Shown here in pieces: positions 1 through 64,000 of a stretch of 64,000 nt of DNA. Source of the DNA: Promethearchaeota archaeon (GTDB lineage Archaea; Asgardarchaeota; Lokiarchaeia; Sigyniarchaeales; SOKP01); NCBI GenBank assembly GCA_030599585.1, contig JAUVNS010000018.1, positions 25,253 through 89,252 on the forward strand. Reading direction: 5' to 3'. The position numbers were made by a program, and so were the translations under genes. How positions within the stretch are numbered: the stretch's first letter is position 1; every line of letters starts with the position of its first letter. The notes below the pieces were generated by a model. The model was not told the origin of the DNA. It saw nothing but the letters and a program-made list of their open reading frames with translations, and did not search any database.

Positions 1-1
1 C

Positions 2-3000
2 ACCTCAGCAGTAGGGTTTAACTTTAACAACGCAGTGTTTAACGATAACTACGACTATCTAGTGTGGTTTGAAGGCTACACAAACGGTTTTACCTCGGAA
101 TTGTGGGTTGACGGCACGAACGTTCAATCTTTTGGAAGTAGTCCTGGTTCTGAGTTCGACGGAAAATTCTTTACAGACATCAATACCATTAAAGTATGGC
201 TCGCCAGCGACGGAGGATTTAACCCTGAAGACAAGGAAGTTTTCTTAGATTTCCTTAAAGTGCTCTGGGTAAACCAACCGGTCAACATCTCGGTTAAAAA
301 CGCAAACTCAATTAACGTAACCCAGTCGTATTCTCGTACTCACACTACATCTACCCCAATCGATTCCGGTTTTTACAACGATCCGTATTTTGGGAAGAAT
401 TCGCTTAAATTTTCCATCAAAAACTCTATAACCACTCCTAAATTCGGGAGAGAAAACGGTAGCGTTTACGCCGATTCGATATTGAGCGATATTAGCTTAG
501 ATTTTACCGTATATCCGAATAGTTCGTATATCAATTTCCCCCTTGAACATATTAACGTGGAGGGAAACAACGAAACTAAATACAACGCTGAAGTGCTTAA
601 AGATTACGATATTTATTCAGCAAACAGATTTAGAAATTCTGCAATGGATGAGATACAAATTCCACTTATGACTCCTATCGAGTTAGATTTCGGTTCTGCC
701 GATTTAGACGTCCTAAAAGACATGGATTTAGAGATTGCCTTGAGCTTAAACTTTAACCGATACTACACCGCTTCCGATTTTATTTGGAGCCTTAGGTTTA
801 GGTTAATGTATTACAATTATTCTTCTGGAGTATGGGAAGACTTTAAAGGCATGTTGAGAGCCGAGAACAAAGGAGTAGAAAGGTCTGTGTGGGGTTCGAC
901 ATCGGATAACTTCGTTGATTACTTGCAAAATCCTCAATCTAATAATTTTATTCCCGTTTCAAACGAAAACGATATTACCATCAAAAATCCAATATTGATA
1001 AAAAGCGTTTCGAACAACACCATTTCAAACGGAAAAATGAAACTGGCCTTAATGTCCTACGTGATTCCAAGTAATTTTTCCATCGAAAGTGGAGACAATT
1101 ACTTTACTTACGAGCGGGCAGATCCTCAAGTTCCAATAGAAATTAATCAGCAAGTAGACGTATTAGAGTGCTTATTCATTGGAGAATCTGTCGAGATAAT
1201 GTATCCTGACTCGGCAATTAAAACCAATTTACCCTTAGACCAAAATTTCCGCGCGAACCTAACGCTAATCGATAATTTAGGAGAAATTACGGCAGTCATC
1301 GGTAAATACATAGATAGAGATAGCGTTGCCTACGAATATCCTATATTTTCTTACTGGATAACCTCAAGCAACGAGCTCGCTTTTAATTCTCCTATGAAGT
1401 ATCTATTCTCGAGCTTAGAAGTAGAATATATCCCTGAAATCGAATTAGTGTTTACTAACGACAAGTATTACCTTCCTAATAGCTCTATAATTAACCATCA
1501 AAACTTTACCCAACCGTTCTTGGTGACTAACTTAAAAGACGATAGCACGGTCTACGGTACTTACATCCATCCCGACGTAGACGTTGGATACTACTTACAA
1601 GTGGACCAGTACGGCACTTTTGTCGTGAACTCCTCTAATTTCGACGGAATCCCGAGAGGATCGGTCAGGTTCGCTAAAAGCAACGACACTTACTTCTACC
1701 AATTTTCGTTATCGGACGAATTAATTTACAAATATAACTTGTTAAATAACGCTTCGGACTTAATTGGAGGAACGCTTCAATTAGAATTAAACGCCGGGTT
1801 CTCGGACGTGGTTTACTCCGAACTATCCCAAGTCACCTGCTCCGATTACAAGTTAGTAGTAGATTTACATCAACTCGATACTACCACAAATACTCTTAAA
1901 AAAATAGGACAAATAACTACATCGCTGGATCAAAACCTTTTATATTACCATTATTACAAAATTGATCTCGACTTAGAAGAAACAAATTACGAAACCAACG
2001 GTAGATCGATTCTTGCAGAAACGATTGCGCGTGGAAGCCACTATGACCTATATGTTACCGTTAATTCAACCATATACAACTGTTTTGTGGACGGAAACTT
2101 GTTTAAAGGATTATACGCTCACGAATTGCTATCGGCAGACCTTCAGATTGACGCCCAAGACTCAGAACTTAGGTATAACGGCGAGCAAGTTGATCAAACC
2201 TTCGTTGAAATTCCTCAAGAGAGCGTTATTTTAAACAAATTAGACACTGCAACCTACGCTTTCGATTCTAACTCCTTAAAATACGGATTCGAGTTTACGG
2301 TGGACGAATTACGCACGGAGTCCGCCGTAATTAACGAAGCTAACTACGAGTTCTCCTTCGAATCTTTAGCCTTAACCTTAAGCGGCTCTTATTCGGATTA
2401 TTCTGGTATATTATTTGCCGATATAACCTATAAAGCGTTTAAATGGGATATTGATTACATATCTACTTTAGAACCGATAACTTTCACTTTTGCCAACGAT
2501 TACACCGAGAATATAACGAAATTTTTGGAATTAATAGTCCAGTACAACGCTATACCAGGATATGATATGGAAAAAATAAGCGAGACTTCCGGAAGGCTCG
2601 TGTTAAGCGAAGAGGCAAAAGACGCTTCCTTACTCAAGGTGTATATGTATAATTTTATAGAAGATAAGTGGGATCACGTAAATTTTGTCACCTACGACGA
2701 TTATAGCGGCACAAACACTTTTTCCTACGTGGTAGATAGAAACTTTATTACCTTTGAAAATTACTTTAACGACACAATTTCGGGTCAATTTGAAGCAAAA
2801 ATTATATTTACAATAGAAGAAGACGTTGGAGATTGTTTCGTTTCCAAAATTAGTTTTGACGTTAATTCTCTTAACGCGAATATTTATTATTCCACCCCAA
2901 GCACCAGCCACAAAGTAAATCCACAGGTAGAGTTTGACGTCGATCTCACAGAATACTACGCAGATTCTTCTATCTATCTGGAAGAAATTACTTTAGATTT

Positions 3001-6000
3001 GAACTTTGACGGCGAGATAGAACTCGACGACGCCTTTATCTTTTCTCAATATGCTTTATTGGAAGAAAATTACAACTTTTACTTAAGAAACGAATACTTA
3101 GAATACGAATTGTTTGAATTGGAAGATAATAAACTCACAGTTTCGAGGTCTGATTTAGACCGACTGCTCTTTTACGACGTAGAGAACGAGAAATACGTCG
3201 TCAGAGGTGCTTTAGAGTACGATTGGAATTGTATTATCGAGATGAACCTCGGTAGTAATTCAAAGCTAGAAATTCTTGCGGCGTTAAACTTAATTAACTA
3301 CGATCTATCCGTATCCTACACTTCCTACGAAGTCAGAAGAATATCTGCTTCCGAAATTTCCGTACCGTTCAAATTAGCGGCAATTTACGCCCCAAATTAT
3401 ATTAATACAACTGACGGAATTACCAATTTGGAGGACGACGAAGAGATAGATGTGGGTATTTTCAGAGGGTTCTTGAGAAACGTGGACACCCGGCAGAGGT
3501 TAATGCTCCGCCAAAAATTGTATTACAATTTTACTGATTCTCAGATAAGTAATTACAACATCGTATTAGATCAAGAATATACCGATTGCGTTCTAAGGTT
3601 TGTCTCTCCTTACGGATACTTACACTCTCCTGTAGATTATTTGATAAATCAAACTTACTTCGAATTTATAAGCGATTCAGAAGTCACCTCCATCGAATTT
3701 TACTATCACAACGGCGTAAATTACGCGAAAAAAGGAGATATGGAAAAAGATTCAATAGACGCAACAAAGTTTACCTTCCTTTGGGACGACGCTCAGGGAG
3801 ATACGGGCGCAATAACAGGCGATAGCGTAAAAATCATGTTTAATTTAACCGATATTTTAGGAAACAACGGGCAATACGAATATAGCTTGTTAGCAGATTT
3901 CTATCCGCCTCAAGTTTCTATAAGCTTAGGGGACGGAGCACAAAATTTCGAAAGCGATCTAATCGCAACTCCAGATACCGCTATTACATTTACTTCCAAC
4001 GAAGAGGATGGCGTGGTTTCGGAACATTACTCGTGGGCAGAAGATTTTGAGTCTTACGATTCTGGATATATGGACCATAGTTATTATCCCGACGATTACA
4101 ATAGTACTTGGACTATGGATTCGCTAAACATGAATAATGCGTTCCCAACTGCTACTATTTCGGAGTTATGGAGCGGGTGGACTTTAGATTACGACTCGCA
4201 AGTAACGACTTCTTCGTTTAGTAATGGGGATTTATCGTCAAATCTAATTGAAGCAACTGAGTTATACTCTCCAGATCAGCCCAGTGATTTTAACGTAACT
4301 GGAGCAGGTCTTACGCAATACGGTAACTTAGAAACTATTGACGCTAATTATTCTATAATTGATTCTGCTGATGTGGCAACTAGTTATGGCGATACACAAT
4401 ATATCGACAGCGTCACTTATACTACCGGGGAATATAGTCTGGGTGCTTTATCCGATACTGAAACAGACGACTCTAATTATTACCGATCTGTTTCCCTGAA
4501 CACAATAAAACTAAATCTCTTTTTCGACCCCGTTGTTGGCGGTAGAGATTTTTATATGGATATACATTGTGAAGCGTGGTACGGTTTTTCAGATCCTGTA
4601 ACCAATTATATACAAGTTAACGGGCAAACCGTTCTCACAAGCGATGCAAACGATGTTATAGATCAAGATAATTTTTTAATAGAAGGTGTAAATTCTATTA
4701 GAGCATATACTATAGATAGAACAGGAGCAACGTATCACGCCTTATATTATTTTAAACTCGTGGAGAAAATAACTGAAAAAGTCTATGTAGAAGCAGCTCC
4801 TGAATACCTCGATTCTGTCACCTACGATAATGGAGCTTATCAGAGCGGGTCATATTCAGATACACAAACGGATAGTAGAGGGAGTAATTATAAAAGTTGG
4901 GGTTCAGTAGGTATCGACATGAACTTATTGTTTGATCCTAGCTTAGGCGGAAGAGATTTTAACGTTTCTTTAGATTGTCTCGGAACTGTTGCGTACAATA
5001 GCTTAAGTTACGGTTTTTACGTAAATAATATTTTACAAGCTTCTGCAACTACTTCGGAATATATAACTTTCGATGGTATGGTATATAGCGACGTCAATTC
5101 GCTTGAATTAAGAATTGGAGACGGATCTGGAAACGAATACATTAACCTTTATTATTTAAAGATCGAAGAAATTATTGAAGAAGTTACCGTTCAAGTTGAA
5201 ATACAAGGTCCCGAGGACACATCAGTTGATTTTCTAAAATATTCGCACAAATCTAACGTATCTCAAACCATAGATTTGGATATTTGGAATTGGAACACCG
5301 AACAGTGGTACGAGATTGAGAGCGTAAATAATTACGCTTCTTTCGACAACGATTCCTTTTCTCTAGGGCAAAGTAGTCCGTATGTAAACGCTACAAATGA
5401 CGTAAGAATTCGATATCAAGGATATTGGAATCAAAGCTCAACTTATCAGATACAAATCGATCGATTAGCTCTTGAATATAGTTATCTACCTCAAGGTAGT
5501 CCTTACGCCGACGTATCAAAAACCATTACTGATAGCTTCTTAGATAGATACGACTCGGGCTTTTCAAATTACCAAAAATTATACGAGATCACCATAGATT
5601 TCGATTATATATTTACTAAAGATTCGACTTTGTACGACGATTTCGCCCAATTTACTTTAGACGGTTCTGACTTTGCTTTGTCTAAAGACGGATATTCGCA
5701 TCACTTCTCGGACTATTTTGAGTACGATTCAGCCAGCAGAAGCGGGTTCGACCTCATGTTTAACGTGTCAAACGGATTGTTGGAGATCGAAAACATGGAA
5801 TACAATTTCCGGTTTAAGTCTCTCGACACCAGCGACCATATCCTCTTGCAACAAGACTTTACCGTAGAATTCACCGACGAAAACGAGCTCGAAGTCTTTA
5901 AAAACTTCCAAGACGCTAATTTCGTGATATACAATTCCTACAGCTTTACCACCAATAGCGACGGATTCACCTATTACAACACCAACGGTAGAACCGACAA

Positions 6001-9000
6001 GTTAGAAATTATTTATAAGATCAAAGCCGACGACCAATGGTATACCTCGATTTATTCCACTTCCCTTGCTGAATCAGGAGCGAAAAAGTTTAACGTATCG
6101 CAATTTATGGTAGACAATTTGTTAATACAATTCCAAGATTTCGAGGTAGAATACCTCCTTACTGGAAACAACTCCGATTTAACCATAAATTACCTTACCT
6201 TAAATTGCTCTACTGCCGCAAAGTACATCCAAGAATATTACAGAATTACCTACAACGTAATGGGACAAATATCTAATTGGATATCCTTTAATTCCAGCGC
6301 TTACACCAAGCTCGACGATTTCGGCGAATTACCGGCTAACTTTTCTGTCGAATACAAAGTGATCGATTTTGCCGGAAACGTAGGCACCGCTACTATTTAC
6401 AACACTAACTACAAAAATGTTATGTATTCCCTCGAAAAATCCATTTCTTTGAGCGATAACGAGATCGATCTTAATAACCCTAACAATCGCGAAATTTCGT
6501 TCGAAAACACCGGACAATTCAACAACGTGAACCTATTAGACGTATACATCAACGGGTTTAGATATGGTACTGCAAGTCTCGATACTGGGTATTACAAGCT
6601 TAACTTTGGCACAGGAAATTCTAAAGAGACTTTACTCGCCTACTCGGACTCTTTAATGACCGATTACATTTATAGCAACGTGAACCCTCTTAACCACGTG
6701 AGCTGGGAAGTAAGAGAAGACGACTATTTTGCTGTGGTTAAGCACGTGTTAGTCGACGGTGAGATCGTAATTATTAATCCGCTCTCCTATAATCGAACTA
6801 CTCAGCTTGATATTAACCACTTATACGATCGAGGATTTGGGTTAGAAAACCTTCTTCGGATAAGAAGAGCGTATTACATCAATTCTTCAAATGACGCTGT
6901 TTGTACCATGTCTTTTGGAATAGATTATTGGATCGAAAAAAGCGGCGAGATAAGTTTTCCAGAAACTTCTAAACTTCATTTGTTATACGCTAATCCTTCT
7001 GAAGTTAAGAACGGGCTAATTTATTTCGAACACGACGTATCTTTAATAGGCGATCAGTTAAGTCTAACTAACGCTGATGGGTTCTTTGTTAACTTTACCA
7101 TGCCATCTGTGTATTACGATCACACTACAATTGAGAAATTGACCATTAATTTTAACGATTTGATGGGTAACTCCTTTTCAAAAGTCTATTTTGATTTAGA
7201 TTTACGAGAATATTTCCTAGAGAATGTAAAAGATCAATACGAAGTTGACATATTTGGACTTGGTAAGATGATGACAATACCTCTTTATATCGATATGAAC
7301 GACATTAGGCTGTCAAACCCTAATAAACCATTCACTCTAAGCTTTTTGGAGTCGATCTCGTTTGAGATTAAAGATTCTCCACGTTGGCCAGGGTCTTTTA
7401 TTCAAGATATTGGAAATTATACTATTATGAACCTCCCATATCAAAGAATAAGTATTTCAGACATTAGGTTGTATAATTCAATTAGCGATTCCTTAGACGC
7501 TAACAACGACGGTTTCGTTTCTTCAACGGTTAAATTTGTCGCTCCTGACTATTACAATTGTTTTGGAGAAACCGAATTCAATATAAAAAGGCTTAACATT
7601 GAGTTTACCGATTTACAGATTTTTGCTTACAGAGAGTTAGTTGAAGCTGGCTCGGTCGTAGATGTTGAACATTCCGACCTTATCGAAATTAATTACCATT
7701 GGGGTGATACAATTTCCCAAGTTTTGTTAAACGACATATATACGCTTCCGGTTGAGCTGATTAACGGTAGTTCCGGGGATACATTGTCAATTGGAGGTGC
7801 TTATTGGATCACAAAGTACGAGATGGATTCGCTTTCTGGTTATATTAAATACTATTATTCGAGATTTGAAGTTCCAAAAGGTCTCGGGGAATACAACGTA
7901 AGTTTTAGTTCTAGAGGGACTCCATTATTTAACATTACTTTCTTAAGTGCTCCCTCCTTTACTCTCAACGTAACTCAAGAATCTTTATCTTCTACTACAC
8001 CAATTTACCTTGAAAACGATCAATTTGAGGTTGAATACGGGGATCCGATAATCCTTAGCGGAGCGATATTAGATAACGACGAATACATCATAGAAGACGA
8101 GGTATATAGCTACAAATATCAAGAAGCTTTAGACGGGGAGACTTCCCACACTCTAAAGCTCGTCTCTCCATTTGGAGATAGCGATTTTATCGATACAAAT
8201 AACTTTTCTATCTATTATATCAACGATAAACTGGAAGTTTTACCTTTATATACCACGCTTCACAACAAGAGATTTTTAAATGATACAATTTTAGCGTACG
8301 GAAAAGATCCCGTTATTAGCTACGTTGATAATGCCTTTATACTAAACATTTATTGGGAAAAGAGTTCTACCAGTTTTATTCGATACGACACAAATCTTTT
8401 AATATCTTATAAGGTGTTAATAGGTCAACCGCTTTCTCCGATTAGTTTTACTTCTTCCGATTCTTATGGCAACAATAAACAGCAAAACTTAATTGAGATT
8501 CCGTTTGCTAAATACGACATAATCACAAGATCGTGGAAGACTGAAGGAGATTTTGTTAACCGTTTCCCAATTAATAAACTTTTGTTATCAGAAGACGTTG
8601 AGAGCACCGGTGCTACCTTGGAAGGTCTTACTTTCTACGAAGGAGAAGAGATCACCACAGGAGTAATTGGTCTTGAAAACATATACGTAAACAAGAGTTA
8701 CTCGAGCGAATTTAGACTACTCGATTCTTCTGAATATGATTGGTCTATCGATAGTACAGGCAAACTTGTTGTTTCAGGGCTAAACTATACTACTACTGGC
8801 GATGTATTCGATGTTAATTATTACGCGTGTTATCCAACGGAAATTCCTCACTCGTTGACTAAAGACGTTTCAAACGTAGATTATGTTAAGGTGAGAAACG
8901 GAACTGGGCACGAATATTTATTTGTTGAAAATATCGATTATAAGCTTTCTGAAGACGGTTATTCTATATTTTTCGTTGATTTATACAATACAATCCTAAA

Positions 9001-12000
9001 GAGTAATAATTTTACCATTTACGATACTTTTGAGATTGGATATCACTCTTCCTTAGCGAAAAAAATCGACCTATCCCAAAACATTTTGCTCTTGCTTCAA
9101 GACTCTGAAGGAAATAATATTCCTATTGACGGCATCCCTATAGACAGTTTGGGTATGTTTGATTACGAAGAAACCTTAAAAATTGACTCTCCGTTCTCTA
9201 TTCCCGTGGGCGGTGGTAAAAAAATAGTTCACATGGAGTTAGCATATCTACCGCTTAACATTTATAATAAATCCTCGGATATCCTTAAAAACATAGATTA
9301 TCTTGATGGTGATATTGGTAATATTTACGCGGTTAAAGAAAGCAATGCTTGGGCAAAACCTATAACTGTTATAACTATACCTGAAAAAGTTAAATTAAGT
9401 TTGGTAGAAAATCCTCTTGAAAACATAGTTATTAACCAAAAATTCTACGAAGAAAGAGAATATTATTTCAACTTAAACCCCGTCGAAGCCTTAGAAAAAG
9501 GCGAGGAATACACCAAAGTTATGATAGACGCCTTGGTTAAAGAAGATTACGAGTTTACTTTTAGATTATCTGATTTATTAGAAGATAAACCGATAAACAA
9601 TTCAATTGTGTGGCTTCAAGTGGGATTTGTTCCAAAAACAAAAACTAAATTCGTAAACGAACGAGCTACGATCGATGATCTCGGTATTTCACCGTATTTT
9701 GAGTCTCTTGGAACCGAAGAAATAACTTTCTTAGGACCGGGAACAGGAACAGAAAAAATGTTTGGTAAACCTTTAACTTACGAGCTCGATTGGTATAACA
9801 CTAATTTTAGCTCTTATGGGCCTCATATTTGGTCTTTTGCGAAGACAAACGAGTTTGGAGAAGCTAAATTTGATGTTTCGTTCGATCAAGATTATCTGAG
9901 CGACTTTAGTGATGTTTTTGGCAGTATCGAAGGATTTGACTCTATTGACGACGTAGTGCTTTACATAAGAGCATTTAGCAGCTACTTTAATTGGAGCGAG
10001 TTCGCTATAAACACGCCTAACCAATATTTGTGTTCCGAAAGCGGTAATATTTTCGACGGAAGCACGGCTTTAGATAATTACGACTTTACTAACCTTGCTT
10101 TACAAGATAGCACTTACGTAGAGGGGCTTATAACTCTTCACAAAAAGGACATAGCGTTAGGAATCAACGACTATTTCTCTTACAACTTACCCGACGCAGG
10201 TGTAGGTGGAAGCTACGATCCACTTACGATCCACTTATATGTAGCTGAAGCAACCCCAATACCTTCTATGATCGGAACAACTGTAGAATCGTTGACGAAC
10301 ATTTATACAAGTTCACAATTAGAGCCAACAGCGCATAATATATTAAACGACGATTACTCGTTTTACGCAAATATCGAATTCTATACACCATCTGGCTCTT
10401 TAGCCGAAACGATGTTTATGGAGATTAATCCCGAGTTTAATAGCGGAGTAATTACCATCGATAACGAAACGGTAATACAAATTTTATCCAAGTTAGGTCC
10501 TGGTATATCAACAATTAAAATCCAAGTGGCAGAATCCGAGTATTACAAGCCATCTCCATCAATAACCGTACCTCTTGAAGTACGACCTTCCAACTGGATA
10601 AAATACGGTCAGAAGAACACCATTATCGATTTGATCGATCCCTATATTAATGCTTGGGGAAACGCATTTAACGGAGAAGGATTTATGCCTTTTGAAAGCA
10701 ATTATCCTCATTTGATCGGAACTATTTGGATTGAGCCAAACTTTGAAGGAACAGGAGAAGAAAAAGAACAATCGATTCAAGACTATGTTGAAATCGGATT
10801 AGATTGCATTACTGAAAGCAGCGTTCCAATTGACGAAGTTCCGGAGGGAGTATCATTTAAAGTAGACCCAATCAACACTCACATGGCGATTATTAAAGAA
10901 TCGTTCCCATTAAGAGAAAATATTATGCTAAGACCCGGCAACAGAGAAGGTGTTATGATGTTCGATGTAGGATTAGGCCCAGAAGATGCTTTCATAATGG
11001 GTCTCGAATGCGAATTAAACTTAACTTTTAATATAAATTACAATAATTTCGATATCTATGAAGACGATAGACAAGTTGACATATACCTACTAGATTTACG
11101 ATTAGAAGAAAACCCTTCGAGCAGCAGCAATAAAACTCTTTGGTCTGTGTATAACGACGAATTTAATTCCGATGGTACTGGATTCGGATTATCCAAAGAC
11201 AACTCGATTCAGACCGAGACAGGAGTTGTGTCTTTAGGTGGTACTGAGAACGAGGTAGATTACGGTCTAGAAGTTGAGTTCACTTACAACCCCGAAGAGA
11301 GTATTTACACAATCGACTCTGAAAGCGAGTTATTTGACCTATTTAAGTTAGACGACATAACACCTTTAGAAGTGAGTTGGTTAAACGGTTCTGAAGAGAT
11401 TACGCTTACAAAAGATACCGATTGGCAAATTGGATCGAGTTTATCTGAAATTGAATTTTTAGACAATTCGCTCCCTGATAATTATTCTGATTTCATAGTA
11501 GTATATAAGTTTGATTTTGATTTTGGAGCAAACAATTTTGCAAATATTACATTAGGTCCAAGAGGTGGAAATAACGCAAACGAGAGTTGGATATTGTTTT
11601 CTCTCCCAGATGGTTTCTTACCTCCTAGCGAAGATAGTTTATCGTTCATGTACACTCGATTTAACCAAACTTTCGTTGGAACAGGGTCGGCAACGCAATA
11701 CACGCTCGAATACGGAGTTCAAGGAGCTACTGAATGGGACGACGATCTCTTTATTATCTATAACGAGGGTGAATTAGGATTACTCAGCAGAGACGCCCCA
11801 AGTGGAAGGCCTAGGGTCGAAATTAACAAACCTTTAGACGAGGTGTTTAACGTTAAATATGGTATTCGATCGGAATACCTGTTAGGATACGGGTTCCAGA
11901 AAGTAGGTGAAGTCTATAGCGACTCTGTTAGGTTAATGTATAACAACGAGTCATCCTCTCCAATAATAGATAGCGCTGGTCCTAAAAACACTCTTTCTTT

Positions 12001-15000
12001 AAGCGATCCTTCTTTGTACATCTCGTTAGACGACTCTTCTAAAGAGACAATATTAGAGCTTTACAACGTACCTTTGTTGTATTCTCCCGAAGTTAATTTC
12101 ACCTTTGCGCTAGATCCAATTGTTATGGACTTAGTTGATACGTTCACTACTGAGATTGTAAACTCGCTTGAGATTACCTTCTATTACGTGGCAAGTGGAG
12201 GTTACGGTTCTTATTACACCGATACAATTTTGTTACCTTTAAACTATACGGAGCTTTCGTTAGATTTACAATCTGGAAGCTACTTCCTAAATTACAACAA
12301 AGACTTACAAGGGATATACGAAGCGTTTGGCACCGGTAATTTAGATGTCTACGTGGCTATATCGCAAGTAGGGAACGGTTCTAATTACATACCTTACGTA
12401 ATCTTGGAAGAATTCGACTATTTATGCGACGAACATCTTCTGGAGATGTACGATCGTATGCCTTTAGACGGAGACGGCGATTTAGACGTGAAAGCGGTGA
12501 TTAACACTCCACATTACGTTCAATTATTTTCAAAACCTTTTGTTGACGATATTTATGGCGGATCTCCGTTTGACTTACTTGATAACTCTCAAATAACCGT
12601 TGGTTTGGATGATATGGTCTACTCAAGTTTAGTATCTCTTCAAACAGACGGAGTCGGCGGGTATGCGTTTGAATACTTAGGTTCTCAAGAAACTCTTCCA
12701 ATTAACGCTGAGAATTACTACCAGATTCCTAACTTAGGACTATTTACGGACGCCTACAACTTAGACGAAGTAGTTTATCAAGATGGTTACGTCGATCTAT
12801 TCTACGGAAATGGCATTGAAGTAAGCGGAGCATACGATTTTGACTTGGCTATTAACATGGAATACGATTCATTAACAGTTGACGATTACGAAGCTACTAT
12901 TAGTGGCGGAGTAGTAACCTCATGGGAAGATTATTACAATATAACCGATCAATTTTTAACAACGGACGAGATTGCGGTATCAGATACGGTATTATACCAT
13001 CAATTATTCGACCTAACCTCTGATATCATAGAACTGGACGATCTTAACGAGATTTTGGGCAATATCACTGGAGCCTACTTTGGAGTAAAACTTCCAGACG
13101 ATGTTTCAATTTCATACTTACGCACTATCGGTTCTCCATACACTTACGACCTATCGGTTCAAGGCTTCCCAATTGGTAGTTATATCGATGGCACATATTG
13201 CAAAGTAAAAACTTCAGGCACGACTCAAGATTTTGACCTTAGAGAAGATAGCGAAATTATGAACAGAACTACTTATTATTCGCTCGAATTTGCGTCAAAT
13301 GGATCAAAATACATAGTTTTTACTAAATCGATCAACGATGTTTCAAATTTCGCAGTAAACGATAAAATTATGGTCGATTATTGGGCGTATTATACTTTTG
13401 TAGAAGGGTTTGATTACGAGATCGTGGAAGACCCTCTCGACCCATACACTTCAGTAATTGATTGGGCTTACCAGATTAGTGCAATAGACTCCTATACCAT
13501 GCATCCAGATTTTATTATTAACTCCAGTTTTAGCGTTGACTTTTCCGCACTCGAATGGGAGGAGATCGACAATAATTACATTCACGATGGATCTGACGAA
13601 TTTACTTTCCAACCTCATATAGACACTAATACCACCGTGCTTTATAGTGGAGATGTGACCGAAGATTTCTCTGTATTGAACATTGTCCCTGACAACCAAT
13701 TCAACGAAACCGACTTATTTACAAATATTTATGTGGATATATGGGACGGAGAAAACGAAGATACGATTTTTACTTACGAATACTTGTATCAGCCATTAGG
13801 ACACGGTTATATTATCCAAGATGTCAACGTTAGTTTCTATTTCACTATAAATTACACCGCAATTGAGGAATTCTTCCAACAATATTATCCTGATCACGTT
13901 CTTTTGGACGACTCTTACACGTATATTCAATTAGGGTATGAATCGACTCAGTTAAGGTATACAATGAGCAACACTCCGTTTAATTACGATTACGTCGGGT
14001 CCGAGCATACTACATATCACATAGTGCTCACGATAGGAGAAGACGCTCCAATCTATAGTTACCAATCGGCGTTCAACGATTACATTCTAAAGATAGAAAA
14101 TAATTTCGTATACTTTAACGATAGCAGATTTGTCGACGATGGATATATTGCAAATAATACCAACATTAAGTTGGAATATAAATACAAGTTGCAACCAGGC
14201 TTGTTGGAACGAAAACACTTTCTATCTGTAATCTATCCGTGGAGCAACGCGTTTAATTCCATAGTAGACGACGCCATATCGGGCGATTCTGACATAACTT
14301 ATAGAGAGAAATATAGAAAATTGTCTGGCTCTTCTATTATTTCTCCGTTCGAATATAGCTTGTCGATTAACGATACTTATAGATTGTATTTAAGCTATCG
14401 CTTGAATCAAAGAGAATACTTCGAAGAAAAGTTTGAAATTGACTACCGATCTGGTGAATTAGACTTTTATTATTTAAGCAACGCTTTTGATAACTACGTA
14501 TCCGAATATTCGAAAGAGGAAGTAGTAGTATATTATTTTGACGAAAACAATCAAATGCAATTCTTAGATAGAGCTTCTTTCATTGTCGATAATGTTACTC
14601 ACAAAATTACGTTAAAAGCGGATGGAAACCCTATAGTTTCTATCAATCCCATTGTAGAATTTTACGTTGGATTTAGCCCCGCAGTTAGCGACGAGAGGTT
14701 TAACGCGTACGAATATACCTACAATCCTTCTCTTGGTATGAACGATACTCTAGAATTAACTTATTGGAACGTTACGCACGGCGAAAGGTTTGACGTGATT
14801 CCTAACTTAAACGCTTACAATTATATAAACGAGCCCAGAACCACATTTACCAATTTTGTCTCTCACGCAACTCAAGTAGCGGCTTTCTTAGAAGAAGAAG
14901 AGACTTTAGTGTTCGATTTAGCGGGCGAAATTGGGTGGTACAACGACGCGCTCCTAGACGGCATACAGAACGGAGAGTATCTATCGATCTATTTCCACGC

Positions 15001-18000
15001 GTCGTTTGAGAATTACTATTGCTTGGAAGGGATATCCGTAGAACTTAACGATTCGACAGGCGTAATACCCGGTTTCACGCAATTCATCACTATCGAAGAA
15101 CTCGTAATGTGGGATTTTGACATTAAAATCGATCTCCCCTTTGAACCAAATAACGACTTGCAAACGATAGCGATCACCCCAATATTTGCAGATTCTGACG
15201 AATATTCTGAAGATAATATTCTAGGTATTCCACATTTTGAACTATTAGAATGGGACGAAGACCTAGTGGAAGGGGATATAGACCGCTACATTCCTATTCA
15301 GTTGGAGACCGAATTGATTACCGATTCTCCTTCTTTAGAAATTGCCTACTTGTTCAACGAAAATCTGCAATATTTAGCTTTACCTGAAGGAGTAGAGTTT
15401 AACTGGAGCGTAGACGACGACTTTTTAGGCGAAGGTCACTACACGCTTAACATTCCAGAAATTTTTGTTAACCCAGACGATACTTCTCAAAACGCCACTT
15501 TCGAAGATGGAGATGTTATTTTGTTTAGATACAACATTCCCGCTCAAAAATTGGTAAAGATAGGAATAAAAGAGATTTACTTTAACAAAAAACCATATAA
15601 TTACGATCAGTTATCCGTTCTTTCCGAATTTGTATTAGTAAACGCAAACGAAACGGATTCTGACTCTTATAATTACGACGAATTTACCGCTCCTTACAAC
15701 TACAACGCGAGTTTACGGTTAACTCCTTTTGACGACGAGTTTACTTCTTCCTACAAGAGCGTGGCAATTGATTTGAACATTTCAAGTTTAGAAGCATTTG
15801 CTATCGACGGATTCGTTGACTTTTCACACATATTATTTTCAGCTCCAAATCCTAATTACGAATTAACTGTCAGCCAAGTAGTTATCGTTCAAGAATTAGA
15901 AGGACTTTCCGATTTTGTGGAATTTTTCGATAGCCGAGTTTGGCAATTTACTGAGTTCGAGAAAGTTACTTCTAGCCCCGTACCTGAAAAGGATAATTAT
16001 AGTCTCGAACTACCAAACGATCCCATTTATTATCGAGACGCGGATGAAGGCAAGTGGTTAGAATTCATAAAGATTTACGACGAGAATTACAACTATTATT
16101 CCGCCGGAATTTCAGGAGACGAATATCAACTTCTTTGGTCCCCGGCAACCAAGAATTTCACTTGGAACCCTTCATTCGATAGATTCCAAGAATATTGGGG
16201 CATGCAGATAGAACTTCCGCAACTGATCCAATCAAATACAACTTTATACTTTGAATACTGCGCGAATGTTTCTTGGAGCAACGAAATCGATTTAGATTAC
16301 GAGAACATTCATTTCGACTCTTTCGAATTGATATACAATTACGATTATTTACTCACGCCTCGGTTCGAAGACTGGTACGGAGAACTAATAGATAATAGTA
16401 ACGACGGTTTCGATTACGAGATCGAACAATTCTATTCAGAAACTTTTGTTGTTTACACCGAAACTAACGAGTATTCGCACGCTTTTGAGACCGAGTACGA
16501 TTTCGAAGATGATTTCTTAAACCTTACTTTGTATAGCATAGTAGGATTATACGCCAACTTTACGGAAAAGATAATAGACGACGATAACGTGAATTACGAT
16601 GTAGTCTTTGACATACCAGCTAAAAACATTACAATTACTGATTTAATTTCAGGAGATGGATTATTAAACGAATTTGACGCCATTACGGTTGTTTTAAACT
16701 TTACTCACGGGCTCGACTCTACTAAGACCAAATTAAAATTTTCTGATTCCTTTAACCAGACCTATTTAGACGATATGGATGCTACTTTTTACGATTTTGT
16801 TTCAGGATCGTTTGAATACGCTACCAAATCAGGCGATTATTTATTTGTAGAGAGAGCGGAAACTATCGCTTCTGATAGCACCTCGTTTGTTTCAATTGAT
16901 TACACCAGAAATTCTGATCTTAGCATAAACCTAAACTTAGATAAATACAATACATCGGCGTTATTTGACAATTTCGAATTGTATTTAGACCCATATAACG
17001 TAATATACGAAGCAGACGCAGACATGGATGGTAGAAGAGACTTTAAACACGAGATCGATATAGATAAAAACGGAAGGGTTGACGTTATTAAATTTGGAGT
17101 GGAGAGCGAGACCGATTCTAATGAGATTATCTGGCACACCGCAATCAACGACTTTTTAGGAGACGAAACTGAATACGATCTAAAGTCAAGACCAAGAGAG
17201 ACCACAAAGTGGTTCGACCTGGACGACGCAATGTTCACCACCTCTACTTCGTTGTTTACCATCTTTTTTGCCGAGTTAGATTATTGGGGTAAAAAATACG
17301 TGGAACAGACTTACGCAACAGATCAATCTGTTGAGTCATCGTTTTATTCTATAATGGTTGACGACGATTACGATGGAACCGCCAACACCCAATATACTTA
17401 CGAAAAATCGAATTTTGTTCAATATACATACGTAATCAACAACGAAACGACTATTTTGGCAGCGAAACCTCAGAACATGTTCACATACATATACGCTAGC
17501 ATGGCAGAATGGATTGGGACTTTAGTTACCGGAGGGAGAGTCGATCCGATCTTTAACGAACAACTCACTCCGGAGATGATAGAAAGCGGCTCTTACCCGG
17601 GCGACTTCCATTGGCTCGCCCCAGACATAAGGGAAACCTTAACTCAGACATATAAGAAATATTCGATCGTGTCAACCAGACTCTATATAGAAAATTCCGT
17701 AAGCGAAAAAATAACCGTTAATAATTGGGAGAACGGAACCCTATTAGAAACTAGAATATACCAAGATTTGTTCAAAGACGATTCTATAGATTTGGGTATC
17801 GACCTTAGCCAGACCGTAACAAACTTAGAAACTGGGCAACAACAAGACATTCCTCTCGATTTCATTCCCGCAATCCAGACCGAACAAAATTCTTACGCCA
17901 TATGGGACGATGATTCTAACGTGCCGGGTAAGTTTGAGTCTTTAACCTCAGTAGATTTAGAATCTTCATCTAGCGATAGTAGTAATTTATTCGAGCGAGA

Positions 18001-21000
18001 TATACGCATAGTTATTCCTAGTAGAATTAACCCTTACAACGACTATAAAAAAAGCGTCTCGTTAAAAACATCTGGCACTTCCGACATGAGACTAAACATA
18101 ACAGGAATACATATAACGCCCGCTGACGGTAAAGTTTATTATAGTTCTGATAAGGAATCTTTCAAACTTAATGGTGGAGATGCAGCCAAAACCGAAGGAA
18201 GTTATTTCTACTACGATAGCGATCAGAACGGGTTCATGGAAACAGTTTACGTCCTATCTCCTGTAAAGGGCGCTGGGGACGACGCTTATTACGAGGTGGT
18301 GGCTATTGGCTTTAATTACGACGGCAAGCACGATTTCGTGCCGTATTCTAAGACTGAAATTGGTTCGCCTATCGAAAATTTAAACGAATTTAAAGATGTT
18401 CTTTCCCACGAAGTCTATCAGACGGGAGGCAATATCTTTGTGTTCTCTAAATTAGCAAGTGATACCGATCGCTTGTTCCCACCAGAAGATAGAGACGGAT
18501 ACGAAGTTAAAGATAACATATTTGAGATAAGAAAATTAATTACGCAGAGCGCCCAAAACGCCAGATTTTCCGAGCTTTTCTACGAAACCCGCCATAGAGA
18601 ATTTAATAGCCTTTGGGAAGTATTTGGTGAAAAATTTGAGCGCGATTTAAGCGAACAAGTAGCGATTTCTATAACTGCTGGAATAGCAGCAGCTATTGCG
18701 AGAGTTTTTACTTCAGATTTGGGAGCTATGGCCGTATATTTTGGCATATACACATCTCTTAGTTTGATTTCTAACGACGTGAAAGCACGCGAGGCGGAGG
18801 CGAAAATCAGATCTCAAACCTTTTACTCAGAAGACGCCGATAGCAACCAACCTAGATTTCTCAATAATAAATATCCTAAAGACGATATTTGGGGCGATAG
18901 CATGCCTGCTGCTCTGAGTGGACACCCTGGAACGTATTACGCTGAAGTTAGAGGAGGTCAAACGGGAAACGAATACTTAGGATACGTTGTTGCTGCACCC
19001 CCAAATGACGATCGGTGTTGGGGAGGTTCTAATAACTTCTTAGATTTTATCGGATCTAATTTCGACCTAGCTTGGACAGATACCTTACCGCAAGACGTTA
19101 ATCCCGACATTATGACTGGGTTAGACTTCGATTATCACAACTTAGACTTTTTAATGGTTGCCAGCGAGCTTTACTCTTACAACGACCAAGAACATTACAC
19201 CTACTTGGAAGGTCAAGAATTAGCCGATACAATGTTGGTATTAGAACCAGTTTACGAGGACTACGATTTTGAACAACTCCTGTCCTACGAGGACTACGAG
19301 CTTGAAGATTTTGTAAAACTTTATCTAACTGGTCCTGAAATTGTCTTAAGAATCATTCAAAACTACGATTCGTACAAGTTACGGCAAAACACTCTCGGCT
19401 ACTTAGAACACGAAATTACCGAAGCAACTAACGGCTCTCTCAATTCAATAAGACCAATAATTTCGGACGAAGCACCTCAATATGTTTTTGCTCAAGAAGA
19501 CGGAACTTCGCCTTTATCACCGCTTTTTAGCCCTCTTATAATAAGTTCCGCGAGATACGATCAACTGAGCGATTCTCGAAAGTTTGGTTATATTTTTGTA
19601 GATATTGCCTCTTCTGAGACGGCCAACACGAAAGGTATCGATTCAACCGACCTTCTAGACGAAGAAAGAGCGTTTTATTCCGCAAAAATACCGTTAGCCG
19701 ACATGTATGGGGCGTTTAATTACCCAATCGAAAGCGTAATATTACACAAAGTGGTAGATAAAGAAATAACTTCCAGAACTCTTAACCCCTCTGATTACGA
19801 AGTTCCCGAAAAAGTGCAAAACCTTTACTTCACCCACCCAATAAAAGACCTTATGGGTGATGAAGACTACCTCGCACACTCAATGACAAAAACCTATAGC
19901 GAAGAAACCGAAGTGCATTACATATGCGAGATCAAATTTGCTAAAATTATACCTGACGACGGCAACCTTTCAGAAGAAAATCAGAGAAATTTATTGGCTC
20001 AAACCACCATGTATCCTATCTTAGATTATTTCGATCAGTATACCTTTGCCGCTACGACAGCTAAAATGATCGGAGAGATTGCTTACACCGAAATTATAAC
20101 GGTTCAATCTACGTCGCGTTCAGCAATTATCGTAGCGATGGCAGGAGCTGCTGCCGCAACTCAAAAAAAGTTATCTGAAGAAGCGGTAGGGATGATCGCT
20201 CAAGTAGGGTCTTCGGTATGGTCCACTGCAGTATCCACTGCTCCATCGTCGATATTTTATAGTACTATAATCCAAATTGCTTCAGGAGCCACGAGAATCG
20301 TTGCCCAGACCGTAGCAGAGATGTTCGAAGAAATCATAGTTGACGGTTTCATCGAGACTTACTTCCAAAACTCTGCTCGAATGTTAGGCTGGACCGAAGG
20401 GGTCGGGAATTTGATTTCCACGCTTATGACCACGATTCGAGAAACCAACATGTTTGGTATTTTCAATCTAGGAGGGCAAGACACCAGCTCGCAAGGAGCC
20501 AACTCGCTCGACGTTAATTTAAACGCCCAGACCGAGCAAGAACTACAACACTCCTCGTTAACCGCAGAGCTATCCCAACTTATCGCGGAACGAGAGAACG
20601 ACCAGTCGTTTACCTTAGAAGAATTTCTAAAAGAGAACAAAGAAGGCGTAAGGTCAATTATGTCCGAATTCGGCTTAGTTCCGAGCAGGCACGAGACCAT
20701 ACTGAAGATGGCAGGCATCATAAGTTCAGGCATTTTTGCCGGGCTTTCAATGTTAGTTCCGGGACTAAGTTTTGCGGGCTTTAGTTTGTACGGGTTTAGT
20801 CCCATGATTAAACATCTAGGAGGAAAAATCGGCGGACAAGGAACTGGGTCTACAACTACGATGCGCGCAGCCCTACAGAACGCTAGAAAGAGCGAGATAT
20901 CGCAAGATATTGATGCGAAAATAATTAAACAGATGGAAGCAAAAAGCGGGCCCATCGACGCAATATTTAGGAGTAAGTCAGATCAAGCGGCAACTGTTAA

Positions 21001-24000
21001 ATCAATAGGGAGTATTAGCCACACGGGAAGAGCGGTCGAATACTTGGTAGACACCAAAGCCAAAGACTTTGACCCAAACACCTACTATGCATTACAATCT
21101 CAAGCCCAAACTTTCTACGAACCATCTTTGATAGTTAAAAACTTAGAAGCTCAAATAGAAACGACTAAATACATAGCAAAAGCAATCGAGTCTTTAGGAC
21201 TAATTAAACAGACTATTTCCGATATAGAAGAAAAGGTAGAGACTTCATCAGAAATTTCAAGCATAAATTTAGATACATCAGCTATAAAGAGTCCAATACC
21301 CATCGAAGACCCAATCACATGGCTTCTAGATGCAGATTACGAAGGGGACACTTACAAAAGAATTCTTTTACCCGGTCTACTTAAGATGACAGTTCCTGAG
21401 TTTAAACTTCTTGTAATGCAAGAATACGACGTTCAATATGCGATAGATATATTCTACGGTCCGATTAGCTACGTGGATCCAACGACTTACGATATCGAAA
21501 TCGGCAGAAAAGTCGGCTCTTTAGATATCTACAGTGATACTACAATGGGAGAGATATTAGAAGAATTAAACATTGATCCAGAGAACCCTCTAGAACATTT
21601 CTTCGTAGTGCCTAATACTGAGAGCACCGAAAATAGGGAAAATCTAGAACAAATGGTAGATTCTCCAGCTTATACATTATTTAAAGATGTTTTAAGCAGG
21701 AATTTTGAAGGTCGTGATAACGTCATTAAAGCGTTCGGAACTCCAGAAAAAGTAGCGTTTCTTTCCAAATTTTACCAAGAAGTTATTGGTTACCTAAAAA
21801 CGGCTATGATGGACAAATTCGGTATATCTGAACAAAATTTATTCAGCGAGTCAAGCGGTTTGATAAGGGGTTATGTAACACAAGATTTGCATGGTGACGA
21901 AGTGAAAGCAATTTGGGAAGAATCAGGAGCAACGACTGACGATAAAGCTCGATTCAACAAAAAAATAAAAGAATATATTGAAGACAGGTTTCTAAGTTAC
22001 ATAAAGGAAGATGGTTTCAAAAAGGGAGATTTTGACGTTTTAATAGAACATAGAATGGATGAGACGATATTATTATTCCTACTAAACGAAATGGATACCG
22101 AGGACACAACTCCTGAAGGTTTATATTCCAAGTTTAAAGAATTCTATTACGAATTCGACTCAATAGTAAGGGATTTGCACTCTGTAACTTACGATCTCAC
22201 TAATCCAGCTGGCTTGAACCTATTTATGCAAAATTTCTTACAAACCTTTTACTCTACTGCGCTAAAAGGTAAACCCTCTCATTATACTAATGCAAAAACC
22301 TTTATTGGTGAAATTCCCGAAACTGGAGCTGTTAGACATGCTATTATCAAGCTTGCAAGAAGGTATGCTACGCACGGATTTCAAGATTTTGACATTGGTC
22401 ACGATATGCAATACACAGCTCTAGGTCCTAAGGAAGATATCAACGATATCATAAGCGATTTAAAAGCGAAAAAAGAGATTGATAACTTTGGAATAGATAT
22501 AACCACCAGTTTTACCCCATTATTAGTAAACCACCAAGACGTTCTTTATACTCTGTCCCCTAATTTTATCTCTAGTTTAGAAGTCAAAAATTCACGAAGA
22601 ATTGATAGTATACATGCCATATACGATATAGGAATAGATGTTTTTAGAACGATCGACATCGATAAATATTTCTCGTTCGGTCTTGATAAAGTTCCTGTTA
22701 GATACGAGGACTTTTATTTACCTGTTTCTTCTGCGATGATACCTTCAATATTTTATAATATTTTTGGTACCCGCGATCCAAATAACATGAGGCATCTCGG
22801 TTTTAATGCTGATGGAACTATCACTAAAACGGGTGATCGAAAAGGAGATAGCGAATCATTATTCTTTCTACAAGTAACTAAAGCTCTTAATAATTTTATT
22901 AGCACACAATTCTCGGGACTAGATAAAAACGCTTTAAAATCAAATCTTAAAGAAGTTTTCGACTTTCTTTCTTTAGAAGAACCTTTAACATCGCCTAGTT
23001 TACCAATTTTCGGAAACTTTTTGGATTTCGCCCTTGATGAGCTTGAAGCGCTCCACAACAAGATTAGAGTGATAGCTTCCAGCGTCTTCGGTTCTAATAA
23101 AGCTTCCAAACTAACAACAGAATTCTACGAGGAAGCGTTATCTAAATTTTCAGATAATCTTGATAAACTAGTTCAAGACTCGGATAATGGAATTCGATTA
23201 ATATGGCGCGAGACCTTACGATGTTTCCTTGATTCTGGAATAATTTTAAGACCCAATATGCTCCCTTCTAGAAGTACAGGTTTTTTCGTAATCGATAAAA
23301 ACGGTAATAGACATTACAAAGGAGATCCAGAACTAGACTACAATTTCTTTATAAATCCCGGAGTAAACTTCGTTTTTGTTCACGATAAAGCTGGGAATAA
23401 CGGTATTATGGCAGTAACTCTCGAAGATAATCTATTGCCCGATGGGATTTTAGAAGGATATCGAGATACTATTACTTCCGAAGTTATTGATGGAGTTTAC
23501 ATTTGCGACGAAGAAGGAACTTTCTTCCTTTCGCGCGTTGGATATGACAATCAAGAATTCTTTATCCGCGACGAGGAATGGTACAAAGCAGGAAACGCGA
23601 TTTCTGGAGCAATTGAAAGCAACCAGCTTACCTATTGGAGGTCCGAAACTAAAATTACCGGAAACAGTATGACTTGCTTTTTACAGAAAACTTTTGCGAC
23701 GGTAAACGCTATAGAAGCATATATTCCTCCAATTAACGCTAAATTGTCTGCGAGTAGTGGAATTTCAACTATTTCTCAAGAAAATAATTTAATTTTCAAC
23801 CCATTAATTTCAGGAAAACTAATTACAACTGAAACTTTTGTTAAGACTTACATAAGTTTATTAGGCTTAAGAAATTTCTTTGGTTCTTCCTCTAGAGGGG
23901 CTTATGCTAATACATTCATAGCCGACAAATTACAACTATACAACTTAAAATTTGATCCGCTTATCGGTGAATCCCCTAACCCATCGACTCTAAGAAGCAA

Positions 24001-25750
24001 AAACGATTTTGAAGGTACGCTTAACGGCTTGTTTAAAACCGAAGCAGACGTCTTAAAATTTCTATTCCTCAAAAAAGATGCCAGCAATAATATAATTCCT
24101 ATGCACGAGAGTGTCCTCACGGTAAAACAATGGTTTTCCTTTATATATGAAAAAATAGAGGCTTACAAAGAAGTTTCAGGAGCGGATAGGATTAACACGC
24201 TCATCGAAGAAGCAAAAACTTCTTTTACAGACAAATATGCTAACAATCCTTTTGACATTAATGCAGGAAAAGAAAAATTATTTTCAACTTCTACGGAGTT
24301 AAAAGCTGGTAAAATAGCTTTTGATACTATTTCTCAGCTCGTAGGTCATTTCACCTTAAGACTACTTTTCATGCGAATGATCAACTTCTATGGAAGTCCC
24401 AAGTCTTACAAGATTGATATAATAAGTAGCCCTAGCAAGGATGATATTGACACATATCTCAGACATTTCTCAATAACGCTTTCAACGCACACAAAGTTCG
24501 ATAAATTTTACAAACTTTCGCTATTCTTTTTAGATTCGTATATAAGCCTACCCGTCACCGAAGATATCAATAAGGAGGATGCAGTTGTGCGTTTTGGATA
24601 TTCTCCTATATCATTTGTGGACGAATCGTTTACCGTCAATAGTTTAAAGGATTTTGATAGAACAATTTCTTCGCAATTTAGAAGTATTTATGAAAATTAC
24701 ATAACAAGTCGATTTCAAGGATCGCTTGCAAACAGAAAGATACGACTATTTGTTGATTCAGGGCAAGAAATATTAAAAGTTTTAAAACCAGTATTAAAGA
24801 TAAAGGTTGACACTTTAGGTTTAACTAAAGCCGAAAAAGTAGAACTTTACAATAGACTTGTTATCGCAGCCGAAAGGGAGATTCTAGATTATACAAGACC
24901 TACAATAACTCATGATTCTGTAGATTATTGGAACATTCGTTACCAGATAGAGAATCTAATTATCGGAGACAAGTTCAAAGAAAATATTAATTTTTACCAA
25001 GTTGAATTTAATGGAAATCCGTTTGTATTAAAGTTATCAAAAGACGATTTCAACGGGAAAAACATAATAATTTTCAAAACTTTCATTAAAAAGTCAAGAG
25101 TTCGTTTTAGTTCTCAAGATTTTGATTACGAAGGATATAATTATAGGATTATCAAAGAGAAAGCACAAATTCTTAGGGAAGCAATCGTAAGCGCTTTAGG
25201 AGGAGAGATCGGGAAAGTGAAGGTTTATCCTCTTTACAGGCCGAATCAAAAAGTAGGCTATCAATTTTTGTTAAAAAATACAATTTTACCAGATGTCATT
25301 CCAACTGAAAGACATACTATTTCTGATAGTACAAAGAAAGACGCCAGATGTTTTGACATCGATTTAGAAGATCCCAACCTTCAATATAAATTAGAGCACA
25401 TTGCAAAACTTTCGCTTAGTTATATAAAATCTTCTCGTAGTGCCTCTTTCACAAGAGATTTTATGTTTTTAATTCTAAAAGATGATTTAAAAATGAATGG
25501 AGAAAGTAAACCAGCTTACGAATACAATCGCATGATTGGAGCTTTTGATCGACATCAATTTTATAGTCCAGACGAGATTCTCTCCACTGGTTCAAAGACA
25601 AAATTTTTCGCACCTTTAGAAATTACTGGTTTCGAATCTGGAATGACAATTAATCCCGAAATAATTAAACGATGGAATAAAGCAAACAGATTTTTAACTC
25701 TTCCGACAGCTGTGGTGTTCCGCGATTGGCAAAACTGGTGGTCTCGATAA
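2..25750 (+). CDS. Giant (>8,571 aa) putative extracellular/polymorphic-toxin-like protein, 5'-partial
   Basis: Frame is open from nt 2 (ACC TCA GCA GTA...) to TAA at 25748-25750, so the true start lies upstream of the window. D/E/N/Y-rich beta-type body with many N-x-S/T sequons; DxDxDG-like loops at 17015-18334; hydrophobic G/A-rich segments at ~18655-18772, ~20125-20290 and ~20700-20810; more basic C-terminal ~1,600 aa. aa ~6160-6930 are homologous to the ORF at 32644-36708. Confidence 0.9.
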   Translation, partial: TSAVGFNFNNAVFNDNYDYLVWFEGYTNGFTSELWVDGTNVQSFGSSPGSEFDGKFFTDINTIKVWLASDGGFNPEDKEVFLDFLKVLWVNQPVNISVKNANSINVTQSYSRTHTTSTPIDSGFYNDPYFGKNSLKFSIKNSITTPKFGRENGSVYADSILSDISLDFTVYPNSSYINFPLEHINVEGNNETKYNAEVLKDYDIYSANRFRNSAMDEIQIPLMTPIELDFGSADLDVLKDMDLEIALSLNFNRYYTASDFIWSLRFRLMYYNYSSGVWEDFKGMLRAENKGVERSVWGSTSDNFVDYLQNPQSNNFIPVSNENDITIKNPILIKSVSNNTISNGKMKLALMSYVIPSNFSIESGDNYFTYERADPQVPIEINQQVDVLECLFIGESVEIMYPDSAIKTNLPLDQNFRANLTLIDNLGEITAVIGKYIDRDSVAYEYPIFSYWITSSNELAFNSPMKYLFSSLEVEYIPEIELVFTNDKYYLPNSSIINHQNFTQPFLVTNLKDDSTVYGTYIHPDVDVGYYLQVDQYGTFVVNSSNFDGIPRGSVRFAKSNDTYFYQFSLSDELIYKYNLLNNASDLIGGTLQLELNAGFSDVVYSELSQVTCSDYKLVVDLHQLDTTTNTLKKIGQITTSLDQNLLYYHYYKIDLDLEETNYETNGRSILAETIARGSHYDLYVTVNSTIYNCFVDGNLFKGLYAHELLSADLQIDAQDSELRYNGEQVDQTFVEIPQESVILNKLDTATYAFDSNSLKYGFEFTVDELRTESAVINEANYEFSFESLALTLSGSYSDYSGILFADITYKAFKWDIDYISTLEPITFTFANDYTENITKFLELIVQYNAIPGYDMEKISETSGRLVLSEEAKDASLLKVYMYNFIEDKWDHVNFVTYDDYSGTNTFSYVVDRNFITFENYFNDTISGQFEAKIIFTIEEDVGDCFVSKISFDVNSLNANIYYSTPSTSHKVNPQVEFDVDLTEYYADSSIYLEEITLDLNFDGEIELDDAFIFSQYALLEENYNFYLRNEYLEYELFELEDNKLTVSRSDLDRLLFYDVENEKYVVRGALEYDWNCIIEMNLGSNSKLEILAALNLINYDLSVSYTSYEVRRISASEISVPFKLAAIYAPNYINTTDGITNLEDDEEIDVGIFRGFLRNVDTRQRLMLRQKLYYNFTDSQISNYNIVLDQEYTDCVLRFVSPYGYLHSPVDYLINQTYFEFISDSEVTSIEFYYHNGVNYAKKGDMEKDSIDATKFTFLWDDAQGDTGAITGDSVKIMFNLTDILGNNGQYEYSLLADFYPPQVSISLGDGAQNFESDLIATPDTAITFTSNEEDGVVSEHYSWAEDFESYDSGYMDHSYYPDDYNSTWTMDSLNMNNAFPTATISELWSGWTLDYDSQVTTSSFSNGDLSSNLIEATELYSPDQPSDFNVTGAGLTQYGNLETIDANYSIIDSADVATSYGDTQYIDSVTYTTGEYSLGALSDTETDDSNYYRSVSLNTIKLNLFFDPVVGGRDFYMDIHCEAWYGFSDPVTNYIQVNGQTVLTSDANDVIDQDNFLIEGVNSIRAYTIDRTGATYHALYYFKLVEKITEKVYVEAAPEYLDSVTYDNGAYQSGSYSDTQTDSRGSNYKSWGSVGIDMNLLFDPSLGGRDFNVSLDCLGTVAYNSLSYGFYVNNILQASATTSEYITFDGMVYSDVNSLELRIGDGSGNEYINLYYLKIEEIIEEVTVQVEIQGPEDTSVDFLKYSHKSNVSQTIDLDIWNWNTEQWYEIESVNNYASFDNDSFSLGQSSPYVNATNDVRIRYQGYWNQSSTYQIQIDRLALEYSYLPQGSPYADVSKTITDSFLDRYDSGFSNYQKLYEITIDFDYIFTKDSTLYDDFAQFTLDGSDFALSKDGYSHHFSDYFEYDSASRSGFDLMFNVSNGLLEIENMEYNFRFKSLDTSDHILLQQDFTVEFTDENELEVFKNFQDANFVIYNSYSFTTNSDGFTYYNTNGRTDKLEIIYKIKADDQWYTSIYSTSLAESGAKKFNVSQFMVDNLLIQFQDFEVEYLLTGNNSDLTINYLTLNCSTAAKYIQEYYRITYNVMGQISNWISFNSSAYTKLDDFGELPANFSVEYKVIDFAGNVGTATIYNTNYKNVMYSLEKSISLSDNEIDLNNPNNREISFENTGQFNNVNLLDVYINGFRYGTASLDTGYYKLNFGTGNSKETLLAYSDSLMTDYIYSNVNPLNHVSWEVREDDYFAVVKHVLVDGEIVIINPLSYNRTTQLDINHLYDRGFGLENLLRIRRAYYINSSNDAVCTMSFGIDYWIEKSGEISFPETSKLHLLYANPSEVKNGLIYFEHDVSLIGDQLSLTNADGFFVNFTMPSVYYDHTTIEKLTINFNDLMGNSFSKVYFDLDLREYFLENVKDQYEVDIFGLGKMMTIPLYIDMNDIRLSNPNKPFTLSFLESISFEIKDSPRWPGSFIQDIGNYTIMNLPYQRISISDIRLYNSISDSLDANNDGFVSSTVKFVAPDYYNCFGETEFNIKRLNIEFTDLQIFAYRELVEAGSVVDVEHSDLIEINYHWGDTISQVLLNDIYTLPVELINGSSGDTLSIGGAYWITKYEMDSLSGYIKYYYSRFEVPKGLGEYNVSFSSRGTPLFNITFLSAPSFTLNVTQESLSSTTPIYLENDQFEVEYGDPIILSGAILDNDEYIIEDEVYSYKYQEALDGETSHTLKLVSPFGDSDFIDTNNFSIYYINDKLEVLPLYTTLHNKRFLNDTILAYGKDPVISYVDNAFILNIYWEKSSTSFIRYDTNLLISYKVLIGQPLSPISFTSSDSYGNNKQQNLIEIPFAKYDIITRSWKTEGDFVNRFPINKLLLSEDVESTGATLEGLTFYEGEEITTGVIGLENIYVNKSYSSEFRLLDSSEYDWSIDSTGKLVVSGLNYTTTGDVFDVNYYACYPTEIPHSLTKDVSNVDYVKVRNGTGHEYLFVENIDYKLSEDGYSIFFVDLYNTILKSNNFTIYDTFEIGYHSSLAKKIDLSQNILLLLQDSEGNNIPIDGIPIDSLGMFDYEETLKIDSPFSIPVGGGKKIVHMELAYLPLNIYNKSSDILKNIDYLDGDIGNIYAVKESNAWAKPITVITIPEKVKLSLVENPLENIVINQKFYEEREYYFNLNPVEALEKGEEYTKVMIDALVKEDYEFTFRLSDLLEDKPINNSIVWLQVGFVPKTKTKFVNERATIDDLGISPYFESLGTEEITFLGPGTGTEKMFGKPLTYELDWYNTNFSSYGPHIWSFAKTNEFGEAKFDVSFDQDYLSDFSDVFGSIEGFDSIDDVVLYIRAFSSYFNWSEFAINTPNQYLCSESGNIFDGSTALDNYDFTNLALQDSTYVEGLITLHKKDIALGINDYFSYNLPDAGVGGSYDPLTIHLYVAEATPIPSMIGTTVESLTNIYTSSQLEPTAHNILNDDYSFYANIEFYTPSGSLAETMFMEINPEFNSGVITIDNETVIQILSKLGPGISTIKIQVAESEYYKPSPSITVPLEVRPSNWIKYGQKNTIIDLIDPYINAWGNAFNGEGFMPFESNYPHLIGTIWIEPNFEGTGEEKEQSIQDYVEIGLDCITESSVPIDEVPEGVSFKVDPINTHMAIIKESFPLRENIMLRPGNREGVMMFDVGLGPEDAFIMGLECELNLTFNINYNNFDIYEDDRQVDIYLLDLRLEENPSSSSNKTLWSVYNDEFNSDGTGFGLSKDNSIQTETGVVSLGGTENEVDYGLEVEFTYNPEESIYTIDSESELFDLFKLDDITPLEVSWLNGSEEITLTKDTDWQIGSSLSEIEFLDNSLPDNYSDFIVVYKFDFDFGANNFANITLGPRGGNNANESWILFSLPDGFLPPSEDSLSFMYTRFNQTFVGTGSATQYTLEYGVQGATEWDDDLFIIYNEGELGLLSRDAPSGRPRVEINKPLDEVFNVKYGIRSEYLLGYGFQKVGEVYSDSVRLMYNNESSSPIIDSAGPKNTLSLSDPSLYISLDDSSKETILELYNVPLLYSPEVNFTFALDPIVMDLVDTFTTEIVNSLEITFYYVASGGYGSYYTDTILLPLNYTELSLDLQSGSYFLNYNKDLQGIYEAFGTGNLDVYVAISQVGNGSNYIPYVILEEFDYLCDEHLLEMYDRMPLDGDGDLDVKAVINTPHYVQLFSKPFVDDIYGGSPFDLLDNSQITVGLDDMVYSSLVSLQTDGVGGYAFEYLGSQETLPINAENYYQIPNLGLFTDAYNLDEVVYQDGYVDLFYGNGIEVSGAYDFDLAINMEYDSLTVDDYEATISGGVVTSWEDYYNITDQFLTTDEIAVSDTVLYHQLFDLTSDIIELDDLNEILGNITGAYFGVKLPDDVSISYLRTIGSPYTYDLSVQGFPIGSYIDGTYCKVKTSGTTQDFDLREDSEIMNRTTYYSLEFASNGSKYIVFTKSINDVSNFAVNDKIMVDYWAYYTFVEGFDYEIVEDPLDPYTSVIDWAYQISAIDSYTMHPDFIINSSFSVDFSALEWEEIDNNYIHDGSDEFTFQPHIDTNTTVLYSGDVTEDFSVLNIVPDNQFNETDLFTNIYVDIWDGENEDTIFTYEYLYQPLGHGYIIQDVNVSFYFTINYTAIEEFFQQYYPDHVLLDDSYTYIQLGYESTQLRYTMSNTPFNYDYVGSEHTTYHIVLTIGEDAPIYSYQSAFNDYILKIENNFVYFNDSRFVDDGYIANNTNIKLEYKYKLQPGLLERKHFLSVIYPWSNAFNSIVDDAISGDSDITYREKYRKLSGSSIISPFEYSLSINDTYRLYLSYRLNQREYFEEKFEIDYRSGELDFYYLSNAFDNYVSEYSKEEVVVYYFDENNQMQFLDRASFIVDNVTHKITLKADGNPIVSINPIVEFYVGFSPAVSDERFNAYEYTYNPSLGMNDTLELTYWNVTHGERFDVIPNLNAYNYINEPRTTFTNFVSHATQVAAFLEEEETLVFDLAGEIGWYNDALLDGIQNGEYLSIYFHASFENYYCLEGISVELNDSTGVIPGFTQFITIEELVMWDFDIKIDLPFEPNNDLQTIAITPIFADSDEYSEDNILGIPHFELLEWDEDLVEGDIDRYIPIQLETELITDSPSLEIAYLFNENLQYLALPEGVEFNWSVDDDFLGEGHYTLNIPEIFVNPDDTSQNATFEDGDVILFRYNIPAQKLVKIGIKEIYFNKKPYNYDQLSVLSEFVLVNANETDSDSYNYDEFTAPYNYNASLRLTPFDDEFTSSYKSVAIDLNISSLEAFAIDGFVDFSHILFSAPNPNYELTVSQVVIVQELEGLSDFVEFFDSRVWQFTEFEKVTSSPVPEKDNYSLELPNDPIYYRDADEGKWLEFIKIYDENYNYYSAGISGDEYQLLWSPATKNFTWNPSFDRFQEYWGMQIELPQLIQSNTTLYFEYCANVSWSNEIDLDYENIHFDSFELIYNYDYLLTPRFEDWYGELIDNSNDGFDYEIEQFYSETFVVYTETNEYSHAFETEYDFEDDFLNLTLYSIVGLYANFTEKIIDDDNVNYDVVFDIPAKNITITDLISGDGLLNEFDAITVVLNFTHGLDSTKTKLKFSDSFNQTYLDDMDATFYDFVSGSFEYATKSGDYLFVERAETIASDSTSFVSIDYTRNSDLSINLNLDKYNTSALFDNFELYLDPYNVIYEADADMDGRRDFKHEIDIDKNGRVDVIKFGVESETDSNEIIWHTAINDFLGDETEYDLKSRPRETTKWFDLDDAMFTTSTSLFTIFFAELDYWGKKYVEQTYATDQSVESSFYSIMVDDDYDGTANTQYTYEKSNFVQYTYVINNETTILAAKPQNMFTYIYASMAEWIGTLVTGGRVDPIFNEQLTPEMIESGSYPGDFHWLAPDIRETLTQTYKKYSIVSTRLYIENSVSEKITVNNWENGTLLETRIYQDLFKDDSIDLGIDLSQTVTNLETGQQQDIPLDFIPAIQTEQNSYAIWDDDSNVPGKFESLTSVDLESSSSDSSNLFERDIRIVIPSRINPYNDYKKSVSLKTSGTSDMRLNITGIHITPADGKVYYSSDKESFKLNGGDAAKTEGSYFYYDSDQNGFMETVYVLSPVKGAGDDAYYEVVAIGFNYDGKHDFVPYSKTEIGSPIENLNEFKDVLSHEVYQTGGNIFVFSKLASDTDRLFPPEDRDGYEVKDNIFEIRKLITQSAQNARFSELFYETRHREFNSLWEVFGEKFERDLSEQVAISITAGIAAAIARVFTSDLGAMAVYFGIYTSLSLISNDVKAREAEAKIRSQTFYSEDADSNQPRFLNNKYPKDDIWGDSMPAALSGHPGTYYAEVRGGQTGNEYLGYVVAAPPNDDRCWGGSNNFLDFIGSNFDLAWTDTLPQDVNPDIMTGLDFDYHNLDFLMVASELYSYNDQEHYTYLEGQELADTMLVLEPVYEDYDFEQLLSYEDYELEDFVKLYLTGPEIVLRIIQNYDSYKLRQNTLGYLEHEITEATNGSLNSIRPIISDEAPQYVFAQEDGTSPLSPLFSPLIISSARYDQLSDSRKFGYIFVDIASSETANTKGIDSTDLLDEERAFYSAKIPLADMYGAFNYPIESVILHKVVDKEITSRTLNPSDYEVPEKVQNLYFTHPIKDLMGDEDYLAHSMTKTYSEETEVHYICEIKFAKIIPDDGNLSEENQRNLLAQTTMYPILDYFDQYTFAATTAKMIGEIAYTEIITVQSTSRSAIIVAMAGAAAATQKKLSEEAVGMIAQVGSSVWSTAVSTAPSSIFYSTIIQIASGATRIVAQTVAEMFEEIIVDGFIETYFQNSARMLGWTEGVGNLISTLMTTIRETNMFGIFNLGGQDTSSQGANSLDVNLNAQTEQELQHSSLTAELSQLIAERENDQSFTLEEFLKENKEGVRSIMSEFGLVPSRHETILKMAGIISSGIFAGLSMLVPGLSFAGFSLYGFSPMIKHLGGKIGGQGTGSTTTMRAALQNARKSEISQDIDAKIIKQMEAKSGPIDAIFRSKSDQAATVKSIGSISHTGRAVEYLVDTKAKDFDPNTYYALQSQAQTFYEPSLIVKNLEAQIETTKYIAKAIESLGLIKQTISDIEEKVETSSEISSINLDTSAIKSPIPIEDPITWLLDADYEGDTYKRILLPGLLKMTVPEFKLLVMQEYDVQYAIDIFYGPISYVDPTTYDIEIGRKVGSLDIYSDTTMGEILEELNIDPENPLEHFFVVPNTESTENRENLEQMVDSPAYTLFKDVLSRNFEGRDNVIKAFGTPEKVAFLSKFYQEVIGYLKTAMMDKFGISEQNLFSESSGLIRGYVTQDLHGDEVKAIWEESGATTDDKARFNKKIKEYIEDRFLSYIKEDGFKKGDFDVLIEHRMDETILLFLLNEMDTEDTTPEGLYSKFKEFYYEFDSIVRDLHSVTYDLTNPAGLNLFMQNFLQTFYSTALKGKPSHYTNAKTFIGEIPETGAVRHAIIKLARRYATHGFQDFDIGHDMQYTALGPKEDINDIISDLKAKKEIDNFGIDITTSFTPLLVNHQDVLYTLSPNFISSLEVKNSRRIDSIHAIYDIGIDVFRTIDIDKYFSFGLDKVPVRYEDFYLPVSSAMIPSIFYNIFGTRDPNNMRHLGFNADGTITKTGDRKGDSESLFFLQVTKALNNFISTQFSGLDKNALKSNLKEVFDFLSLEEPLTSPSLPIFGNFLDFALDELEALHNKIRVIASSVFGSNKASKLTTEFYEEALSKFSDNLDKLVQDSDNGIRLIWRETLRCFLDSGIILRPNMLPSRSTGFFVIDKNGNRHYKGDPELDYNFFINPGVNFVFVHDKAGNNGIMAVTLEDNLLPDGILEGYRDTITSEVIDGVYICDEEGTFFLSRVGYDNQEFFIRDEEWYKAGNAISGAIESNQLTYWRSETKITGNSMTCFLQKTFATVNAIEAYIPPINAKLSASSGISTISQENNLIFNPLISGKLITTETFVKTYISLLGLRNFFGSSSRGAYANTFIADKLQLYNLKFDPLIGESPNPSTLRSKNDFEGTLNGLFKTEADVLKFLFLKKDASNNIIPMHESVLTVKQWFSFIYEKIEAYKEVSGADRINTLIEEAKTSFTDKYANNPFDINAGKEKLFSTSTELKAGKIAFDTISQLVGHFTLRLLFMRMINFYGSPKSYKIDIISSPSKDDIDTYLRHFSITLSTHTKFDKFYKLSLFFLDSYISLPVTEDINKEDAVVRFGYSPISFVDESFTVNSLKDFDRTISSQFRSIYENYITSRFQGSLANRKIRLFVDSGQEILKVLKPVLKIKVDTLGLTKAEKVELYNRLVIAAEREILDYTRPTITHDSVDYWNIRYQIENLIIGDKFKENINFYQVEFNGNPFVLKLSKDDFNGKNIIIFKTFIKKSRVRFSSQDFDYEGYNYRIIKEKAQILREAIVSALGGEIGKVKVYPLYRPNQKVGYQFLLKNTILPDVIPTERHTISDSTKKDARCFDIDLEDPNLQYKLEHIAKLSLSYIKSSRSASFTRDFMFLILKDDLKMNGESKPAYEYNRMIGAFDRHQFYSPDEILSTGSKTKFFAPLEITGFESGMTINPEIIKRWNKANRFLTLPTAVVFRDWQNWWSR
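4400..5170 (+). repeat. Internal ~135-aa tandem domain duplication within the giant protein
   Basis: YIDSVTYTTGEYSLGALSDTETD...NLFFDPVVGGRDFYMDIHC...LYYFKL versus YLDSVTYDNGAYQSGSYSDTQTD...NLLFDPSLGGRDFNVSLDC...LYYLKI. Confidence 0.8.
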
Positions 25751-25775
25751 TTTTTTTTTCTATTTTCCAGACTTT
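25751..25775 (+). terminator. Oligo-T tract, probable archaeal intrinsic terminator of the giant gene
   Basis: TTTTTTTTTCTATTTT immediately after the stop codon. Confidence 0.45.
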
Positions 25776-25828
25776 ATTTATATTTCATTTGTATTTATTG
25801 TAAATAACCCTTTCGTCATTATAGAAGT

Positions 25829-26902
25829 TTAAGAACAATCTAACTTGTTGTTTTCCAGTGCTAAGACTTTTAGCGATTTCATTTCTTTTATAGATTTCGG
25901 TAATCTAGTTAGATGGTTATTATTTAATGCTAGAACTTCTAAGTTCTTTAACTTTTTTATTGATTCAGGAATACATGTAAGCTTGTTTATGCTTAGCCCT
26001 AGTCGCTTAAGGTTAAATAATTCCGTTACGATCTCAGGGAAGATTTTAAAATTGTTGACGCCTAAATAAAGTAATTCGAGAGATTTTAAAGAAGATATTT
26101 CGCGAGGAAGAGTTTCCAACTGGTTACCGCTTAGGTTTAACTCTCGAAGGTTTTTTAGCTGCCCAATCTCTTTTGGGACATACAAAAATACATTCTCGTC
26201 TAAATAGAGCTTCCTTAAAGATGTTAATCTTGTTATTTCTAAAGGAAAACGTGTTAAATGGCAATGCCTTAACTCCAATCCAATTAACTTATTTTTTTCA
26301 AATTCAATCGCAAATTGCGGATTGCCGTATTGGTTATCGAACCATAATTCTTCTTCGATTTTTACTTCAGCTTTGGAAAGTATTTGCAATTTATTTAAAA
26401 TTAAGACTTCCTCATTTTCTAAAAATGTTTCAATTAACTTTTCTTTTACATATTTTCTTACATAACCATTTCCAATTAGATATCGGACAATAATTGGATG
26501 ACCGCTTTCAAACCTTTTTACGATTTCTTCTTCAAATACTGCTTTTGCTACTTGATCTCCAACGTCAGTTAAAGCCTTTAACATAGGAAACGCTAAAGTT
26601 CTATGCAATAGTCGCGTATCGTAATTAAACTCGTACCACGCTTGAAGGTTAGAACAGTGTGCCCAAAACTCTTCTTCTGGTAGTATTTCAAATTCTTCTA
26701 AAGCTCTTTCTTCTAACGATTGATCCAATAGTCTTTCTGCCTCGTCAATAGACATAATATCTTCAAAATTTTCAATATTATTCTCGTCTATATAAATTAA
26801 TAGAAATTTACAGTGTCTAAACAGTTTGTCTTTTATATAAATATTGGTCTTACCGTTTTCTAGTCGTAATTTTAAAAATTCATTTATTTGAAATTCTTTC
26901 AT
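25829..26902 (-). CDS. 'HCSNLQAW'-domain protein with C-terminal leucine-rich repeats
   Basis: N-terminal LKLRLENGKTNIYI...CKFLL...EEEFWAHCSNLQAW...RLLHRTLAFPMLKAL domain; about six 23-aa LRRs (LxxLxLxxNxLxxLPxxIxxL). Confidence 0.9.
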   Translation of the reverse strand: MKEFQINEFLKLRLENGKTNIYIKDKLFRHCKFLLIYIDENNIENFEDIMSIDEAERLLDQSLEERALEEFEILPEEEFWAHCSNLQAWYEFNYDTRLLHRTLAFPMLKALTDVGDQVAKAVFEEEIVKRFESGHPIIVRYLIGNGYVRKYVKEKLIETFLENEEVLILNKLQILSKAEVKIEEELWFDNQYGNPQFAIEFEKNKLIGLELRHCHLTRFPLEITRLTSLRKLYLDENVFLYVPKEIGQLKNLRELNLSGNQLETLPREISSLKSLELLYLGVNNFKIFPEIVTELFNLKRLGLSINKLTCIPESIKKLKNLEVLALNNNHLTRLPKSIKEMKSLKVLALENNKLDCS

Positions 26903-27331
26903 AAAACTTTAAGTCTCAATTTTATATCCTATTAATTTAACGAAAACGGGCTTATATAAACTTTTAGAGATAAACAAATTTTTAAACCAATTAGATAATG
27001 ACTCCCCATTAATTAAAAAGAAATGTATTTCACTTTTTTCTTACTATTTTGTTGTTTGATTAATTCTGCTTAATAAAGGAAAGGTTAGAAGGGTAACGCG
27101 TTGAAAATTGGTATCCTTTGTTGATAAATTCACGATAAAAAACAATTTTTATTGTTATTTTTTTCTTTTTGACACAAGTAAAACTTGAAGAAAAGCTTGG
27201 TTTTAAATCAATATCATAATCAAATAGGTTTGGGAATTTTAGAAGAATTAAAGAATTTTTGATGAGATTTAAAAATTATTATACTATATACTTTATTATA
27301 TTGTTAAGACATTATTTAATTATCATTGTAA

Positions 27332-27628
27332 TTGGGGAGAGTTTATCTGGAACCAGATAAGGAAACTTTGATAAAACTGGTTAAACAAGGCATTGAAATG
27401 TTAGCAGAAAGGAACATTAGTAGCATTCTAGTCCTATCATCATATAAAATAAATTCAGTGTTAAAGGATAACTATGGCGTGAATATTAAGGTTGATAGAA
27501 TTGGAAGAATTCTCTCAAGCGTAGCTAAAAATAATAAACTCAAGAGGCTAGGAACTCAGATCCCAAAATACCAATTGCAAATATCGAAAGTTGGAAGACT
27601 TCGGTATCCCGAATTGTTGTCTTCGTAA
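27332..27628 (+). CDS. Small basic hypothetical protein, possibly winged-helix DNA-binding
   Basis: 98-aa ORF with TTG start, K/R-rich, pattern of helices followed by a beta hairpin; isolated by AT-rich intergenic DNA. Confidence 0.6.
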   Translation: MGRVYLEPDKETLIKLVKQGIEMLAERNISSILVLSSYKINSVLKDNYGVNIKVDRIGRILSSVAKNNKLKRLGTQIPKYQLQISKVGRLRYPELLSS

Positions 27629-27703
27629 AGTGAGATAAATATTTCACAAAATCTATTTATATAATCTATCTGCTTGAAATTTATAAAAAAAGTAAAAATC
27701 CTA

Positions 27704-29083
27704 CTATTTCTTAATATTTCGGAAGTCAGGAATTATTTTTTGTAATCTATCAATTAACTTTTCAAGTTCGACAAAATCGCTATTAAAGCTATCTAATTCT
27801 GAAATTAAATTATCGAAATTGGTAGTAATGGTTATTTCAAAGGGATGATTGATAGCACTTATTCCTTTTAACATGTCGATAGAGAGACTTTCTATTAGAT
27901 TCGTTAAATTTGAGATTTGGTTTCCTGATGATTCAATTTTCTCTCTTGTGTTTGTATCTAATTTGGTTAATTCGTATAGTTTATTGATGGATTCATCGAG
28001 ATTATTTTTTATAGAATTAGCGATATCACTGATACTACGCTCTAAAGACTCATTAATTTCACTTTTTAAGATTTCACTGATCTCTTGTGTATTCGATTTT
28101 AATTCTTCTTGCCCCTCAAGACGTTTTCTTATGTATCCCTCAACTTTTTCCTTATATTCATCTATCCTTTCTTTAAATTTTAGATCAATCCATTGTTCTA
28201 CTTTTTCGAAACCACTATTAATCGCAGAATCCATTTCTGAAAGGGAGTCATTTATTTTATGAAGACCTATTAAAGCTCCATCATTAAAATCTGTAGACCA
28301 TAATTCTAATTCAGATTTGTAATTGGTTAAGACTAAGCTAGATAAATTCTGTAGTCCTTTTTTAAACCCGTCTATAACCGGATTAATGTTAGGGTATTTT
28401 ATGTCGATTTTCGTATCAGTTTGACCTATTGATGTTGGAATTTCTTGAAGATCACCTGGAATTCCTTCAATCATCTCAAATTTCTCGGGTATTATATTTG
28501 GATCCTTCGCTTGACCATATTCCACAAGCTCTCGAACCCAATTGAAGAAATCTAGGGATTTTGGTGGCTCGATTTCGTTTTTTACTCTAACTATTCCACT
28601 TTTTTCTCCTAATTTGTGATTTTTTAATTGGAATACTTCTAATCCTAAATGATCGGCTTTTTTAAGTTGAGAGGGATCAAATACAATTCCAAATGCTAAG
28701 GGGTTCTGTTCATTTTGAAAATATAAATGGTTCTTTTTATCAACATCTGAAAAGAAAAATGAATCGCTGTTAGGGTGTGAATGATACCAACCCACAACGG
28801 AATAGGTCTCCTCTTTAACTTCTTCTTTTAGCTGCTCAAGTGATTTATGAATCTTTTCTGAAAATCCTAATTCAACTTGGTCTCCGTGCGTAATAGGAAT
28901 GGCTTTGATCACGTCAATGTCATCGCTGTCAGGTTTTTTGATACCCAAACAAAATCCTATAACCTGTTCATTATCAAACATAACGTTTGCAAATCGTAAC
29001 GCATGAGTAAGAATATCTTTATACACACTCATTCGTATGAACACTTTACCATTTTCTCTGGTTTCAACTGTGCTCTCATTCAT
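27704..29083 (-). CDS. MPN/JAB (Mov34) domain protein with long C-terminal coiled coil
   Basis: VVGWYHSHPNSDSFFFSDVD JAMM-type motif, NEQVIGFCLG, AFGIVFDP; ~230-aa heptad-rich tail. Confidence 0.88.
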   Translation of the reverse strand: MNESTVETRENGKVFIRMSVYKDILTHALRFANVMFDNEQVIGFCLGIKKPDSDDIDVIKAIPITHGDQVELGFSEKIHKSLEQLKEEVKEETYSVVGWYHSHPNSDSFFFSDVDKKNHLYFQNEQNPLAFGIVFDPSQLKKADHLGLEVFQLKNHKLGEKSGIVRVKNEIEPPKSLDFFNWVRELVEYGQAKDPNIIPEKFEMIEGIPGDLQEIPTSIGQTDTKIDIKYPNINPVIDGFKKGLQNLSSLVLTNYKSELELWSTDFNDGALIGLHKINDSLSEMDSAINSGFEKVEQWIDLKFKERIDEYKEKVEGYIRKRLEGQEELKSNTQEISEILKSEINESLERSISDIANSIKNNLDESINKLYELTKLDTNTREKIESSGNQISNLTNLIESLSIDMLKGISAINHPFEITITTNFDNLISELDSFNSDFVELEKLIDRLQKIIPDFRNIKK

Positions 29084-29085
29084 CT

Positions 29086-30540
29086 CTATTCATTACCTCC
29101 TTGTTCGAGTTCTTTGATTTTTAATAGTAATTCTTTTTTTTCAGATTCCAATTTTTCAATTTTTTCAAAGATAGGTGCTTTTGTTCCTTCTAAAATTAAA
29201 ACTGCAGCTTTTAAGTTTGTCACAAACTTTTGAGAATTTTTTTGTAGGTCGCTAATTGAATTTTTCATTAAACCATACTTCTTCGAAGTAATATCTGAAG
29301 TTTCTTTTTGCATATTTTTTATCTTGTCGAGTGTCGAATCTTTTATCGAGGCTATTTTATCCGATAATGTATTTAATGAATTCTCTAATATTTCGAGATT
29401 CTCGAGATTTTTAGTTAAATTCCCATTGAGGTTCATTATTTTACTGTTCCATTCGTCGTAATCTTTTGAGAAATCATTTTTCAATGCTTCAAATTTCTCT
29501 TTAAAAGAAATTTTTAGTTTCTCTTGAACAAATTCCTTTATCTCTCTCAAGATTTTTCCTATTTCGTCATGGTATTCATCGATTTGGTCTAAAAAGTCGT
29601 CAACATAGCCTTCTGCGCTAAATAATTCAGAATTTAAATCGTCCTTGTATTTCCTCTGGATTTTATTAATTCCAGCGTTCACTAAATTTTTTAATTGAGA
29701 TAAATTATTCCTCATTTCGATGTTGTTATTCTCAATTTCTCCTGAAATGTTTTTAGCTATCGAATTTAAATAGGAAATTAAGGGTGATAAAGATAAATCT
29801 ACAAAGTTAGCAAGACCAATTTGAACGGATTCAATAATTTTTTGTTGATCTATTTCAGGTTGCTTAAACCTTAATTGACTCAATTCAGGGACTTGAACAT
29901 CGCCAAAAATATCCGCTGTTTCGTTTTCTTCCATAATCGGGGGTTTATTTGTATACACACCATTAATCAGTTCTACAAGCTTAAAATAATAATCCACATC
30001 ATTAGGTGGTTCAACAATTGCTTTCACTTCGTGAACATTCGAACTCCTAATGTCTGTAGGATTCGTTAATCTAAGTGCTCTAAATCCCGGGTCATCAGAG
30101 CTTTCCAAATATGCGTGGTCAAAAACTAGTGCTATACCACTTGGATTCAATTCATTTTGCCAGCCGAATTGATTTTTTACATCCGTAGGAGAAAAGAATA
30201 TTTTGTGCTGGAAAAGATTAGGATGACTATGATACCATCCTACCATAAACCAGTTTTTTTCTAAATACATCGAATTAGCTTTTTCAAAGAAAATATAATC
30301 ATTTATTGAAAATTCGACTTCTACACTACTTCCGTGAGAGATAGGTACGGAATCTTCAATTACGACGTTTTTAAACTTCTTATCTTCGCCCTCTTCGTGA
30401 TGTCCAATGAGTACTCCCATCACTTCGATACACTGATTATGATTTCTCGCTTTGTTCCCAAAGCGTAATACGTGTAGCACCATTTTGTAATAAGCAAGTG
30501 GTTTTATCTTTACAACACTACTATCTACATCTTTTCCCAA
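29086..30540 (-). CDS. MPN+/JAMM metalloprotease-like protein with long C-terminal coiled coil
   Basis: CIEVMGVLIG (catalytic Glu as in Rpn11 EVMG), VGWYHSHP...FSPTD, ALVFD; coiled-coil tail; 2-nt gap to its paralog. Confidence 0.9.
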   Translation of the reverse strand: MGKDVDSSVVKIKPLAYYKMVLHVLRFGNKARNHNQCIEVMGVLIGHHEEGEDKKFKNVVIEDSVPISHGSSVEVEFSINDYIFFEKANSMYLEKNWFMVGWYHSHPNLFQHKIFFSPTDVKNQFGWQNELNPSGIALVFDHAYLESSDDPGFRALRLTNPTDIRSSNVHEVKAIVEPPNDVDYYFKLVELINGVYTNKPPIMEENETADIFGDVQVPELSQLRFKQPEIDQQKIIESVQIGLANFVDLSLSPLISYLNSIAKNISGEIENNNIEMRNNLSQLKNLVNAGINKIQRKYKDDLNSELFSAEGYVDDFLDQIDEYHDEIGKILREIKEFVQEKLKISFKEKFEALKNDFSKDYDEWNSKIMNLNGNLTKNLENLEILENSLNTLSDKIASIKDSTLDKIKNMQKETSDITSKKYGLMKNSISDLQKNSQKFVTNLKAAVLILEGTKAPIFEKIEKLESEKKELLLKIKELEQGGNE

Positions 30541-30787
30541 TTTTTATCACTTCAGCTTTTAAGAACTTAATGAATTTATTCTACAATATATTTGTTTTTA
30601 ACAATTATAATTTTGAGCAGTTAATATAAATGTATAGTGGATGATAATTTATTCTTCTTTTTCATTTATATCTTTTTTTAGATACTTAATTTTTAAAACA
30701 ATCTTAGTCAACACCTAATTAAAAATAAGAATACTACATCTTTTTGTAAGAACGGTTGAAAGGATTTTATAGAAGAAAAGATTTAGT

Positions 30788-31465
30788 TTAATGGGGTAGT
30801 GGTTTCCCGCAATAAGGACAGAATTTCCAGCCAATATCTTTCCCACAACTAGGACAAAAAGTGGAAGTCCCGGTACTAGGGCTATCAGGTGAGGTAGGAC
30901 CTCCGCCCGCTCCTTTTGGGATTGAAGGTAAACTTCTTGCAGTTTTTAGAGTCGATGGTTCTTGTTGACCCTCCTTGGCTTTTTTTTCCTCCTTAATATA
31001 CTTCATTCTCTCTTGAAATGCCTGGCGTTTTTCGTCTTCTAATTCTTGATTTGATTTCATACCCTCTTCTTTTACCCATCCCGTAGCTGCTGGTCTCTTT
31101 ATTTCGCTTTCTGGAACTTTATCTAATTCAACTTCTTTAGCTTCAGAAATCGGAGCTGCAACTTTTTTTTCTTCGCTCCTGGTAATAGCTTGCTTAGTTA
31201 ATGCGTGCACAGTCTTCATAATTTGGTGAGGATTTATATTAGGAATTGCTACTGTTCTCAGCACCCATCCAACCATGATATTTTGGTTAGGAAAACCAGA
31301 AGCGCTCATATCTTCCTCTTTGAAAACATAGGAATCAATAATATCATTTCTGCCTTTCAGTAAACGGATGGCCCATTTATCGTTTATAAGTCCTAATTGA
31401 ATTCTATACGAAGTTCCAGAAATTCCTAGTTGACTACTAAGAGGTTCGAATCCTTTTTCTGAAAT
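30788..31465 (-). CDS. Hypothetical protein with C-terminal zinc ribbon; probable ATT start upstream of the track ATG
   Basis: Frame stays open 52 codons upstream of 31309 (SEKGFEPLSSQLGISGTSYRIQLGLINDKWAIRLLKG...), preceded by GCTGGTG (RBS-like); C-terminal CPSC...CPYC. Confidence 0.75.
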   Translation of the reverse strand: MSEKGFEPLSSQLGISGTSYRIQLGLINDKWAIRLLKGRNDIIDSYVFKEEDMSASGFPNQNIMVGWVLRTVAIPNINPHQIMKTVHALTKQAITRSEEKKVAAPISEAKEVELDKVPESEIKRPAATGWVKEEGMKSNQELEDEKRQAFQERMKYIKEEKKAKEGQQEPSTLKTARSLPSIPKGAGGGPTSPDSPSTGTSTFCPSCGKDIGWKFCPYCGKPLPH

Positions 31466-31810
31466 AATTACACCAGCTCAATTTAATTGTGATATCTAAC
31501 ATTCTTATAAGATTTAGATGAGACTTTGGTTTGCTATTCATAATAAATTGTTTTTATACCCCTATAAATTAATTTATTATTTTAAATAGATATTTATTTC
31601 AAATGTTGTTGAATTTATATCTTTTACTATATTATAACATATTTCGATGTTATAATTTCATTAATTATTTTTAAGGTTAGGAAAAGAAGGTGTTGAGCTG
31701 TTTACAAGATAAAGAGAGGATTATTTAGAATCTCTACAAATAAAAGGATTGTCTGAGAAATAACGAAGTGAGAAAAATTATTAAATTCACCTAAGGGAAT
31801 TTAAATCTGG

Positions 31811-32611
31811 TCACTTATAATAACCAGATATCTTAAACAAAAAACTGCTTTCCCCTAATCTGTGCTTATATACTTTAAAAATTTCATGGACTTTATTTTT
31901 AAAATACTCATTCTTATTATAATATAATTTATCAATGAGAATAGTCGTCCAATAACTAATATCAAGGTATTTCTTATTAAATGAATCTCCAAACAAGACC
32001 AATAGATCGAATAACCTTATTTTTGGGTGTTCTATGAGAAAAAAAATATCATCATCACAAAGATCGTATTTCTCTCTATCATATGTTAAAATTTCATCCA
32101 GAACGGATTCATTAATTTCTTTATCTAATAAATTTTCTTTAATGGTTTCAAGCAACAATGAAATTTGTTCATAATTTAAAAACGAAAAATATTGGTTAAA
32201 CACCAAAAAAATAATAACTGAAATGTTTTGAGTCTCTTCAACCTTTTTAAAAATCTCTTCTCTAAATACCTTTCTTGCCGTTTTATCCCCCAAAAGCATT
32301 AAATCCTTCAGTAAAGGAAAGGCTAGAGAGTAATGAAGTAACCGAGAATCATATCCACTTTCGACCCACGCTTGAAGATTCGAACAATGCCCCCAAAACT
32401 CATCACGGGCGGAGATATAAAAACGAGAATCTTGCACAATTTCCCCTAAACTCTCGATATAGTCAAGATTATCTAAGGTTTTGATCTGATCTGAAGATAA
32501 ATTTATAACTAACTTCTTGCACTGTGAAAAAAGAACATTGTTCAAGTAAATATTAGTTCTTTTGTTTTCTAACCGTAAAGAAATTAATTTATTTATCTTA
32601 TATTCATCCAT
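31811..32611 (-). CDS. 'HCSNLQAW'-domain protein with helical tail; candidate immunity protein
   Basis: ISLRLENKRTNIYL...CKKLV...DEFWGHCSNLQAW...RLLHYSLAFPLLKDL, paralogous to 25829-26902; begins 32 nt downstream of the GIY-YIG ORF on the same strand. Confidence 0.85.
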   Translation of the reverse strand: MDEYKINKLISLRLENKRTNIYLNNVLFSQCKKLVINLSSDQIKTLDNLDYIESLGEIVQDSRFYISARDEFWGHCSNLQAWVESGYDSRLLHYSLAFPLLKDLMLLGDKTARKVFREEIFKKVEETQNISVIIFLVFNQYFSFLNYEQISLLLETIKENLLDKEINESVLDEILTYDREKYDLCDDDIFFLIEHPKIRLFDLLVLFGDSFNKKYLDISYWTTILIDKLYYNKNEYFKNKVHEIFKVYKHRLGESSFLFKISGYYK

Positions 32612-32643
32612 TTTTCTTAAAAAAATAATAAAAAAAAGATTAT

Positions 32644-35600
32644 TTAAAGATTTAGATTGTTTGATAATGCTAAAGCTCGCAATCTATTAAAATTATACCC
32701 TAAAGTACGAAGTAAACATTTATCTGAAAGCTTCTTGATTGTCGACTCAGAATAACCTAAACCTCCCAATGCAACTAACAAAGAATATGCATTATATTCA
32801 TATGGAGAACTTCTTATTAATGATAATGCCAATGTTAAATAATAATGCTTATCTGGTCGGGAAGAGACCAATGCCTTAAAAGTCTCACGATCTTCTTCGA
32901 ACCTAGTTGGCAGAATATTTTCAATAATTAAATCCTTTAATTCAGTAAAAGTTAATCCTCTAAATCTCGTCTTAATAACACCACTATAATCCCTTCTAAG
33001 GGATAAATCACTATACTCCTCTCCAAATCCTAGCTTAATGAGGAAGTCATAGCAAGTGATAGAATACCCTTCTTTTCTAAGAATGTCAACAGCTCTTCCC
33101 CAGTAAATAGAATCAGGATAATATCTATCATTAAGTTCATTGAGAGAAATACCTTGTCTAACATTGAATTTTGTCAAAGTTTTAACATCTGTAAACCCCG
33201 GAAGAATTGGAAGCAGATCTCGATTGTGGACTCTATGGTTAATACTAGATATAAATCTTTCAACTCGTGCTTTAATAACCAAACCTCTATAATCTCCAAT
33301 GTGAGCTAATGGGATATCAATTTCAAATTCTTCTTCTACTTTCTCCTTTAATAGTTGAGAGACTAATTTTTTATTTATTCCAGACAAACCTGGATCGATC
33401 TTTTTTGCTGAAAGGTCTAAAATTCTCACTATCTCGTATAATTGGTATCCTTTCTCAAAGTAGTTATAGATTAGCTCTTTTTGATAACCTCTTAGTATTT
33501 TCTTAAATGTCTTCTGTTCTGGGTATTGTTCTTCTAAGTTTCGATCCAGTAAAGTGCGTGAAAATTTTGACTTGAACGATTCTTGAACTAACTCTATGTA
33601 TAATTGCTTTCCAAAGGCTAAACAAGCAATCTTTTTAAAATTATTATGTAAGTCTATAAATGGAATTATGGTACCTGATTTAGATCCAATCCTTCCTCCC
33701 ATATGGATGTTGGCACCAAATTCTTGGTATTGCGAATGAAACAAACCTATCCAAGCTATCTCAGCAAAATCAGCTAATTCACGAGTTCTTGCTTCAGCTA
33801 TTCTAAGTGCCTCTTTACGTTCCACACTATCAACAATTCTATTAATCTCGTTCATGTCCCCTTGAAAAGTAATAACTTGCAGTATCTCAAATCTAAACAC
33901 CTTTTTAGCTTCTTCAATGTTCTCAGTATATTCACTAATTAGCTGCTCAATATAAGAACGTGGATTCGTAAAAGCCCGTTCTAAGTGTTCCTCGTATCTT
34001 AGTATTGGAGAAACTCTTCCAGTCTCCCCAACATACATCAGATCTGGAAAAGGAATGAAATCTGAACCTTGTGTATCTGTAAGTTTCTTATTGTACTTAT
34101 TCCAATAGATTCTATAAATATATCTTGTGCCTGCGGAATAATCTTCGTGCAAATTCCGAATGGCTTTCATCTTCTTTAGCAATATTGTATTTTCTAAATT
34201 ATGATCAATTATATGCCCACAATGCTTACATTTGTAACGAATGGTATCTTTGTCATTAATCAATCGAACTAAAGACTTAGTCTTACCTTCAAACTCGAAA
34301 TTGTGTCTTACGAATTGTTTATGTTCTTTGTTATCATATCTACAAGCTCCTATCTCAGCATAGTAATGGCTTACTCTCTTTGATGGTTGTTTTAAAAGAC
34401 TTGACGGTTTTGTACGAACCATTCCAAACATCGACAACCCGGAAAATGTTAATCCACAGAAGAAACCGAGCGGACCTAAAGAAAGCGTAAGGAAAGTCGT
34501 CATAGTTCCAAAAGTTGCTATCCCAACGCCAATCCCAAGATTTTTAACGATAAATTCTTTAGTGTTTTGGATACCATCTCCAACTTTTCCAGCAATTCCA
34601 GAGATAGCAACTTTAACGGGGTTAAATATTTTGCTAAACACTTTTTTAACCGAAATATCTTCAGTGAGACAATACGTTGCAATCGTTGTAAATGCTAGAG
34701 CGCCAAAAGGTCCGAGGAGGAACGAGGCAGCAAAACCTGTTGCCAACGAGACAAAACTAAGAATTTTGTTTGCCCCTCTAAGGATCGCCATTTGGCTTTC
34801 TTTAGCCGTTTGCTGAGAGTCGAAATTGCTAGAGTAATCGTTAAATTCGTTAATAAATTCTTGAATCGTCGGTCTCTTATCTTTAGAGAAGTAATTCGTA
34901 TCGAGAATTTCTGATAACGACTGCTGTTGAGTCTGTTCAGAGCTAAACATTGTCGAAAGCGGTCCGCTGATCGCCTCTCTACCGCTCTCTGCGATGGAAC
35001 TAAGGACCATCTGCATGATAGCGTCTCCGCCTGCTCGTCGCACTAATCCCGAGACCGTGCTTTCGATCCAAGGGTCTAAAAGGAGTTCTTGTCCCATTTC
35101 CTTCGTCACGGCTCCGATAACGGTAGCAACGCTAAAACTCTTAGCCGCACCTAAAAACGTCTCCAATAACCTTCCAAGCACTTTGCTCGATACTTCGCTC
35201 GCTGAGTCTTTAAGAGAATTTACGATGGATCCCATACCAGCAGAAAAGCCCATAGTGAGCGCGGTAGAAATCGCGGTAACTATTGCCGTGTAAATTAATT
35301 CGTGGAATCCCATCTGAGTTTGTGTTGCAAGGTTAAATTGGTAGTTGTATTCGAGGATGGCAGCTTCGATGGCTTGAGCAGTCGCAATTTTATTTACTTG
35401 CTCTGAAGTGAGGTCTCGAACGTCCGAGATCGAGCGGTATTTCTCCACTTTTATCTCGAAAAGTATTTTTGGTTGAGAAACTGAATAAGTTAATTTATCT
35501 TCGTCTAATTCTTCTTCTTTTGTAGCGTACGAATTTAGTATGGTAGAAAGCGTTTGAACCGAACCAATAGTAATAATTCCAGTGCTCAAATCGACATCAA

Positions 35601-36708
35601 ATTCTCCATTTTCTAAAGTGACCAGATGGGAGTTAGCGGTTTGCGTACCAGCCCCGAATGTATTGGGCGTCACGCTCCAAACCACGTAGGCGTCGATCGA
35701 TACGATATCCGCTTGGAGGTTTGATTCCGTGTCAAATAGCTGGATTTCGATGGAAGTAATTTCTTCGGGATTTTCAATTTCCATTATCTTGTAAATAGAA
35801 CCGTATTGGTCCGCTGCCGAGGAGTCGTCCGATACAAAAACGGGATACTCGGTGTAAAATTCAGGAGCGGGGATTCCGCCCATGGAATCGATAAAGCTAT
35901 ACCTTGGAGCAAACCTATCGCGTTCGGAGTCGTAGTCTATTGTAGGGATGATGGTGTCGAGGTATGTGTCTCTGTTATCTGCCGTATCTTCTTGGATCTG
36001 GTTCTCTATGTAATACACGGAACTCTTTGCGTGGTTAAATTCGGGAATTCCAATATTGTCCACAAGCGGGTTAATTGCTCCAGTCGATTGGAGGTATCCT
36101 ACAACGAGATAGTCGTCAAAATCGGAGTATCCCGCCAAGTTCCGAGTGGATAGCCAATAATCTAATTTTGGATACGAGTAAGATGTTGTAAGCGAGGACG
36201 CTTTAGATTCTTCGAAATTAAACTCTCGAACGATAATATCGGCGCTATAGGAAAATTCTTTTGTGTCTCCATACACGGGGGCGTACACTCCACCAAACGA
36301 ACCAAATATAGTTATTGGCATAACATCTCCGTACATGTCGTCGAACCAGAACTTATCTCCTAACACTTTCTCGCCAGAAGAACCGTCTAAGCGGAAAGTT
36401 CGGTGAGCAAAGTAATTCTCTTGTTCTAGAATTTTTGCTGTTTGGAAAAGAATTGACACTCCAAGATATCCTAACATAAAACCGAATGGTCCTTTATCTA
36501 AGAGAGCAGAGCCCAACAATCCTGCTGTTGTCGCAAGGAATTGTTGGAATACGTCTAACACTAGAGTACCTAAATCGGTCTGCTCTTCGAACTGATTTGT
36601 CGCCATCTCTTCTGCCATCTCGATCAGATCGCTGCTTTCTTGCGTAAACACCATTTTACTTATGTCAAAAAGCACGTCGCTAAAGGTAGGCTCGTTAAAC
36701 GTTCCCAC
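32644..36708 (-). CDS. Orphan C-terminal cassette of a giant protein: conserved hydrophobic trunk plus GIY-YIG nuclease tip
   Basis: First ~760 aa are colinear with giant aa ~6160-6930. Then CKHC, GIY-YIG motifs YIY-x-YVGET...R-YEEH...E-IAWI...GANIHMGG (~33690-34125), and helical repeats. Weak GTG start with an in-frame stop 11 codons upstream. Confidence 0.85.
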   Translation of the reverse strand: MGTFNEPTFSDVLFDISKMVFTQESSDLIEMAEEMATNQFEEQTDLGTLVLDVFQQFLATTAGLLGSALLDKGPFGFMLGYLGVSILFQTAKILEQENYFAHRTFRLDGSSGEKVLGDKFWFDDMYGDVMPITIFGSFGGVYAPVYGDTKEFSYSADIIVREFNFEESKASSLTTSYSYPKLDYWLSTRNLAGYSDFDDYLVVGYLQSTGAINPLVDNIGIPEFNHAKSSVYYIENQIQEDTADNRDTYLDTIIPTIDYDSERDRFAPRYSFIDSMGGIPAPEFYTEYPVFVSDDSSAADQYGSIYKIMEIENPEEITSIEIQLFDTESNLQADIVSIDAYVVWSVTPNTFGAGTQTANSHLVTLENGEFDVDLSTGIITIGSVQTLSTILNSYATKEEELDEDKLTYSVSQPKILFEIKVEKYRSISDVRDLTSEQVNKIATAQAIEAAILEYNYQFNLATQTQMGFHELIYTAIVTAISTALTMGFSAGMGSIVNSLKDSASEVSSKVLGRLLETFLGAAKSFSVATVIGAVTKEMGQELLLDPWIESTVSGLVRRAGGDAIMQMVLSSIAESGREAISGPLSTMFSSEQTQQQSLSEILDTNYFSKDKRPTIQEFINEFNDYSSNFDSQQTAKESQMAILRGANKILSFVSLATGFAASFLLGPFGALAFTTIATYCLTEDISVKKVFSKIFNPVKVAISGIAGKVGDGIQNTKEFIVKNLGIGVGIATFGTMTTFLTLSLGPLGFFCGLTFSGLSMFGMVRTKPSSLLKQPSKRVSHYYAEIGACRYDNKEHKQFVRHNFEFEGKTKSLVRLINDKDTIRYKCKHCGHIIDHNLENTILLKKMKAIRNLHEDYSAGTRYIYRIYWNKYNKKLTDTQGSDFIPFPDLMYVGETGRVSPILRYEEHLERAFTNPRSYIEQLISEYTENIEEAKKVFRFEILQVITFQGDMNEINRIVDSVERKEALRIAEARTRELADFAEIAWIGLFHSQYQEFGANIHMGGRIGSKSGTIIPFIDLHNNFKKIACLAFGKQLYIELVQESFKSKFSRTLLDRNLEEQYPEQKTFKKILRGYQKELIYNYFEKGYQLYEIVRILDLSAKKIDPGLSGINKKLVSQLLKEKVEEEFEIDIPLAHIGDYRGLVIKARVERFISSINHRVHNRDLLPILPGFTDVKTLTKFNVRQGISLNELNDRYYPDSIYWGRAVDILRKEGYSITCYDFLIKLGFGEEYSDLSLRRDYSGVIKTRFRGLTFTELKDLIIENILPTRFEEDRETFKALVSSRPDKHYYLTLALSLIRSSPYEYNAYSLLVALGGLGYSESTIKKLSDKCLLRTLGYNFNRLRALALSNNLNL

Positions 36709-36733
36709 TTCTTTATCAGTTTCTCTAAAGTGA

Positions 36734-37840
36734 ATGTCTTATGAAGATCGTTTTCGGTTTTTGATCCCAATGTATTTCGGTAAGAATACCGATGGTTTTA
36801 TTCTCCTTCTTGATATATCAATGATACCTGCTTACAAAAAGGCAATTTATTGGTTGTCTATAATTAAGAAAAAAAATATAAACAAACCTGTTTTACTAAT
36901 ATTATTTTCGTTAAATGAAGAAAATGTCCACTCTCATTTACTAAATGAATTAAGCCGTGAACAAAATGTAATACTTATTAAAAATCCAATAAAAACTGAA
37001 TTAGATATTCTTAATATTTTAAAATATCTTTCTTGTATAATATTTGACTTCCAAATTCCTGATTCTATTCTTGCCAGACTTGACATAATATCAGATAATT
37101 ATACAAATAAAGCTTTTAAAATCTCTAATGAAGAAGTAACTCAATTAGAAGAAGGACCTATATCTATGACAAATTTCCATTTTATTTACAAAGAACTCTT
37201 AACTAACATTAAAGAAATAATTCAAGAGCCAACTGTTAATAAACTCCTGCCTCAATTTGAGCAATTAGAACAGCATATTGAAAAACAAGAAATGCGAGTC
37301 AATTCTATGAAAGGTAAATTACTAGAAATGAATGTACGCTTACTCTATGAGAGAGAATATGGTTACGAAATGGATTTTACTGGAAAAAATTTTATGTGCG
37401 AAGAGAATGAAATTGAAGTTCTATACGATAACAAATGTATAAAAAAACATAGCACAAAAGATATAGAAATTGATGTATTTGGAAAAAAAATCAAAAATGT
37501 AAATGATCTCACATACTTAATTGGGGAATGTAAAGATAGAAGAAAAAAAATTACTTTGAAAGAAATAAAATGCTTTATTATTAAAGCGGTTATTATCGCT
37601 AAGTTCTATTTATATACTCATAGCAGAGAGAAGATGTCTATACCAAAATTTCATTTATTAATCGTTTCTTACCATGGATTTCCTGAAAAAACAATAATAT
37701 ATGAAATACTTAACAAATATTGGAAGCCTAATCTATCGAAAAAGCGGTTAATTAATGAAAATATTGACCTACTAGAAGAAAAGAAATTTATTCATTTACT
37801 GAAAAAAAATAATATTTCTATTAAAGAATATAGTAATTAG
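36734..37840 (+). CDS. N-truncated degenerate small-GTPase-like domain, coiled coil and PD-(D/E)XK restriction-endonuclease-like domain
   Basis: EDRFRFLIPMYF...DGFILLLDIS...W...KPVLLI resembles the Rab/Ras switch II-to-beta5 region with no P-loop; IEIDVFG...YLIGECK is a PD-(D/E)XK signature. Confidence 0.7.
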   Translation: MSYEDRFRFLIPMYFGKNTDGFILLLDISMIPAYKKAIYWLSIIKKKNINKPVLLILFSLNEENVHSHLLNELSREQNVILIKNPIKTELDILNILKYLSCIIFDFQIPDSILARLDIISDNYTNKAFKISNEEVTQLEEGPISMTNFHFIYKELLTNIKEIIQEPTVNKLLPQFEQLEQHIEKQEMRVNSMKGKLLEMNVRLLYEREYGYEMDFTGKNFMCEENEIEVLYDNKCIKKHSTKDIEIDVFGKKIKNVNDLTYLIGECKDRRKKITLKEIKCFIIKAVIIAKFYLYTHSREKMSIPKFHLLIVSYHGFPEKTIIYEILNKYWKPNLSKKRLINENIDLLEEKKFIHLLKKNNISIKEYSN

Positions 37841-38227
37841 TTTTGTTTATAAAAACCTTTTAATACTAATTCTTTGAATAAATACAAAGCTTTGGCGTAA
37901 GACTAATTTGGGAAAGTGAAAAGGTTTTTATAGATGTAAATAAGATAGTTTGTAAGGAAAGATAAAAATAGTAATAAAATTTCGTCTGGTTCTGGAAAGA
38001 TTTGATCAGACTGAACAAATATAAGAAATAAAATAGGATGTATATCAACCATGACTTCTGCCCCGCCCTGGATTTTTGTCTTTTGGTAGTGTGTAATACA
38101 CACTCATTTCGCCCTCCTCCCCCTATTTTATTTCTGACCTTCTTATTAGGTCTTGGTGGCAGGAGTCGTTCTATTAAGTAAATAATATGGTTAACTATAC
38201 TGGAATTAATTTGGTTAGAGAATAAAT

Positions 38228-38656
38228 ATGTCGATGTATGACTTGCGAACTATTAAAAAAACAATTAAAGAATATACGGGGGAAGATGAAGATAAATCTT
38301 ATACCCCGTTTCATAAACTACAATTTGAGCTAACGAGAAAAGAATTTATGAGTTTATTTCCCTTTGAAATAGCAATTTTACACGATATTGAAGTGCTTAT
38401 AAGCGAAGCTAGCGATGAAAATTACCACTTTCATGTATTTTTCCCAAAGTCCTCGACTCGAGACTTTAGAAATGATAATAAACTGTGGTTCGTTATAAAG
38501 CGTAATAAAATAACGGGGGTGGTATTTAACGGGTGTAGCTATATAAAAAAAGAAGTTTGGGTTAAAGTTTTTAAAAAACTATGGAAATTAAAACACTTGG
38601 AGAAAGCTCTCTTTCACGATGTTGAAAAAAGAGACTTCCAAACAGTACTATTTTGA
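38228..38656 (+). CDS. Hypothetical protein
   Basis: 142-aa ORF with ATG start and coding-like composition. Confidence 0.6.
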   Translation: MSMYDLRTIKKTIKEYTGEDEDKSYTPFHKLQFELTRKEFMSLFPFEIAILHDIEVLISEASDENYHFHVFFPKSSTRDFRNDNKLWFVIKRNKITGVVFNGCSYIKKEVWVKVFKKLWKLKHLEKALFHDVEKRDFQTVLF

Positions 38657-39063
38657 GAGATTGGAAAACATTTTTGCTTTATACTCCTTTTCTTGGAAAA
38701 GATTTTGCGAACGTTAACAACTCCCTAATTCCAAAGCTAAATAGGTTGGAAGAGACTAGTCATTTGATCGAAAATATATCATTTTCGATTGAATTGGGCA
38801 TACCTCCCTTGAAAATAAGTAATAAACTTAACCTGCTTGCCTTTTCAAAAGAAAAATTTAAAGACAATTACGCGTTTTTGCGTTCGCTTGGCATCGACAG
38901 CTAACACCTCAGATGCAAGTTTACTACATTAATAGTTAACGAGCAAGTTGTGAAACAAAGTTACCATTATCTCAAAAATTTTGGAATTCCACAAGAGAAG
39001 ATTAAAAATCGAATTCTCTTCTTTTTTCAACTATCTTTCCTCGAACAAATATTAATTATATAA
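38653..39063 (+). pseudogene. mTERF-like helical-repeat protein remnant with internal stop
   Basis: 31-aa periodicity ELGIPPLKISNKLNLLAFSKEKFKDNYAFLR / SLGIDS*HLRCKFTTLIVNEQVVKQSYHYLK / NFGIPQEKIKNR; in-frame TAA at 38902-38904. Confidence 0.5.
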
Positions 39064-39421
39064 TTGTAAATAAAAAATTTAGCTTACTGGGTGTAATTAA
39101 AGGAATAAGTAAGGCAATAGTTTGTCGGGTCGCAACATATACATTATATGTTTTTTGGTAATTTCGGGCGGGAATTGCGCGTAAATGTCTTTTTTACCGG
39201 CTTTTAAATTGCGTACGACCGTCTATTTAAATTACAATATTTTTTAAAATCAAAAGGAAACGGTATAAATCTTATTTAAAAAAAATAACTTCATTTAAGG
39301 TGGATTTAAAGATCAGACGATTTGACACTTTAGTAAATAGAATTAAATATCTTACTGTAAATTTATACTATATCCAATTGCATAACTAGCTAAATAAAAA
39401 TAAGATTTTAAATAGAAACCA

Positions 39422-42400
39422 GTGAGAATTATGTCCCGTGAAAAAATTTTACCTTTACTAATTATATTAATGATTTTAACATCAAGTTTTAACTTACTAG
39501 AGCTGGATTATATTAAAAAAGATAATAGTGAAAAAAGAGACGAAGATATTGTTGAAAAACCCCAAATCTCACCCTGGATCTGGACACCTGATGCGGATAT
39601 AACAATTACTATATATGAAGCCACTGATGAAAAATTAAAATTTACTTATTCTGCAAATTTAGATCTGACAGGTTTAGTTGAATATTGGGGTCACGGTATC
39701 TATCGTATTGATGTATATATATACGCTACTTATGGAGGGGTTGAAATATTTGATGTCTTTAGTAATGATTTTGCATATGGATCATTTTTATTAGGCGAAA
39801 CTTTAGAAGTTGATCGTATTAAAGGTATTTCACTAGGTCATCTCTTAGATTTAGGTTATGAAAATATTAGAATTAGAGTTCATGTTCATAGACAATTAAA
39901 CTTCATAGTTATTCCTGTTTGGGATTCAAATTATATAGATACATACATAGATTTAACAGACGACGATATAAAAGCCCCAAAATTTCAATATGCAAATTAC
40001 GACTTATCTAAAATTATGCAATCGATTGGGCCCTATGAAATTACATTTGAATATAGAGATGATCATCCATGGGAAGGTGAAATCGAGTGTGAATTTAGAG
40101 ATTTAGCCACCAACAATTTAAGGGGAACATATAATACGATAGATAAACTCCAACCTAATGATGAAAATATTTGTAACTTTCAAATCCCCAAATCAACTTG
40201 GTTTCTGTATCCAGATTCAAGAATTGTTTTTAGAACTCGAGCTATTGATAAAGATATGGATGGTGGTAGAACTCACGACCGTGAGCAGTCAGAATGGGAA
40301 GATTGGCAAAATGCTAATAAAATTTTATCGAGAGTGGGAGGAAGCATTGATAGTGTTCAAGCCTACGCATACATAGACGGTTGGAAACTGGTTTCTTTAT
40401 CACCTACTTCTTCTAATACACACTTTCAATCCATATATTTATACGATAATAATTACTTTACGATTTCTATCTTGAATCCCGCTGGAGAGAATTTGATTAT
40501 TCTGAAGGCGAGTATAAACTTCACTTGTCCTTTATTTGATCAACCTTTTCGATATTATTTTCCCATAGATGTAAACAAACCTATTCAGCCTGGTGAGATT
40601 TTTTCAAATTCAGTAAGAGTTAAATTTGATCCAGATGATTTAGATATGGGAAATTGGGATTCACCTACAATGAAACTAAATTTTTCGTTTCAATTTTCAA
40701 TGGAATCGAATCCAAGTGTTGTAACATCTTATAAAGAAATAGCTGAATTTCAAATCATAAAAGCACCTGAACCAACCTTTAAATTCATTGGATTTAAAAC
40801 TCCATTTGATGAATCCATAGAAGGAGAGAGATTCACATATAAAACTAGAAAAACATCAACCAGTATTTACTCGACATTTGAGATATGCAACAATGCTAGA
40901 ATACCTATTAACATCTCACAAGATTTTGATTTCATCTCTGGTACTAATGAATATGAAATAAGCAAGATAAGAGAGATCGAAGATTATATCAAGCAGAAAA
41001 GGGTAAATTCTTTTGAAACACATCAATTAACTTTCTTGATACGACCTGATACAATTTTCTTTACAGATGAAGATTTATGGTTATCATTCATATTTCAAAC
41101 ATTTGCTCTTCCAGTACCAAAATGGATCAAAAGAATTTTAGATACTTCAATTAAAGCTAAAGATTTAACAAAAGAGGTTCTTAAAGCTAAGCTTCTTAAA
41201 TATCAAAAATGGGCCGGAGTATTTATAGACTCTTTTTTAGCATTATATAATGGGTTTATTTTGGAAGGTTCTATAACCTCGATGGATGCTGAGAGGAATT
41301 TCTCATTTAAATCATTATGCGATTGGAGTTATATTCACATGGATCGTGAAGTCAAGGAAATTTCAATTCCAAATGAAAATTTATACTACTCGCAAATAAT
41401 TGAGAGCACCGATGAATTAAAACTAAAGCCATCAAGAGCCCAGGAGGGTTTACATTTAGAAGGTATTAGTTTTAGATATTTTGCAGTATCTTATTACGCT
41501 GTTGCAGCAGCAGCATATTATGCAGGTAATCCCGCTGCTGGATTAGCATTTGCTTTATTAGCAGATCTTAATGCTTTAATTAGTAACATTAGATGGAGAG
41601 GAGCAAATGATGATCCTCTCAAACCATTGTATTATGAAGAACTTTATAAACCAAATTATACTACACCTAAGATCCCCAATTTCGTTCCAAAAAATGAATA
41701 TGAACAACTACTCTTAAATAATATCGGCTTAAATATTCGGTTTATTGAACATTTACGAGCTATAAATGAAACAGAATTAAAAATTGAAGCTGCTCTAAAA
41801 TCAGGAGATTATAATGCAACTATAAAGCAAAAAAGAGCTCTAATTAATTTTACCATATTAATAAAAGATGATTTCAAAAAATTATCAAATAGCTTCCAGC
41901 TGCAGAAACATTTTCTAGAAAAATTTTTTGAAGTAACTAATAAATCATTAACAGAAATAGAATCAATTATAGCCCAAAACGGTCTTCCGCAAGAAGAGAT
42001 TGAAAGGATGAGACAAATTGGTTTTAACGAGACTGAAATAGATATTCTAAACCGAACATCAATCGAATACGCAAAAAGAGGAGAATTTTCGGGTAACTTT
42101 TCAAATAGTGTTAACAATATACATCCTTTCATTGATATGGCTGGTATTGAAATAGTTAGAGAAATTGGACAGCTTGAAAACTATACTCACAGGCTAATTA
42201 ACGACACAATACATTTGCAGATAACGAAACAAAATCAGAGTATACAAACAGAAGATGGAGAAATTCTTTTCCTCATAGAATCCTTAAAAGGAGAAATATT
42301 AGATTATAATGCATCAAAAAGATGGCATAAAGTTATAGAAGCTTCGGATGATCTTATAAAAATTGTAGAAAAAGCAGCTTTAGAGATGAATAATCATACA

Positions 42401-44377
42401 TATATCGAGGAATATATTTTATTTTCCCAAAAAATTAGAGATGAAGCTAAGAGTTATATCAATATTAATATATTTCACCTTGAGCGACTAACTCTCAGAG
42501 AAAATGAGGATATCCAAATCAATATCATCGCTGAAGCCCATGGTTTACATTCCGAAACATATCAATTAATTACTAATTCTTCTTGGGTTCAGCCTTCTCA
42601 AGGTTTCATTGAAATTCTCGATGATCAGAGAACAATCATAAGCTTGAATATAAACACATCAAATATAGAAAATCTAAAATGTCGGAATTATGATGTAAAC
42701 TTCCAGCTGAGAAATGTAGAATATGAGATATATGTTGATTCTAAATTTATTGTATCCGTAGTTGATGATGATTCATCTCCCCCAAATATTGTGGTAAATT
42801 ATACAGGTGATTACACAGATGGTAATAGTGGTCTATGGAAAATTAACATAACTGATGAAGAATCCGGAATTGAAGAGATTCAAATATATTTTGAGGGAGA
42901 AAAATTAATCCATCTCCAAGATCTTCAAGGAATTCCCACAAAGTACTTTGAAATTCCCCTTCCTAACGAACTTGGTCTGCATAAGATCGATGTTTTTGCT
43001 ACTAATTGGGATACCGACAGAGCAAATGATGAGGAGTCTGTTTTAAAAAATTACTCCTTAAATATTTTGGATGATGATACCAATTCTCCAGTGATCTCAA
43101 TTTCTTATATTGGAGGAAACATAGACGAACGTCCAGGGTATTTTGAATGGAATATTATTGATATAGATAACGGAATAGGAGGAGATAATGATGTTGGATT
43201 CAGTCAGTTAAATATTACAGTCGATTATTCATCAATAGAAGGATTAGAGGATTATACGCTAATGCTTCCAAGTAGTTCAAGCGGATTATGGAACCTTCCA
43301 CCATCACTAGGGGAATATACATTATCTATTTTTGCCACTGATAACGATAACGATCGCGCATTAATGTTAGACTTCCTATCCTCAGAAATTGGCATGAGTC
43401 AAAATATATATGACGATGATATTAACCAACCTGAAGTGTCTAATCTGGTAATTGTACCCGATATTTTTAATATTAATATATCATTTTCTGCGTTTGATAA
43501 CGATAGTGGAATAGGAAATATTAAGATTTTCGTTAATAAAGAACTCATCGAGCCCATTTCTTCGGGGCAATTAAACAATAGTTTCAATTTTGTCTTAAAG
43601 AATCGGTGGGCATCTATAAGAGGATTATCAGATGTAGAAGTTATTGTAGGCGATAATGATTATGATAGACCATTTGATTCTTTAAGCGCTGTTTTGTACG
43701 GTTCTTTTAAAAATACTTTATTTCAAATGTATGATTACATCGATTGGCAAATGCGAGAACTAATCAAATATATCGAAGATAATATGAATCAATGCTTAAG
43801 TAATCAATTTAACGTCAAACTCCAGTTGGCGCAAAATTTTATTCAAAAAGCATACAATTACACAGAAAACGGAGATTTAACAAGAAATTTAGATTATATT
43901 ATAAAAGCAAAGTATATCATCGGATTTTTAATATGTAAAATTAAAATGTATCAGTGTTGTGGTTGGATTACTGACGAAATCGCCACAATCCTTATTTATG
44001 AATTATTTATGATTAAGGAAAATATGATTATTTTAATGGGAACATCCACAGGAAAAGCTGAAGGATATGAATTTGGATACATTGAAGTAGATTTGATTAA
44101 GCTAAGCAAACTCGTTAGAAGTAGCGTAAAGCATTGCTTTGGGGTATATTTAGCTTTTAAACTTAAAACTGCGGCTCAAATCATTGAAAATTCTTTATTT
44201 AGAATAACGGAAGGTAAATGTTACTCAATTTTGTTAAATTGTGTTCTCTATAAATTATCTTCAGTCGAAAAAAAAATAAATTACCTTTTAATTAAGCAAA
44301 GGATAAAAGTGGAATTAGCTGATCTTATTCTCGAGAACATAAACCGTATTTCTAATTTACTTGAAGACTTTAAATAA
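39422..44377 (+). CDS. Large secreted/surface protein (1,651 aa) with Ig-like 'DDD' repeats
   Basis: N-terminal hydrophobic signal (KILPLLIILMILTSSF); four [IV]xDDDxxxP modules each with a DxDxDR-like loop; central hydrophobic Ala-rich segment; Cys-containing helical C-terminus. Confidence 0.85.
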   Translation: MRIMSREKILPLLIILMILTSSFNLLELDYIKKDNSEKRDEDIVEKPQISPWIWTPDADITITIYEATDEKLKFTYSANLDLTGLVEYWGHGIYRIDVYIYATYGGVEIFDVFSNDFAYGSFLLGETLEVDRIKGISLGHLLDLGYENIRIRVHVHRQLNFIVIPVWDSNYIDTYIDLTDDDIKAPKFQYANYDLSKIMQSIGPYEITFEYRDDHPWEGEIECEFRDLATNNLRGTYNTIDKLQPNDENICNFQIPKSTWFLYPDSRIVFRTRAIDKDMDGGRTHDREQSEWEDWQNANKILSRVGGSIDSVQAYAYIDGWKLVSLSPTSSNTHFQSIYLYDNNYFTISILNPAGENLIILKASINFTCPLFDQPFRYYFPIDVNKPIQPGEIFSNSVRVKFDPDDLDMGNWDSPTMKLNFSFQFSMESNPSVVTSYKEIAEFQIIKAPEPTFKFIGFKTPFDESIEGERFTYKTRKTSTSIYSTFEICNNARIPINISQDFDFISGTNEYEISKIREIEDYIKQKRVNSFETHQLTFLIRPDTIFFTDEDLWLSFIFQTFALPVPKWIKRILDTSIKAKDLTKEVLKAKLLKYQKWAGVFIDSFLALYNGFILEGSITSMDAERNFSFKSLCDWSYIHMDREVKEISIPNENLYYSQIIESTDELKLKPSRAQEGLHLEGISFRYFAVSYYAVAAAAYYAGNPAAGLAFALLADLNALISNIRWRGANDDPLKPLYYEELYKPNYTTPKIPNFVPKNEYEQLLLNNIGLNIRFIEHLRAINETELKIEAALKSGDYNATIKQKRALINFTILIKDDFKKLSNSFQLQKHFLEKFFEVTNKSLTEIESIIAQNGLPQEEIERMRQIGFNETEIDILNRTSIEYAKRGEFSGNFSNSVNNIHPFIDMAGIEIVREIGQLENYTHRLINDTIHLQITKQNQSIQTEDGEILFLIESLKGEILDYNASKRWHKVIEASDDLIKIVEKAALEMNNHTYIEEYILFSQKIRDEAKSYININIFHLERLTLRENEDIQINIIAEAHGLHSETYQLITNSSWVQPSQGFIEILDDQRTIISLNINTSNIENLKCRNYDVNFQLRNVEYEIYVDSKFIVSVVDDDSSPPNIVVNYTGDYTDGNSGLWKINITDEESGIEEIQIYFEGEKLIHLQDLQGIPTKYFEIPLPNELGLHKIDVFATNWDTDRANDEESVLKNYSLNILDDDTNSPVISISYIGGNIDERPGYFEWNIIDIDNGIGGDNDVGFSQLNITVDYSSIEGLEDYTLMLPSSSSGLWNLPPSLGEYTLSIFATDNDNDRALMLDFLSSEIGMSQNIYDDDINQPEVSNLVIVPDIFNINISFSAFDNDSGIGNIKIFVNKELIEPISSGQLNNSFNFVLKNRWASIRGLSDVEVIVGDNDYDRPFDSLSAVLYGSFKNTLFQMYDYIDWQMRELIKYIEDNMNQCLSNQFNVKLQLAQNFIQKAYNYTENGDLTRNLDYIIKAKYIIGFLICKIKMYQCCGWITDEIATILIYELFMIKENMIILMGTSTGKAEGYEFGYIEVDLIKLSKLVRSSVKHCFGVYLAFKLKTAAQIIENSLFRITEGKCYSILLNCVLYKLSSVEKKINYLLIKQRIKVELADLILENINRISNLLEDFK

Positions 44378-44559
44378 ATCAAAATTCCGTAGATATTTAC
44401 GTTTCACGGTTCACGGTTGAACTCTCTCCACCCATAAAACCGGACTCTCCTCAGAGGGAGTTATACCGTCAGGTTGTTTTCACCCCGAGAATTGGGACGA
44501 GATGGTTCTGGCTTATTCAAAAAGGAGGTTTAAAAAATGAAAAAACTGCGTAATGTAGA

Positions 44560-44811
44560 GTGGGGAATGTATCGGTACCCGGAGTTCCTCCAATCGCTTA
44601 CTATAAGCGTGAACGAATTAAAATTTATTCGTTGATTGATGTAAAAGGAATCGGAAGCGGAACCGCAAAAAACCTCGCTAAAAATGGCGTTAACTCGGTT
44701 GATGGTCTATTAAAATCCGATCCCGAACAACTCGCCACTAAGATAAGCGGAATCTCTTCGAAAATGATCAACGAATGGCAAGCAAACGCAAAAACCCTGT
44801 TGGGCGCATAA
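44560..44811 (+). CDS. Helix-hairpin-helix (DUF4332/Rad51-N-like) small protein, 5' end possibly degenerate
   Basis: LIDVKGIGSGTAKNLAKNGVNSVDGLL...GISSKMINEW; the strong RBS AAGGAGGT (44522-44529) precedes an ATG at 44537 that is out of frame. Confidence 0.7.
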   Translation: MGNVSVPGVPPIAYYKRERIKIYSLIDVKGIGSGTAKNLAKNGVNSVDGLLKSDPEQLATKISGISSKMINEWQANAKTLLGA

Positions 44812-44929
44812 ATTTACTCTTTTTTTTTCATTATATTCTAATACTAATGCTTTGCACTCATATTATAATAAAAACTTATGGTCCTATTGGATTTATAAGT
44901 ATTGAGTCTTCATTAATTCTTTAGTAGAT

Positions 44930-45613
44930 TTGATAAATTGTAAAAATAATTATCTCATGTTGTTTGTAAATGAAGCCCTCATTGACGTATTCAATTTTAA
45001 ACCGATGGATTTTGAATTTTTTCTCAAACAAATTAATACGGGAATTGTTTCTAAAGAGCAAATAAGAATTATTTTAGCTGAGGCAAAAAGAATGCCTGCA
45101 GCATTAGGAGGGTATCATGGGGATTATAAGGGTGGTTTATATGACCATATCTTATTAGTTACCAATTTTGTTTACCAAATACGTAAAAACGCTGATTTTT
45201 TGAAAGAACATATAGATTGGTTAAGAGAAGAACGTATAGAAATATCAGAGAATTATAACGAGATTAACTTTCCCAAGGCTATACAGACGGCAATTTATCA
45301 CGACTTTGGTAAAGTTCCTTATTACGCTTTTAAATTAGACTTACAAGATCGCAGAATTTACACGAATAAGAATCAAATGCGAGAAGCATCTTTAGATATA
45401 GCTGAGAAATTTAACTATGTAGGGGTTGATTATCACATAGATGAATGTATCGCAGTATTAAAACGCTACAACCTTCCGTTTGATGATGAAATATTTCAAG
45501 CTATTATCTTTCATCACGGTAAATGGTCAAAATATAGACCTTTTGAGCCTACCAAACTCAGCGAATTAATCCATGTGGCAGATATGATCGCTAGTCATGC
45601 GTACGAGATTTAA
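44930..45613 (+). CDS. HD-domain phosphohydrolase (YhaM-like HD domain)
   Basis: H..YKGGLYDH, IYHDFGK, HHG and HVADMIAS motifs; true start may be the ATG near 45005. Confidence 0.85.
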   Translation: MINCKNNYLMLFVNEALIDVFNFKPMDFEFFLKQINTGIVSKEQIRIILAEAKRMPAALGGYHGDYKGGLYDHILLVTNFVYQIRKNADFLKEHIDWLREERIEISENYNEINFPKAIQTAIYHDFGKVPYYAFKLDLQDRRIYTNKNQMREASLDIAEKFNYVGVDYHIDECIAVLKRYNLPFDDEIFQAIIFHHGKWSKYRPFEPTKLSELIHVADMIASHAYEI

Positions 45614-45618
45614 CGAGT

Positions 45619-47262
45619 TTATTCATTGCTTTTTCTTGAATAATACCTGTTTCTCTCTCGTTTAGCAACATTTTCTAGTGCGTTCAAACCGTTATAGGTG
45701 GTGCTGCATAACTGTATAATTTCTTCCCATTCATATTTCTTCCATAGCTTCCCCTCAAATAGTAAATAAAAACAGCAAACGGTAAAATTCTTTCTCAGCG
45801 ATGAATAATCTTCTGGAAATTGAATACCGCGCCTGTATTTAGTACAAGTTAGGATTGTTTCGTATAAAAATGCGTTTATTTTTTCATCTTTAACCAATTC
45901 AATAATTTTTGAACTGATATCAAATATAGAAGTATATTTGAAAAACTTATCAAAATAAACACATAATAAAAAAGCAAATTTGAATACACCCTTGGTGAAT
46001 CTATTCATAGACTCTTCTACATTCTTTAATTTTAAACAAGCGTTAAGGTGATAACACGCATGACTCAGAAGATCCTCGTAATCATAGGGGATCGAATCGA
46101 GTTCGGGAAGCTCATCAAATAAAAATTTTCCATATAGAATTACTGAATTCTGCGGTATTTTAAAATCCAATAAAGCCCACTTGTAATTTGCCCACGATTC
46201 TTTTTCATGGACTTCCTTACGCTTAAGCCCGTCTAACGAATTAAAGAATACATTTGCCATGTAACGATTTCTTTTATAATTTAATCTTCTCACCTCCGTC
46301 CAATCCTGAGTTTTAGGGATTTTTTCAATATTTTTCACAATACAGATGATGTCAATATCGTTTTTAATCCAATCATCAGGAAGTTTTCTATCAAAAAAGC
46401 TCCCTATTCCATAAATACTGATGATATTTTCTGAGAATTTTTCTGCAAGATCTTGCACTATCGAGTAAGTAATCCTACATTTTTCTTTATGCTCGTGCCG
46501 CTTACATTCATGTAATAATTCCGAGAGTTTAACTTCTCTTTCTCCCTTCCAATACTCAAGCGCCCATTTTAAATCTATTTCTGCTTTTTCAGAATCAAAC
46601 TTATAGAGAAAAACTTTAATTTGATCAAACTGGATCTTTTTTTCTTGTTCTTGTATAAGAGAACTTAGGTCTATTCTCTGAAGAACTTCTCGAGGGATAT
46701 TTTTCACATTATTGCTTTTTTTTGTCATATCCCTTGGAGCTAGAATAATCCCATAGCAGAGTAAATTTGTATTATACCCCAGTTCTTTTAAGATTTGGCA
46801 ATAAATCTCTGCTTGTACTCGTTGATTACGAAATGTAATGGAATATTTGCTAAATTTATACTCAAACAGAAAAATAGGAATTCCTCTCTTGAATATAATA
46901 ATATCAGGCTTTCCTACGATAATATCTTCGTTAAATTTCATAAGAAAGGAGGTTTCCATAATTACTATTTCCTCTTCTTGTGGAATCTTTTTCATCAGCT
47001 CTTTAAACTTTACGATTCCTGCATCTTCAGCCATTCTCTTGTGCAGTCTTGCTCCTTCCTTTTGCGCTTCAGTTTCAATTTTCCCAAAAACGTTATCTAA
47101 TTCTAATTTGGCCTCAGAATAAAATTGGGACGCTATATCTGACACAATCAAGTATGGGCGATCAAATTTTAAGTTTGATTTTCCCTTTTTAATACGATCA
47201 ATCAATTCCTCTCGTAGCTTCACTTGGTTCTTAAAAATAGTTTTCCAGTTGTCTTTCGGCAT
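45619..47262 (-). CDS. Cas4/Exo5-like PD-(D/E)XK nuclease fused to a Pol-beta-like nucleotidyltransferase and helical domain
   Basis: VSDIASQFYSE, G..LH, GKPD, FEYK, QAEIY; then SIYGIGSFF...DIDII and a helical C-terminus. Confidence 0.8.
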   Translation of the reverse strand: MPKDNWKTIFKNQVKLREELIDRIKKGKSNLKFDRPYLIVSDIASQFYSEAKLELDNVFGKIETEAQKEGARLHKRMAEDAGIVKFKELMKKIPQEEEIVIMETSFLMKFNEDIIVGKPDIIIFKRGIPIFLFEYKFSKYSITFRNQRVQAEIYCQILKELGYNTNLLCYGIILAPRDMTKKSNNVKNIPREVLQRIDLSSLIQEQEKKIQFDQIKVFLYKFDSEKAEIDLKWALEYWKGEREVKLSELLHECKRHEHKEKCRITYSIVQDLAEKFSENIISIYGIGSFFDRKLPDDWIKNDIDIICIVKNIEKIPKTQDWTEVRRLNYKRNRYMANVFFNSLDGLKRKEVHEKESWANYKWALLDFKIPQNSVILYGKFLFDELPELDSIPYDYEDLLSHACYHLNACLKLKNVEESMNRFTKGVFKFAFLLCVYFDKFFKYTSIFDISSKIIELVKDEKINAFLYETILTCTKYRRGIQFPEDYSSLRKNFTVCCFYLLFEGKLWKKYEWEEIIQLCSTTYNGLNALENVAKRERNRYYSRKSNE

Positions 47263-47732
47263 ATTTCACGTAATAATAGGTAATAAAATTATTTAATCCT
47301 TGTTGTTTTGAATGAACCTTATTTTAAAAGACATTTAAAAAGGAGTATAAAATTTAAGGTTATCATGATTTACTTTCTATCATGTTGTGCGTTTTCCAGA
47401 GCTTTAGGTAGCTTTTAAAAAAATCGTGTGGGAGACCGATGGAATTAATTAGATTGACCTCTTTTGGTTCGTTTACCTTCTTGACTTTCCTTTTTTTAAA
47501 AGTCTGCTCCCAATCAAAATACGACGCAGGTTTTTCCATACAAAATAAAATTTATTTCAAACTATTAAGCGAAACGACCATTTAGGATTAGAAATTTTTC
47601 CCTATTTACCTCGCTTGAATCAGGGAAAAAATTGTCGATTTTAAGTCGGATAAATCGAGAATATAGTTTTTTATTATTAACAAGAGAGTAGATTAAATTA
47701 AATAAAAATAAAAATCTTTAAATGATAAGCCA

Positions 47733-48611
47733 ATGGAGTTAAGGCAATATTTTCTTGGGGCCTGTATAGGGATATTAATTTTTATCTTCGCATTCACTTT
47801 TAGTTATATTGGAACGCTTACCTTGCTAAAAGTTATATTTACTTTATCTGTATTAACCTTAATATATTTTTTGATTACATATCTATCTGATACCCTTTCG
47901 TTTCATTTTGAGAAACGCAATTTTTATCGAACGAATAAAAAGCTGAATCTTTGGGAAGGGGATGAATATAAAAAAATACTTAAATATGAAGATATAGCGC
48001 TTGGGAAATTCATGTTAGTAGTTCTCTTTATATTATCACACTTACTTTTAAGGCAATTTATTGTAAATCTAAGAGTTTTCTTTCATGAAATCGGTCACCT
48101 AATAGTTGCACTTAGTTTTAACTGTCAAATTGTAGAGGTATTCATCTCAGTTACAAGTGGCTCCGTAAGCTATATGAGCCCTCCATCTTTGGAACAAAAT
48201 AACCTAATAATAGTTTCAGGTACATTATGTTTATTCGTAGTTGGAATGATCTTTTTAATCGCGCTCCATCAAAATAAAGAGATGTCATTAACATTGAACA
48301 TCTCACTCACTATAATAATATGGATTGAATTGTTTGAAGATGCATGTTATTGGATTATAGGAGCAATCCGTGGAATAGGAGATCCTTACCAACTAATAAA
48401 TAACAATTCAGGGCTCGATCCGTTTATCGTATCTTATAGCAGTTTTATTTTTTTAATTCTCCTATGTGTTTTTGTTTTTTTCTCTTTAGGAGATAAAATG
48501 TATTCCCAATTTAAGCTAGTCCTTCATGAACTCATTCCTGACCTTACTATTTTTAACGCTCAAGAGGGAATATCTTTCTTTACAGCTAAAAATCTCAATA
48601 GCGATATGTAG
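47733..48611 (+). CDS. Membrane zinc metalloprotease, M50-like
   Basis: Multiple TM segments, HEIGH (HExxH), downstream GD motif. Confidence 0.8.
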   Translation: MELRQYFLGACIGILIFIFAFTFSYIGTLTLLKVIFTLSVLTLIYFLITYLSDTLSFHFEKRNFYRTNKKLNLWEGDEYKKILKYEDIALGKFMLVVLFILSHLLLRQFIVNLRVFFHEIGHLIVALSFNCQIVEVFISVTSGSVSYMSPPSLEQNNLIIVSGTLCLFVVGMIFLIALHQNKEMSLTLNISLTIIIWIELFEDACYWIIGAIRGIGDPYQLINNNSGLDPFIVSYSSFIFLILLCVFVFFSLGDKMYSQFKLVLHELIPDLTIFNAQEGISFFTAKNLNSDM

Positions 48612-48719
48612 AGAAGATTGATAAGTCAGGAAAAAACTTTTTTAAAGAAAACTTAATTAAGAGAAAATTTTATCTGTTAAAAATAGGATTAAACAAAATA
48701 ACATAACCTAATATATTTA

Positions 48720-48890
48720 ATGAAGAATAATGGTGCTGAACTGGTAGCAAAAAATGCTGTTGATGAACTCATTAAATATTTGGAGGAAGTTGGGAAACAA
48801 ATTTCCTCTAAAGCACAGGAGCTTGCCAAACATTCTGGTAGGAAGAAAATCACTCAAAATGATATGAAGATCGCTATGGATTTGATTTAG
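48720..48890 (+). CDS. Archaeal histone-fold protein lacking most of helix alpha1 (56 aa; not in ORF track)
   Basis: MKNNGAELVAKNAVDELIKYLEEVGKQISSKAQELAKHSGRKKITQNDMKIAMDLI, containing the canonical L2 motif (HSGRKKI...D); in-frame TAA 7 codons upstream. Confidence 0.85.
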   Translation: MKNNGAELVAKNAVDELIKYLEEVGKQISSKAQELAKHSGRKKITQNDMKIAMDLI

Positions 48891-48892
48891 AT

Positions 48893-49303
48893 TTGAGTAA
48901 AAAATCTGAAGAACCAGAATTTACTAAGGAACAAGAGAGTTTAAAGGAGAACTACAAAACTTTTTCTCAACATGCGCTTTCTAATTTATATGATGATAAT
49001 CGAATTCCAAGTACTAATGAAATTATAGAAATGGCTGAATTCCTGAAAAATATTCGAGATAAAATTGAAGTTCCTTTATATTACACTTGCAGGGATTATT
49101 ATGATGAAGGATGTGATTCAACTCAAGTTGAATTTATAGTTAGTTTAATTCTTGGAGGAGTTTTTGGAGCTTCTATTGGGTTACTTTTCTCATTGTTTAT
49201 TCTCATTCCTTTTTATGGAATTTATGCAATATTAGGAATAATGATTTGCCTTGGATTAGGAATTGGTTACTCTTTTTATAAAAGGGCTCATAGACAAATT
49301 TAA
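48893..49303 (+). CDS. Hypothetical membrane protein with two C-terminal TM helices
   Basis: Two Gly-rich hydrophobic segments at the C-terminus; starts 2 nt after the histone stop. Confidence 0.7.
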   Translation: MSKKSEEPEFTKEQESLKENYKTFSQHALSNLYDDNRIPSTNEIIEMAEFLKNIRDKIEVPLYYTCRDYYDEGCDSTQVEFIVSLILGGVFGASIGLLFSLFILIPFYGIYAILGIMICLGLGIGYSFYKRAHRQI

Positions 49304-49506
49304 ACAGGTTTTAAAACACTCAATAATACTCCGGGAGAAATTCTAAGAGCAAATGTAAGCAATAGTAAACTATTTTTTGGTATTGTATAGTGAGAGGTCA
49401 GGAAAGAATTTTTTTAAAAAAGAGTTTCCCTCTTTTTTTCTTTAAATATAACTATCGGTAGATCGATACAACAACTAAAAAAAGATACTTAAGAGGAATA
49501 AATAAC

Positions 49507-49620
49507 GTGAACCAAATAACTTGGAAAAGCGCGGTGGCTACAGTTACAATATTGGTAGTTGCAAGTTTTGTAGCGGTTGTGCTAACCGTAGGCGGAATAG
49601 CTTTTAGACCGTTTTTTTAA
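49507..49620 (+). CDS. 37-aa single-pass membrane microprotein (not in ORF track)
   Basis: GTG start after AGAGG; MNQITWKSAVATVTILVVASFVAVVLTVGGIAFRPFF; GC-richer than its flanks; followed by a long T tract. Confidence 0.55.
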   Translation: MNQITWKSAVATVTILVVASFVAVVLTVGGIAFRPFF

Positions 49621-49651
49621 ATATAAACTTCTTTTTTTTTTTTTTTGAATT

Positions 49652-50104
49652 TCAATTAACTAAAATCAGATCAGAAGGGAGAATCGGATTTTCGAGCAAG
49701 TAACGGAAATCTTTAGGATTAGGATACTCGCCGAACTTGTCGACGATAATTTGTCTTCCTATATGGGGGGTGAGCACGGACATTTTATGCACTGGGCTGT
49801 AAATCAGCTGTATCTTCCTATCGAGACTCTTTGAGTCCCACAGTTCAAAGCTTTTAATGTATCTTCTAACCGTTTTTTTGTCCCAACCGTCGACATGAGC
49901 GTGGTAAGCAGCGTTAAAATCGAGCATAGGAAGCTTCTTCCTCGCGCAATTTTGTTTTACTAGTAGCTCTACCGTAGGACCGTTTTCGGGATCAGGACAA
50001 AATTGAGACAACGCGATTTCTTCTTGTTCTTGAGCCGAGAAAAGCGCGTTTAAGCTTAAACCTGCCATCCCTTCATATAACACCATTGCGGGACTGCGGA
50101 ACAA
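49652..50104 (-). pseudogene. C-terminal fragment of a larger protein (DUF885/gluzincin-like tail, tentative)
   Basis: Begins abruptly at SPAMVLYEGMA with no credible start; coding-like to its stop; abuts a divergent fragment. Confidence 0.45.
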
Positions 50105-50319
50105 AAGAATTGCGCGTTCAAAATGGTTTTAATGTAGAATTTTCTGAATCCGACATCGAAGTAGGCACAAATATACTATATAAACGCGTTCTAAGAAGCT
50201 ATCGAATCAATGGCGTCGCCGAACTAAGAGAAATCGTGAGGGAAAACAAAAGAAGGTACGAACGCGATAGGCTTAAATATACTCGAACGATACAAAAAGA
50301 AGCGAATGGATACGGGTAA
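50086..50319 (+). pseudogene. C-terminal fragment of an unknown protein
   Basis: Coding-like helical tail (ELREIVRENKRRYERDRLK); overlaps the opposite fragment head-to-head. Confidence 0.35.
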
Positions 50320-50469
50320 GAGATATTCATTACTTTCGTATAATTTTATTTGAGAAACTACAATGATAACACTTGAAGATTATACAAATTATTTTTAACA
50401 ATCTAATCATAAAGTAAATTATTAAATAACATTTTAAAGGCGCTATCGAAATATTAAAAAAAATCCTTT

Positions 50470-51954
50470 TTGATTAAGATTGTCAAAAAAAAGCAATTGG
50501 ATTGCATTATTGTGTATTCTTCGAAAAAACATGTAAGTTTTATTGAACATGTTTTATATATTGTTAAAGAATGTGTGGTAAGTGAAGGATACAAACCAAT
50601 ATTATTAAGGGATGAAATAAAACCTAGTGAGGATTATTTAGAGAAATTTATTGATCTAATTGATAGTTCAACTTTGGGTATTGTTATACTGGATGGTTTT
50701 AGACCTAATGTTATTTTTGAATTTGGAATTTTAGCAGGATTAGAAAAATGCCTAATAGTAATGATGAGCAATAATGCTAAAGTATCATTAAAAAATTATT
50801 ATAAACAAGCATTCACTCCAGAAATAAGAGACTCACTATTAACAAAAGCCAAATTTGATAATTTAAAAGAACCAAACATAAATATTTCTATGCATCTTTC
50901 AGATTTTTCGGGAAAGCACATAGCTTACTTTGAATCGAATTCCCCAGTAAGTATTAGAAATGTTTTAAATGAGAGTTTAAAAAAAATAAGAAGTTGTACG
51001 CTGAAAAAATTCGAGGATGCGCTGGATCTTGACGAAGAGCTAGGAAATCTCGCAGAAAAAGCTGGTGATTTGAATAAGATCGGTTTTCTATTAAAAACTC
51101 ACGGAGAGCTTGACAAAGCTCTTGAATATTATGAGGAAGCACTGGAAATTGTGGAAAAGTTAGGAAATCTTAAAGGAAAATCCATTCTATTAAATAATAT
51201 TGGTAGTTTATTTAAAATTCGAGGAGACCTTGACAAAGCTCTGAAAAATTTTAATGAAGCACTGGAAATTAACGAAGAGTTGGGAAAACTCGATGGAAAA
51301 TCCATTATTTTAAATAATATTGGTGATATATTCCAAGATCGAGGAGAGCTTGACAATGCTCTGGAATATTATGAGGAAGCACTGGAAATTGACGAAGAAT
51401 TAGGAAATCTCGAAGGAAAATCCACTCTGTTAAATAATATTGGTACAATATTCGAAGATCGAAGAGAGTTTGACAAAGCTCTTGAATATTATGAGGAAGC
51501 ACTGGAAATTGACGAAGAGTTTGGAAATCTCAAAGGAAAATCCATTCAATTAAATAATATCGGTTTTCTACTAAAAATTCGTGGAGAGTTTGACATAGCT
51601 CTGAAAAAATTTAATGAAGCACTGGAAATTGACACACAATTAGGAATTATCGAAGGAAAACTAACGATATTAAATAATATCGGTTTAATATTCTATGATC
51701 GAGGAGAGCTTGACAAAGCCCTAAAATATTATGAGGAAGCATTGGAAATTGTGGAAAAGCTAGGATATCTCGAAGTAAAATCCGTTTTATTAAATAATAT
51801 TGGTGTTATATTCCAAGATCGAGGAGAACCTAACAAATCTCTGAAATATTATGAAGAGACGCTGGAAATTTTAATGGAGCTTGAAATAAACGAATCGTTA
51901 CAAACCGACCTTATAAAAAAAATTAAAAAATTAAAGAGAGAAATTAAATCCTAA
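50470..51954 (+). CDS. TIR-like/NDT-like nucleotide-binding domain plus TPR repeats
   Basis: Rossmann-like N-terminus with ILDGFRPNVIFEFG; seven 40-aa TPR units (LNNIG.....GE.DKAL.YYEEAL.I). Confidence 0.85.
   Translation: MIKIVKKKQLDCIIVYSSKKHVSFIEHVLYIVKECVVSEGYKPILLRDEIKPSEDYLEKFIDLIDSSTLGIVILDGFRPNVIFEFGILAGLEKCLIVMMSNNAKVSLKNYYKQAFTPEIRDSLLTKAKFDNLKEPNINISMHLSDFSGKHIAYFESNSPVSIRNVLNESLKKIRSCTLKKFEDALDLDEELGNLAEKAGDLNKIGFLLKTHGELDKALEYYEEALEIVEKLGNLKGKSILLNNIGSLFKIRGDLDKALKNFNEALEINEELGKLDGKSIILNNIGDIFQDRGELDNALEYYEEALEIDEELGNLEGKSTLLNNIGTIFEDRREFDKALEYYEEALEIDEEFGNLKGKSIQLNNIGFLLKIRGEFDIALKKFNEALEIDTQLGIIEGKLTILNNIGLIFYDRGELDKALKYYEEALEIVEKLGYLEVKSVLLNNIGVIFQDRGEPNKSLKYYEETLEILMELEINESLQTDLIKKIKKLKREIKS
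51020..51870 (+). repeat. Seven 120-bp coding tandem repeats (TPR)
   Basis: GAGAGCTTGACAAAGCT-type and GCACTGGAAATT motifs recur with an exact 120-nt period. Confidence 0.9.
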
Positions 51955-51966
51955 TTAAATATAGCG

Positions 51967-52404
51967 TATTGCTTTATTAACGATGTTCTTAAAAGGGTAA
52001 TTGATACTCTTTCTCAAAACTACGACTTAACCCTTTTAGACTCACCAGCGGGATTGTAACATTTTGCTCGTAAAACTGGTCGTGATGTCACTGACCTTGT
52101 AATCGTGTCGGACGCTTCAAAAATGGGGATTCATACCCAGAAACGAATTTTAGAAATTATAGCCAAGTTAACGCTAAAATTTGAGCGTATATGGATATTA
52201 GGAAATCGTTTCCCAGAAGATTTAAAAAACATTTTAGTAGAAGAAGTTAAAAATCTAAATAATGATCGAGTTAAATTGCTTGGCTTCTTATCCAATAACG
52301 ATGAGATCAGTAAGATCAATATAATTGGAGGTAATTTAATTGATTTACCTGAAGAAAACTCGACCTATCAAGAAGCAAAAGAGATTTTTGCGAAAATAAT
52401 ATAA
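51967..52404 (+). pseudogene. cooC: CooC/AcsF nickel-insertion ATPase, C-terminal half with nonsense mutation
   Basis: YCFINDVLKRVIDTLSQNYDLTLLDSPAGL*HFARKTGRDVTDLVIVSDASKMG matches CooC (C-x-C...D..AGLEH..R); TAA at 52057-52059; Walker A region absent. Confidence 0.8.
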
Positions 52405-52465
52405 AACAAATTTTACTACTTTATTTTCCATATTATAAAAATTCATTAAGTTTCTTATTACGAAA

Positions 52466-53182
52466 ATGTTTTTCTACTCCATTTTTCATTCCAGAGAATC
52501 TAAACAACTTTTAGGATCGTTGGGCGTACCTTGTATTAATTCTCCCGCCTCAGCGGAATCACAATGTGCTCAGTTAGTCAAAGATAAGGTGTCTCACTAT
52601 TCTAACTCGCAAGATTTTGATTCGTTGTTGTTCGGAAGTCCAAGAACGATACAAAACCTCTCAAAGTCGCGTAAGAGAAAGTTACACGGTCGATGGACGT
52701 ATCAAAAAATCGCTTTGGTTCAAATAAATCTCAAGGAGAGCCTAAAAAAATTAAATGTAAACCAATTTCAGTTGGTAGACATGGCAATCTTCATCGGAAA
52801 CGATTATTTTAAGGGTATAAAAAATATTGGACCAAAACACGCGCACAAATTCTTGCTCAAACATAAAAGTTTAGAAAGAGTTATTCATGAAGAAAAAAAC
52901 GCGTACGATTTTTCTTTACTCACCCCCGGTATTATCTCAAAAGTGAGGAAAATTTTTTTGTTGCCTGAAGTAATAAATCGCTACCAAGACATCAGGTGGA
53001 ACTATCCGAACGAACAAAAAACGTTTCTTTTGCTATGCGAAGACCACCACCTCAACGCGAAAAGAGTGCAAAAAAATTTAGGTGTGTTTTCTACAAATTT
53101 TGAAAAGTGTCAAAAGTATTTCGACGCTCGCAAAAGCAACCGTAGAACGGTTCAAAACACTTTGCAACAAGTAATTTCCTAA
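52466..53182 (+). pseudogene. fen: Flap endonuclease 1-like protein, N-terminal (XPG-N) half missing
   Basis: LGVP...SAESQCA, SQDFDSLLFG, IGNDYFKGIKNIGPK, C-terminal PIP-like QNTL; no N-domain upstream. Confidence 0.8.
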
Positions 53183-53295
53183 CTTTACGTCTCGCCAAAA
53201 TCTCTTTTTTGTTTATAAATAACCGTATGGTAAACTATGCATTTAGTAAATATTATATCTCGTCATACAAAAAAAAATAAATTATTGAGCAAGGC

Positions 53296-53904
53296 ATGCC
53301 AGGATCAACGGACGATTCGATCGTTCTCCAAAACCACTTAGGAGCGTATAGAAATGCTTCTGTTAGCAACATTAGCAAAGCACAAGTGCTTAACTACTTT
53401 TTTAGGTTCGAAAGCTTTGCAAACGACAGCAACGAATACAGAGATTTGAGCCCTATGTTCATTGGGACCGTTGTAAAGGATACGAACTTACCCGATTCGG
53501 TGGTATTGCGTACTGCTTTAGGGTTCATTTCAGAGGCTTCTAACTTTAGTCAATTGTTAAGCTTAGGGCTCGTATCGTGGGGTTCGGATGAAAAGAGTAA
53601 ACTAAGACAGGCAAGGTTCTACTTGCGGAGGGCTCATAAAATCGCTCCGGTGTTCAATTATTCTCGAGCGATTGTTAATTTGGGAATTTTGCGCAAAATC
53701 TTGAAGAAACATTTTTATTGGCCTCGCATCACCACTCAGCTTGCCTTAACTATTTTCGTCACCGACAGGAACGACCCGACTATAGCGAAACAAGAATACA
53801 TTCTCCAAAAAAACTTAAGAGCCTTTTGTGCGTGTTCAGCTTACGCTTTTCACATGGCTCGAAAGAAGCTTAATATCGGAAAAACAGGTTGTTATGGCTC
53901 CTAG
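53296..53904 (+). CDS. Hypothetical protein
   Basis: 202-aa ORF with ATG start; host-like codon pattern. Confidence 0.7.
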   Translation: MPGSTDDSIVLQNHLGAYRNASVSNISKAQVLNYFFRFESFANDSNEYRDLSPMFIGTVVKDTNLPDSVVLRTALGFISEASNFSQLLSLGLVSWGSDEKSKLRQARFYLRRAHKIAPVFNYSRAIVNLGILRKILKKHFYWPRITTQLALTIFVTDRNDPTIAKQEYILQKNLRAFCACSAYAFHMARKKLNIGKTGCYGS

Positions 53905-54006
53905 ACCATCTTATAATAGTAAAATATCGTAATAATTCTGGAACAATTAAAAATATACTCAATTATAACGGTCTTGGTTCAATTTTATGGTAGAATAATT
54001 CTGTTA

Positions 54007-55380
54007 TTATTTCGGCATTTTTTCTTTACACCATTTTTCAACTGTATCAAGCATATCTCTATAGATATTTAGTACCTTCTCTTTTTCTCTGTTTTCAATT
54101 GCTGCAATGCCTGGTTGGAGATAATCTTGATAGAGTTGAGTCAAAAATTGTTTTTTCTCAAGATGAGAATTAATTATTGCAACGTATTTTGGGGCTTTTA
54201 GATAATATTCATCAATAAGTTTCCCCCCTTCTGGGAGGAATTTCACGTAAGTGTCTCTAAATTCGCGCATAACATTTAATTCGTAGCAATCATCTGGTTT
54301 GCCTAAAACATCACAGATAGCAGAAGTCACAAAACATCCTGTATTACGTGGAACCATCATATACCATATTTTTGGAGCCCCATGATCAACATTTCTTTGA
54401 TGTGTTCTAAATTGTCCAACAGCTTCCACTAGACCATCTTGTGCAGTTAATTGTATAATGTGTGCCAATGCTATCTGAGGTATTTTTCCTTGTTTAATCG
54501 GAAAGGCTGAGTAAAAATAATAACGATCTGTAGTCTTATTGTATGAAGAATTCCCAAAGGAAGTTCTAATTGAATTTGACCTTATGTTTACAGAATGAAA
54601 GTCGCCATTCTCATCAGTAGTGGCCCATGCGATAAGGGACTTACATGAACCACCGTCATCTGCACCATTTGTAAATTCTATTCTTTGCTGAGCATCGATA
54701 AACCAACATACCCACATATCACATGGTGCTACAGGAAGTTTCCAAATTAACTCATAACCTCCTGTGTATTTATCAGGATTATCATCCCGCCATATTGCAG
54801 CGTGATCATTAAGATATATACTAAAGAGAGTTACTCCACTATCATTATAAGGTTCTATGTCAAAACCTGTTTGCGAACCGTGGTTTATACTATTAAAACC
54901 ACTAATTCTTGCTTTACCTTCCGTATCATATAAAACATAATCTTGAAGCAATTCACATGGACCAGGTGATTGATCTGCTTGCAATAATCCTAATGTAATA
55001 GCTTGAACACCTGAATCAGGATATATTAATTTTCCGTTACTAAATCTATAATCTCCAATATTTCTTTGATCTTCAAGTTTTATTTTCACTATATGTGTGG
55101 TTGATCTAAAATCTTTTGAATTTAAACTAAACCCTTTCTTTCTAATACTTAATATTTTTTCTATCAGTTCTTTCTTTCGTTTTTGTAACCGCTCAAAATA
55201 TTCTTTTTTTGAAATTTCCGAATTTAACACGGTAATTCGTGAATAATAATGATCGATTTGCGTTAAACGCTTTGAGACAGTATCAAGATCCTCTAACAGA
55301 TTAACGATCATATCTTGACTAAAAATAACTTTATTTTCTTTAGGATTTGATTTTTCTTTTTTTTCCGCCATCATAATCAC
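54007..55380 (-). CDS. Hypothetical protein with C-terminal CFI-box-CTERM-like domain
   Basis: GCFVTSAIC...CYELNVMREFRD...G..LI..YY..AP; N-terminal coiled coil and central beta-rich domain. Confidence 0.8.
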   Translation of the reverse strand: MIMMAEKKEKSNPKENKVIFSQDMIVNLLEDLDTVSKRLTQIDHYYSRITVLNSEISKKEYFERLQKRKKELIEKILSIRKKGFSLNSKDFRSTTHIVKIKLEDQRNIGDYRFSNGKLIYPDSGVQAITLGLLQADQSPGPCELLQDYVLYDTEGKARISGFNSINHGSQTGFDIEPYNDSGVTLFSIYLNDHAAIWRDDNPDKYTGGYELIWKLPVAPCDMWVCWFIDAQQRIEFTNGADDGGSCKSLIAWATTDENGDFHSVNIRSNSIRTSFGNSSYNKTTDRYYFYSAFPIKQGKIPQIALAHIIQLTAQDGLVEAVGQFRTHQRNVDHGAPKIWYMMVPRNTGCFVTSAICDVLGKPDDCYELNVMREFRDTYVKFLPEGGKLIDEYYLKAPKYVAIINSHLEKKQFLTQLYQDYLQPGIAAIENREKEKVLNIYRDMLDTVEKWCKEKMPK

Positions 55381-55706
55381 CTTTTATTAAATTATGTATT
55401 CTTATCCTTATATCATTATTATTATATAAGATTTTGCATTATGTCCACAAATAAATACCTTACTTGGATATATAGGTGGTTATTTGACAAATTCTTTCAT
55501 GAGCTGTAATTCGAGTTATTATTTTTAAATAATAATAGTGAGGTTTAAGAGAAATTGAAGAAGATGACAGATTCGATGAAATCTCATGGAATATTATGCA
55601 TTAAATGAGAGATTTTAAAACATAAAAACATTCGACAATTAGATTTTTCCTTTAAATATATACCCCTATTTTTTTACTTAATAGTAAAATAGTTAGAGGT
55701 TTTATT

Positions 55707-56630
55707 GTGAGCGACTCAGTAGACGAATTATATCAACAATTATTAGCCCTTGGCATGTCAGAAGAAGAGCTGGAAAAAAAAGTTAAGAACAAAGTAGAAG
55801 AATACGACAGTTTTATGTCCAAACAGGGCGTATTGTTTATAATTGCCAGAGAAAACGGACTTAAGTTGAAGTCTCCCGAGATTGACTATTATCTTTACGA
55901 CGAGTTAGAAGAAGAAATTGACTACGACGAGTTTACCATAGATATTTCGGACCTCAAAGAGGGTATGACCAACATAGTGCTTTTAGGTAAAATTTTATCT
56001 CTCCAAAAAGTTCGCGAGTTCGTGAGAAAAGACCAGTCCGTGGGAAAAGTGTGCTCTTTTTTGCTCGGCGACTCGATGGAAACCGTAAAAATTATTCTGT
56101 GGGACGAGCGGGCAGAAATCGTTAATCAAGAATATTTCAAACAGAACGAGCTCGTAAGAATTGTTGGAGGGTACGCAAAATTAGGGCAGAATGAAACCAT
56201 AGAAGTTCACCTCGGAAAGAAAGGTACCTTAATTCTCTCTCCTGATGTGTCCGGCAAGAAGCTAAAACAATTAGAAGCGGTATCGATTAAAGAATCGGAA
56301 GTTTATTCTCCTAAAAACACCCTAAAACCGCTAAGTCAAGCCCTCGAGCAAAATAAATACATCAGCGTCGTAAAGGGAACCGTCCTAATAGAAGAATTTA
56401 AAGAGTTAAAGCTGAAATCGGGCGATAAATCGTTTTTGCTCACAATCCTCTTAGAGTCGGAAGGTACTACGATTCGAGTAAAAGCGTGGGGCATGAAAGC
56501 GGTAGAATGTTTAAAAGTAATAAACGACGGAGATTTCGTTTCAATAACTAACTTAGCGGTAAAAGAGAACGAATACTCGTTAGAAAAAGAGCTTTCGTTT
56601 ACGAAGAATTCGAGCGTGTTATTGCTCTAG
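55707..56630 (+). CDS. rpa: Replication protein A-like ssDNA-binding protein (N-terminal helical domain plus two OB folds)
   Basis: ISDLKEGMTNIVLLGKI...F.RKD...GKV....LGD....KIILWD, followed by a second OB fold. Confidence 0.85.
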   Translation: MSDSVDELYQQLLALGMSEEELEKKVKNKVEEYDSFMSKQGVLFIIARENGLKLKSPEIDYYLYDELEEEIDYDEFTIDISDLKEGMTNIVLLGKILSLQKVREFVRKDQSVGKVCSFLLGDSMETVKIILWDERAEIVNQEYFKQNELVRIVGGYAKLGQNETIEVHLGKKGTLILSPDVSGKKLKQLEAVSIKESEVYSPKNTLKPLSQALEQNKYISVVKGTVLIEEFKELKLKSGDKSFLLTILLESEGTTIRVKAWGMKAVECLKVINDGDFVSITNLAVKENEYSLEKELSFTKNSSVLLL

Positions 56631-56638
56631 GAAGAAAT

Positions 56639-57394
56639 TTGGAAAATAAGTTTATCGTTATTTTTAAATATAAAAATAGAGAATGTATTATGAAGTGCAG
56701 CGACTTCTGTTTAAAGTGCCGAGGGTTAAAACCAACTGAGATTCAAGGACTTTTTTGGCATTTTTTCTATAAAAAAAATATTGTTATGACAATCTTATAT
56801 GGTTTCGAATTTTTAAACCGTGATTTTCCAGCAGATTCCAAAAAACATATTATAAACCAACTTCAATCTTTATTTGATGATAGGAAAGTGGAACATCTAT
56901 GCTCTACAATCGGGGCGAGTAAACCATGGACAGAACAAGAAGAGATTAACTACTTATATCTTTATTATTTTCTGATTGAAATACATAAAAAATTGATAAC
57001 TTTAAAAAGCTTACATAAGTTAAAACCTAGAGAATTTGAAGTGTTTATTTACTATGTTTTTAAGGATCTTGGTTATACTGAGGTAAAACTAACAAATTTT
57101 ACTAAAGACGGGGGATTTGATATTAGTGCTAAAAAAAAAGGTTTATTGGTTTTAGGAGAATGCAAGAGAGACGGTCCAAAGAATAAAATCCGTGTGGAAG
57201 CGATTAGCCGTTTAGCTGATGCATTAGGTAAAAAAAAAGCCCAAAAAGGGATATTTATTACCACTAGCTCCTTTACTAAAGATTGTTACAAAGAGCAAAA
57301 AGAAAGAGCCATCGAAGTCGAGTTTTGGGATGGAAAATATTTAATAAACCTAATTACGAACGAATTAAATATTGCATTTTTCAAGTATAAATAA
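56639..57394 (+). CDS. Mrr-like (type IV) restriction endonuclease domain protein
   Basis: PREFE...LGY..V.LT...DGGFDI...ECKR...GIFITTSSFT...WDG. Confidence 0.85.
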   Translation: MENKFIVIFKYKNRECIMKCSDFCLKCRGLKPTEIQGLFWHFFYKKNIVMTILYGFEFLNRDFPADSKKHIINQLQSLFDDRKVEHLCSTIGASKPWTEQEEINYLYLYYFLIEIHKKLITLKSLHKLKPREFEVFIYYVFKDLGYTEVKLTNFTKDGGFDISAKKKGLLVLGECKRDGPKNKIRVEAISRLADALGKKKAQKGIFITTSSFTKDCYKEQKERAIEVEFWDGKYLINLITNELNIAFFKYK

Positions 57395-57602
57395 CCTTCT
57401 ACCGGATTGCTTCTATTTTTCTCTTTTCAGTTAACTCTTTTTTGTTTAAATATATTGTTCTTTTTTAATCGTAAAATATTTTTAATTTTTTAAAGATCAT
57501 GATAACTAAGCAAAAGGTAGAAAGTTTCGGAGTTGTCAAAAAAAACCAAGTCAAATTCCCTTTAAAGAAGTTAGAAAAGGTTCTTTTTTACTGTTGCGTT
57601 AG

Positions 57603-57955
57603 CTACATAACTTTGTTAGTCATTAATATCTCTGTATCTTCTTTTTTCGGACTTTTAGATTTATAATAAGACTCAATTGAACAGTTCGCAGAACCAGGTG
57701 AAATCTTTTTTATTAAAAATCTGAAATCCTTTATATTCATGGAAGGATTCTTTGATTCAGCAATCAAATTTACAATATTTTGAAAACCTTCCAAATATTG
57801 TACGAAATCTTCTATTTTACTAAATCTCTATTCATTCTCAGAAAATAACTTTGAAAACTTAAAATTAGATCCATAACTATTTAGAAATTTGTTAATTTTT
57901 GATTTTGGAACAAAAATACAGTCATAGAATTTATATTTAAATTCTAGGAAATACT
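57603..57955 (-). pseudogene. Degraded coding fragment
   Basis: Frame continues upstream of the 63-aa track ORF through one in-frame TAG; no start codon. Confidence 0.3.
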
Positions 57956-57988
57956 AAAACAATATTTTAATATATTTCTGAAAAAAAA

Positions 57989-58150
57989 TTACTCCTTGGA
58001 TTTATGAAGATCCTCTAATCTTCTTCTTGTAGCATCAATGACAAGTTCAGAGGCCGATCTATAACCTAGTTTTTTATTCTCCTCAATAAAACTTCTTACA
58101 TTTTCAACTAATTATTCGGGTACTTTGACTGTTCGATAAACTGTCGTTAA
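57989..58150 (-). pseudogene. Ribbon-helix-helix (CopG/NikR-type) regulator with internal stop
   Basis: TTVYRTVKVPE*LVENVRSFIEENKKLGYRSASELVIDATRRRLEDL; TAA at 58112-58114; GGTGA RBS upstream. Confidence 0.7.
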
Positions 58151-58584
58151 ATAGTTTCACCTAATTCTCTCAATCTAATTCTTATAGAATCTTTTATAAA
58201 ATCTGCTTTCGAAGTGTAACCCGTTTCTCCAGAATCAATTATGTTTTCTATTTTTTTAATCAATTTTCTTGGAAGTGAAACTGTGACATAATCCTTTGCC
58301 ATATATTACAATACTCTTTAAGCTAATTAAAAATATTGAGAGATATTTACGCCATAAATAACGCAAGTGAAATTTAATTCAATTTATTCTGGATCCTAAT
58401 TGATGCATATATATCTTAATCCATAATTTCAGAGATTTCTCTCTGCTTCATTTGTCAGAGAGTTACTAATAGTTACAAGAAGAGAGTATAATAATGCCAT
58501 TTTTTTGTTGTACGATTTCCCCTTGCTGTTTTTCCTTAGGACTTATGATTAGACTTAAAGTTCCATTGTTACAAGTTAAGAATG

Positions 58585-58614
58585 GTGGGAGTGTGTTCCA
58601 GAGTTTTTACTCCA
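58585..58614 (+). repeat. 30-bp direct repeat, copy 1
   Basis: GTGGGAGTGTGTTCCAGAGTTTTTACTCCA; 28/30 identical to 60689-60718. Confidence 0.8.
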
Positions 58615-58759
58615 AAAATCTTTCTTTTTATCATGAACCATTAAATTATCACCATCTACATTTCTTTTCATCATCCGTCATTTACAGGAGGGTACTATTG
58701 TTTCAAAAAGAGAAGAAAGAAGCTTTAGAATATATTACAAAAAGAGTAGTAATTAATAC

Positions 58760-60502
58760 TCATTTATTTTTCAGTCTGCTAATAGGTCTAAAAACACCCA
58801 TTAGAAAATAAACAATGGGAGAAACTATTAATATTTTTATAAAATTTCTGAAACGGCGATTGTGAAGCATAGCTCTTGCCACGCTTGGACTGAACTTGTA
58901 GTAAACCCACTCATAAGCTTCTATAAATAATGCTCCAATTCTCATTTTTCTCAATCTGACCTCTCGGATCTGTCGTAAAAATCTCACTTGGGGTGCTAAT
59001 GGAGATTCATAGGCTGCTGAAGCTATAAAACAATCTCCTCCAGTAACTGCTTCTACAGCGTCTACTAAACCTAGACCTGTAGCATCATCTTTCCCGGTAG
59101 ATGCAAGATCGCCACAAGCAGATGTTCCTCTTGTGATATCTCTTGCGGTCCTCCTGAGATTAAGTTTGATCAACGCGGGAGTATAGTCGACACCATCTCC
59201 TCGATACCGTTCTATCATGAGTGCAGCCACACCCGCTACTTGGGGAGCTGCACTAGAAGTTCCGCTTCCAACAAGCCAACCATCGTCGGGAGCCGTTCCA
59301 TCACCGGCAGAAAAACTTTGATCCACTTCACTATTAGGTTGAGTTGGTAGTGTTATTAAAATCCCATTTGGTGCTTTACCGACAATTCCACAGACATCTG
59401 GAACTTTTCTTGGACCAGACGAATCTGAATATAGAACGGATTGCCCGCTACTAGAGTAGCTGGATGCTTCCCAATTTTCTAAATTTTCCCAATTTTTTAT
59501 ATCCTCTATGTATGCACCCCCTACAGATATTACATCTAACATTGTACTTGGCCAACAGACACAACATTGAATCAATGCTTTCCGATTACCAGCTGCAAAA
59601 ATAACAGTTATACCCCTGTCAATTAATCCTTCAATTTCAGCCTCTATAGAGGCTCTAGATTCAATAAATTCCTCTACTAAAAGCATCCAACCTTCTGCTA
59701 TCCCCCAACTACAGGAAACAATATCTACTTTTTTACTAGCATTTAAAAAGTAAGTAGCAAGAAATGCGGTCCAAATGTCATGAATTTCTGGCTCTTCTTG
59801 CAATGCTTTAATCATTGTTAACTCTACATCTGGAGCTACTGCGAAGAGATTAGCTGCGATTGCAGTACCATGTCCTATACTATCATTAGCAGTATCTCCT
59901 ATCACTGAATAGACGTCTGTTGAGTAGCCTCTAGTGCTATAGTAGGGATGATTATAAAATCCCGAATCGACCATGACAACATGTACTCCTCTTCCTGTAT
60001 AACCCCAACGATGACATTCTGAGGCATTCATGAGCTCAGTTACATGGTCTGGGATTAATAAATGGTGATAATTTGGAACTGGAGGGTTCGGCGATTGTGA
60101 ATATTTAAATGGAGGAGAAAAAGTTACTTTTTCTACGAAAGCAATTAATTTTTCTGGGATTGTAATATCTGAAATAGGTGAAAAATATCTAGCTCTTGGT
60201 TGTGTTGTTCCTCTAAATAATGAGTATCGTCTTTTTTTTAACTGAGTTTTGAAGATTTCTTCGAAATGTTTTCTAGTAGAAGATATAACAAGAGTGAACC
60301 GTCCTTTTACAATTGTTTTAAATCCCATTTCATTTAATAGTTTTTCTGTTGATTCAAATGCACCCTTAGGAGGATCAAATTCCTGCATTTCCGTTTTTTT
60401 TCCTTTTTTTCGTTCAAATATAGACTTTCCGGTTTGAGAGCGAAGAGTAAGATTCGCATGGATTATTTCTTCGGATTTTTCTTTTTTATCACTATCAGAC
60501 AT
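58760..60502 (-). CDS. Subtilisin-family (S8) serine protease with C-terminal CFI-box-CTERM domain
   Basis: Catalytic triad VVMVDSG / GHGTAIA / GTSSAAPQVAG; oxyanion FAAGN; tail GGDCFIASAAY...LRQIRE...YYKFSP plus TM helix. Confidence 0.92.
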   Translation of the reverse strand: MSDSDKKEKSEEIIHANLTLRSQTGKSIFERKKGKKTEMQEFDPPKGAFESTEKLLNEMGFKTIVKGRFTLVISSTRKHFEEIFKTQLKKRRYSLFRGTTQPRARYFSPISDITIPEKLIAFVEKVTFSPPFKYSQSPNPPVPNYHHLLIPDHVTELMNASECHRWGYTGRGVHVVMVDSGFYNHPYYSTRGYSTDVYSVIGDTANDSIGHGTAIAANLFAVAPDVELTMIKALQEEPEIHDIWTAFLATYFLNASKKVDIVSCSWGIAEGWMLLVEEFIESRASIEAEIEGLIDRGITVIFAAGNRKALIQCCVCWPSTMLDVISVGGAYIEDIKNWENLENWEASSYSSSGQSVLYSDSSGPRKVPDVCGIVGKAPNGILITLPTQPNSEVDQSFSAGDGTAPDDGWLVGSGTSSAAPQVAGVAALMIERYRGDGVDYTPALIKLNLRRTARDITRGTSACGDLASTGKDDATGLGLVDAVEAVTGGDCFIASAAYESPLAPQVRFLRQIREVRLRKMRIGALFIEAYEWVYYKFSPSVARAMLHNRRFRNFIKILIVSPIVYFLMGVFRPISRLKNK

Positions 60503-60688
60503 TTTACATCCTTTTTTTTTATTTTATTAAAATATGTGTTGTTTTCATTGGATAGAATTAAAAATTACCTAAGTGTATTTAACATTTATGTAAAATCTCT
60601 CTTCCAACAAAATATAATGAAGTTGAGGAAGAATTTTTGTATTAAATCCTTTTACATTTTAAAAATATGTTCTTTTTCGAAATTGAAC

Positions 60689-60718
60689 GTGGGAGTGTGT
60701 TCCGGAGTTTTAACTCCA
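60689..60718 (+). repeat. 30-bp direct repeat, copy 2, with hairpin
   Basis: GTGGGAGTGTGTTCCGGAGTTTTAACTCCA; internal inverted repeat GGAGTT-TT-AACTCC. Confidence 0.8.
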
Positions 60719-61084
60719 TTTTTTATTTTGCTCTTTTTATTACAAAAAAGTTATATTAGTTATTATATTAGTTTAGATGTTTTATTACAACCGACAATAA
60801 GGTGTCTTACTTCTTAAAATTGGATTTACTTTTTCACTATTCCAAATTTCTAATATTGATATGAATTTTTATTTAGAAATTCATTATTATTACGACTTTT
60901 ATTAATAAAAATATTATCATTTTTATCCCAATTTTTACGCTCGCTTCTCTTGTAATGGAGGTCTCAAATCGCACGACATAAATCTAATAGGTATAGAACC
61001 ATTATAAAGGAAGTAATTAATATAAGAATAAGTTTAAAAAATAAAAAGTTTGAAATTTAAAATTTACTCAATTGATTTGATTAT

Positions 61085-61378
61085 TTATTTTTTAGTTTTT
61101 GAAAATAAATCTCGAAATGATTTTGGATCTGTTTTAATATTTCCACAATGTGAATATTTGTTGCGTCCAACTCCTTCTTGTTCCTCCCATTCCACATCCT
61201 GTATAAATTTCTGATTCATTTTAATATTTGCTTGATCTATAGCTTCGGAAGCAGTTTCACCTTCTCCATTAGTCCACCAGGTATTCCTGTCAATTATCTC
61301 CCCATTCTCAATTTTAACAGCCCATGCTTGAACGCTTGCAGTACATTTTGCCATTTCTTTCACATCACTTATTTTCAA
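61085..61378 (-). CDS. Small hypothetical protein
   Basis: 97-aa ORF with coding-like composition in AT-rich surroundings. Confidence 0.55.
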   Translation of the reverse strand: MKISDVKEMAKCTASVQAWAVKIENGEIIDRNTWWTNGEGETASEAIDQANIKMNQKFIQDVEWEEQEGVGRNKYSHCGNIKTDPKSFRDLFSKTKK

Positions 61379-61604
61379 TAATTTATTTTAATTAAAGTAT
61401 TACAAACTCTAAATATATAGTTTTATATTTTTGTCTAAAGTTTGATAATAATCAAACGAAAATTTAGACATATAACAAATATTAATTGAGATATAGCGAT
61501 TTCATAGAAATATGATTTGACTTATTTATTCTTAATATAATTCTAGTTTCTGAAAAATGAAAACTGAAAAATGAATTGATAAAGCTCGAATGATTTTTAC
61601 TCTG

Positions 61605-61840
61605 TTAAGACTTAGAAAATCTCTCGTTAATGGTATTGATTAATGATTCAGCATTCTTTTTCAGCATGGGATCATTAGAATGATATAATTCCTCGAATAA
61701 AGCCTTATTAACCAATTGTTTATCAAATTGTTTATTGAAATTATTTTTTTTAAAATAAATCTCAATCGCTTCACAAACAGGCTTTTTACTTTTAATATCA
61801 GGAATTACTATGGATAAATCTGAATAAACTGCTTTAAATT
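61605..61840 (-). pseudogene. Start-less C-terminal coding fragment
   Basis: Open frame KAVYSDLSIVIPDIKSKKPVCEAIEIYFKK...LINTINERFSKS*. Confidence 0.3.
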
Positions 61841-61883
61841 TTTAAAAAAAATTGGTTATAAAATCAATGACGAAGTTGAAAAA

Positions 61884-62260
61884 GTGGATATAATATTCTT
61901 TTTTACTAAGGTCAAGAATGGTGTATCTGAACACAAGATTTATCAAATTGGAGGAAGGTATTCTGAAAGCATTGAAGAAATAAGAGGTTTTAGAGACGAG
62001 ATTCGCGATAAATCTCTTGAAGAAAAAAAAGATTTACTTGAAGGAATAACCGAAAGTAGTGAATTTAAGGCATACCACCCCAAGAAAAAAGAGTTTTATC
62101 TAAACATCTTACGAGAAATTTATAATAAATTAAGTCTGGAAAAAAAATACAGGAAGATTCAAAGAAGAATTGAAGACGCTGTAGGAAAGCAAATGGAAGC
62201 AAAAAAATTAATTAAAGGTGATTTAAACATTAGTACTAACCCTTTTAATAATATTAAGAT
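61884..62260 (+). pseudogene. Hypothetical protein fragment whose frame runs on into the next gene
   Basis: About 115 coding-like charged residues, then low-complexity run-through overlapping 62320+. Confidence 0.4.
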
Positions 62261-62319
62261 AATCTATCCAAAAATTTATTTTAAATATTTAAACATAATC
62301 ATACAAAAGGGAGGTTTTT

Positions 62320-62856
62320 ATGAAAATAAGAAAAAAAAAAAACTTTTTATTCTTTATCTTTTTTACTATTACTTTCTCAATGTCTTCTACATTAGTTATG
62401 GCACAACATATACCACCACCACCCGGTGGGGGAAAACCTGCACAAAAAATAGGTGTGTTTATATGGAGTAGTGATGTATGTACACAATCGATTATTGATG
62501 GATATAAGGATGTTTTGGAAGACGAAGGTTACGATATATTCTTCTGTTTTGAGGATCCAAATATTTATACTGTTCTTAGTGCGATAGATGTATATGAAAA
62601 AAGTGGGGATACGATTTTCTTTTACTTTTATGGACATGGTACTTATAATGAATTATACGATAATTCCTACTGGTACTATAGACCAAATCTAGCAATTTCT
62701 TCTCAAACTTTAAGAACGGAATTAGATAAAATGGAAGCGGGAAGAAAGGGAATTTTGATCGAATCTTGTTATTCGGGAGGATTTGCAGATGATTTTGATG
62801 AAGCGAGGGAAATTCCTTTTGTACATGCTCTAACACTACCACTATTGTATCTCTAG
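62320..62856 (+). CDS. Secreted caspase/legumain-like (clan CD) cysteine protease, probably C-terminally truncated
   Basis: RBS GGAGG, signal peptide, PPPP linker, FFYFYGHG and ILIESCYSGGF catalytic His/Cys motifs; similarity stops ~10 aa after the Cys. Confidence 0.75.
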   Translation: MKIRKKKNFLFFIFFTITFSMSSTLVMAQHIPPPPGGGKPAQKIGVFIWSSDVCTQSIIDGYKDVLEDEGYDIFFCFEDPNIYTVLSAIDVYEKSGDTIFFYFYGHGTYNELYDNSYWYYRPNLAISSQTLRTELDKMEAGRKGILIESCYSGGFADDFDEAREIPFVHALTLPLLYL

Positions 62857-63167
62857 TATCGGTTCCATCTAAAGCCTCAAATGATCCGTGAAGCTTTACT
62901 AATATTCCTTTATTTAACTTCTTGTATTTATCTAAAAAAGTTATATATTCGTGCGGATATAAGATAAGGTGTGGAAGGATAAGTAAACCTTCCATGCACT
63001 TCATATGTAATTTTATAAATGTGATGACATATAGGACAATCAGATAAATCAACATCTTCAGAATATTCTGTCCAAGGAAAAAATACTGAAACTGGTGTTT
63101 TGTCTTCATTATGTGAAGAAAAATAATAATGCTAACAAGAAGAGTCCAATAGGAGTACTAAAATAAC

Positions 63168-63230
63168 ATGATTAAATATATAATTCGCATCGCAGTTCTA
63201 GGTTCTGAAAACGTGGGTAAAAAGACTCAA
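63168..63230 (+). pseudogene. Isolated N-terminus (beta1 plus P-loop) of a small GTPase
   Basis: GGAG RBS then MIKYIIRIAVLGSENVGKKT; no further GTPase motifs follow. Confidence 0.5.
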
Positions 63231-63669
63231 TCTTCAATTATAGATGGAATTATTGATATAGATAAACTTGATTATTATCTTAGACATTTGAGGATCTTTG
63301 GGATTATATTTCGATCTAATTTTATTAAAAGTCTCATCCGTTATTATTATACTTGATAATTTTGACATTTCAAAGAGTTTCCATCCTTGTGAGCTACCAG
63401 ATCTACTATGTCCACTAATTTGGTCCTATTTAAAAGTTAGGTAAACTTTACACTAGTAAACTTGAAAGTAATAGTAGTAAAATTCCAAACTACTCTACTC
63501 ACTCTTCGCAGTTTTTCTTTACGAATCTTTACTCGTCTTTACAAAAGTTTACTTTTTATATCATAAAAAATCTAACTAACAAATACGAACATTTTTTCCT
63601 AGATTTTTTAAAAACGAGCTAACTTAAAACTTTGGTTTTAAAAAAAAAAAGTTATTTAAAATTTATTTT

Positions 63670-63999
63670 TCATGATTGTTCACTATTATTTAGCCAACAT
63701 TGGTAATTTGATTGAAATATGTTCTTATGAGCAAAATTAGCAGCTATGCAGCCTCCCCTACAATTAGAAAGCCATGAACATTTTTGACACTTTCCTTGAA
63801 TATCAGAGGTGTTTAAACTTCTAAAGTAATTGAGGAAATTAGAATTTTTCCATATCCAACTAAAACTATGCTCTCTAATGTTATCGGTTTTAACACCAAT
63901 GAAATAATTACATGGTAATATTTCTCCAGTAGAGGTGAGAGTACAATAATGCCTTGCTCCATTGCATCCAATTTGAGATTCTTTATGGGTAGATTCTAA
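63670..63999 (-). CDS. Radical SAM protein, C-terminal SPASM domain (5'-partial; not in ORF track)
   Basis: GCNGARHYCTLTSTGEILPC...NIRE.SF..IW...GKCQKCSWLSNCRGGC...C pattern. Confidence 0.9.
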   Translation of the reverse strand, partial: LESTHKESQIGCNGARHYCTLTSTGEILPCNYFIGVKTDNIREHSFSWIWKNSNFLNYFRSLNTSDIQGKCQKCSWLSNCRGGCIAANFAHKNIFQSNYQCWLNNSEQS

Positions 64000-64000
64000 A

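Follow-up and report, generated by a model that had tools for sequence, protein, structure and literature searches.

Giant tethered proteins with exchangeable C-terminal tips form a probable polymorphic toxin-immunity system on integrative elements of Asgard archaea

The question raised by this locus was what an extremely long open reading frame (G) encodes in a 64,000-nucleotide stretch of Promethearchaeota DNA (the window), and why a second, shorter frame (S) resembles one part of it. The original prediction had proposed a giant polymorphic toxin whose shared delivery trunk carries different enzymatic tips. Both frames were present where it had placed them (Table 1). G is an intact member of its family, with 13,902 aa (contig C23:9294-51002). 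Its mass was about 1.5 MDa as estimated by length, with more than 0.9 MDa proposed, and the gene was not contained in the window but started 16 kb to its left. This left part encoded a basic cytoplasmic N-terminus, about seven transmembrane helices (aa 647-885) and a LamG-like domain (aa 1820-1965). LamG was the sole match in a Pfam scan of the entire G. Filamentous haemagglutinin repeats and the TPS domain were absent, and the stalk in the window gave no Pfam match. Pfam likewise gave no match to Rhs/YD, LXG, MuF or MafB N-terminal domains in G or S, in agreement with the proposal that the trunk shows no Rhs, haemagglutinin, LXG or MuF signature. NCBIfam returned nothing for S or for either end of G. 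The stalk had an adhesin-like composition and was a mosaic with the stalks of two other giants, on contigs C24 and C47. Read from sequence, the family consists of single chains of 11,000-20,000 aa with a predicted N-terminal multi-pass membrane block, a stalk rich in N-glycosylation sequons, a conserved trunk and an exchangeable tip. The tips swap at the trunk end along with the next gene, and they avoid sequons.

Table 1. Features of the locus in window coordinates
Feature	Position	Strand	Remark
Giant ORF G, coding end in window	2..25750	+	about 8,571-8,582 C-terminal codons visible
Distal stalk of G, acidic, sequon-bearing, predicted extracellular	2..18472	+	
Conserved trunk of G, ~750-800 aa	18473..20914	+	putative translocation module
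Tip of G, ~1,610 aa	20915..25750	+	member of a 'long-tip' family that is divergent
357-aa gene, HCSNLQAW-motif N-terminal domain and leucine-rich repeats (LRR), convergent with G	25829..26902	-	candidate long-tip partner
266-aa gene, HCSNLQAW-motif N-terminal domain, without LRR	31811..32611	-	candidate S immunity gene
S, 1,354 aa, trunk-plus-tip cassette lacking the 5' part	32644..36708	-	
GIY-YIG nuclease domain of the S tip (aa ~863-1005), helical region after it	33694..34122	-	
Trunk of S	34369..36737	-	against C47 giant: 71% aa and 78% nt identity; dN/dS about 0.2
368-aa ORF, small-GTPase-like fragment, apparently 5'-truncated too	36734..37840	+	most relatives 587-629 aa

The relationship between the two trunks was significant. 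BLASTP aligned S aa 71-579 with aa 6228-6804 of the window part of G at 21% identity (E=4e-6). This covered most of the colinear blocks in the original prediction, and the first block was recovered in the MAFFT alignment. The Smith-Waterman score of the trunks was 186, against a mean of 48 and a maximum of 77 for shuffles. Over 24 homologues, the trunk alignment had 8 invariant columns. The trunk ran from a helical hairpin through an alpha/beta part and a beta-sandwich to long Ala/Gly-rich helices. The hairpins were moderately hydrophobic; trunk segments were mostly weaker than the N-terminal anchors, yet hydrophobic enough for insertion. Within one Promethearchaeia family (Loki-type Asgard archaea), 56 of 134 genomes had the trunk, in intact ORFs of 11,000-20,600 aa and also in truncated cassettes. 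Beyond the family, its profile gave matches in 4 of 265 genomes, and it was not found in the neighbouring family's single-contig genomes. The lone matches labelled Chlamydiota, Actinomycetes and Thorarchaeota were on short contigs and were not counted towards a wider range. Foldseek with the trunk model (pLDDT 62) gave no match, and VIA gave generic helical bundles (top Z 7.2). Profile searches of PDB sequences with the trunk, HNH-like and RNase-like alignments returned nothing, PHROGs and NCBIfam had no match for trunk or tips, and our literature search found no paper on this giant or trunk family. The trunk is a candidate delivery part without a described relative and may act as a translocation module.

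The tips behaved differently from the trunks. After the last hairpin, S and G were unrelated, as proposed, because their score of 48 was no better than the shuffle mean of 50. The same break was observed between two copies in one genome, where identity fell from ~90% in the trunk to ~15-20% past its end, and between S and the C47 giant, from ~78% to ~15% where the trunk ends. A well-supported tree clade (S, C47, L059 and L058) contained four trunks with four different tips. The 115 tips formed 49 C-terminal clusters, which is an upper bound because some tips are cut by contig ends, and their lengths ranged from 400 to 1,850 aa. Near-identical trunks bore unrelated tips of the GIY-YIG, HNH-like, PD-(D/E)XK-like, LAGLIDADG, RNase-like and toxin deaminase types. 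The HNH-like (19 tips), PD-(D/E)XK-like and RNase-like types were assigned from conserved motifs only, without library matches. LAGLIDADG was found in five tips, and some tips of this type carried DNA-binding helices. The toxin deaminase PF14424 was found in two, just under the cut-off (E 1e-6 and 1e-5). Tabulated across the family, the C-termini were variable and mostly of enzyme type, as had been anticipated. The GIY-YIG nuclease in the S tip also held: Pfam did not detect it, but all motif positions were there (Tyr, Tyr-Gly, Arg, Glu and Asn), and the ESM Atlas gave GIY-YIG clusters at 0.91. In the G tip, no catalytic domain was recognisable with Pfam, PHROGs, NCBIfam, Atlas or fold search, and its model (pLDDT 64, pTM 0.47) gave nothing against PDB, VIA and Atlas. 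Since such models are large and multi-domain, a known fold may still be present. A homologue search from this tip returned only 2 proteins. At locus L048, a long tip resembling that of G had an extra RNase-like domain appended, which suggested that long tips may be scaffolds. Pfam found no Hint/intein domain in S or in ~98 tips. There was no conserved autoprocessing protease; an S24-like domain occurred in a few tips only.

In the original prediction, S carried the same trunk as G. The shared trunk was borne out, but S was rejected as the cognate orphan of the adjacent G, since 21% identity was too distant and its parent type was the 14,550-aa giant on contig C47 of the same genome. S begins in the middle of its homology to this giant, at about position 36737, and would be what remains of the 3' end of a C47-type giant gene. 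The start of the 368-aa ORF (36734) marks the apparent breakpoint that cuts S; this ORF is outside the system. S and G did not form a tandem orphan array because they were convergent and two JAB/MPN genes lay between them. The original prediction was supported within the reach of computation, but it had missed this parentage of S, the N-terminal membrane anchor and the mobile-element setting. The genes lying between G and S (JAB/MPN and zinc-ribbon) were excluded from the system, as they were not seen beside the listed homologues. A promoter scan gave chance level only.

The downstream gene tracked the tip and not the trunk. We counted 36 concordant pairs over 46 loci, including kin and therefore not independent, against a mean of 7.4 and a maximum of 18 in shuffles. 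The pairing was kept across distant trunks (L003/L072, L059/L048/L051 and L049/L076). The HCSNLQAW-motif family had 11 members in this genome. At 11 of 14 long-tip loci it supplied the first neighbour, which was convergent in 9. The neighbour of G was likewise convergent, hence not co-transcribed with G, and the 266-aa gene was on the S strand, 33 nt past the S stop. Immunity-like arrays were observed at L110, L051 and L047; at L110, four zinc-finger partner genes in array and an orphan HNH fragment adjoined one giant. Many trunk-plus-tip ORFs were 5'-truncated without upstream homology, and the cassettes were scattered over the chromosome. For L068, a related locus outside the window with deep alignments, the predicted complex of the HNH-like tip and its zinc-finger neighbour scored 0.79, against 0.29 for the best control. 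The mark used was attained by 58 of 80 solved pairs and 2 of 110 mismatched pairs. Contact agreement between runs was at least 30%, partner pLDDT was at least 72, and the predicted interface took in residues around an invariant His. The co-occurrence of tip and neighbour points to co-inheritance; neutralisation is a further, putative step.

N-glycosylation sequons were nearly absent from the tips, with 6 observed and 626 expected. Control motifs gave observed/expected ratios of 0.93-1.00. The sequon ratio was 0.93 in the soluble proteome, 1.18 in stalks and 0.84 in downstream genes. With one tip per family, 3 sequons were found and 101 expected, and eight new tips had 0 against 89.5 expected. 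Zero-sequon proteins made up 49 of 53 tips but 1 of 109 cytoplasmic proteins of this genome; the G tip had none, with 12 expected. The genome encoded STT3/AglB. This avoidance, set against normal stalks and soluble proteins, implies export of the tips followed by their threading across a membrane.

We consider it probable that in Promethearchaeia these genes form a contact-dependent polymorphic toxin-immunity system, borne on an integrative plasmid-like element and using an undescribed delivery trunk. The chain would be threaded out via Sec past the oligosaccharyltransferase and remain tethered, and the long stalk would reach and recognise a neighbouring cell. The helical hairpins of the trunk may then insert into the neighbour's membrane and pass the unglycosylated tip to its cytoplasm. 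A DNase, RNase or deaminase tip so delivered would halt growth, while the cognate downstream protein would make carrier cells immune. S might serve as a recombination donor and possibly also as a toxin-antitoxin-like module. A bolder form of this reading, which we regard as rather unlikely, is a whole cell-to-cell machine. In it, the 1.5-MDa tethered chain would bridge Asgard cells and a new translocase fold would open or fuse the neighbour's membrane, both poisoning non-carriers and spreading the element. The long tips would then represent a new class of toxins against which LRR proteins confer immunity.

The elements carrying the giants have a bearing on the purpose of delivery. Upstream of giants in several genomes we found primase-like, ParB and conserved 600-aa membrane genes, and a paralogous cassette had a tyrosine integrase. 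ParA had no match among the upstream genes scanned. The window contained no tRNA; tRNA-His directly followed the C24 copy, the only copy checked with an adjacent tRNA. It is conceivable, though improbable, that the giant acts chiefly as a bridge for mating or for transfer of the element. Its tip would then kill or arrest contacts that do not acquire the element, or mediate exclusion between elements, in place of host-strain competition. The element genes fit this proposal, as do the membrane block of 6-15 helices with its basic cytoplasmic N-terminus, the 600-aa membrane partner and the absence of other recognised transfer machinery from the scanned upstream genes. However, no relaxase or coupling ATPase was identified in a non-systematic search of these contig-cut elements, and conflict between strains would be expected to produce just such diverse tips and immunity-like arrays. 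The steps of toxin delivery are common to this proposal and the toxin-immunity reading, and purpose alone differs.

The tips could also be passive. GIY-YIG, HNH, LAGLIDADG and PD-(D/E)XK are homing-endonuclease folds. The coincidence of several tip types (GIY-YIG, HNH and LAGLIDADG) with them was counted against the toxin-immunity reading, as were the lack of a recognisable catalytic domain in the G tip, the convergent G neighbour from an 11-member family and the absence of a conserved autoprocessing protease. Together with the LamG-like domain and the adhesin-like stalk, these folds would suit a giant adhesin or surface protein at whose 3' end homing endonucleases and other selfish domains accumulate. 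We hold this to be very improbable, as passive fusions predict neither a 100-fold sequon purge, nor tip-specific partner genes, nor toxin deaminase and RNase-like domains, and Hint/intein was not found. Equally improbable is receptor-like suicide (abortive infection), with the trunk spanning the producer's membrane and the neighbour protein inhibiting the tip in the producer's own cytoplasm until a virus binds the stalk: trunk segments could insert and the K/R content of the tips is cytoplasm-like, but these segments are mostly weaker than the anchors, and zero-sequon tips, unlike the cytoplasmic proteins of this genome, make sense only if tips pass the glycosylation machinery of the outer face. 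Sequon avoidance thus sets the tips apart from cytoplasm-facing receptor domains, as the original prediction required; a variant in which the tip, once exported, returns into the producing cell upon a signal is compatible with the sequon data.

The toxin-immunity reading was compared with known systems. Polymorphic toxin systems have a constant delivery part, a recombined C-terminal toxin, an adjacent immunity gene, standalone cassettes and polyimmunity loci; LRR proteins are listed among their immunity proteins, and they were termed rare in archaea (Zhang et al. 2012, PMC3482391). The layout and toxin classes (HNH, REase fold, URI/GIY-YIG and BURPS668_1122 deaminase) were like those of CdiA/CdiI, Rhs, MafB and LXG (PMC3482391). 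Unlike the bacterial proteins, the Asgard giants lacked haemagglutinin, Rhs/YD, LXG, MuF and Hint, and were anchored by their own multi-pass N-terminus with a sequon-rich stalk. CdiA is 3-4 times shorter than the Asgard giants. Asgard tips were 400-1,850 aa, against 100-300 aa in bacteria, and cassettes were scattered in the chromosome instead of arrayed behind the gene. Aloposons of Heimdallarchaeum, with the Otus and Ephialtes giants, are similar by the available part of their description: Asgard integrative elements with giant genes, an upstream partition-type gene and shortened remnants of giants at other places in the genome (Wu et al. 2022, PMC8813620). They have tandem genes of 3,000-6,000 aa, a four-gene upstream block with a MinD/ParA ATPase and tRNA sites, whereas here one gene of 11,000-20,600 aa occurred with ParB, in a conserved upstream block, and with a primase-like gene, as compared by description. 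That part of the paper proposes no function and does not mention variable tips. VARTIG of Thermococcales, which was likened to polymorphic toxins, is an archaeal surface protein whose C-terminus is recombined and whose downstream genes vary (Makarova et al. 2021, PMC8416519). An Ig domain, and not an enzyme, makes up the variable part of VARTIG, which is far smaller and from another lineage. In the available part of a preprint, Omnitrophota and other giants are very large, membrane-associated and implicated in attack, with cell-wall hydrolases along their chains, unlike here; archaeal proteins of more than 10,000 aa are mostly Asgard, and the Asgard giants are given no function there (West-Roberts et al., bioRxiv 10.1101/2023.11.21.568195).

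These results would assign a function to a large part of those Asgard proteins longer than 10,000 aa that lack an explanation. They point to contact-dependent antagonism in archaea close to eukaryotes; our literature search met no earlier description of it there. The trunk is a candidate for a new protein-translocation module acting on archaeal membranes. The tip-partner pairs are a potential source of new nucleases and of new inhibitors, LRR and zinc-finger ones among them, and are small enough for immediate tests in laboratory hosts. In addition, sequon avoidance may provide a simple and general marker for effectors that are exported and then translocated in archaeal genomes.

The trunk of G, the giant ORF of contig JAUVNS010000018.1 (C23), was compared with that of S, a shorter ORF in the window; the trunk lies between a long stalk and an exchangeable C-terminal tip. 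About 600 columns were aligned at 21% identity (E=4e-6), and the trunks scored 186, where no shuffle exceeded 77. The two tips were unrelated by alignment scores versus shuffles. These results agreed with the original prediction, which had claimed colinear homology followed by unrelated tails. The closer relative of S was by far the giant of contig C47 rather than G (71% amino acid identity over 768 aa; 78% in DNA; dN/dS ~0.2 for the trunk). Because this homology extended to position 36737, beyond the apparent GTG start, S appeared to be a decapitated cassette. Relatives of the ORF abutting S were mostly 587-629 aa, longer than the copy in the window, and the junction of the two could reflect either a deletion or an assembly error.

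Features of the window, C23:25253-89252, and their positions
Feature	Position	Strand	Description
G	open from window left edge to 25750	+	13,902 aa in contig
Two tandem JAB/MPN-domain genes	27704-30540	one strand	459 and 484 aa; coiled-coil tails
Zinc-ribbon gene	30788-31309	as JAB/MPN pair, upstream of it	173 aa
S	32644-36708	-	1,354-aa ORF
5'-truncated ORF abutting S	36734-37840	+	368 aa; small-GTPase-like fragment without N-terminus, fused to C-terminal domain
1,651-aa protein	39422-44377		N-terminal hydrophobic segment
Short dispersed repeats	37890-38175 and 44430-44840		74-93% identity across many contigs

The 1,651-aa protein had no Pfam match, and paralogous pieces of it were found on contigs C52, C31, C20 and C39. 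The dispersed repeats were possibly MITE-like elements.

The same genome encoded two further giants of 13,847 aa (C24) and 14,550 aa (C47). In all three, a basic N-terminal part was followed by ~7-8 strong transmembrane helices and an acidic stalk (10,600-12,800 aa), with the trunk and then the tip at the C-terminal end. The stalks were mosaics. G and C24 shared long blocks at 65-79% identity around a differing central segment, and the blocks shared by G and C47 (62-72%) lay at other positions. Pfam analysis of the whole of G found a single LamG-like domain and no haemagglutinin, Rhs, LXG, MuF or Hint domain, so the claimed absence of the first four from the trunk held. The trunk model (pLDDT 62) showed a helical hairpin, an alpha/beta part, a beta-sandwich and long Ala/Gly-rich helices, and structure searches with it found no solved relative. 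Hydrophobic segments of the trunk were mostly weaker than the N-terminal anchors, as would be expected of segments inserting later.

The tips were diverse. Grouping the 115 distinct tips on their last 280 aa gave 49 clusters, a maximum because contig ends cut some tips. Library searches supported five LAGLIDADG tips and, just below the cut-off, two BURPS668_1122 toxin deaminases. By motif, 19 tips were HNH-like, among them that of the C24 giant. Motifs also supported an RNase-like domain and several PD-(D/E)XK-like families, with the tip of the C47 giant in one of these. The GIY-YIG tail proposed for S was recovered with an Atlas score of 0.91 and the motif set, and the expected variety of C-termini on one trunk was found, mostly of enzyme type. 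The exchange was sharp: between two copies in one genome, identity fell from ~90% to 15-20% at the trunk end. In the trunk tree, S, C47 and loci L059 and L058 grouped together in a single supported clade, and each of the four carried a different tip. The tip of G belonged to a divergent 1,570-1,850-aa family (long tips), and library, Atlas and fold searches with it gave no match pointing to a function. A 20,619-aa member (L119:3-9305, G252:C13) had a 1,846-aa tip whose terminal domain was unmatched by the long-tip profile. The closest relative of G, also 5'-truncated, was split into two ORFs exactly at the trunk-tip junction (L041:13513-13532). Some tips contained an S24-like peptidase domain and one a ubiquitin-like domain (P0003, P0098 and one A4 member), possibly as processing modules.

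A 600-aa membrane gene was conserved upstream of intact giants, where a block containing ParB and a primase-like gene was also frequent. On C32, a paralogue of this block included a tyrosine integrase (PF00589), and the end of the C24 copy adjoined tRNA-His. We read these as signs of integrative plasmid-like elements. The membrane genes C47:72481-74280 and C23:7211-9016 were 92% identical although their downstream giants were very distant, suggesting recombination between elements. Because of an exact 141-nt overlap between the C51 end and the C23 start (L107, L001), C51, with NYN and HNH_5 genes, is probably the leftward continuation of the C23 element. An additional element, with an integrase, may lie across the C32 end and C30 start. 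Loci L122 and L124 represented one chromosomal site with different giants in two genomes, and L122 had a second HNH-plus-zinc-finger pair there.

Tips were paired with the next gene. At 46 loci, 36 pairs were concordant (shuffle mean 7.4, maximum 18), a count inflated by relatedness of the loci. The pairings persisted between trunks from opposite sides of the tree. C47-type tips were followed by a 257-399-aa family, RNase-like tips by a 156-180-aa family, and HNH-like tips by a zinc-finger protein (113-186 aa) or a 286-aa LRR protein. L110, L051 and L047 carried arrays of additional partner copies. For the HNH-like domain of L068 and its zinc-finger neighbour, complex prediction gave 0.79 versus 0.29 for the best control, with three runs agreeing in at least 30% of contacts and partner pLDDT at least 72; of the solved pairs 58 of 80 reached this mark, and of the mismatched ones 2 of 110. 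The prediction supports a putative binding between this tip and its neighbour. Genes with the HCSNLQAW-motif domain came after both G and S in the window. This family, with 11 copies in the genome, was the first neighbour in 11 of 14 long-tip loci (nine convergent). The link with long tips is real, and the family is a candidate immunity partner. An 87% identical orphan copy of the 196-aa gene that comes after the L053 long tip lay at C34:238431-239024, at the same chromosomal site as in L053 and with the toxin fragment absent.

Selection against sequons, as proposed for apicomplexans, is reportedly linked to membrane threading. The genome encoded an STT3/AglB oligosaccharyltransferase. Observed/expected ratios of N-x-S/T sequons were 1.37 for ectodomains other than the stalks, 1.18 for the stalks themselves, 0.93 for soluble proteins and 0.84 for partner genes. 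In the tips, 6 were observed against 626 expected (0.01), and the D-x-S/T, Q-x-S/T and N-x-x-S/T control motifs gave 0.93-1.00. With one tip per family the counts were 3 against 101; the tip of G had 0 against 12.3, and eight additional tips 0 against 89.5. The depletion began in the trunk and was complete beyond it. A cytoplasm-resident domain would never meet AglB, and we therefore infer export of the tips, which would have to remain free of glycans, the simplest reason being a second membrane crossing. Comparable selection against sequons was proposed for apicomplexan parasites (Bushkin 2010, cited in PMC7826898).

Established at the sequence level were the architecture of the giants, the exchange of tips and their pairing with partner genes, the avoidance of sequons and the mobile context. 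A contact-toxin mechanism was considered likely. The giant would be exported by Sec and tethered by its N-terminus, the stalk would recognise a target, the trunk would insert into the membrane, and the tip would be delivered and kill, with immunity protecting. The giant could also be a transfer bridge of its element, a reading that has most steps in common with toxin delivery and that we judged improbable. The sequon and partner data spoke against both a self-facing suicide receptor and a passive homing-nuclease fusion, and each seemed very improbable.

Named trunk relatives came from Promethearchaeota/Promethearchaeia MAGs. Within the window's family the trunk profile matched 56 of 134 genomes, and elsewhere in the phylum 4 of 265. 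It gave 295 clusters at 50% identity among 1.84 billion proteins. Intact frames ranged from about 11,000 to 20,619 aa. Many matches were short ORFs that lacked giant sequence upstream and had variable starts, inside or just ahead of the trunk. At L044:172-8375, a giant N-terminal part (-) lay back to back with a trunk-plus-tip cassette (+).

Archaeal proteins >10,000 aa are mostly Asgard according to a preprint (bioRxiv 10.1101/2023.11.21.568195), whose relevant passages give the Asgard giants no function. Aloposons (PMC8813620) likewise place Asgard giants on a mobile element, but differ in size and gene number. Literature searches, with most subscription papers outside their coverage, found no paper on the trunk/tip giant system. 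By genomic criteria the system belonged with the CdiA/Rhs-type polymorphic toxins (PMC3482391), in line with the architecture first claimed, whereas the domains that define the individual named families were absent. Its mode of working would resemble theirs. The feature is real, and is probably a polymorphic toxin-immunity system whose delivery apparatus is Loki-specific and undescribed.

Follow-up and report, generated by a model that had tools for sequence, protein, structure and literature searches.

The window, that is, the whole 64,000-nt stretch of Lokiarchaeial DNA analysed here, contains the 3' part of a giant trunk gene, a shorter ORF with trunk homology, and two genes whose products share an N-terminal domain with the motif HCSNLQAW (hereafter the N-domain). 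The features are located as follows.

2..25750, forward strand: giant trunk gene, 3' 8,582 codons (13,902 aa in full; start outside the window)
about 19799-20731, forward strand: conserved pre-tail core of the giant, matching the core profile
about 20960 to 25750, forward strand: long divergent tail of the giant
25829..26902, reverse strand: P0001, 357 aa, with the N-domain at 26453-26902 and an LRR tail at about 25832-26290
31811..32611, reverse strand: P0002, 266 aa, with the N-domain at 32177-32611 and a unique tail of about 120 aa
32644..36708, reverse strand: P0003, an ORF of 1354 aa with a GTG start
34282..36708, reverse strand: trunk fragment of P0003 (residues 1-809), copied from the 3' trunk of a 14,550-aa giant on another contig and truncated on its 5' side
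32644..34281, reverse strand: tip of P0003, 545 aa, with a CxxC zinc-ribbon-like motif, a probable GIY-YIG-type core and then helical modules

P0001 and the giant are convergent, their stops (that of the giant at 25750) lying 78 nt apart, and P0002 begins 32 nt past the stop of P0003 on the same strand, as the initial annotation described. The N-domain it saw in both proteins is also borne out: the common region spans about 150 aa, with 63 of 148 residues identical between P0001 and P0002 (43%, E 6e-37), and both N-termini carry C31, EFW[AG]HCSNLQAW and RLLH..LAFP.LK. The LRR tail proposed for P0001 is recovered by Pfam LRR_8 (E 3.8e-17). The tail of P0002 has no match in Pfam or NCBIfam and no homologue across all ORF sets compared; no LRR was matched in P0002 in these two databases, and a scan of the protein for TM-like segments was negative. 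Neither P0001 nor P0002 has a Ras, Roc or Arf match.

Two JAB/MPN genes sit between P0001 and P0002. Such genes were discarded as a recurrent partner of the N-domain, since their paralogues elsewhere never adjoin N-domain genes. A search for any other recurrent neighbour of the 11 N-domain ORFs in this genome yielded one duplicated segment only (contigs C12 and C49).

The giant of the window has two paralogues, of 13,847 and 14,550 aa, and the similarity among these proteins ends before the C-terminal tails, in agreement with the trunk relation first assigned to them. For the window giant the similarity ends at about residue 12306. The closest two giants of this genome display 45-79% identity up to residues 12306/13108 and are unrelated beyond, with unrelated tails and different partners. 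The 13,847-aa giant, located on contig C24, is accompanied by a 286-aa LRR protein. The N-terminal region of the giant, located outside the window, contains Laminin_G_3 and six TM-like segments (aa 650-880), with no obvious signal peptide. Pfam has no match in the window part of the trunk (last 8,500 residues) or in any of the C-terminal tips of this genome's three giants, and the Pfam matches of the scanned trunk parts include none to a domain for secretion or delivery. The terminal 699 aa of this tail, in the window giant, gave no usable match in an Atlas search. A convergent LRR gene past a 2481-aa ORF on contig C32 was rejected as a member of the system, as the ORF is unrelated to the trunks.

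Residues 1-809 of P0003 align with residues 13234-14030 of the 14,550-aa giant at 68% amino acid identity, and the two proteins diverge after this point. At the DNA level, homology to this giant (contig C47) reaches only 29 nt past the GTG start on its upstream side, and the part tested shows 78.6% identity over 738 nt. Judged by these alignments, P0003 is an orphan that copies the 3' end of another giant, lacks the 5' part and carries a different tip, and P0002 occupies the slot in which an immunity gene would be expected. The tip of P0003 is probably a GIY-YIG-type nuclease: the pattern IY..YxGxT..H..E..WI..GG is invariant across nine homologues, one of the nine members of the tip alignment matches Pfam GIY-YIG (E 0.055), and the Pfam-bearing matches among those listed in an Atlas search all fall in GIY-YIG clusters (score 0.83), which is no more than a lead. 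P0003 itself has no Pfam match, and PDB sequence searches with its tip, as a single sequence and as a profile, found no nuclease; the best PDB match of the profile is a 'CAP repeat' (E 2.7e-5) within the helical part. None of the nine loci with homologues of this tip elsewhere has an N-domain gene within 1.5 kb, which weakens an immunity reading. A co-fold of the P0003-tip alignment with the P0002 alignment scored 0.00 with controls absent, and counts neither way.

The enrichment test suggested in the initial annotation was run on trunk homologs: a first sample of 18 trunk 3' ends and a new sample of 57 further ends from the same taxonomic family. An N-domain and/or LRR gene is the first downstream ORF in 9/18 and 33/57 of these, respectively. 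The new sample comprises 17 N-domain genes, 16 LRR-only genes and 21 small unrelated ORFs in this position, and a 34th case is L037, where the partner follows a trunk split into two ORFs and carries the N-domain closest to that of P0001 (74%). By contrast, only 1 of 37 second-downstream ORFs encodes LRR, most of the others being housekeeping genes, and LRR/N-domain genes make up about 33 of the 4,448 ORFs of this genome (approximately 0.7%). The adjacency of partner genes to trunk ends is therefore strongly non-random, contrary to the earlier concern that it could be due to chance, and the pairing is kept across at least nine genera. That HCSNLQAW proteins mark the neighbours of trunk genes holds for 17 of the 57 ends, but the LRR-only partners show that the N-domain is not their defining feature. 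The gaps between trunk and partner range from −151 to +198 nt, and 74 of the 75 first-downstream proteins have no TM-like segment. In Loki-type Asgard archaea, the ORF after the variable end of a giant is thus usually a soluble LRR protein, often with the HCSNLQAW domain.

The two classes of partners differ in orientation: 13 of the N-domain partners are convergent and 4 co-oriented (n=17), and the LRR-only partners include 15 co-oriented genes and 1 convergent gene (n=16). Most N-domain partners are consequently not co-transcribed with the trunk, which speaks against the immunity reading. The opposite orientation of P0001, first recorded as a caveat, turns out to be the conserved state of long-tailed trunk genes, of which 12 of 14 have a convergent N-domain partner. 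The best full-length matches of P0001 among partner genes are other convergent N-domain and LRR genes (39% identity to L070).

These data bear on the possibility that abundant mobile LRR and N-domain genes merely gather in variable islands at giant ends, with no direct functional link to the trunks. Many such genes do reside elsewhere: 39 of 40 further N-domain loci sampled in genus relatives have no trunk-like neighbour, and in this genome ordinary genes flank 20 of the 25 LRR genes. The N-domain copy on contig C47, located 2.8 kb from the 14,550-aa giant, was likewise rejected as a third adjacent case, because it belongs to a NUDIX/NadA synteny block that is kept in 12 relatives with no trunk-core match within ±4 kb. 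However, the restriction of the enrichment to the first ORF, followed by housekeeping genes, the tiny gaps, the class-specific orientation and the span of genera already disfavor such hitch-hiking, which we regard as very improbable.

The N-domain is a large Asgard module, most copies of which are found far from trunk genes. The family is as numerous as the initial annotation stated, with 2,459 representatives of 50%-identity clusters at E<=0.001, and 31 of the 41 related genomes searched contain the domain. Of the 120 best homologues of the same length, 50 are fused to LRR and 39 to Ras/Rab/Arf-type GTPases; fusions to TPR are also found. On the family tree, the N-domains of trunk-adjacent genes group together (10 label changes versus a shuffled mean of 21, with 0/500 as low) and have at least three origins, suggesting repeated recruitment. 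No match to the domain exists in Pfam-A or NCBIfam. A structural model from 107 sequences (pLDDT 81), which replaced a model from 41 sequences (pLDDT 68, Foldseek empty), predicts a three-stranded beta-meander followed by the motif helix and a HEAT-like hairpin. The best VIA match of the model in PDB reached Z 2.8 (48,161 chains), and Foldseek returned none at E<=0.001. The weak fold matches at Z<=2.8 include HEAT-like, PX and Hfq-like fragments, from which we draw nothing, and the absence of a PDB fold match is not proof of a new fold.

Residues C31, S84, N85, W89 and Y94 are invariant in the 107 sequences, and H82, C83 and H100 are conserved in at least 90% of them. This conservation, together with the lack of a detectable PDB fold relative, would agree with an enzymatic or metal-binding Cys/His site (C31, H82-C83, H100) that, for example, cleaves or modifies the tail, while the LRR recruits the substrate. 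We give this explanation hardly any credence: the same slot is taken by LRR-only partners, which have no such domain (16/57), no protease or transferase family is matched, and the HEAT-like C-terminal half, with several copies possible per protein, suggests a structural module.

Tips and partners tend to change together. The trunks of loci L007 and L010 in genome G016 share 88% identity up to the junction, after which both the tips and the LRR genes differ. Three loci sharing one tip also share one 286-aa LRR protein (65-66% identity), and similar tips are more often found with similar neighbours (odds ratio 8.9, for locus pairs that are not independent). Another truncated orphan cassette with its own partner is present at L009b. 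LRR is absent from all 72 scanned tips: fusions of partner and tail do not occur among them.

Several loci weaken the immunity reading. One tip family (35-37% identity) is paired with two types of partners, N-domain plus LRR or LRR-only. At L003 and L005, two loci of relatives, a small ORF intervenes between the tail and the N-domain gene; at L003 this ORF varies together with the final ~150 aa of the tip, so that here it is a better candidate for immunity than the N-domain gene. In L005 the trunk is followed by a pair of genes, one of 196 aa and one of 808 aa with the N-domain, but the same pair is trunkless in the genome studied here. Among the tips of relatives, 65 of 69 have no Pfam match (54/57 and 11/12 in two scans), and this scarcity of recognisable domains counts against immunity as well; LAGLIDADG_3 exceeds the cut-off in two other tips, L014 and L045. 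Across genera, the long tails paired with P0001-type genes align collinearly for ~1,950 aa from the core (22-37% identity), a pattern closer to that of a functional region under conservation than to that of a toxin being swapped.

Such long tails, with their length kept and their partner conserved across genera, would also fit a system free of toxins. The LRR proteins, with or without the N-domain, could be cytoplasmic adaptors or chaperones that dock on the C-terminal region of the giant and link this region to assembly, to anchoring or to signalling by Ras-like GTPases, much as if a ROCO protein were distributed over separate genes. The conserved convergent layout, the absence of toxin-like domains from most tails and the frequent fusion of the N-domain to GTPases are consistent with this explanation. 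Ras/Arf-like GTPase genes are also found first or second downstream of the tail in 4/57 loci (L050, L059, L062 and L073), a position that fits signalling better than immunity. Nevertheless, abrupt exchanges of tip and partner between near-identical trunks, and orphan cassettes with their own partner (P0003, L009b), are hallmarks of conflict systems; moreover, nuclease-like tips exist, and small unrelated ORFs fill the slot in 21 of the 57 loci, as diverse immunity genes would. We consider adaptors of this kind the less likely reading, though not far behind immunity. The giants might instead be surface or membrane-spanning sensors or adhesins, with dedicated LRR/HCSNLQAW adaptors reading the fast-evolving tails in the cytoplasm and feeding small-GTPase signalling; the link to GTPases would be provided by the N-domain, which elsewhere is fused to them. 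This appears improbable.

We tentatively prefer to view P0001 and P0002 as tail-binding, immunity-type partners of polymorphic-toxin-like, membrane-anchored giants, a reading that draws on sequence and gene neighbourhood. Both would be soluble cytoplasmic proteins that bind specific variable C-terminal ends of giants. The giants behave similarly to polymorphic toxins in retaining a conserved trunk while tails are exchanged as cassettes along with the adjoining gene, and in having orphans, which are 5'-truncated copies of the trunk end, tip and adjoining gene. The gene after the tail would then encode an immunity-type inhibitor, whose repeat tail (LRR in P0001; unique in P0002) may bind and neutralise the cognate tip. 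For P0002 the cognate tip would probably be the GIY-YIG nuclease of P0003. Neutralisation would shield the producer and its kin, as proposed for bacterial Imm-LRR. The N-domain would not serve as the specificity element, being a common Asgard module shared with LRR, TPR and Ras-like GTPase proteins.

The initial annotation had suggested immunity or adaptor proteins with a constant domain and a variable binding tail. The adjacency, the co-variation of tail and partner and the orphan cassette agree with that interpretation, but its emphasis on the N-domain as the defining neighbour does not stand. An immunity role of the partner genes is plausible: it is favored by the first-ORF enrichment, the cassette swaps, the orphan P0003, the soluble and unfused partners and the bacterial precedent, and weakened by the giants having no obvious signal peptide. 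We know of no archaeal delivery route for such giants.

LRR proteins of Asgard archaea are described as far outnumbering those of other prokaryotes, with function unknown for almost all of them (10.64898/2026.10.28.762692, in the portion available). Our results suggest that some of these functionally uncharacterised Asgard repeat proteins may bind tails, possibly in an immunity role. The reproducible neighbourhood rule hands a subset of Asgard LRR proteins a concrete, testable partner and suggests a Lokiarchaeial system of polymorphic-toxin-like or self/non-self type. It also comes with the definition of an uncurated domain family with thousands of members and no detectable PDB fold relative. 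We found no description of the trunk family, the partner rule or the N-domain in the main texts covered by our literature searches.

The ribonuclease inhibitor is a soluble cytoplasmic LRR horseshoe that neutralises RNase A by tight binding. LRR repeats are the only trait compared between it and the trunk partners, and P0002, located beside a nuclease-like tip, has none. Similarly to ROCO (LRR-Roc-COR) proteins and Asgard small-GTPase modules, as far as these are covered by the accessible part of Liu et al. 2020 (10.1101/2020.10.19.343400), the present system combines LRR and Ras-like GTPases: the N-domain precedes either LRR or GTPase, and GTPase genes sometimes follow the partner gene. Unlike in ROCO proteins, GTPase and COR domains are absent from both P0001 and P0002, and the N-domain is not mentioned in that part of the same paper. 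Giant genes are numerous in Asgard archaea, and truncated fragments homologous to some of them occur at other sites of the genome ('Aloposons', Wu et al. 2022, PMC8813620). Unlike the present trunk family, Aloposons are Heimdallarchaeal elements with upstream ParA-like genes, and no LRR partner rule is described for them in the available sections of that report.

The closest parallels concern the bacterial polymorphic toxin systems, for which the available text of Zhang et al. 2012 (PMC3482391) lists Imm-LRR, HEAT and ankyrin immunity proteins and URI (GIY-YIG-fold) toxins. As in CdiA/CdiI and Rhs (PMC3482391, same text), a very long conserved trunk carries non-homologous, exchangeable C-terminal tips (the giants, L007/L010 and P0003) and the next gene changes alongside; P0003/P0002 represents a 5'-truncated orphan in which homology to the trunk is joined to a new tip and followed by a next gene of its own. 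Some tips likewise appear to be of nuclease type, probably including the GIY-YIG/URI fold, and the LRR immunity class of that source has its counterpart in an LRR gene that adjoins the tip and co-varies with it, as observed for P0001 and its locus family; P0002 is without LRR. In contrast to the bacterial systems, the host is an archaeon, the giants show no recognisable pre-toxin motif, HINT peptidase or domain for secretion or delivery, many of the partners run convergently and have the additional Asgard-specific N-domain, the long tails of the giants are homologous though very divergent, and toxicity and immunity are putative here. In pore-forming colicins, the immunity gene is located downstream on the opposite strand and is separately transcribed. 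Colicin immunity proteins are small membrane proteins, unlike the soluble repeat proteins that partner the trunks, but the layout of P0001-type loci resembles theirs in having a convergent gene directly after the toxin, or putative toxin, gene.

The giant gene of the window encodes 13,902 aa on the whole contig, and the same genome holds two further giants of 13,847 and 14,550 aa. The three are homologous along a conserved part, the trunk, and their similarity ends ahead of the variable C-terminal tails, or tips. The giants carry a Laminin_G_3 domain and, close to the N-terminus, six TM-like segments, with no obvious signal peptide and no Pfam match in their last 8,500 residues. On another contig (C8, 148621-148803), a short match to the trunk core, the conserved pre-tail region, contains an internal TAG stop and is probably the remnant of a decayed trunk gene. 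Next to the window giant, the minus strand reads P0003, P0002, a 173-aa ORF, two JAB/MPN genes and P0001:

stop at 25750, plus strand: giant ORF, 5'-open, trunk family member
25829-26902, minus strand: P0001, 357 aa
27704-29083, minus strand: JAB/MPN gene, 459 aa (Pfam JAB, E 4.5e-11)
29086-30540, minus strand: JAB/MPN gene, 484 aa (Pfam JAB, E 1.5e-13)
30788-31309, minus strand: ORF with a C-terminal zinc-ribbon-like motif, 173 aa (Pfam matches slightly under cut-offs)
31811-32611, minus strand: P0002, 266 aa
32644-36708, minus strand: P0003, 1354 aa

As the initial annotation had noted, 32 nt separate P0003 from P0002, and 78 nt lie between the giant's stop and that of P0001. The 'HCSNLQAW' domain (N-domain) that it recognized in P0001 and P0002 is indeed common to both (43% identity across 148 residues at the N-terminus, E 6e-37), and LRRs follow it in P0001; the tail of P0002 has no match in Pfam, NCBIfam or any ORF set compared. 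The tandem JAB/MPN genes, located between P0001 and P0002 on the same strand, are paralogues (27% identity across 410 aa) whose C-terminal parts are long and helical. None of their paralogues elsewhere in the genome adjoins an N-domain gene, and the 173-aa ORF has no paralogue there.

Two trunk-end queries and the N-domain were run against 40 relatives. The 14 trunk 3' ends fetched and four of the own genome form a first sample of 18. In nine of these the ORF immediately downstream is an N-domain and/or Pfam-confirmed LRR gene, and in two more such a gene comes second. The 13,847-aa giant (contig C24) has a 286-aa LRR-only protein 78 nt downstream. A profile alignment of the core (A5) matched 53 of the 135 genomes of the taxonomic family. 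The second sample comprises the 60 best-scoring unexamined loci, with about 45 weaker rows omitted; the counts use the 57 loci that include the trunk stop.

First ORF downstream of the trunk stop, second sample
N-domain: 17/57 (13 convergent, 4 co-oriented; Pfam LRR in 13/17)
LRR-only: 16/57 (15 co-oriented, 1 convergent)
Arf-like GTPase: 1/57 (L059)
Small ORF of 125-220 aa without Pfam match: 21/57
Continuation of a split trunk: 2/57

One of the split trunks (L037) has a convergent N-domain+LRR gene next. The enrichment 3' of trunks that the initial annotation proposed to look for is thus present: against these counts, only one of 37 second-downstream control ORFs has LRRs, in samples of interrelated loci on fragmentary contigs with mechanical ORF calls (>=60 aa). 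Small GTPases are present at four loci, and the remaining control ORFs are mostly housekeeping genes (proteasome, S10, SecY, ATP synthase). The own-genome background amounts to roughly 25 LRR ORFs (after merging 97 Pfam matches by hand) and 11 N-domain ORFs, three in both, among 4,448 crude non-overlapping ORFs. Ras/Arf-like small GTPase genes stand first or second after the trunk stop at L059, L050, L062 and L073, and at three of these they immediately follow the N-domain or LRR partner (the first ORF after the trunk stop). Outside the window, contig C32 of the same genome (162450-178874) has tandem ORFs of 2642 and 2481 aa with no relationship to trunks. A convergent 339-aa LRR gene lies just 4 nt beyond them, possibly a second and independent case of long genes paired with an LRR gene.

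Of the 14 trunks with long tails (core-to-stop distance ~1,930-2,130 aa), 12 are paired with an N-domain partner, compared with 5 of the 40 other intact trunks, the two split trunks being set aside. With 1,949 aa the window giant belongs to the long class, so the convergent position of P0001 is the conserved state. The long tails are collinear yet merely 22-37% identical. The best full-length match of P0001 among partners is found at L070 (39%), where the trunk tip is also nearest to that of the window giant (37%). Orthologous partners accompany identical tip families, different tips on near-identical trunks go with different partners, and tip similarity predicts neighbour similarity with an odds ratio of 8.9 over non-independent pairs. 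TM-like segments are absent from 74 of 75 first-downstream proteins, and LRRs from all tips scanned. Because the pairing is repeated, position-specific and cassette-like, a direct functional link is very likely. Two families of small ORFs without Pfam match also lie directly 3' of trunk tips and track the tip type: one of 113-143 aa (L008:6577-7306, tandemly duplicated; L012:5456-5887; L016:5991-6356; L013:6533-6898) and one of 180 aa with 67% identity (L003:8850-9392 and L014:4743-5285). Both are classic immunity-gene candidates.

Over its residues 1-809, P0003 matches residues 13234-14030 of the 14,550-aa giant at 68% identity, and the proteins diverge afterwards. Since the DNA homology extends past the P0003 start by 29 nt on the 5' side, with none beyond, P0003 is a 5'-truncated orphan copy of a giant 3' end with a new tip. 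This tip has a CxxC motif and IY..YxGxT..H..E..WI..GG, a pattern invariant across nine homologues. All Atlas matches shown with a Pfam family are GIY-YIG clusters (score 0.83; no more than a lead), and Pfam GIY-YIG is found in one of nine family members (E 0.055); on this sequence evidence the tip is a probable nuclease. Its homologues elsewhere are free-standing proteins of 420-750 aa, none of the nine with an N-domain ORF within 1.5 kb. Trunk tips mostly lack Pfam matches, the exceptions being LAGLIDADG_3 at L014 and L045 (above cut-off at E 1.3e-10 and 7.6e-7) along with weak signs of S24 and BECR, including a phage BECR-nuclease match at L065. Together, the LAGLIDADG_3, BECR and GIY-YIG-like tips suggest that homing-endonuclease-type nucleases serve as tips.

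The tails of the 11 own-genome N-domain ORFs are LRR (three, two with Pfam support), TPR-like (five, by eye) or other (three). A word-indexed search yielded 807 homologues of 196-625 aa; the best 120 include LRR (50), Ras/Rab/Arf-type GTPase (39), TPR (6), MgtE_N (1) or nothing (24), and every named source among them is Asgard. An exhaustive search returned 2,459 cluster representatives (E<=0.001), with the domain N-terminal, internal or C-terminal and as many as seven stretches matching in one protein. It corresponds to no Pfam or NCBIfam family. C31, S84, N85, W89 and Y94 never vary; conservation is >=90% at H82, C83 and H100. An AlphaFold model from 107 sequences (pLDDT 81) shows three short strands followed by a low-confidence linker, the motif helix and HEAT-like helices; Foldseek gave no matches at E<=0.001, and an all-against-representatives VIA search no relative (best Z 2.8 of 48,161 chains). 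Contigs C12 (~10776-15588) and C49 (1-3980) share a segment of 80-91% protein identity bearing an N-domain+TPR-like gene and its neighbours, indicating that a recent segmental duplication copied part of the family.

The trunk core is absent from all 40 other N-domain loci sampled in genus relatives, and only one (L110) adjoins a trunk-tail fragment. Twelve are orthologues of the third 'near-giant' copy of the own genome (contig C47); as they retain a common NUDIX/NadA synteny without a trunk-core match within the fetched +-4 kb, that copy was not counted as trunk-adjacent. An 808-aa copy on contig C34, with no trunk beside it, is a near-identical orthologue of a relative's trunk-adjacent gene. 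A tree built from 73 N-domains needs 10 changes of the trunk-adjacent label (shuffled mean 21; 0/500 shuffles as low), and its well-supported branches require at least three, suggesting clustering with several recruitments. Relatives (L092, L095, L102-L104, L107, L108, L116, L120) have, at a distance of two or three genes from the N-domain+LRR gene linked to NadA, a free-standing 83-99-aa ORF, ~50% identical to residues ~470-552 of the L048 trunk tail; contig C47 has a 96-aa ORF at the matching position (L001:13946-14236). This may be a small domain common to giants and stand-alone proteins.

The proposal that HCSNLQAW genes beside trunks mark an immunity family holds only in part: what recurs is the LRR partner, and the domain itself is a module found widely in Asgard archaea. 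A serious, if somewhat doubtful, rival has the partner acting as an adaptor or in signalling; N-domain-GTPase fusions, GTPase neighbours of trunk ends and the conservation of long tails point that way. The orphan cassette, nuclease-type tips and never-fused soluble partners favour immunity. We tentatively prefer the latter, in which the partner would bind its tail specifically and act as an immunity protein or inhibitor. The trunk family, partner rule and N-domain are undescribed in the literature found, the search covering neither the motif string nor supplements, and the portion consulted of a 2026 preprint gives the function of Asgard LRR proteins as unknown (10.64898/2026.10.28.762692). 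The preferred reading has a bacterial precedent in the LRR-type immunity proteins (Imm-LRR) and URI toxins, as presented in the part consulted of PMC3482391.

Follow-up and report, generated by a model that had tools for sequence, protein, structure and literature searches.

What is a GIY-YIG nuclease doing at the end of a membrane protein, and how did it come to be there? The question is raised by a reading frame, here called P0001, on the minus strand of a stretch of 64,000 nucleotides (the window, C23:25253-89252) from an archaeal genome of 4.85 Mb, 52 contigs and ~32% GC, whose SSU rRNA scores 1458 bits on the archaeal model. An earlier note on this stretch had described the C-terminal part of the frame as a nuclease tip placed behind membrane hairpins, and had proposed that it was acquired separately, acts as a DNase effector and possibly derives from a homing endonuclease. 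The recorded gene call for P0001 begins at Met19, yielding a protein of 1336 aa. The frame is best read as a short, trunk-less form consisting of a module and a tip, with the following parts and surroundings:

32644..36708, minus strand: whole P0001 reading frame, 1354 aa
36709..36741, minus strand: ten codons in frame ahead of the GTG, where similarity to the giant paralogue persists (IHFRE[ST]DKE)
36739-36741, minus strand: stop codon 5' of those ten codons, the 5' boundary of the module block
34625..36699, minus strand: conserved module block, GC3 0.44, with DNA homology to L066 and to the C47 giant gene
35299..36708, minus strand: N-domain of the module (aa 1-470), acidic, with a net charge of -50
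35242..35298, minus strand: first hydrophobic segment, aa 471-489, from hydropathy
34666..34767, minus strand: hydrophobic hairpin 1 (aa 648-681), long and with GP at its centre
34417..34539, minus strand: hydrophobic hairpin 2, aa 724-764, tip-specific sequence past the end of DNA homology to other modules
34159..34395, minus strand: Cys/His knuckle subdomain, aa 772-850, with C789, H802, C827 and C830
33691..34131, minus strand: GIY-YIG catalytic domain, aa 860-1006, with Y865, Y892, R904, H908, E983 and N1000
32647..33621, minus strand: helical tail, aa 1030-1354, with helix-turn-helix-like units
31811..32611, minus strand: downstream gene, 266 aa, starting 32 nt past the P0001 stop codon, a candidate partner or protector

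Nothing relevant came out of scanning the window for Rfam families, tRNAs and repeats.

The catalytic motifs of the tip lie at aa 863-867 (YIYRI), 892-896 (YVGET), 904-908 (RYEEH), 982-988 (AEIAWIG) and 998-1005 (GANIHMGG), and together they comprise the full catalytic set of the GIY-YIG superfamily, that is, two tyrosines (Y865, Y892), R904, H908, Glu983 and Asn1000. Going by motif order, we take Y865, Y892, R904, E983 and N1000 to be the counterparts of I-TevI Y6, Y17, R27, E75 and N90. An exhaustive HMMER search found 28 relatives, among which the pattern IYRI / Y-x-GQT / R-x3-H / E-x-FWIG / G-x-N-x3-GG is kept. Across 21 aligned relatives, R904 and E983 do not vary and conservation of Y892, G894, H908 and N1000 reaches 90% or more; Y865 is conserved as well. 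The motif set is thus a property of the family and did not arise by chance.

An AlphaFold model of aa 799-1029 (231 aa; core pLDDT 85-98) contains the three-stranded sheet flanked by helices by which the GIY-YIG superfamily is recognised. When we compared the model with 48,161 chains using VIA-align, the top match among solved structures was the catalytic domain of I-TevI (1ln0_A; Z 8.0, rmsd 2.2 Å, 89 of 92 residues, 21% identity). GIY-YIG enzymes made up 7 of the top 17 entries of this list, which also held PD-T4-3, T4 EndoII, UvrC-N, R.Eco29kI, HIGLE and Slx1. The corresponding BFVD list was dominated by viral GIY-YIG, intron and homing endonucleases, and the ESM Atlas list was led by GIY-YIG/NUMOD clusters (TM 0.75 by the matched cluster, rmsd 2.4 Å). 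It was these three comparisons that settled the fold, and not Foldseek, which against the PDB gave helical-repeat noise for a 565-aa model and I-TevI at E 3 (TM 0.67 by target) for the 231-aa model.

Direct sequence comparison was far less telling. Pfam and NCBIfam searches with the whole of P0001 and with four pieces of it gave no GIY-YIG match; PF01541 did not match P0001 even at E 10, and matched one of the 21 relatives (E 0.003). Sequence-profile searches of the PDB with alignments A1, A2 and A3 returned no GIY-YIG entries, their only matches being a designed 'CAP repeat' and weak RcsB-type HTH hits to the tail, and an hhalign comparison of A2 with I-TevI from a T4-like phage record produced only an insignificant zinc-finger match. 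The related tips of L043 and L049, however, do reach the PF01541 cut-off, and the A2 profile matches the tips of L041 (4.9e-11) and L043 (3.9e-6), so that L043 provides a transitive sequence link between the P0001 tip and the Pfam GIY-YIG family. As modelled, the tip very probably adopts a real, apparently intact GIY-YIG nuclease fold of the homing-endonuclease type. The motif set that the earlier note had read from the letters, with its Arg, Glu and Asn positions, therefore stands on motif positions, the 21-relative alignment and the model alike. The fold that it had left to structure prediction was recovered in the 1ln0, BFVD and Atlas matches, and the suggested homing-endonuclease origin agrees with the nearest structural relatives, which are enzymes of that type.

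Homology to free-standing nucleases starts at about aa 772 (K-P-x-x-x-V-x-H-Y-Y), 8 residues past hairpin 2. The CKHC segment at aa 827-830, upstream of the GIY-YIG domain, had already been noted as Zn-knuckle-like, and it does belong to a conserved Cys/His set, C789...H802...C827-x2-C830, that probably forms a zinc knuckle. Beyond the catalytic domain, the tail is all-helical in the model and weakly matches HTH-type repeats. Its last two units (~aa 1198-1267 and 1285-1352) are 30% identical over 70 aa with an E value of 4e-6, which confirms as internal repeats the two similar helical units seen earlier behind the nuclease motifs.

The membrane hairpins reported ahead of the nuclease were found as hydrophobic stretches at aa 471-489, 648-681 and 724-764. 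Residues 1 to ~705 of P0001 share 71% protein and 78% DNA identity with the end of the C47 ORF, a frame of 14,552 aa whose last ~580 aa are unrelated to the P0001 tip. The genome holds three ORFs of ~14,000 aa, one of which fills window positions 1-25750. Each of these giants has a multi-TM cluster at its N-terminus, then an acidic body of ~11,000-13,000 aa that is rich in Ser and Thr, and hydrophobic segments near the C-terminal end; in two of the three, the similarity of this end to the module is weak. Across the class, the module is present in 25 of 161 genomes, in frames of ~350 to 14,552 aa, some with internal stop codons or ended by contig ends, and relatives carry it at the end of frames of 9,130-11,376 aa. 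With Pfam, neither the module nor the giant C-termini nor 5,000 aa of giant body could be assigned to a family, and no polymorphic-toxin trunk, secretion or pre-toxin domains (RHS/YD, FHA, PAAR, LXG, HINT, VENN) were found. For the N-domain (aa 1-470), no family was recognised and a search of the protein atlas gave no usable match.

The net charge of the 15 aa past the last hairpin is +5, compared to -50 in the N-domain. Charge distribution and hydropathy would thus place the tip on the cytoplasmic side, a topology that fits badly with a simple outward-facing warhead. In the giants, the N-terminal multi-TM cluster suggests that both ends lie inside the cell. The short form P0001 has no signal peptide for its acidic N-domain of 470 aa.

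The two parts of the gene also differ in nucleotide composition, as compared with the rest of the genome:

Module, aa 1-705: GC 0.435, GC3 0.441, CpG o/e 1.34
Tip, aa 771-1354: GC 0.332, GC3 0.255, CpG o/e 0.64
Genome ORFs, mean: GC3 0.272 (5-95%: 0.206-0.360), CpG o/e 0.94
Giant gene bodies: GC3 0.37-0.39, CpG o/e ~1.45

The switch falls between ~34625 and 34395 and goes beyond amino-acid content; the C47 copy has the same step. These GC3 and CpG figures agree with the AT-rich, CpG-poor tip and the break near 34400 described from the letters. We nevertheless rejected the AT-rich tip as the compositionally foreign part, since its GC3 is close to that of the genome, so that composition does not mark it as foreign, and it is the trunk that is the outlier. 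A GC-richer core joined to an AT-richer tip is the classic pattern of Rhs elements.

How the tip and the module came together can be judged from other copies. We examined 22 module-bearing genes, 20 of them extracted copies, and compared the tips of these 20 by BLASTP. The tips are at least 460 aa long in all 22 genes, at most 705 aa in all but one of the 20 extracted copies, and mostly unrelated to each other. Four are GIY-YIG tips (P0001, L041, L043, L049), three are LAGLIDADG tips (L040, at 9.5e-11, its relative L055, and P0030), and most contain no recognisable nuclease; in one relative, the GIY-YIG domain of the tip directly follows a ubiquitin-like domain that lacks a Gly-Gly end. P0030, which comes from the metagenome contig L066, has the same Met19 start as P0001 and a module that is 83% identical overall and ~95% identical over aa 19-580, the identity decaying from aa ~580 and being gone past aa ~760. 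DNA homology to L066 extends only from window position 36699 to 34625 (87% nt), with different flanking genes on both sides, indicating that module and tip constitute a discrete unit found at different genomic places. The abrupt switch that characterises polymorphic toxins is seen here in the C47 paralogue and in P0030, whose modules are 71% and 83% identical to that of P0001 and whose tips are unrelated to it. As these alignments show, the replacement of tips between near-identical modules was abrupt and recent, and in all likelihood it proceeded by cassette exchange.

The A2 family, to which the P0001 tip belongs, occurs in 10 of the 161 genomes of the class, at one locus per genome. Its members are soluble proteins of 438-755 aa, except for P0001, the distant L041 and P0017, a homologue with the full architecture (record LAZR01001223 of assembly GCA_000987305.1, which we take to be a Loki's Castle sediment metagenome). 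One free-standing copy has a single hydrophobic stretch and none has the module; in genomes of the same genus the nuclease is free-standing and soluble, among ordinary chromosomal genes. P0003, the closest relative of the tip, was considered as a module fusion and rejected, being a free-standing copy without the first strand. As to a homing-endonuclease context, we saw no intron or intein and identified no target site. The proposed separate acquisition of the tip thus stands on the C47 paralogue, P0030 and the free-standing relatives, but not on composition.

The 266-aa protein encoded downstream of P0001 has a 148-aa N-domain that is 43% identical to that of an LRR gene (25829-26902) abutting the giant's stop codon. 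This N-domain family has 11 copies in the genome; it is found just downstream of the tips in L042, L049 and L053, in convergent orientation in L056 and L057, and next to the free-standing relative P0005. More generally, a same-strand ORF begins within ~180 nt of the tip stop codon at 16 of 21 loci, and these ORFs belong to several families. Two LAGLIDADG tips have a downstream protein in common (73% identical). Those of the GIY-YIG tips P0001 and P0017 differ, an unrelated DUF3800 gene following P0017 and the 266-aa gene following P0001, so that a tip-matched protector is not evident for the GIY-YIG type. PADLOC returned nothing for the tip or the module, and only JAB and coiled-coil noise in the neighbours. 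Two genes of the JAB/MPN protease type are found 2-5 kb downstream in the same orientation, with an LRR gene nearby. Such neighbours are one of three points that make an Asgard, Loki-type origin of the genome probable, the others being the occurrence of P0017 in the Loki's Castle record and the restriction of all relatives to one class.

Based on these results, we are half persuaded that the tip is an exchangeable effector of an Rhs/CDI-like polymorphic membrane-protein system in a probable Asgard (Loki-type) archaeon. It would have been captured from a free-standing gene of the homing-endonuclease type by recombination near codons 580-770, with the swapped unit bringing its own hairpin. It would bind DNA via its HTH units and nick or cut it by a one-metal GIY-YIG mechanism, within a system that may work in the manner of Rhs/CDI, with a conserved trunk of higher GC, variable tips of higher AT and cassettes lacking the trunk, and the downstream gene would be its partner or protector. 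What sits uneasily with an effector is that tips of at least 460 aa are built like sequence-reading homing endonucleases, that the in-genome paralogue, at 78% nt identity, is rather distant for homologous exchange to be frequent, and that the tip would be cytoplasmic, with both ends of the giants inside and no signal peptide; to our knowledge, LAGLIDADG is not among the tips of polymorphic toxins. A wider proposal, which we put forward only tentatively, is that Loki-type Asgard archaea possess a polymorphic effector system of their own, with trunk and delivery parts unrelated to bacterial Rhs/CDI. Giant double-anchored surface proteins and their short forms would share a hairpin module with interchangeable tips, drawn largely from homing-endonuclease families (GIY-YIG, LAGLIDADG) and each accompanied by a linked downstream gene.

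Several of the same observations could be accommodated by selfish capture, in which homing-endonuclease genes of the GIY-YIG and LAGLIDADG kinds insert themselves by homing at the 3' ends of the multi-copy module genes and are expressed as in-frame C-terminal fusions, comparable to the free-standing or intron ORFs joined to host genes in fungal mitochondria, and the tips serve their own spread. Two homing-endonuclease families, both with extra DNA-binding units, do occupy the same position, the nearest structural relatives are phage or viral intron or homing endonucleases with NUMOD modules, the distribution is patchy (one locus per genome in 10 of 161 genomes, free-standing copies among ordinary genes), and the swap tract reaches into the module like a co-conversion tract. 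We still consider this unlikely, as no 'empty' module gene was found among the 22 examined, most tips are without a recognisable nuclease, no displaced 3' remnant lies downstream, where the next gene follows 32 nt past the stop codon, and a hydrophobic hairpin is particular to each tip. Equally improbable, in our estimate, is a membrane-tethered nuclease acting in the cytoplasm of its producer, either as a defence or suicide effector or as the signal output of the giant, and maybe released by proteolysis. In its favour, the positive-inside rule would make the tip cytoplasmic, and the acidic body of the giants (~11,000-13,000 aa) is bracketed by TM clusters. The ubiquitin-like domain before GIY-YIG in one relative and the JAB/MPN genes 2-5 kb downstream also count for this reading. 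However, PADLOC linked neither the tip nor its neighbours to a defence system, and extreme polymorphism of tips together with linked variable downstream genes is found more typically where cells are in conflict with each other. Moreover, there is no Gly-Gly at the end of the ubiquitin-like domain, and the topology is deduced from hydropathy and charge.

That P0001 is simply a non-functional leftover, the decapitated 3' fragment of a former giant gene, appears very unlikely. The homology to the giant does continue upstream past the GTG for 10 codons, where it reaches a stop codon, and a divergent gene begins only 25 nt from the 5' end, leaving little room for a promoter, in a frame that has no signal peptide. 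Against this, all 1354 codons are intact, and short forms start at the identical 5' boundary both in another genomic context, with an upstream spacer of ~200 nt (L066), and in other genera (L026, L029). Between the short forms P0001 and P0030, dN/dS over aa 19-580 is 0.14 at a dS of 0.32; by this codon comparison, the short-form module evolves under purifying selection.

Returning to the exchangeable effector, the locus offers a testable handle on the system: the boundary of the module is defined, the catalytic residues of the nuclease tip can be named, candidate partner genes are linked to it, and GIY-YIG and LAGLIDADG tips sit on modules that are nearly identical. Delivery of the tips between cells would make them a means of conflict or kin recognition within the lineage closest to eukaryotes; if they are selfish, they would occupy a new homing-endonuclease niche, in frame at the ends of membrane proteins. 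A literature search found no published description of a hairpin module with interchangeable nuclease tips.

Among known systems, the tip itself is closest to the I-TevI-type homing endonucleases (1ln0; PF01541 with NUMOD1/NUMOD3/I-TevI_DNA-bd), with which it shares the fold and the Tyr, Tyr, Arg-x3-His, Glu, Asn set. It also resembles them in combining a nuclease with a zinc element and helix-turn-helix units, in its patchy occurrence and in having free-standing relatives. In contrast to I-TevI, its sequence is beyond the reach of Pfam, PDB profile search and hhalign, its two Tyr strands are separated by an insert of 26 residues, its Glu helix is preceded by a large helical one, its zinc element is N-terminal rather than in the linker, and it comprises at least four helical units in ~580 aa, compared to 245 aa, fused behind membrane hairpins and without intron, intein or evident homing site. 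With 28 representatives and no Pfam model, the Zn-knuckle/GIY-YIG/HTH family forms a new and strongly divergent branch of the modular GIY-YIG enzymes, which have found use in genome engineering.

The giants, by description, resemble the Asgard giant genes, including Heimdallarchaeum Aloposon (Wu et al. 2022, PMC8813620), in their multi-thousand-residue ORFs, atypical composition and several copies, some truncated, per genome. In the parts we searched, that paper describes no conserved C-terminal hairpin module or variable nuclease tips, and it calls the biology of these genes essentially unknown. In bacterial polymorphic toxins, tips of the GIY-YIG kind (Tox-URI) do occur (Zhang et al. 2012, PMC3482391); such systems are stated there to be rare in archaea. 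The proposed system differs from Rhs/CdiA in that neither RHS/YD, filamentous haemagglutinin, PAAR and HINT domains nor any known pre-toxin domain was seen in it. None of the known immunity families was recognised either, and no route for its secretion is known in archaea. Its junction is a pair of hydrophobic hairpins, and its tips are 3-5 times larger and include LAGLIDADG. What it has in common with Rhs/CdiA is a very large conserved protein with an abrupt, variable C-terminal domain and nuclease tips, a GC-richer core with an AT-richer tip, trunk-less cassettes that retain a piece of the core, and a linked downstream gene.

A 148-aa N-domain characterizes a protein family, some of whose genes lie beside those combining the conserved ~700-aa module with an exchangeable C-terminal tip, such as the GIY-YIG nuclease gene of the window. 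Two members are encoded here:
Window 25829-26902, - strand: 148-aa N-domain with LRR tail
Window 31811-32611, - strand: 148-aa N-domain with helical tail
Their common N-domains are 43% identical (E 1e-32), while the tails differ, helical in one and LRR in the other. The family has 11 copies in the source genome, also adjoins module/tip genes of other genomes and, in one case (locus L063), neighbours a free-standing GIY-YIG relative.

Other genes of the window are:
Window 27704-29083, - strand: JAB/MPN-domain protein (Pfam, E 4.5e-11)
Window 29086-30540, - strand: JAB/MPN-domain protein (Pfam, E 1.5e-13)
Window 30788-31309: 173-aa zinc-ribbon protein
Window 36734-37840, + strand: 368-aa protein
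Window 39422-44377, + strand: 1651-aa ORF
The two JAB/MPN genes, next to each other and each with a long C-terminal region, share the orientation of the nuclease gene and lie downstream of it, beyond the zinc-ribbon gene. The 368-aa gene is divergent, its start separated by 25 nt from the GTG of the nuclease gene, and has no significant match in Pfam or PADLOC; the 1651-aa ORF has no family in Pfam.

The 4.85-Mb archaeal source genome also contains three giant ORFs of 13,858-14,552 aa:
Window 2-25750, + strand
Contig C47, 27053-70708, - strand
Contig C24, 357280-398853, - strand
All three combine an N-terminal multi-TM cluster with an acidic, Ser/Thr/Asn-rich body, of which a 5,000-aa sample had no Pfam match, and their GC3 (0.37-0.39) and CpG o/e (~1.45) far exceed the genome background.

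Relatives of the module and tip from other genomes include:
L007, 45-3173, + strand: P0003 and a 457-aa Cys-rich ORF
L043 (G104, contig C71), 4200-4949, - strand: from a module-bearing protein with ubiquitin-family and GIY-YIG domains
L040 (G125, contig C10): LAGLIDADG-type tip
L066 (ERZ25746247 NODE_4833): LAGLIDADG-type tip
Among the relatives of the tip P0003 is the nearest, at 52% identity. Neither the zinc knuckle nor the first GIY strand is present in it, and it is preceded by the 457-aa Cys-rich ORF, which is separate; P0003 is possibly a free-standing copy that has split or is decaying. In the L043 protein, the ubiquitin-family domain (Pfam E 7.9e-7) immediately precedes the GIY-YIG domain, its ubiquitin-like part ending in ...QTGA, without Gly-Gly. 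Copies on G125 contigs C10 and C26 give identical E-values. The two LAGLIDADG-type tips are only 27% identical; each is followed by a ~150-aa protein, and these proteins share 73% identity and the start MEVI...DIYFDL.
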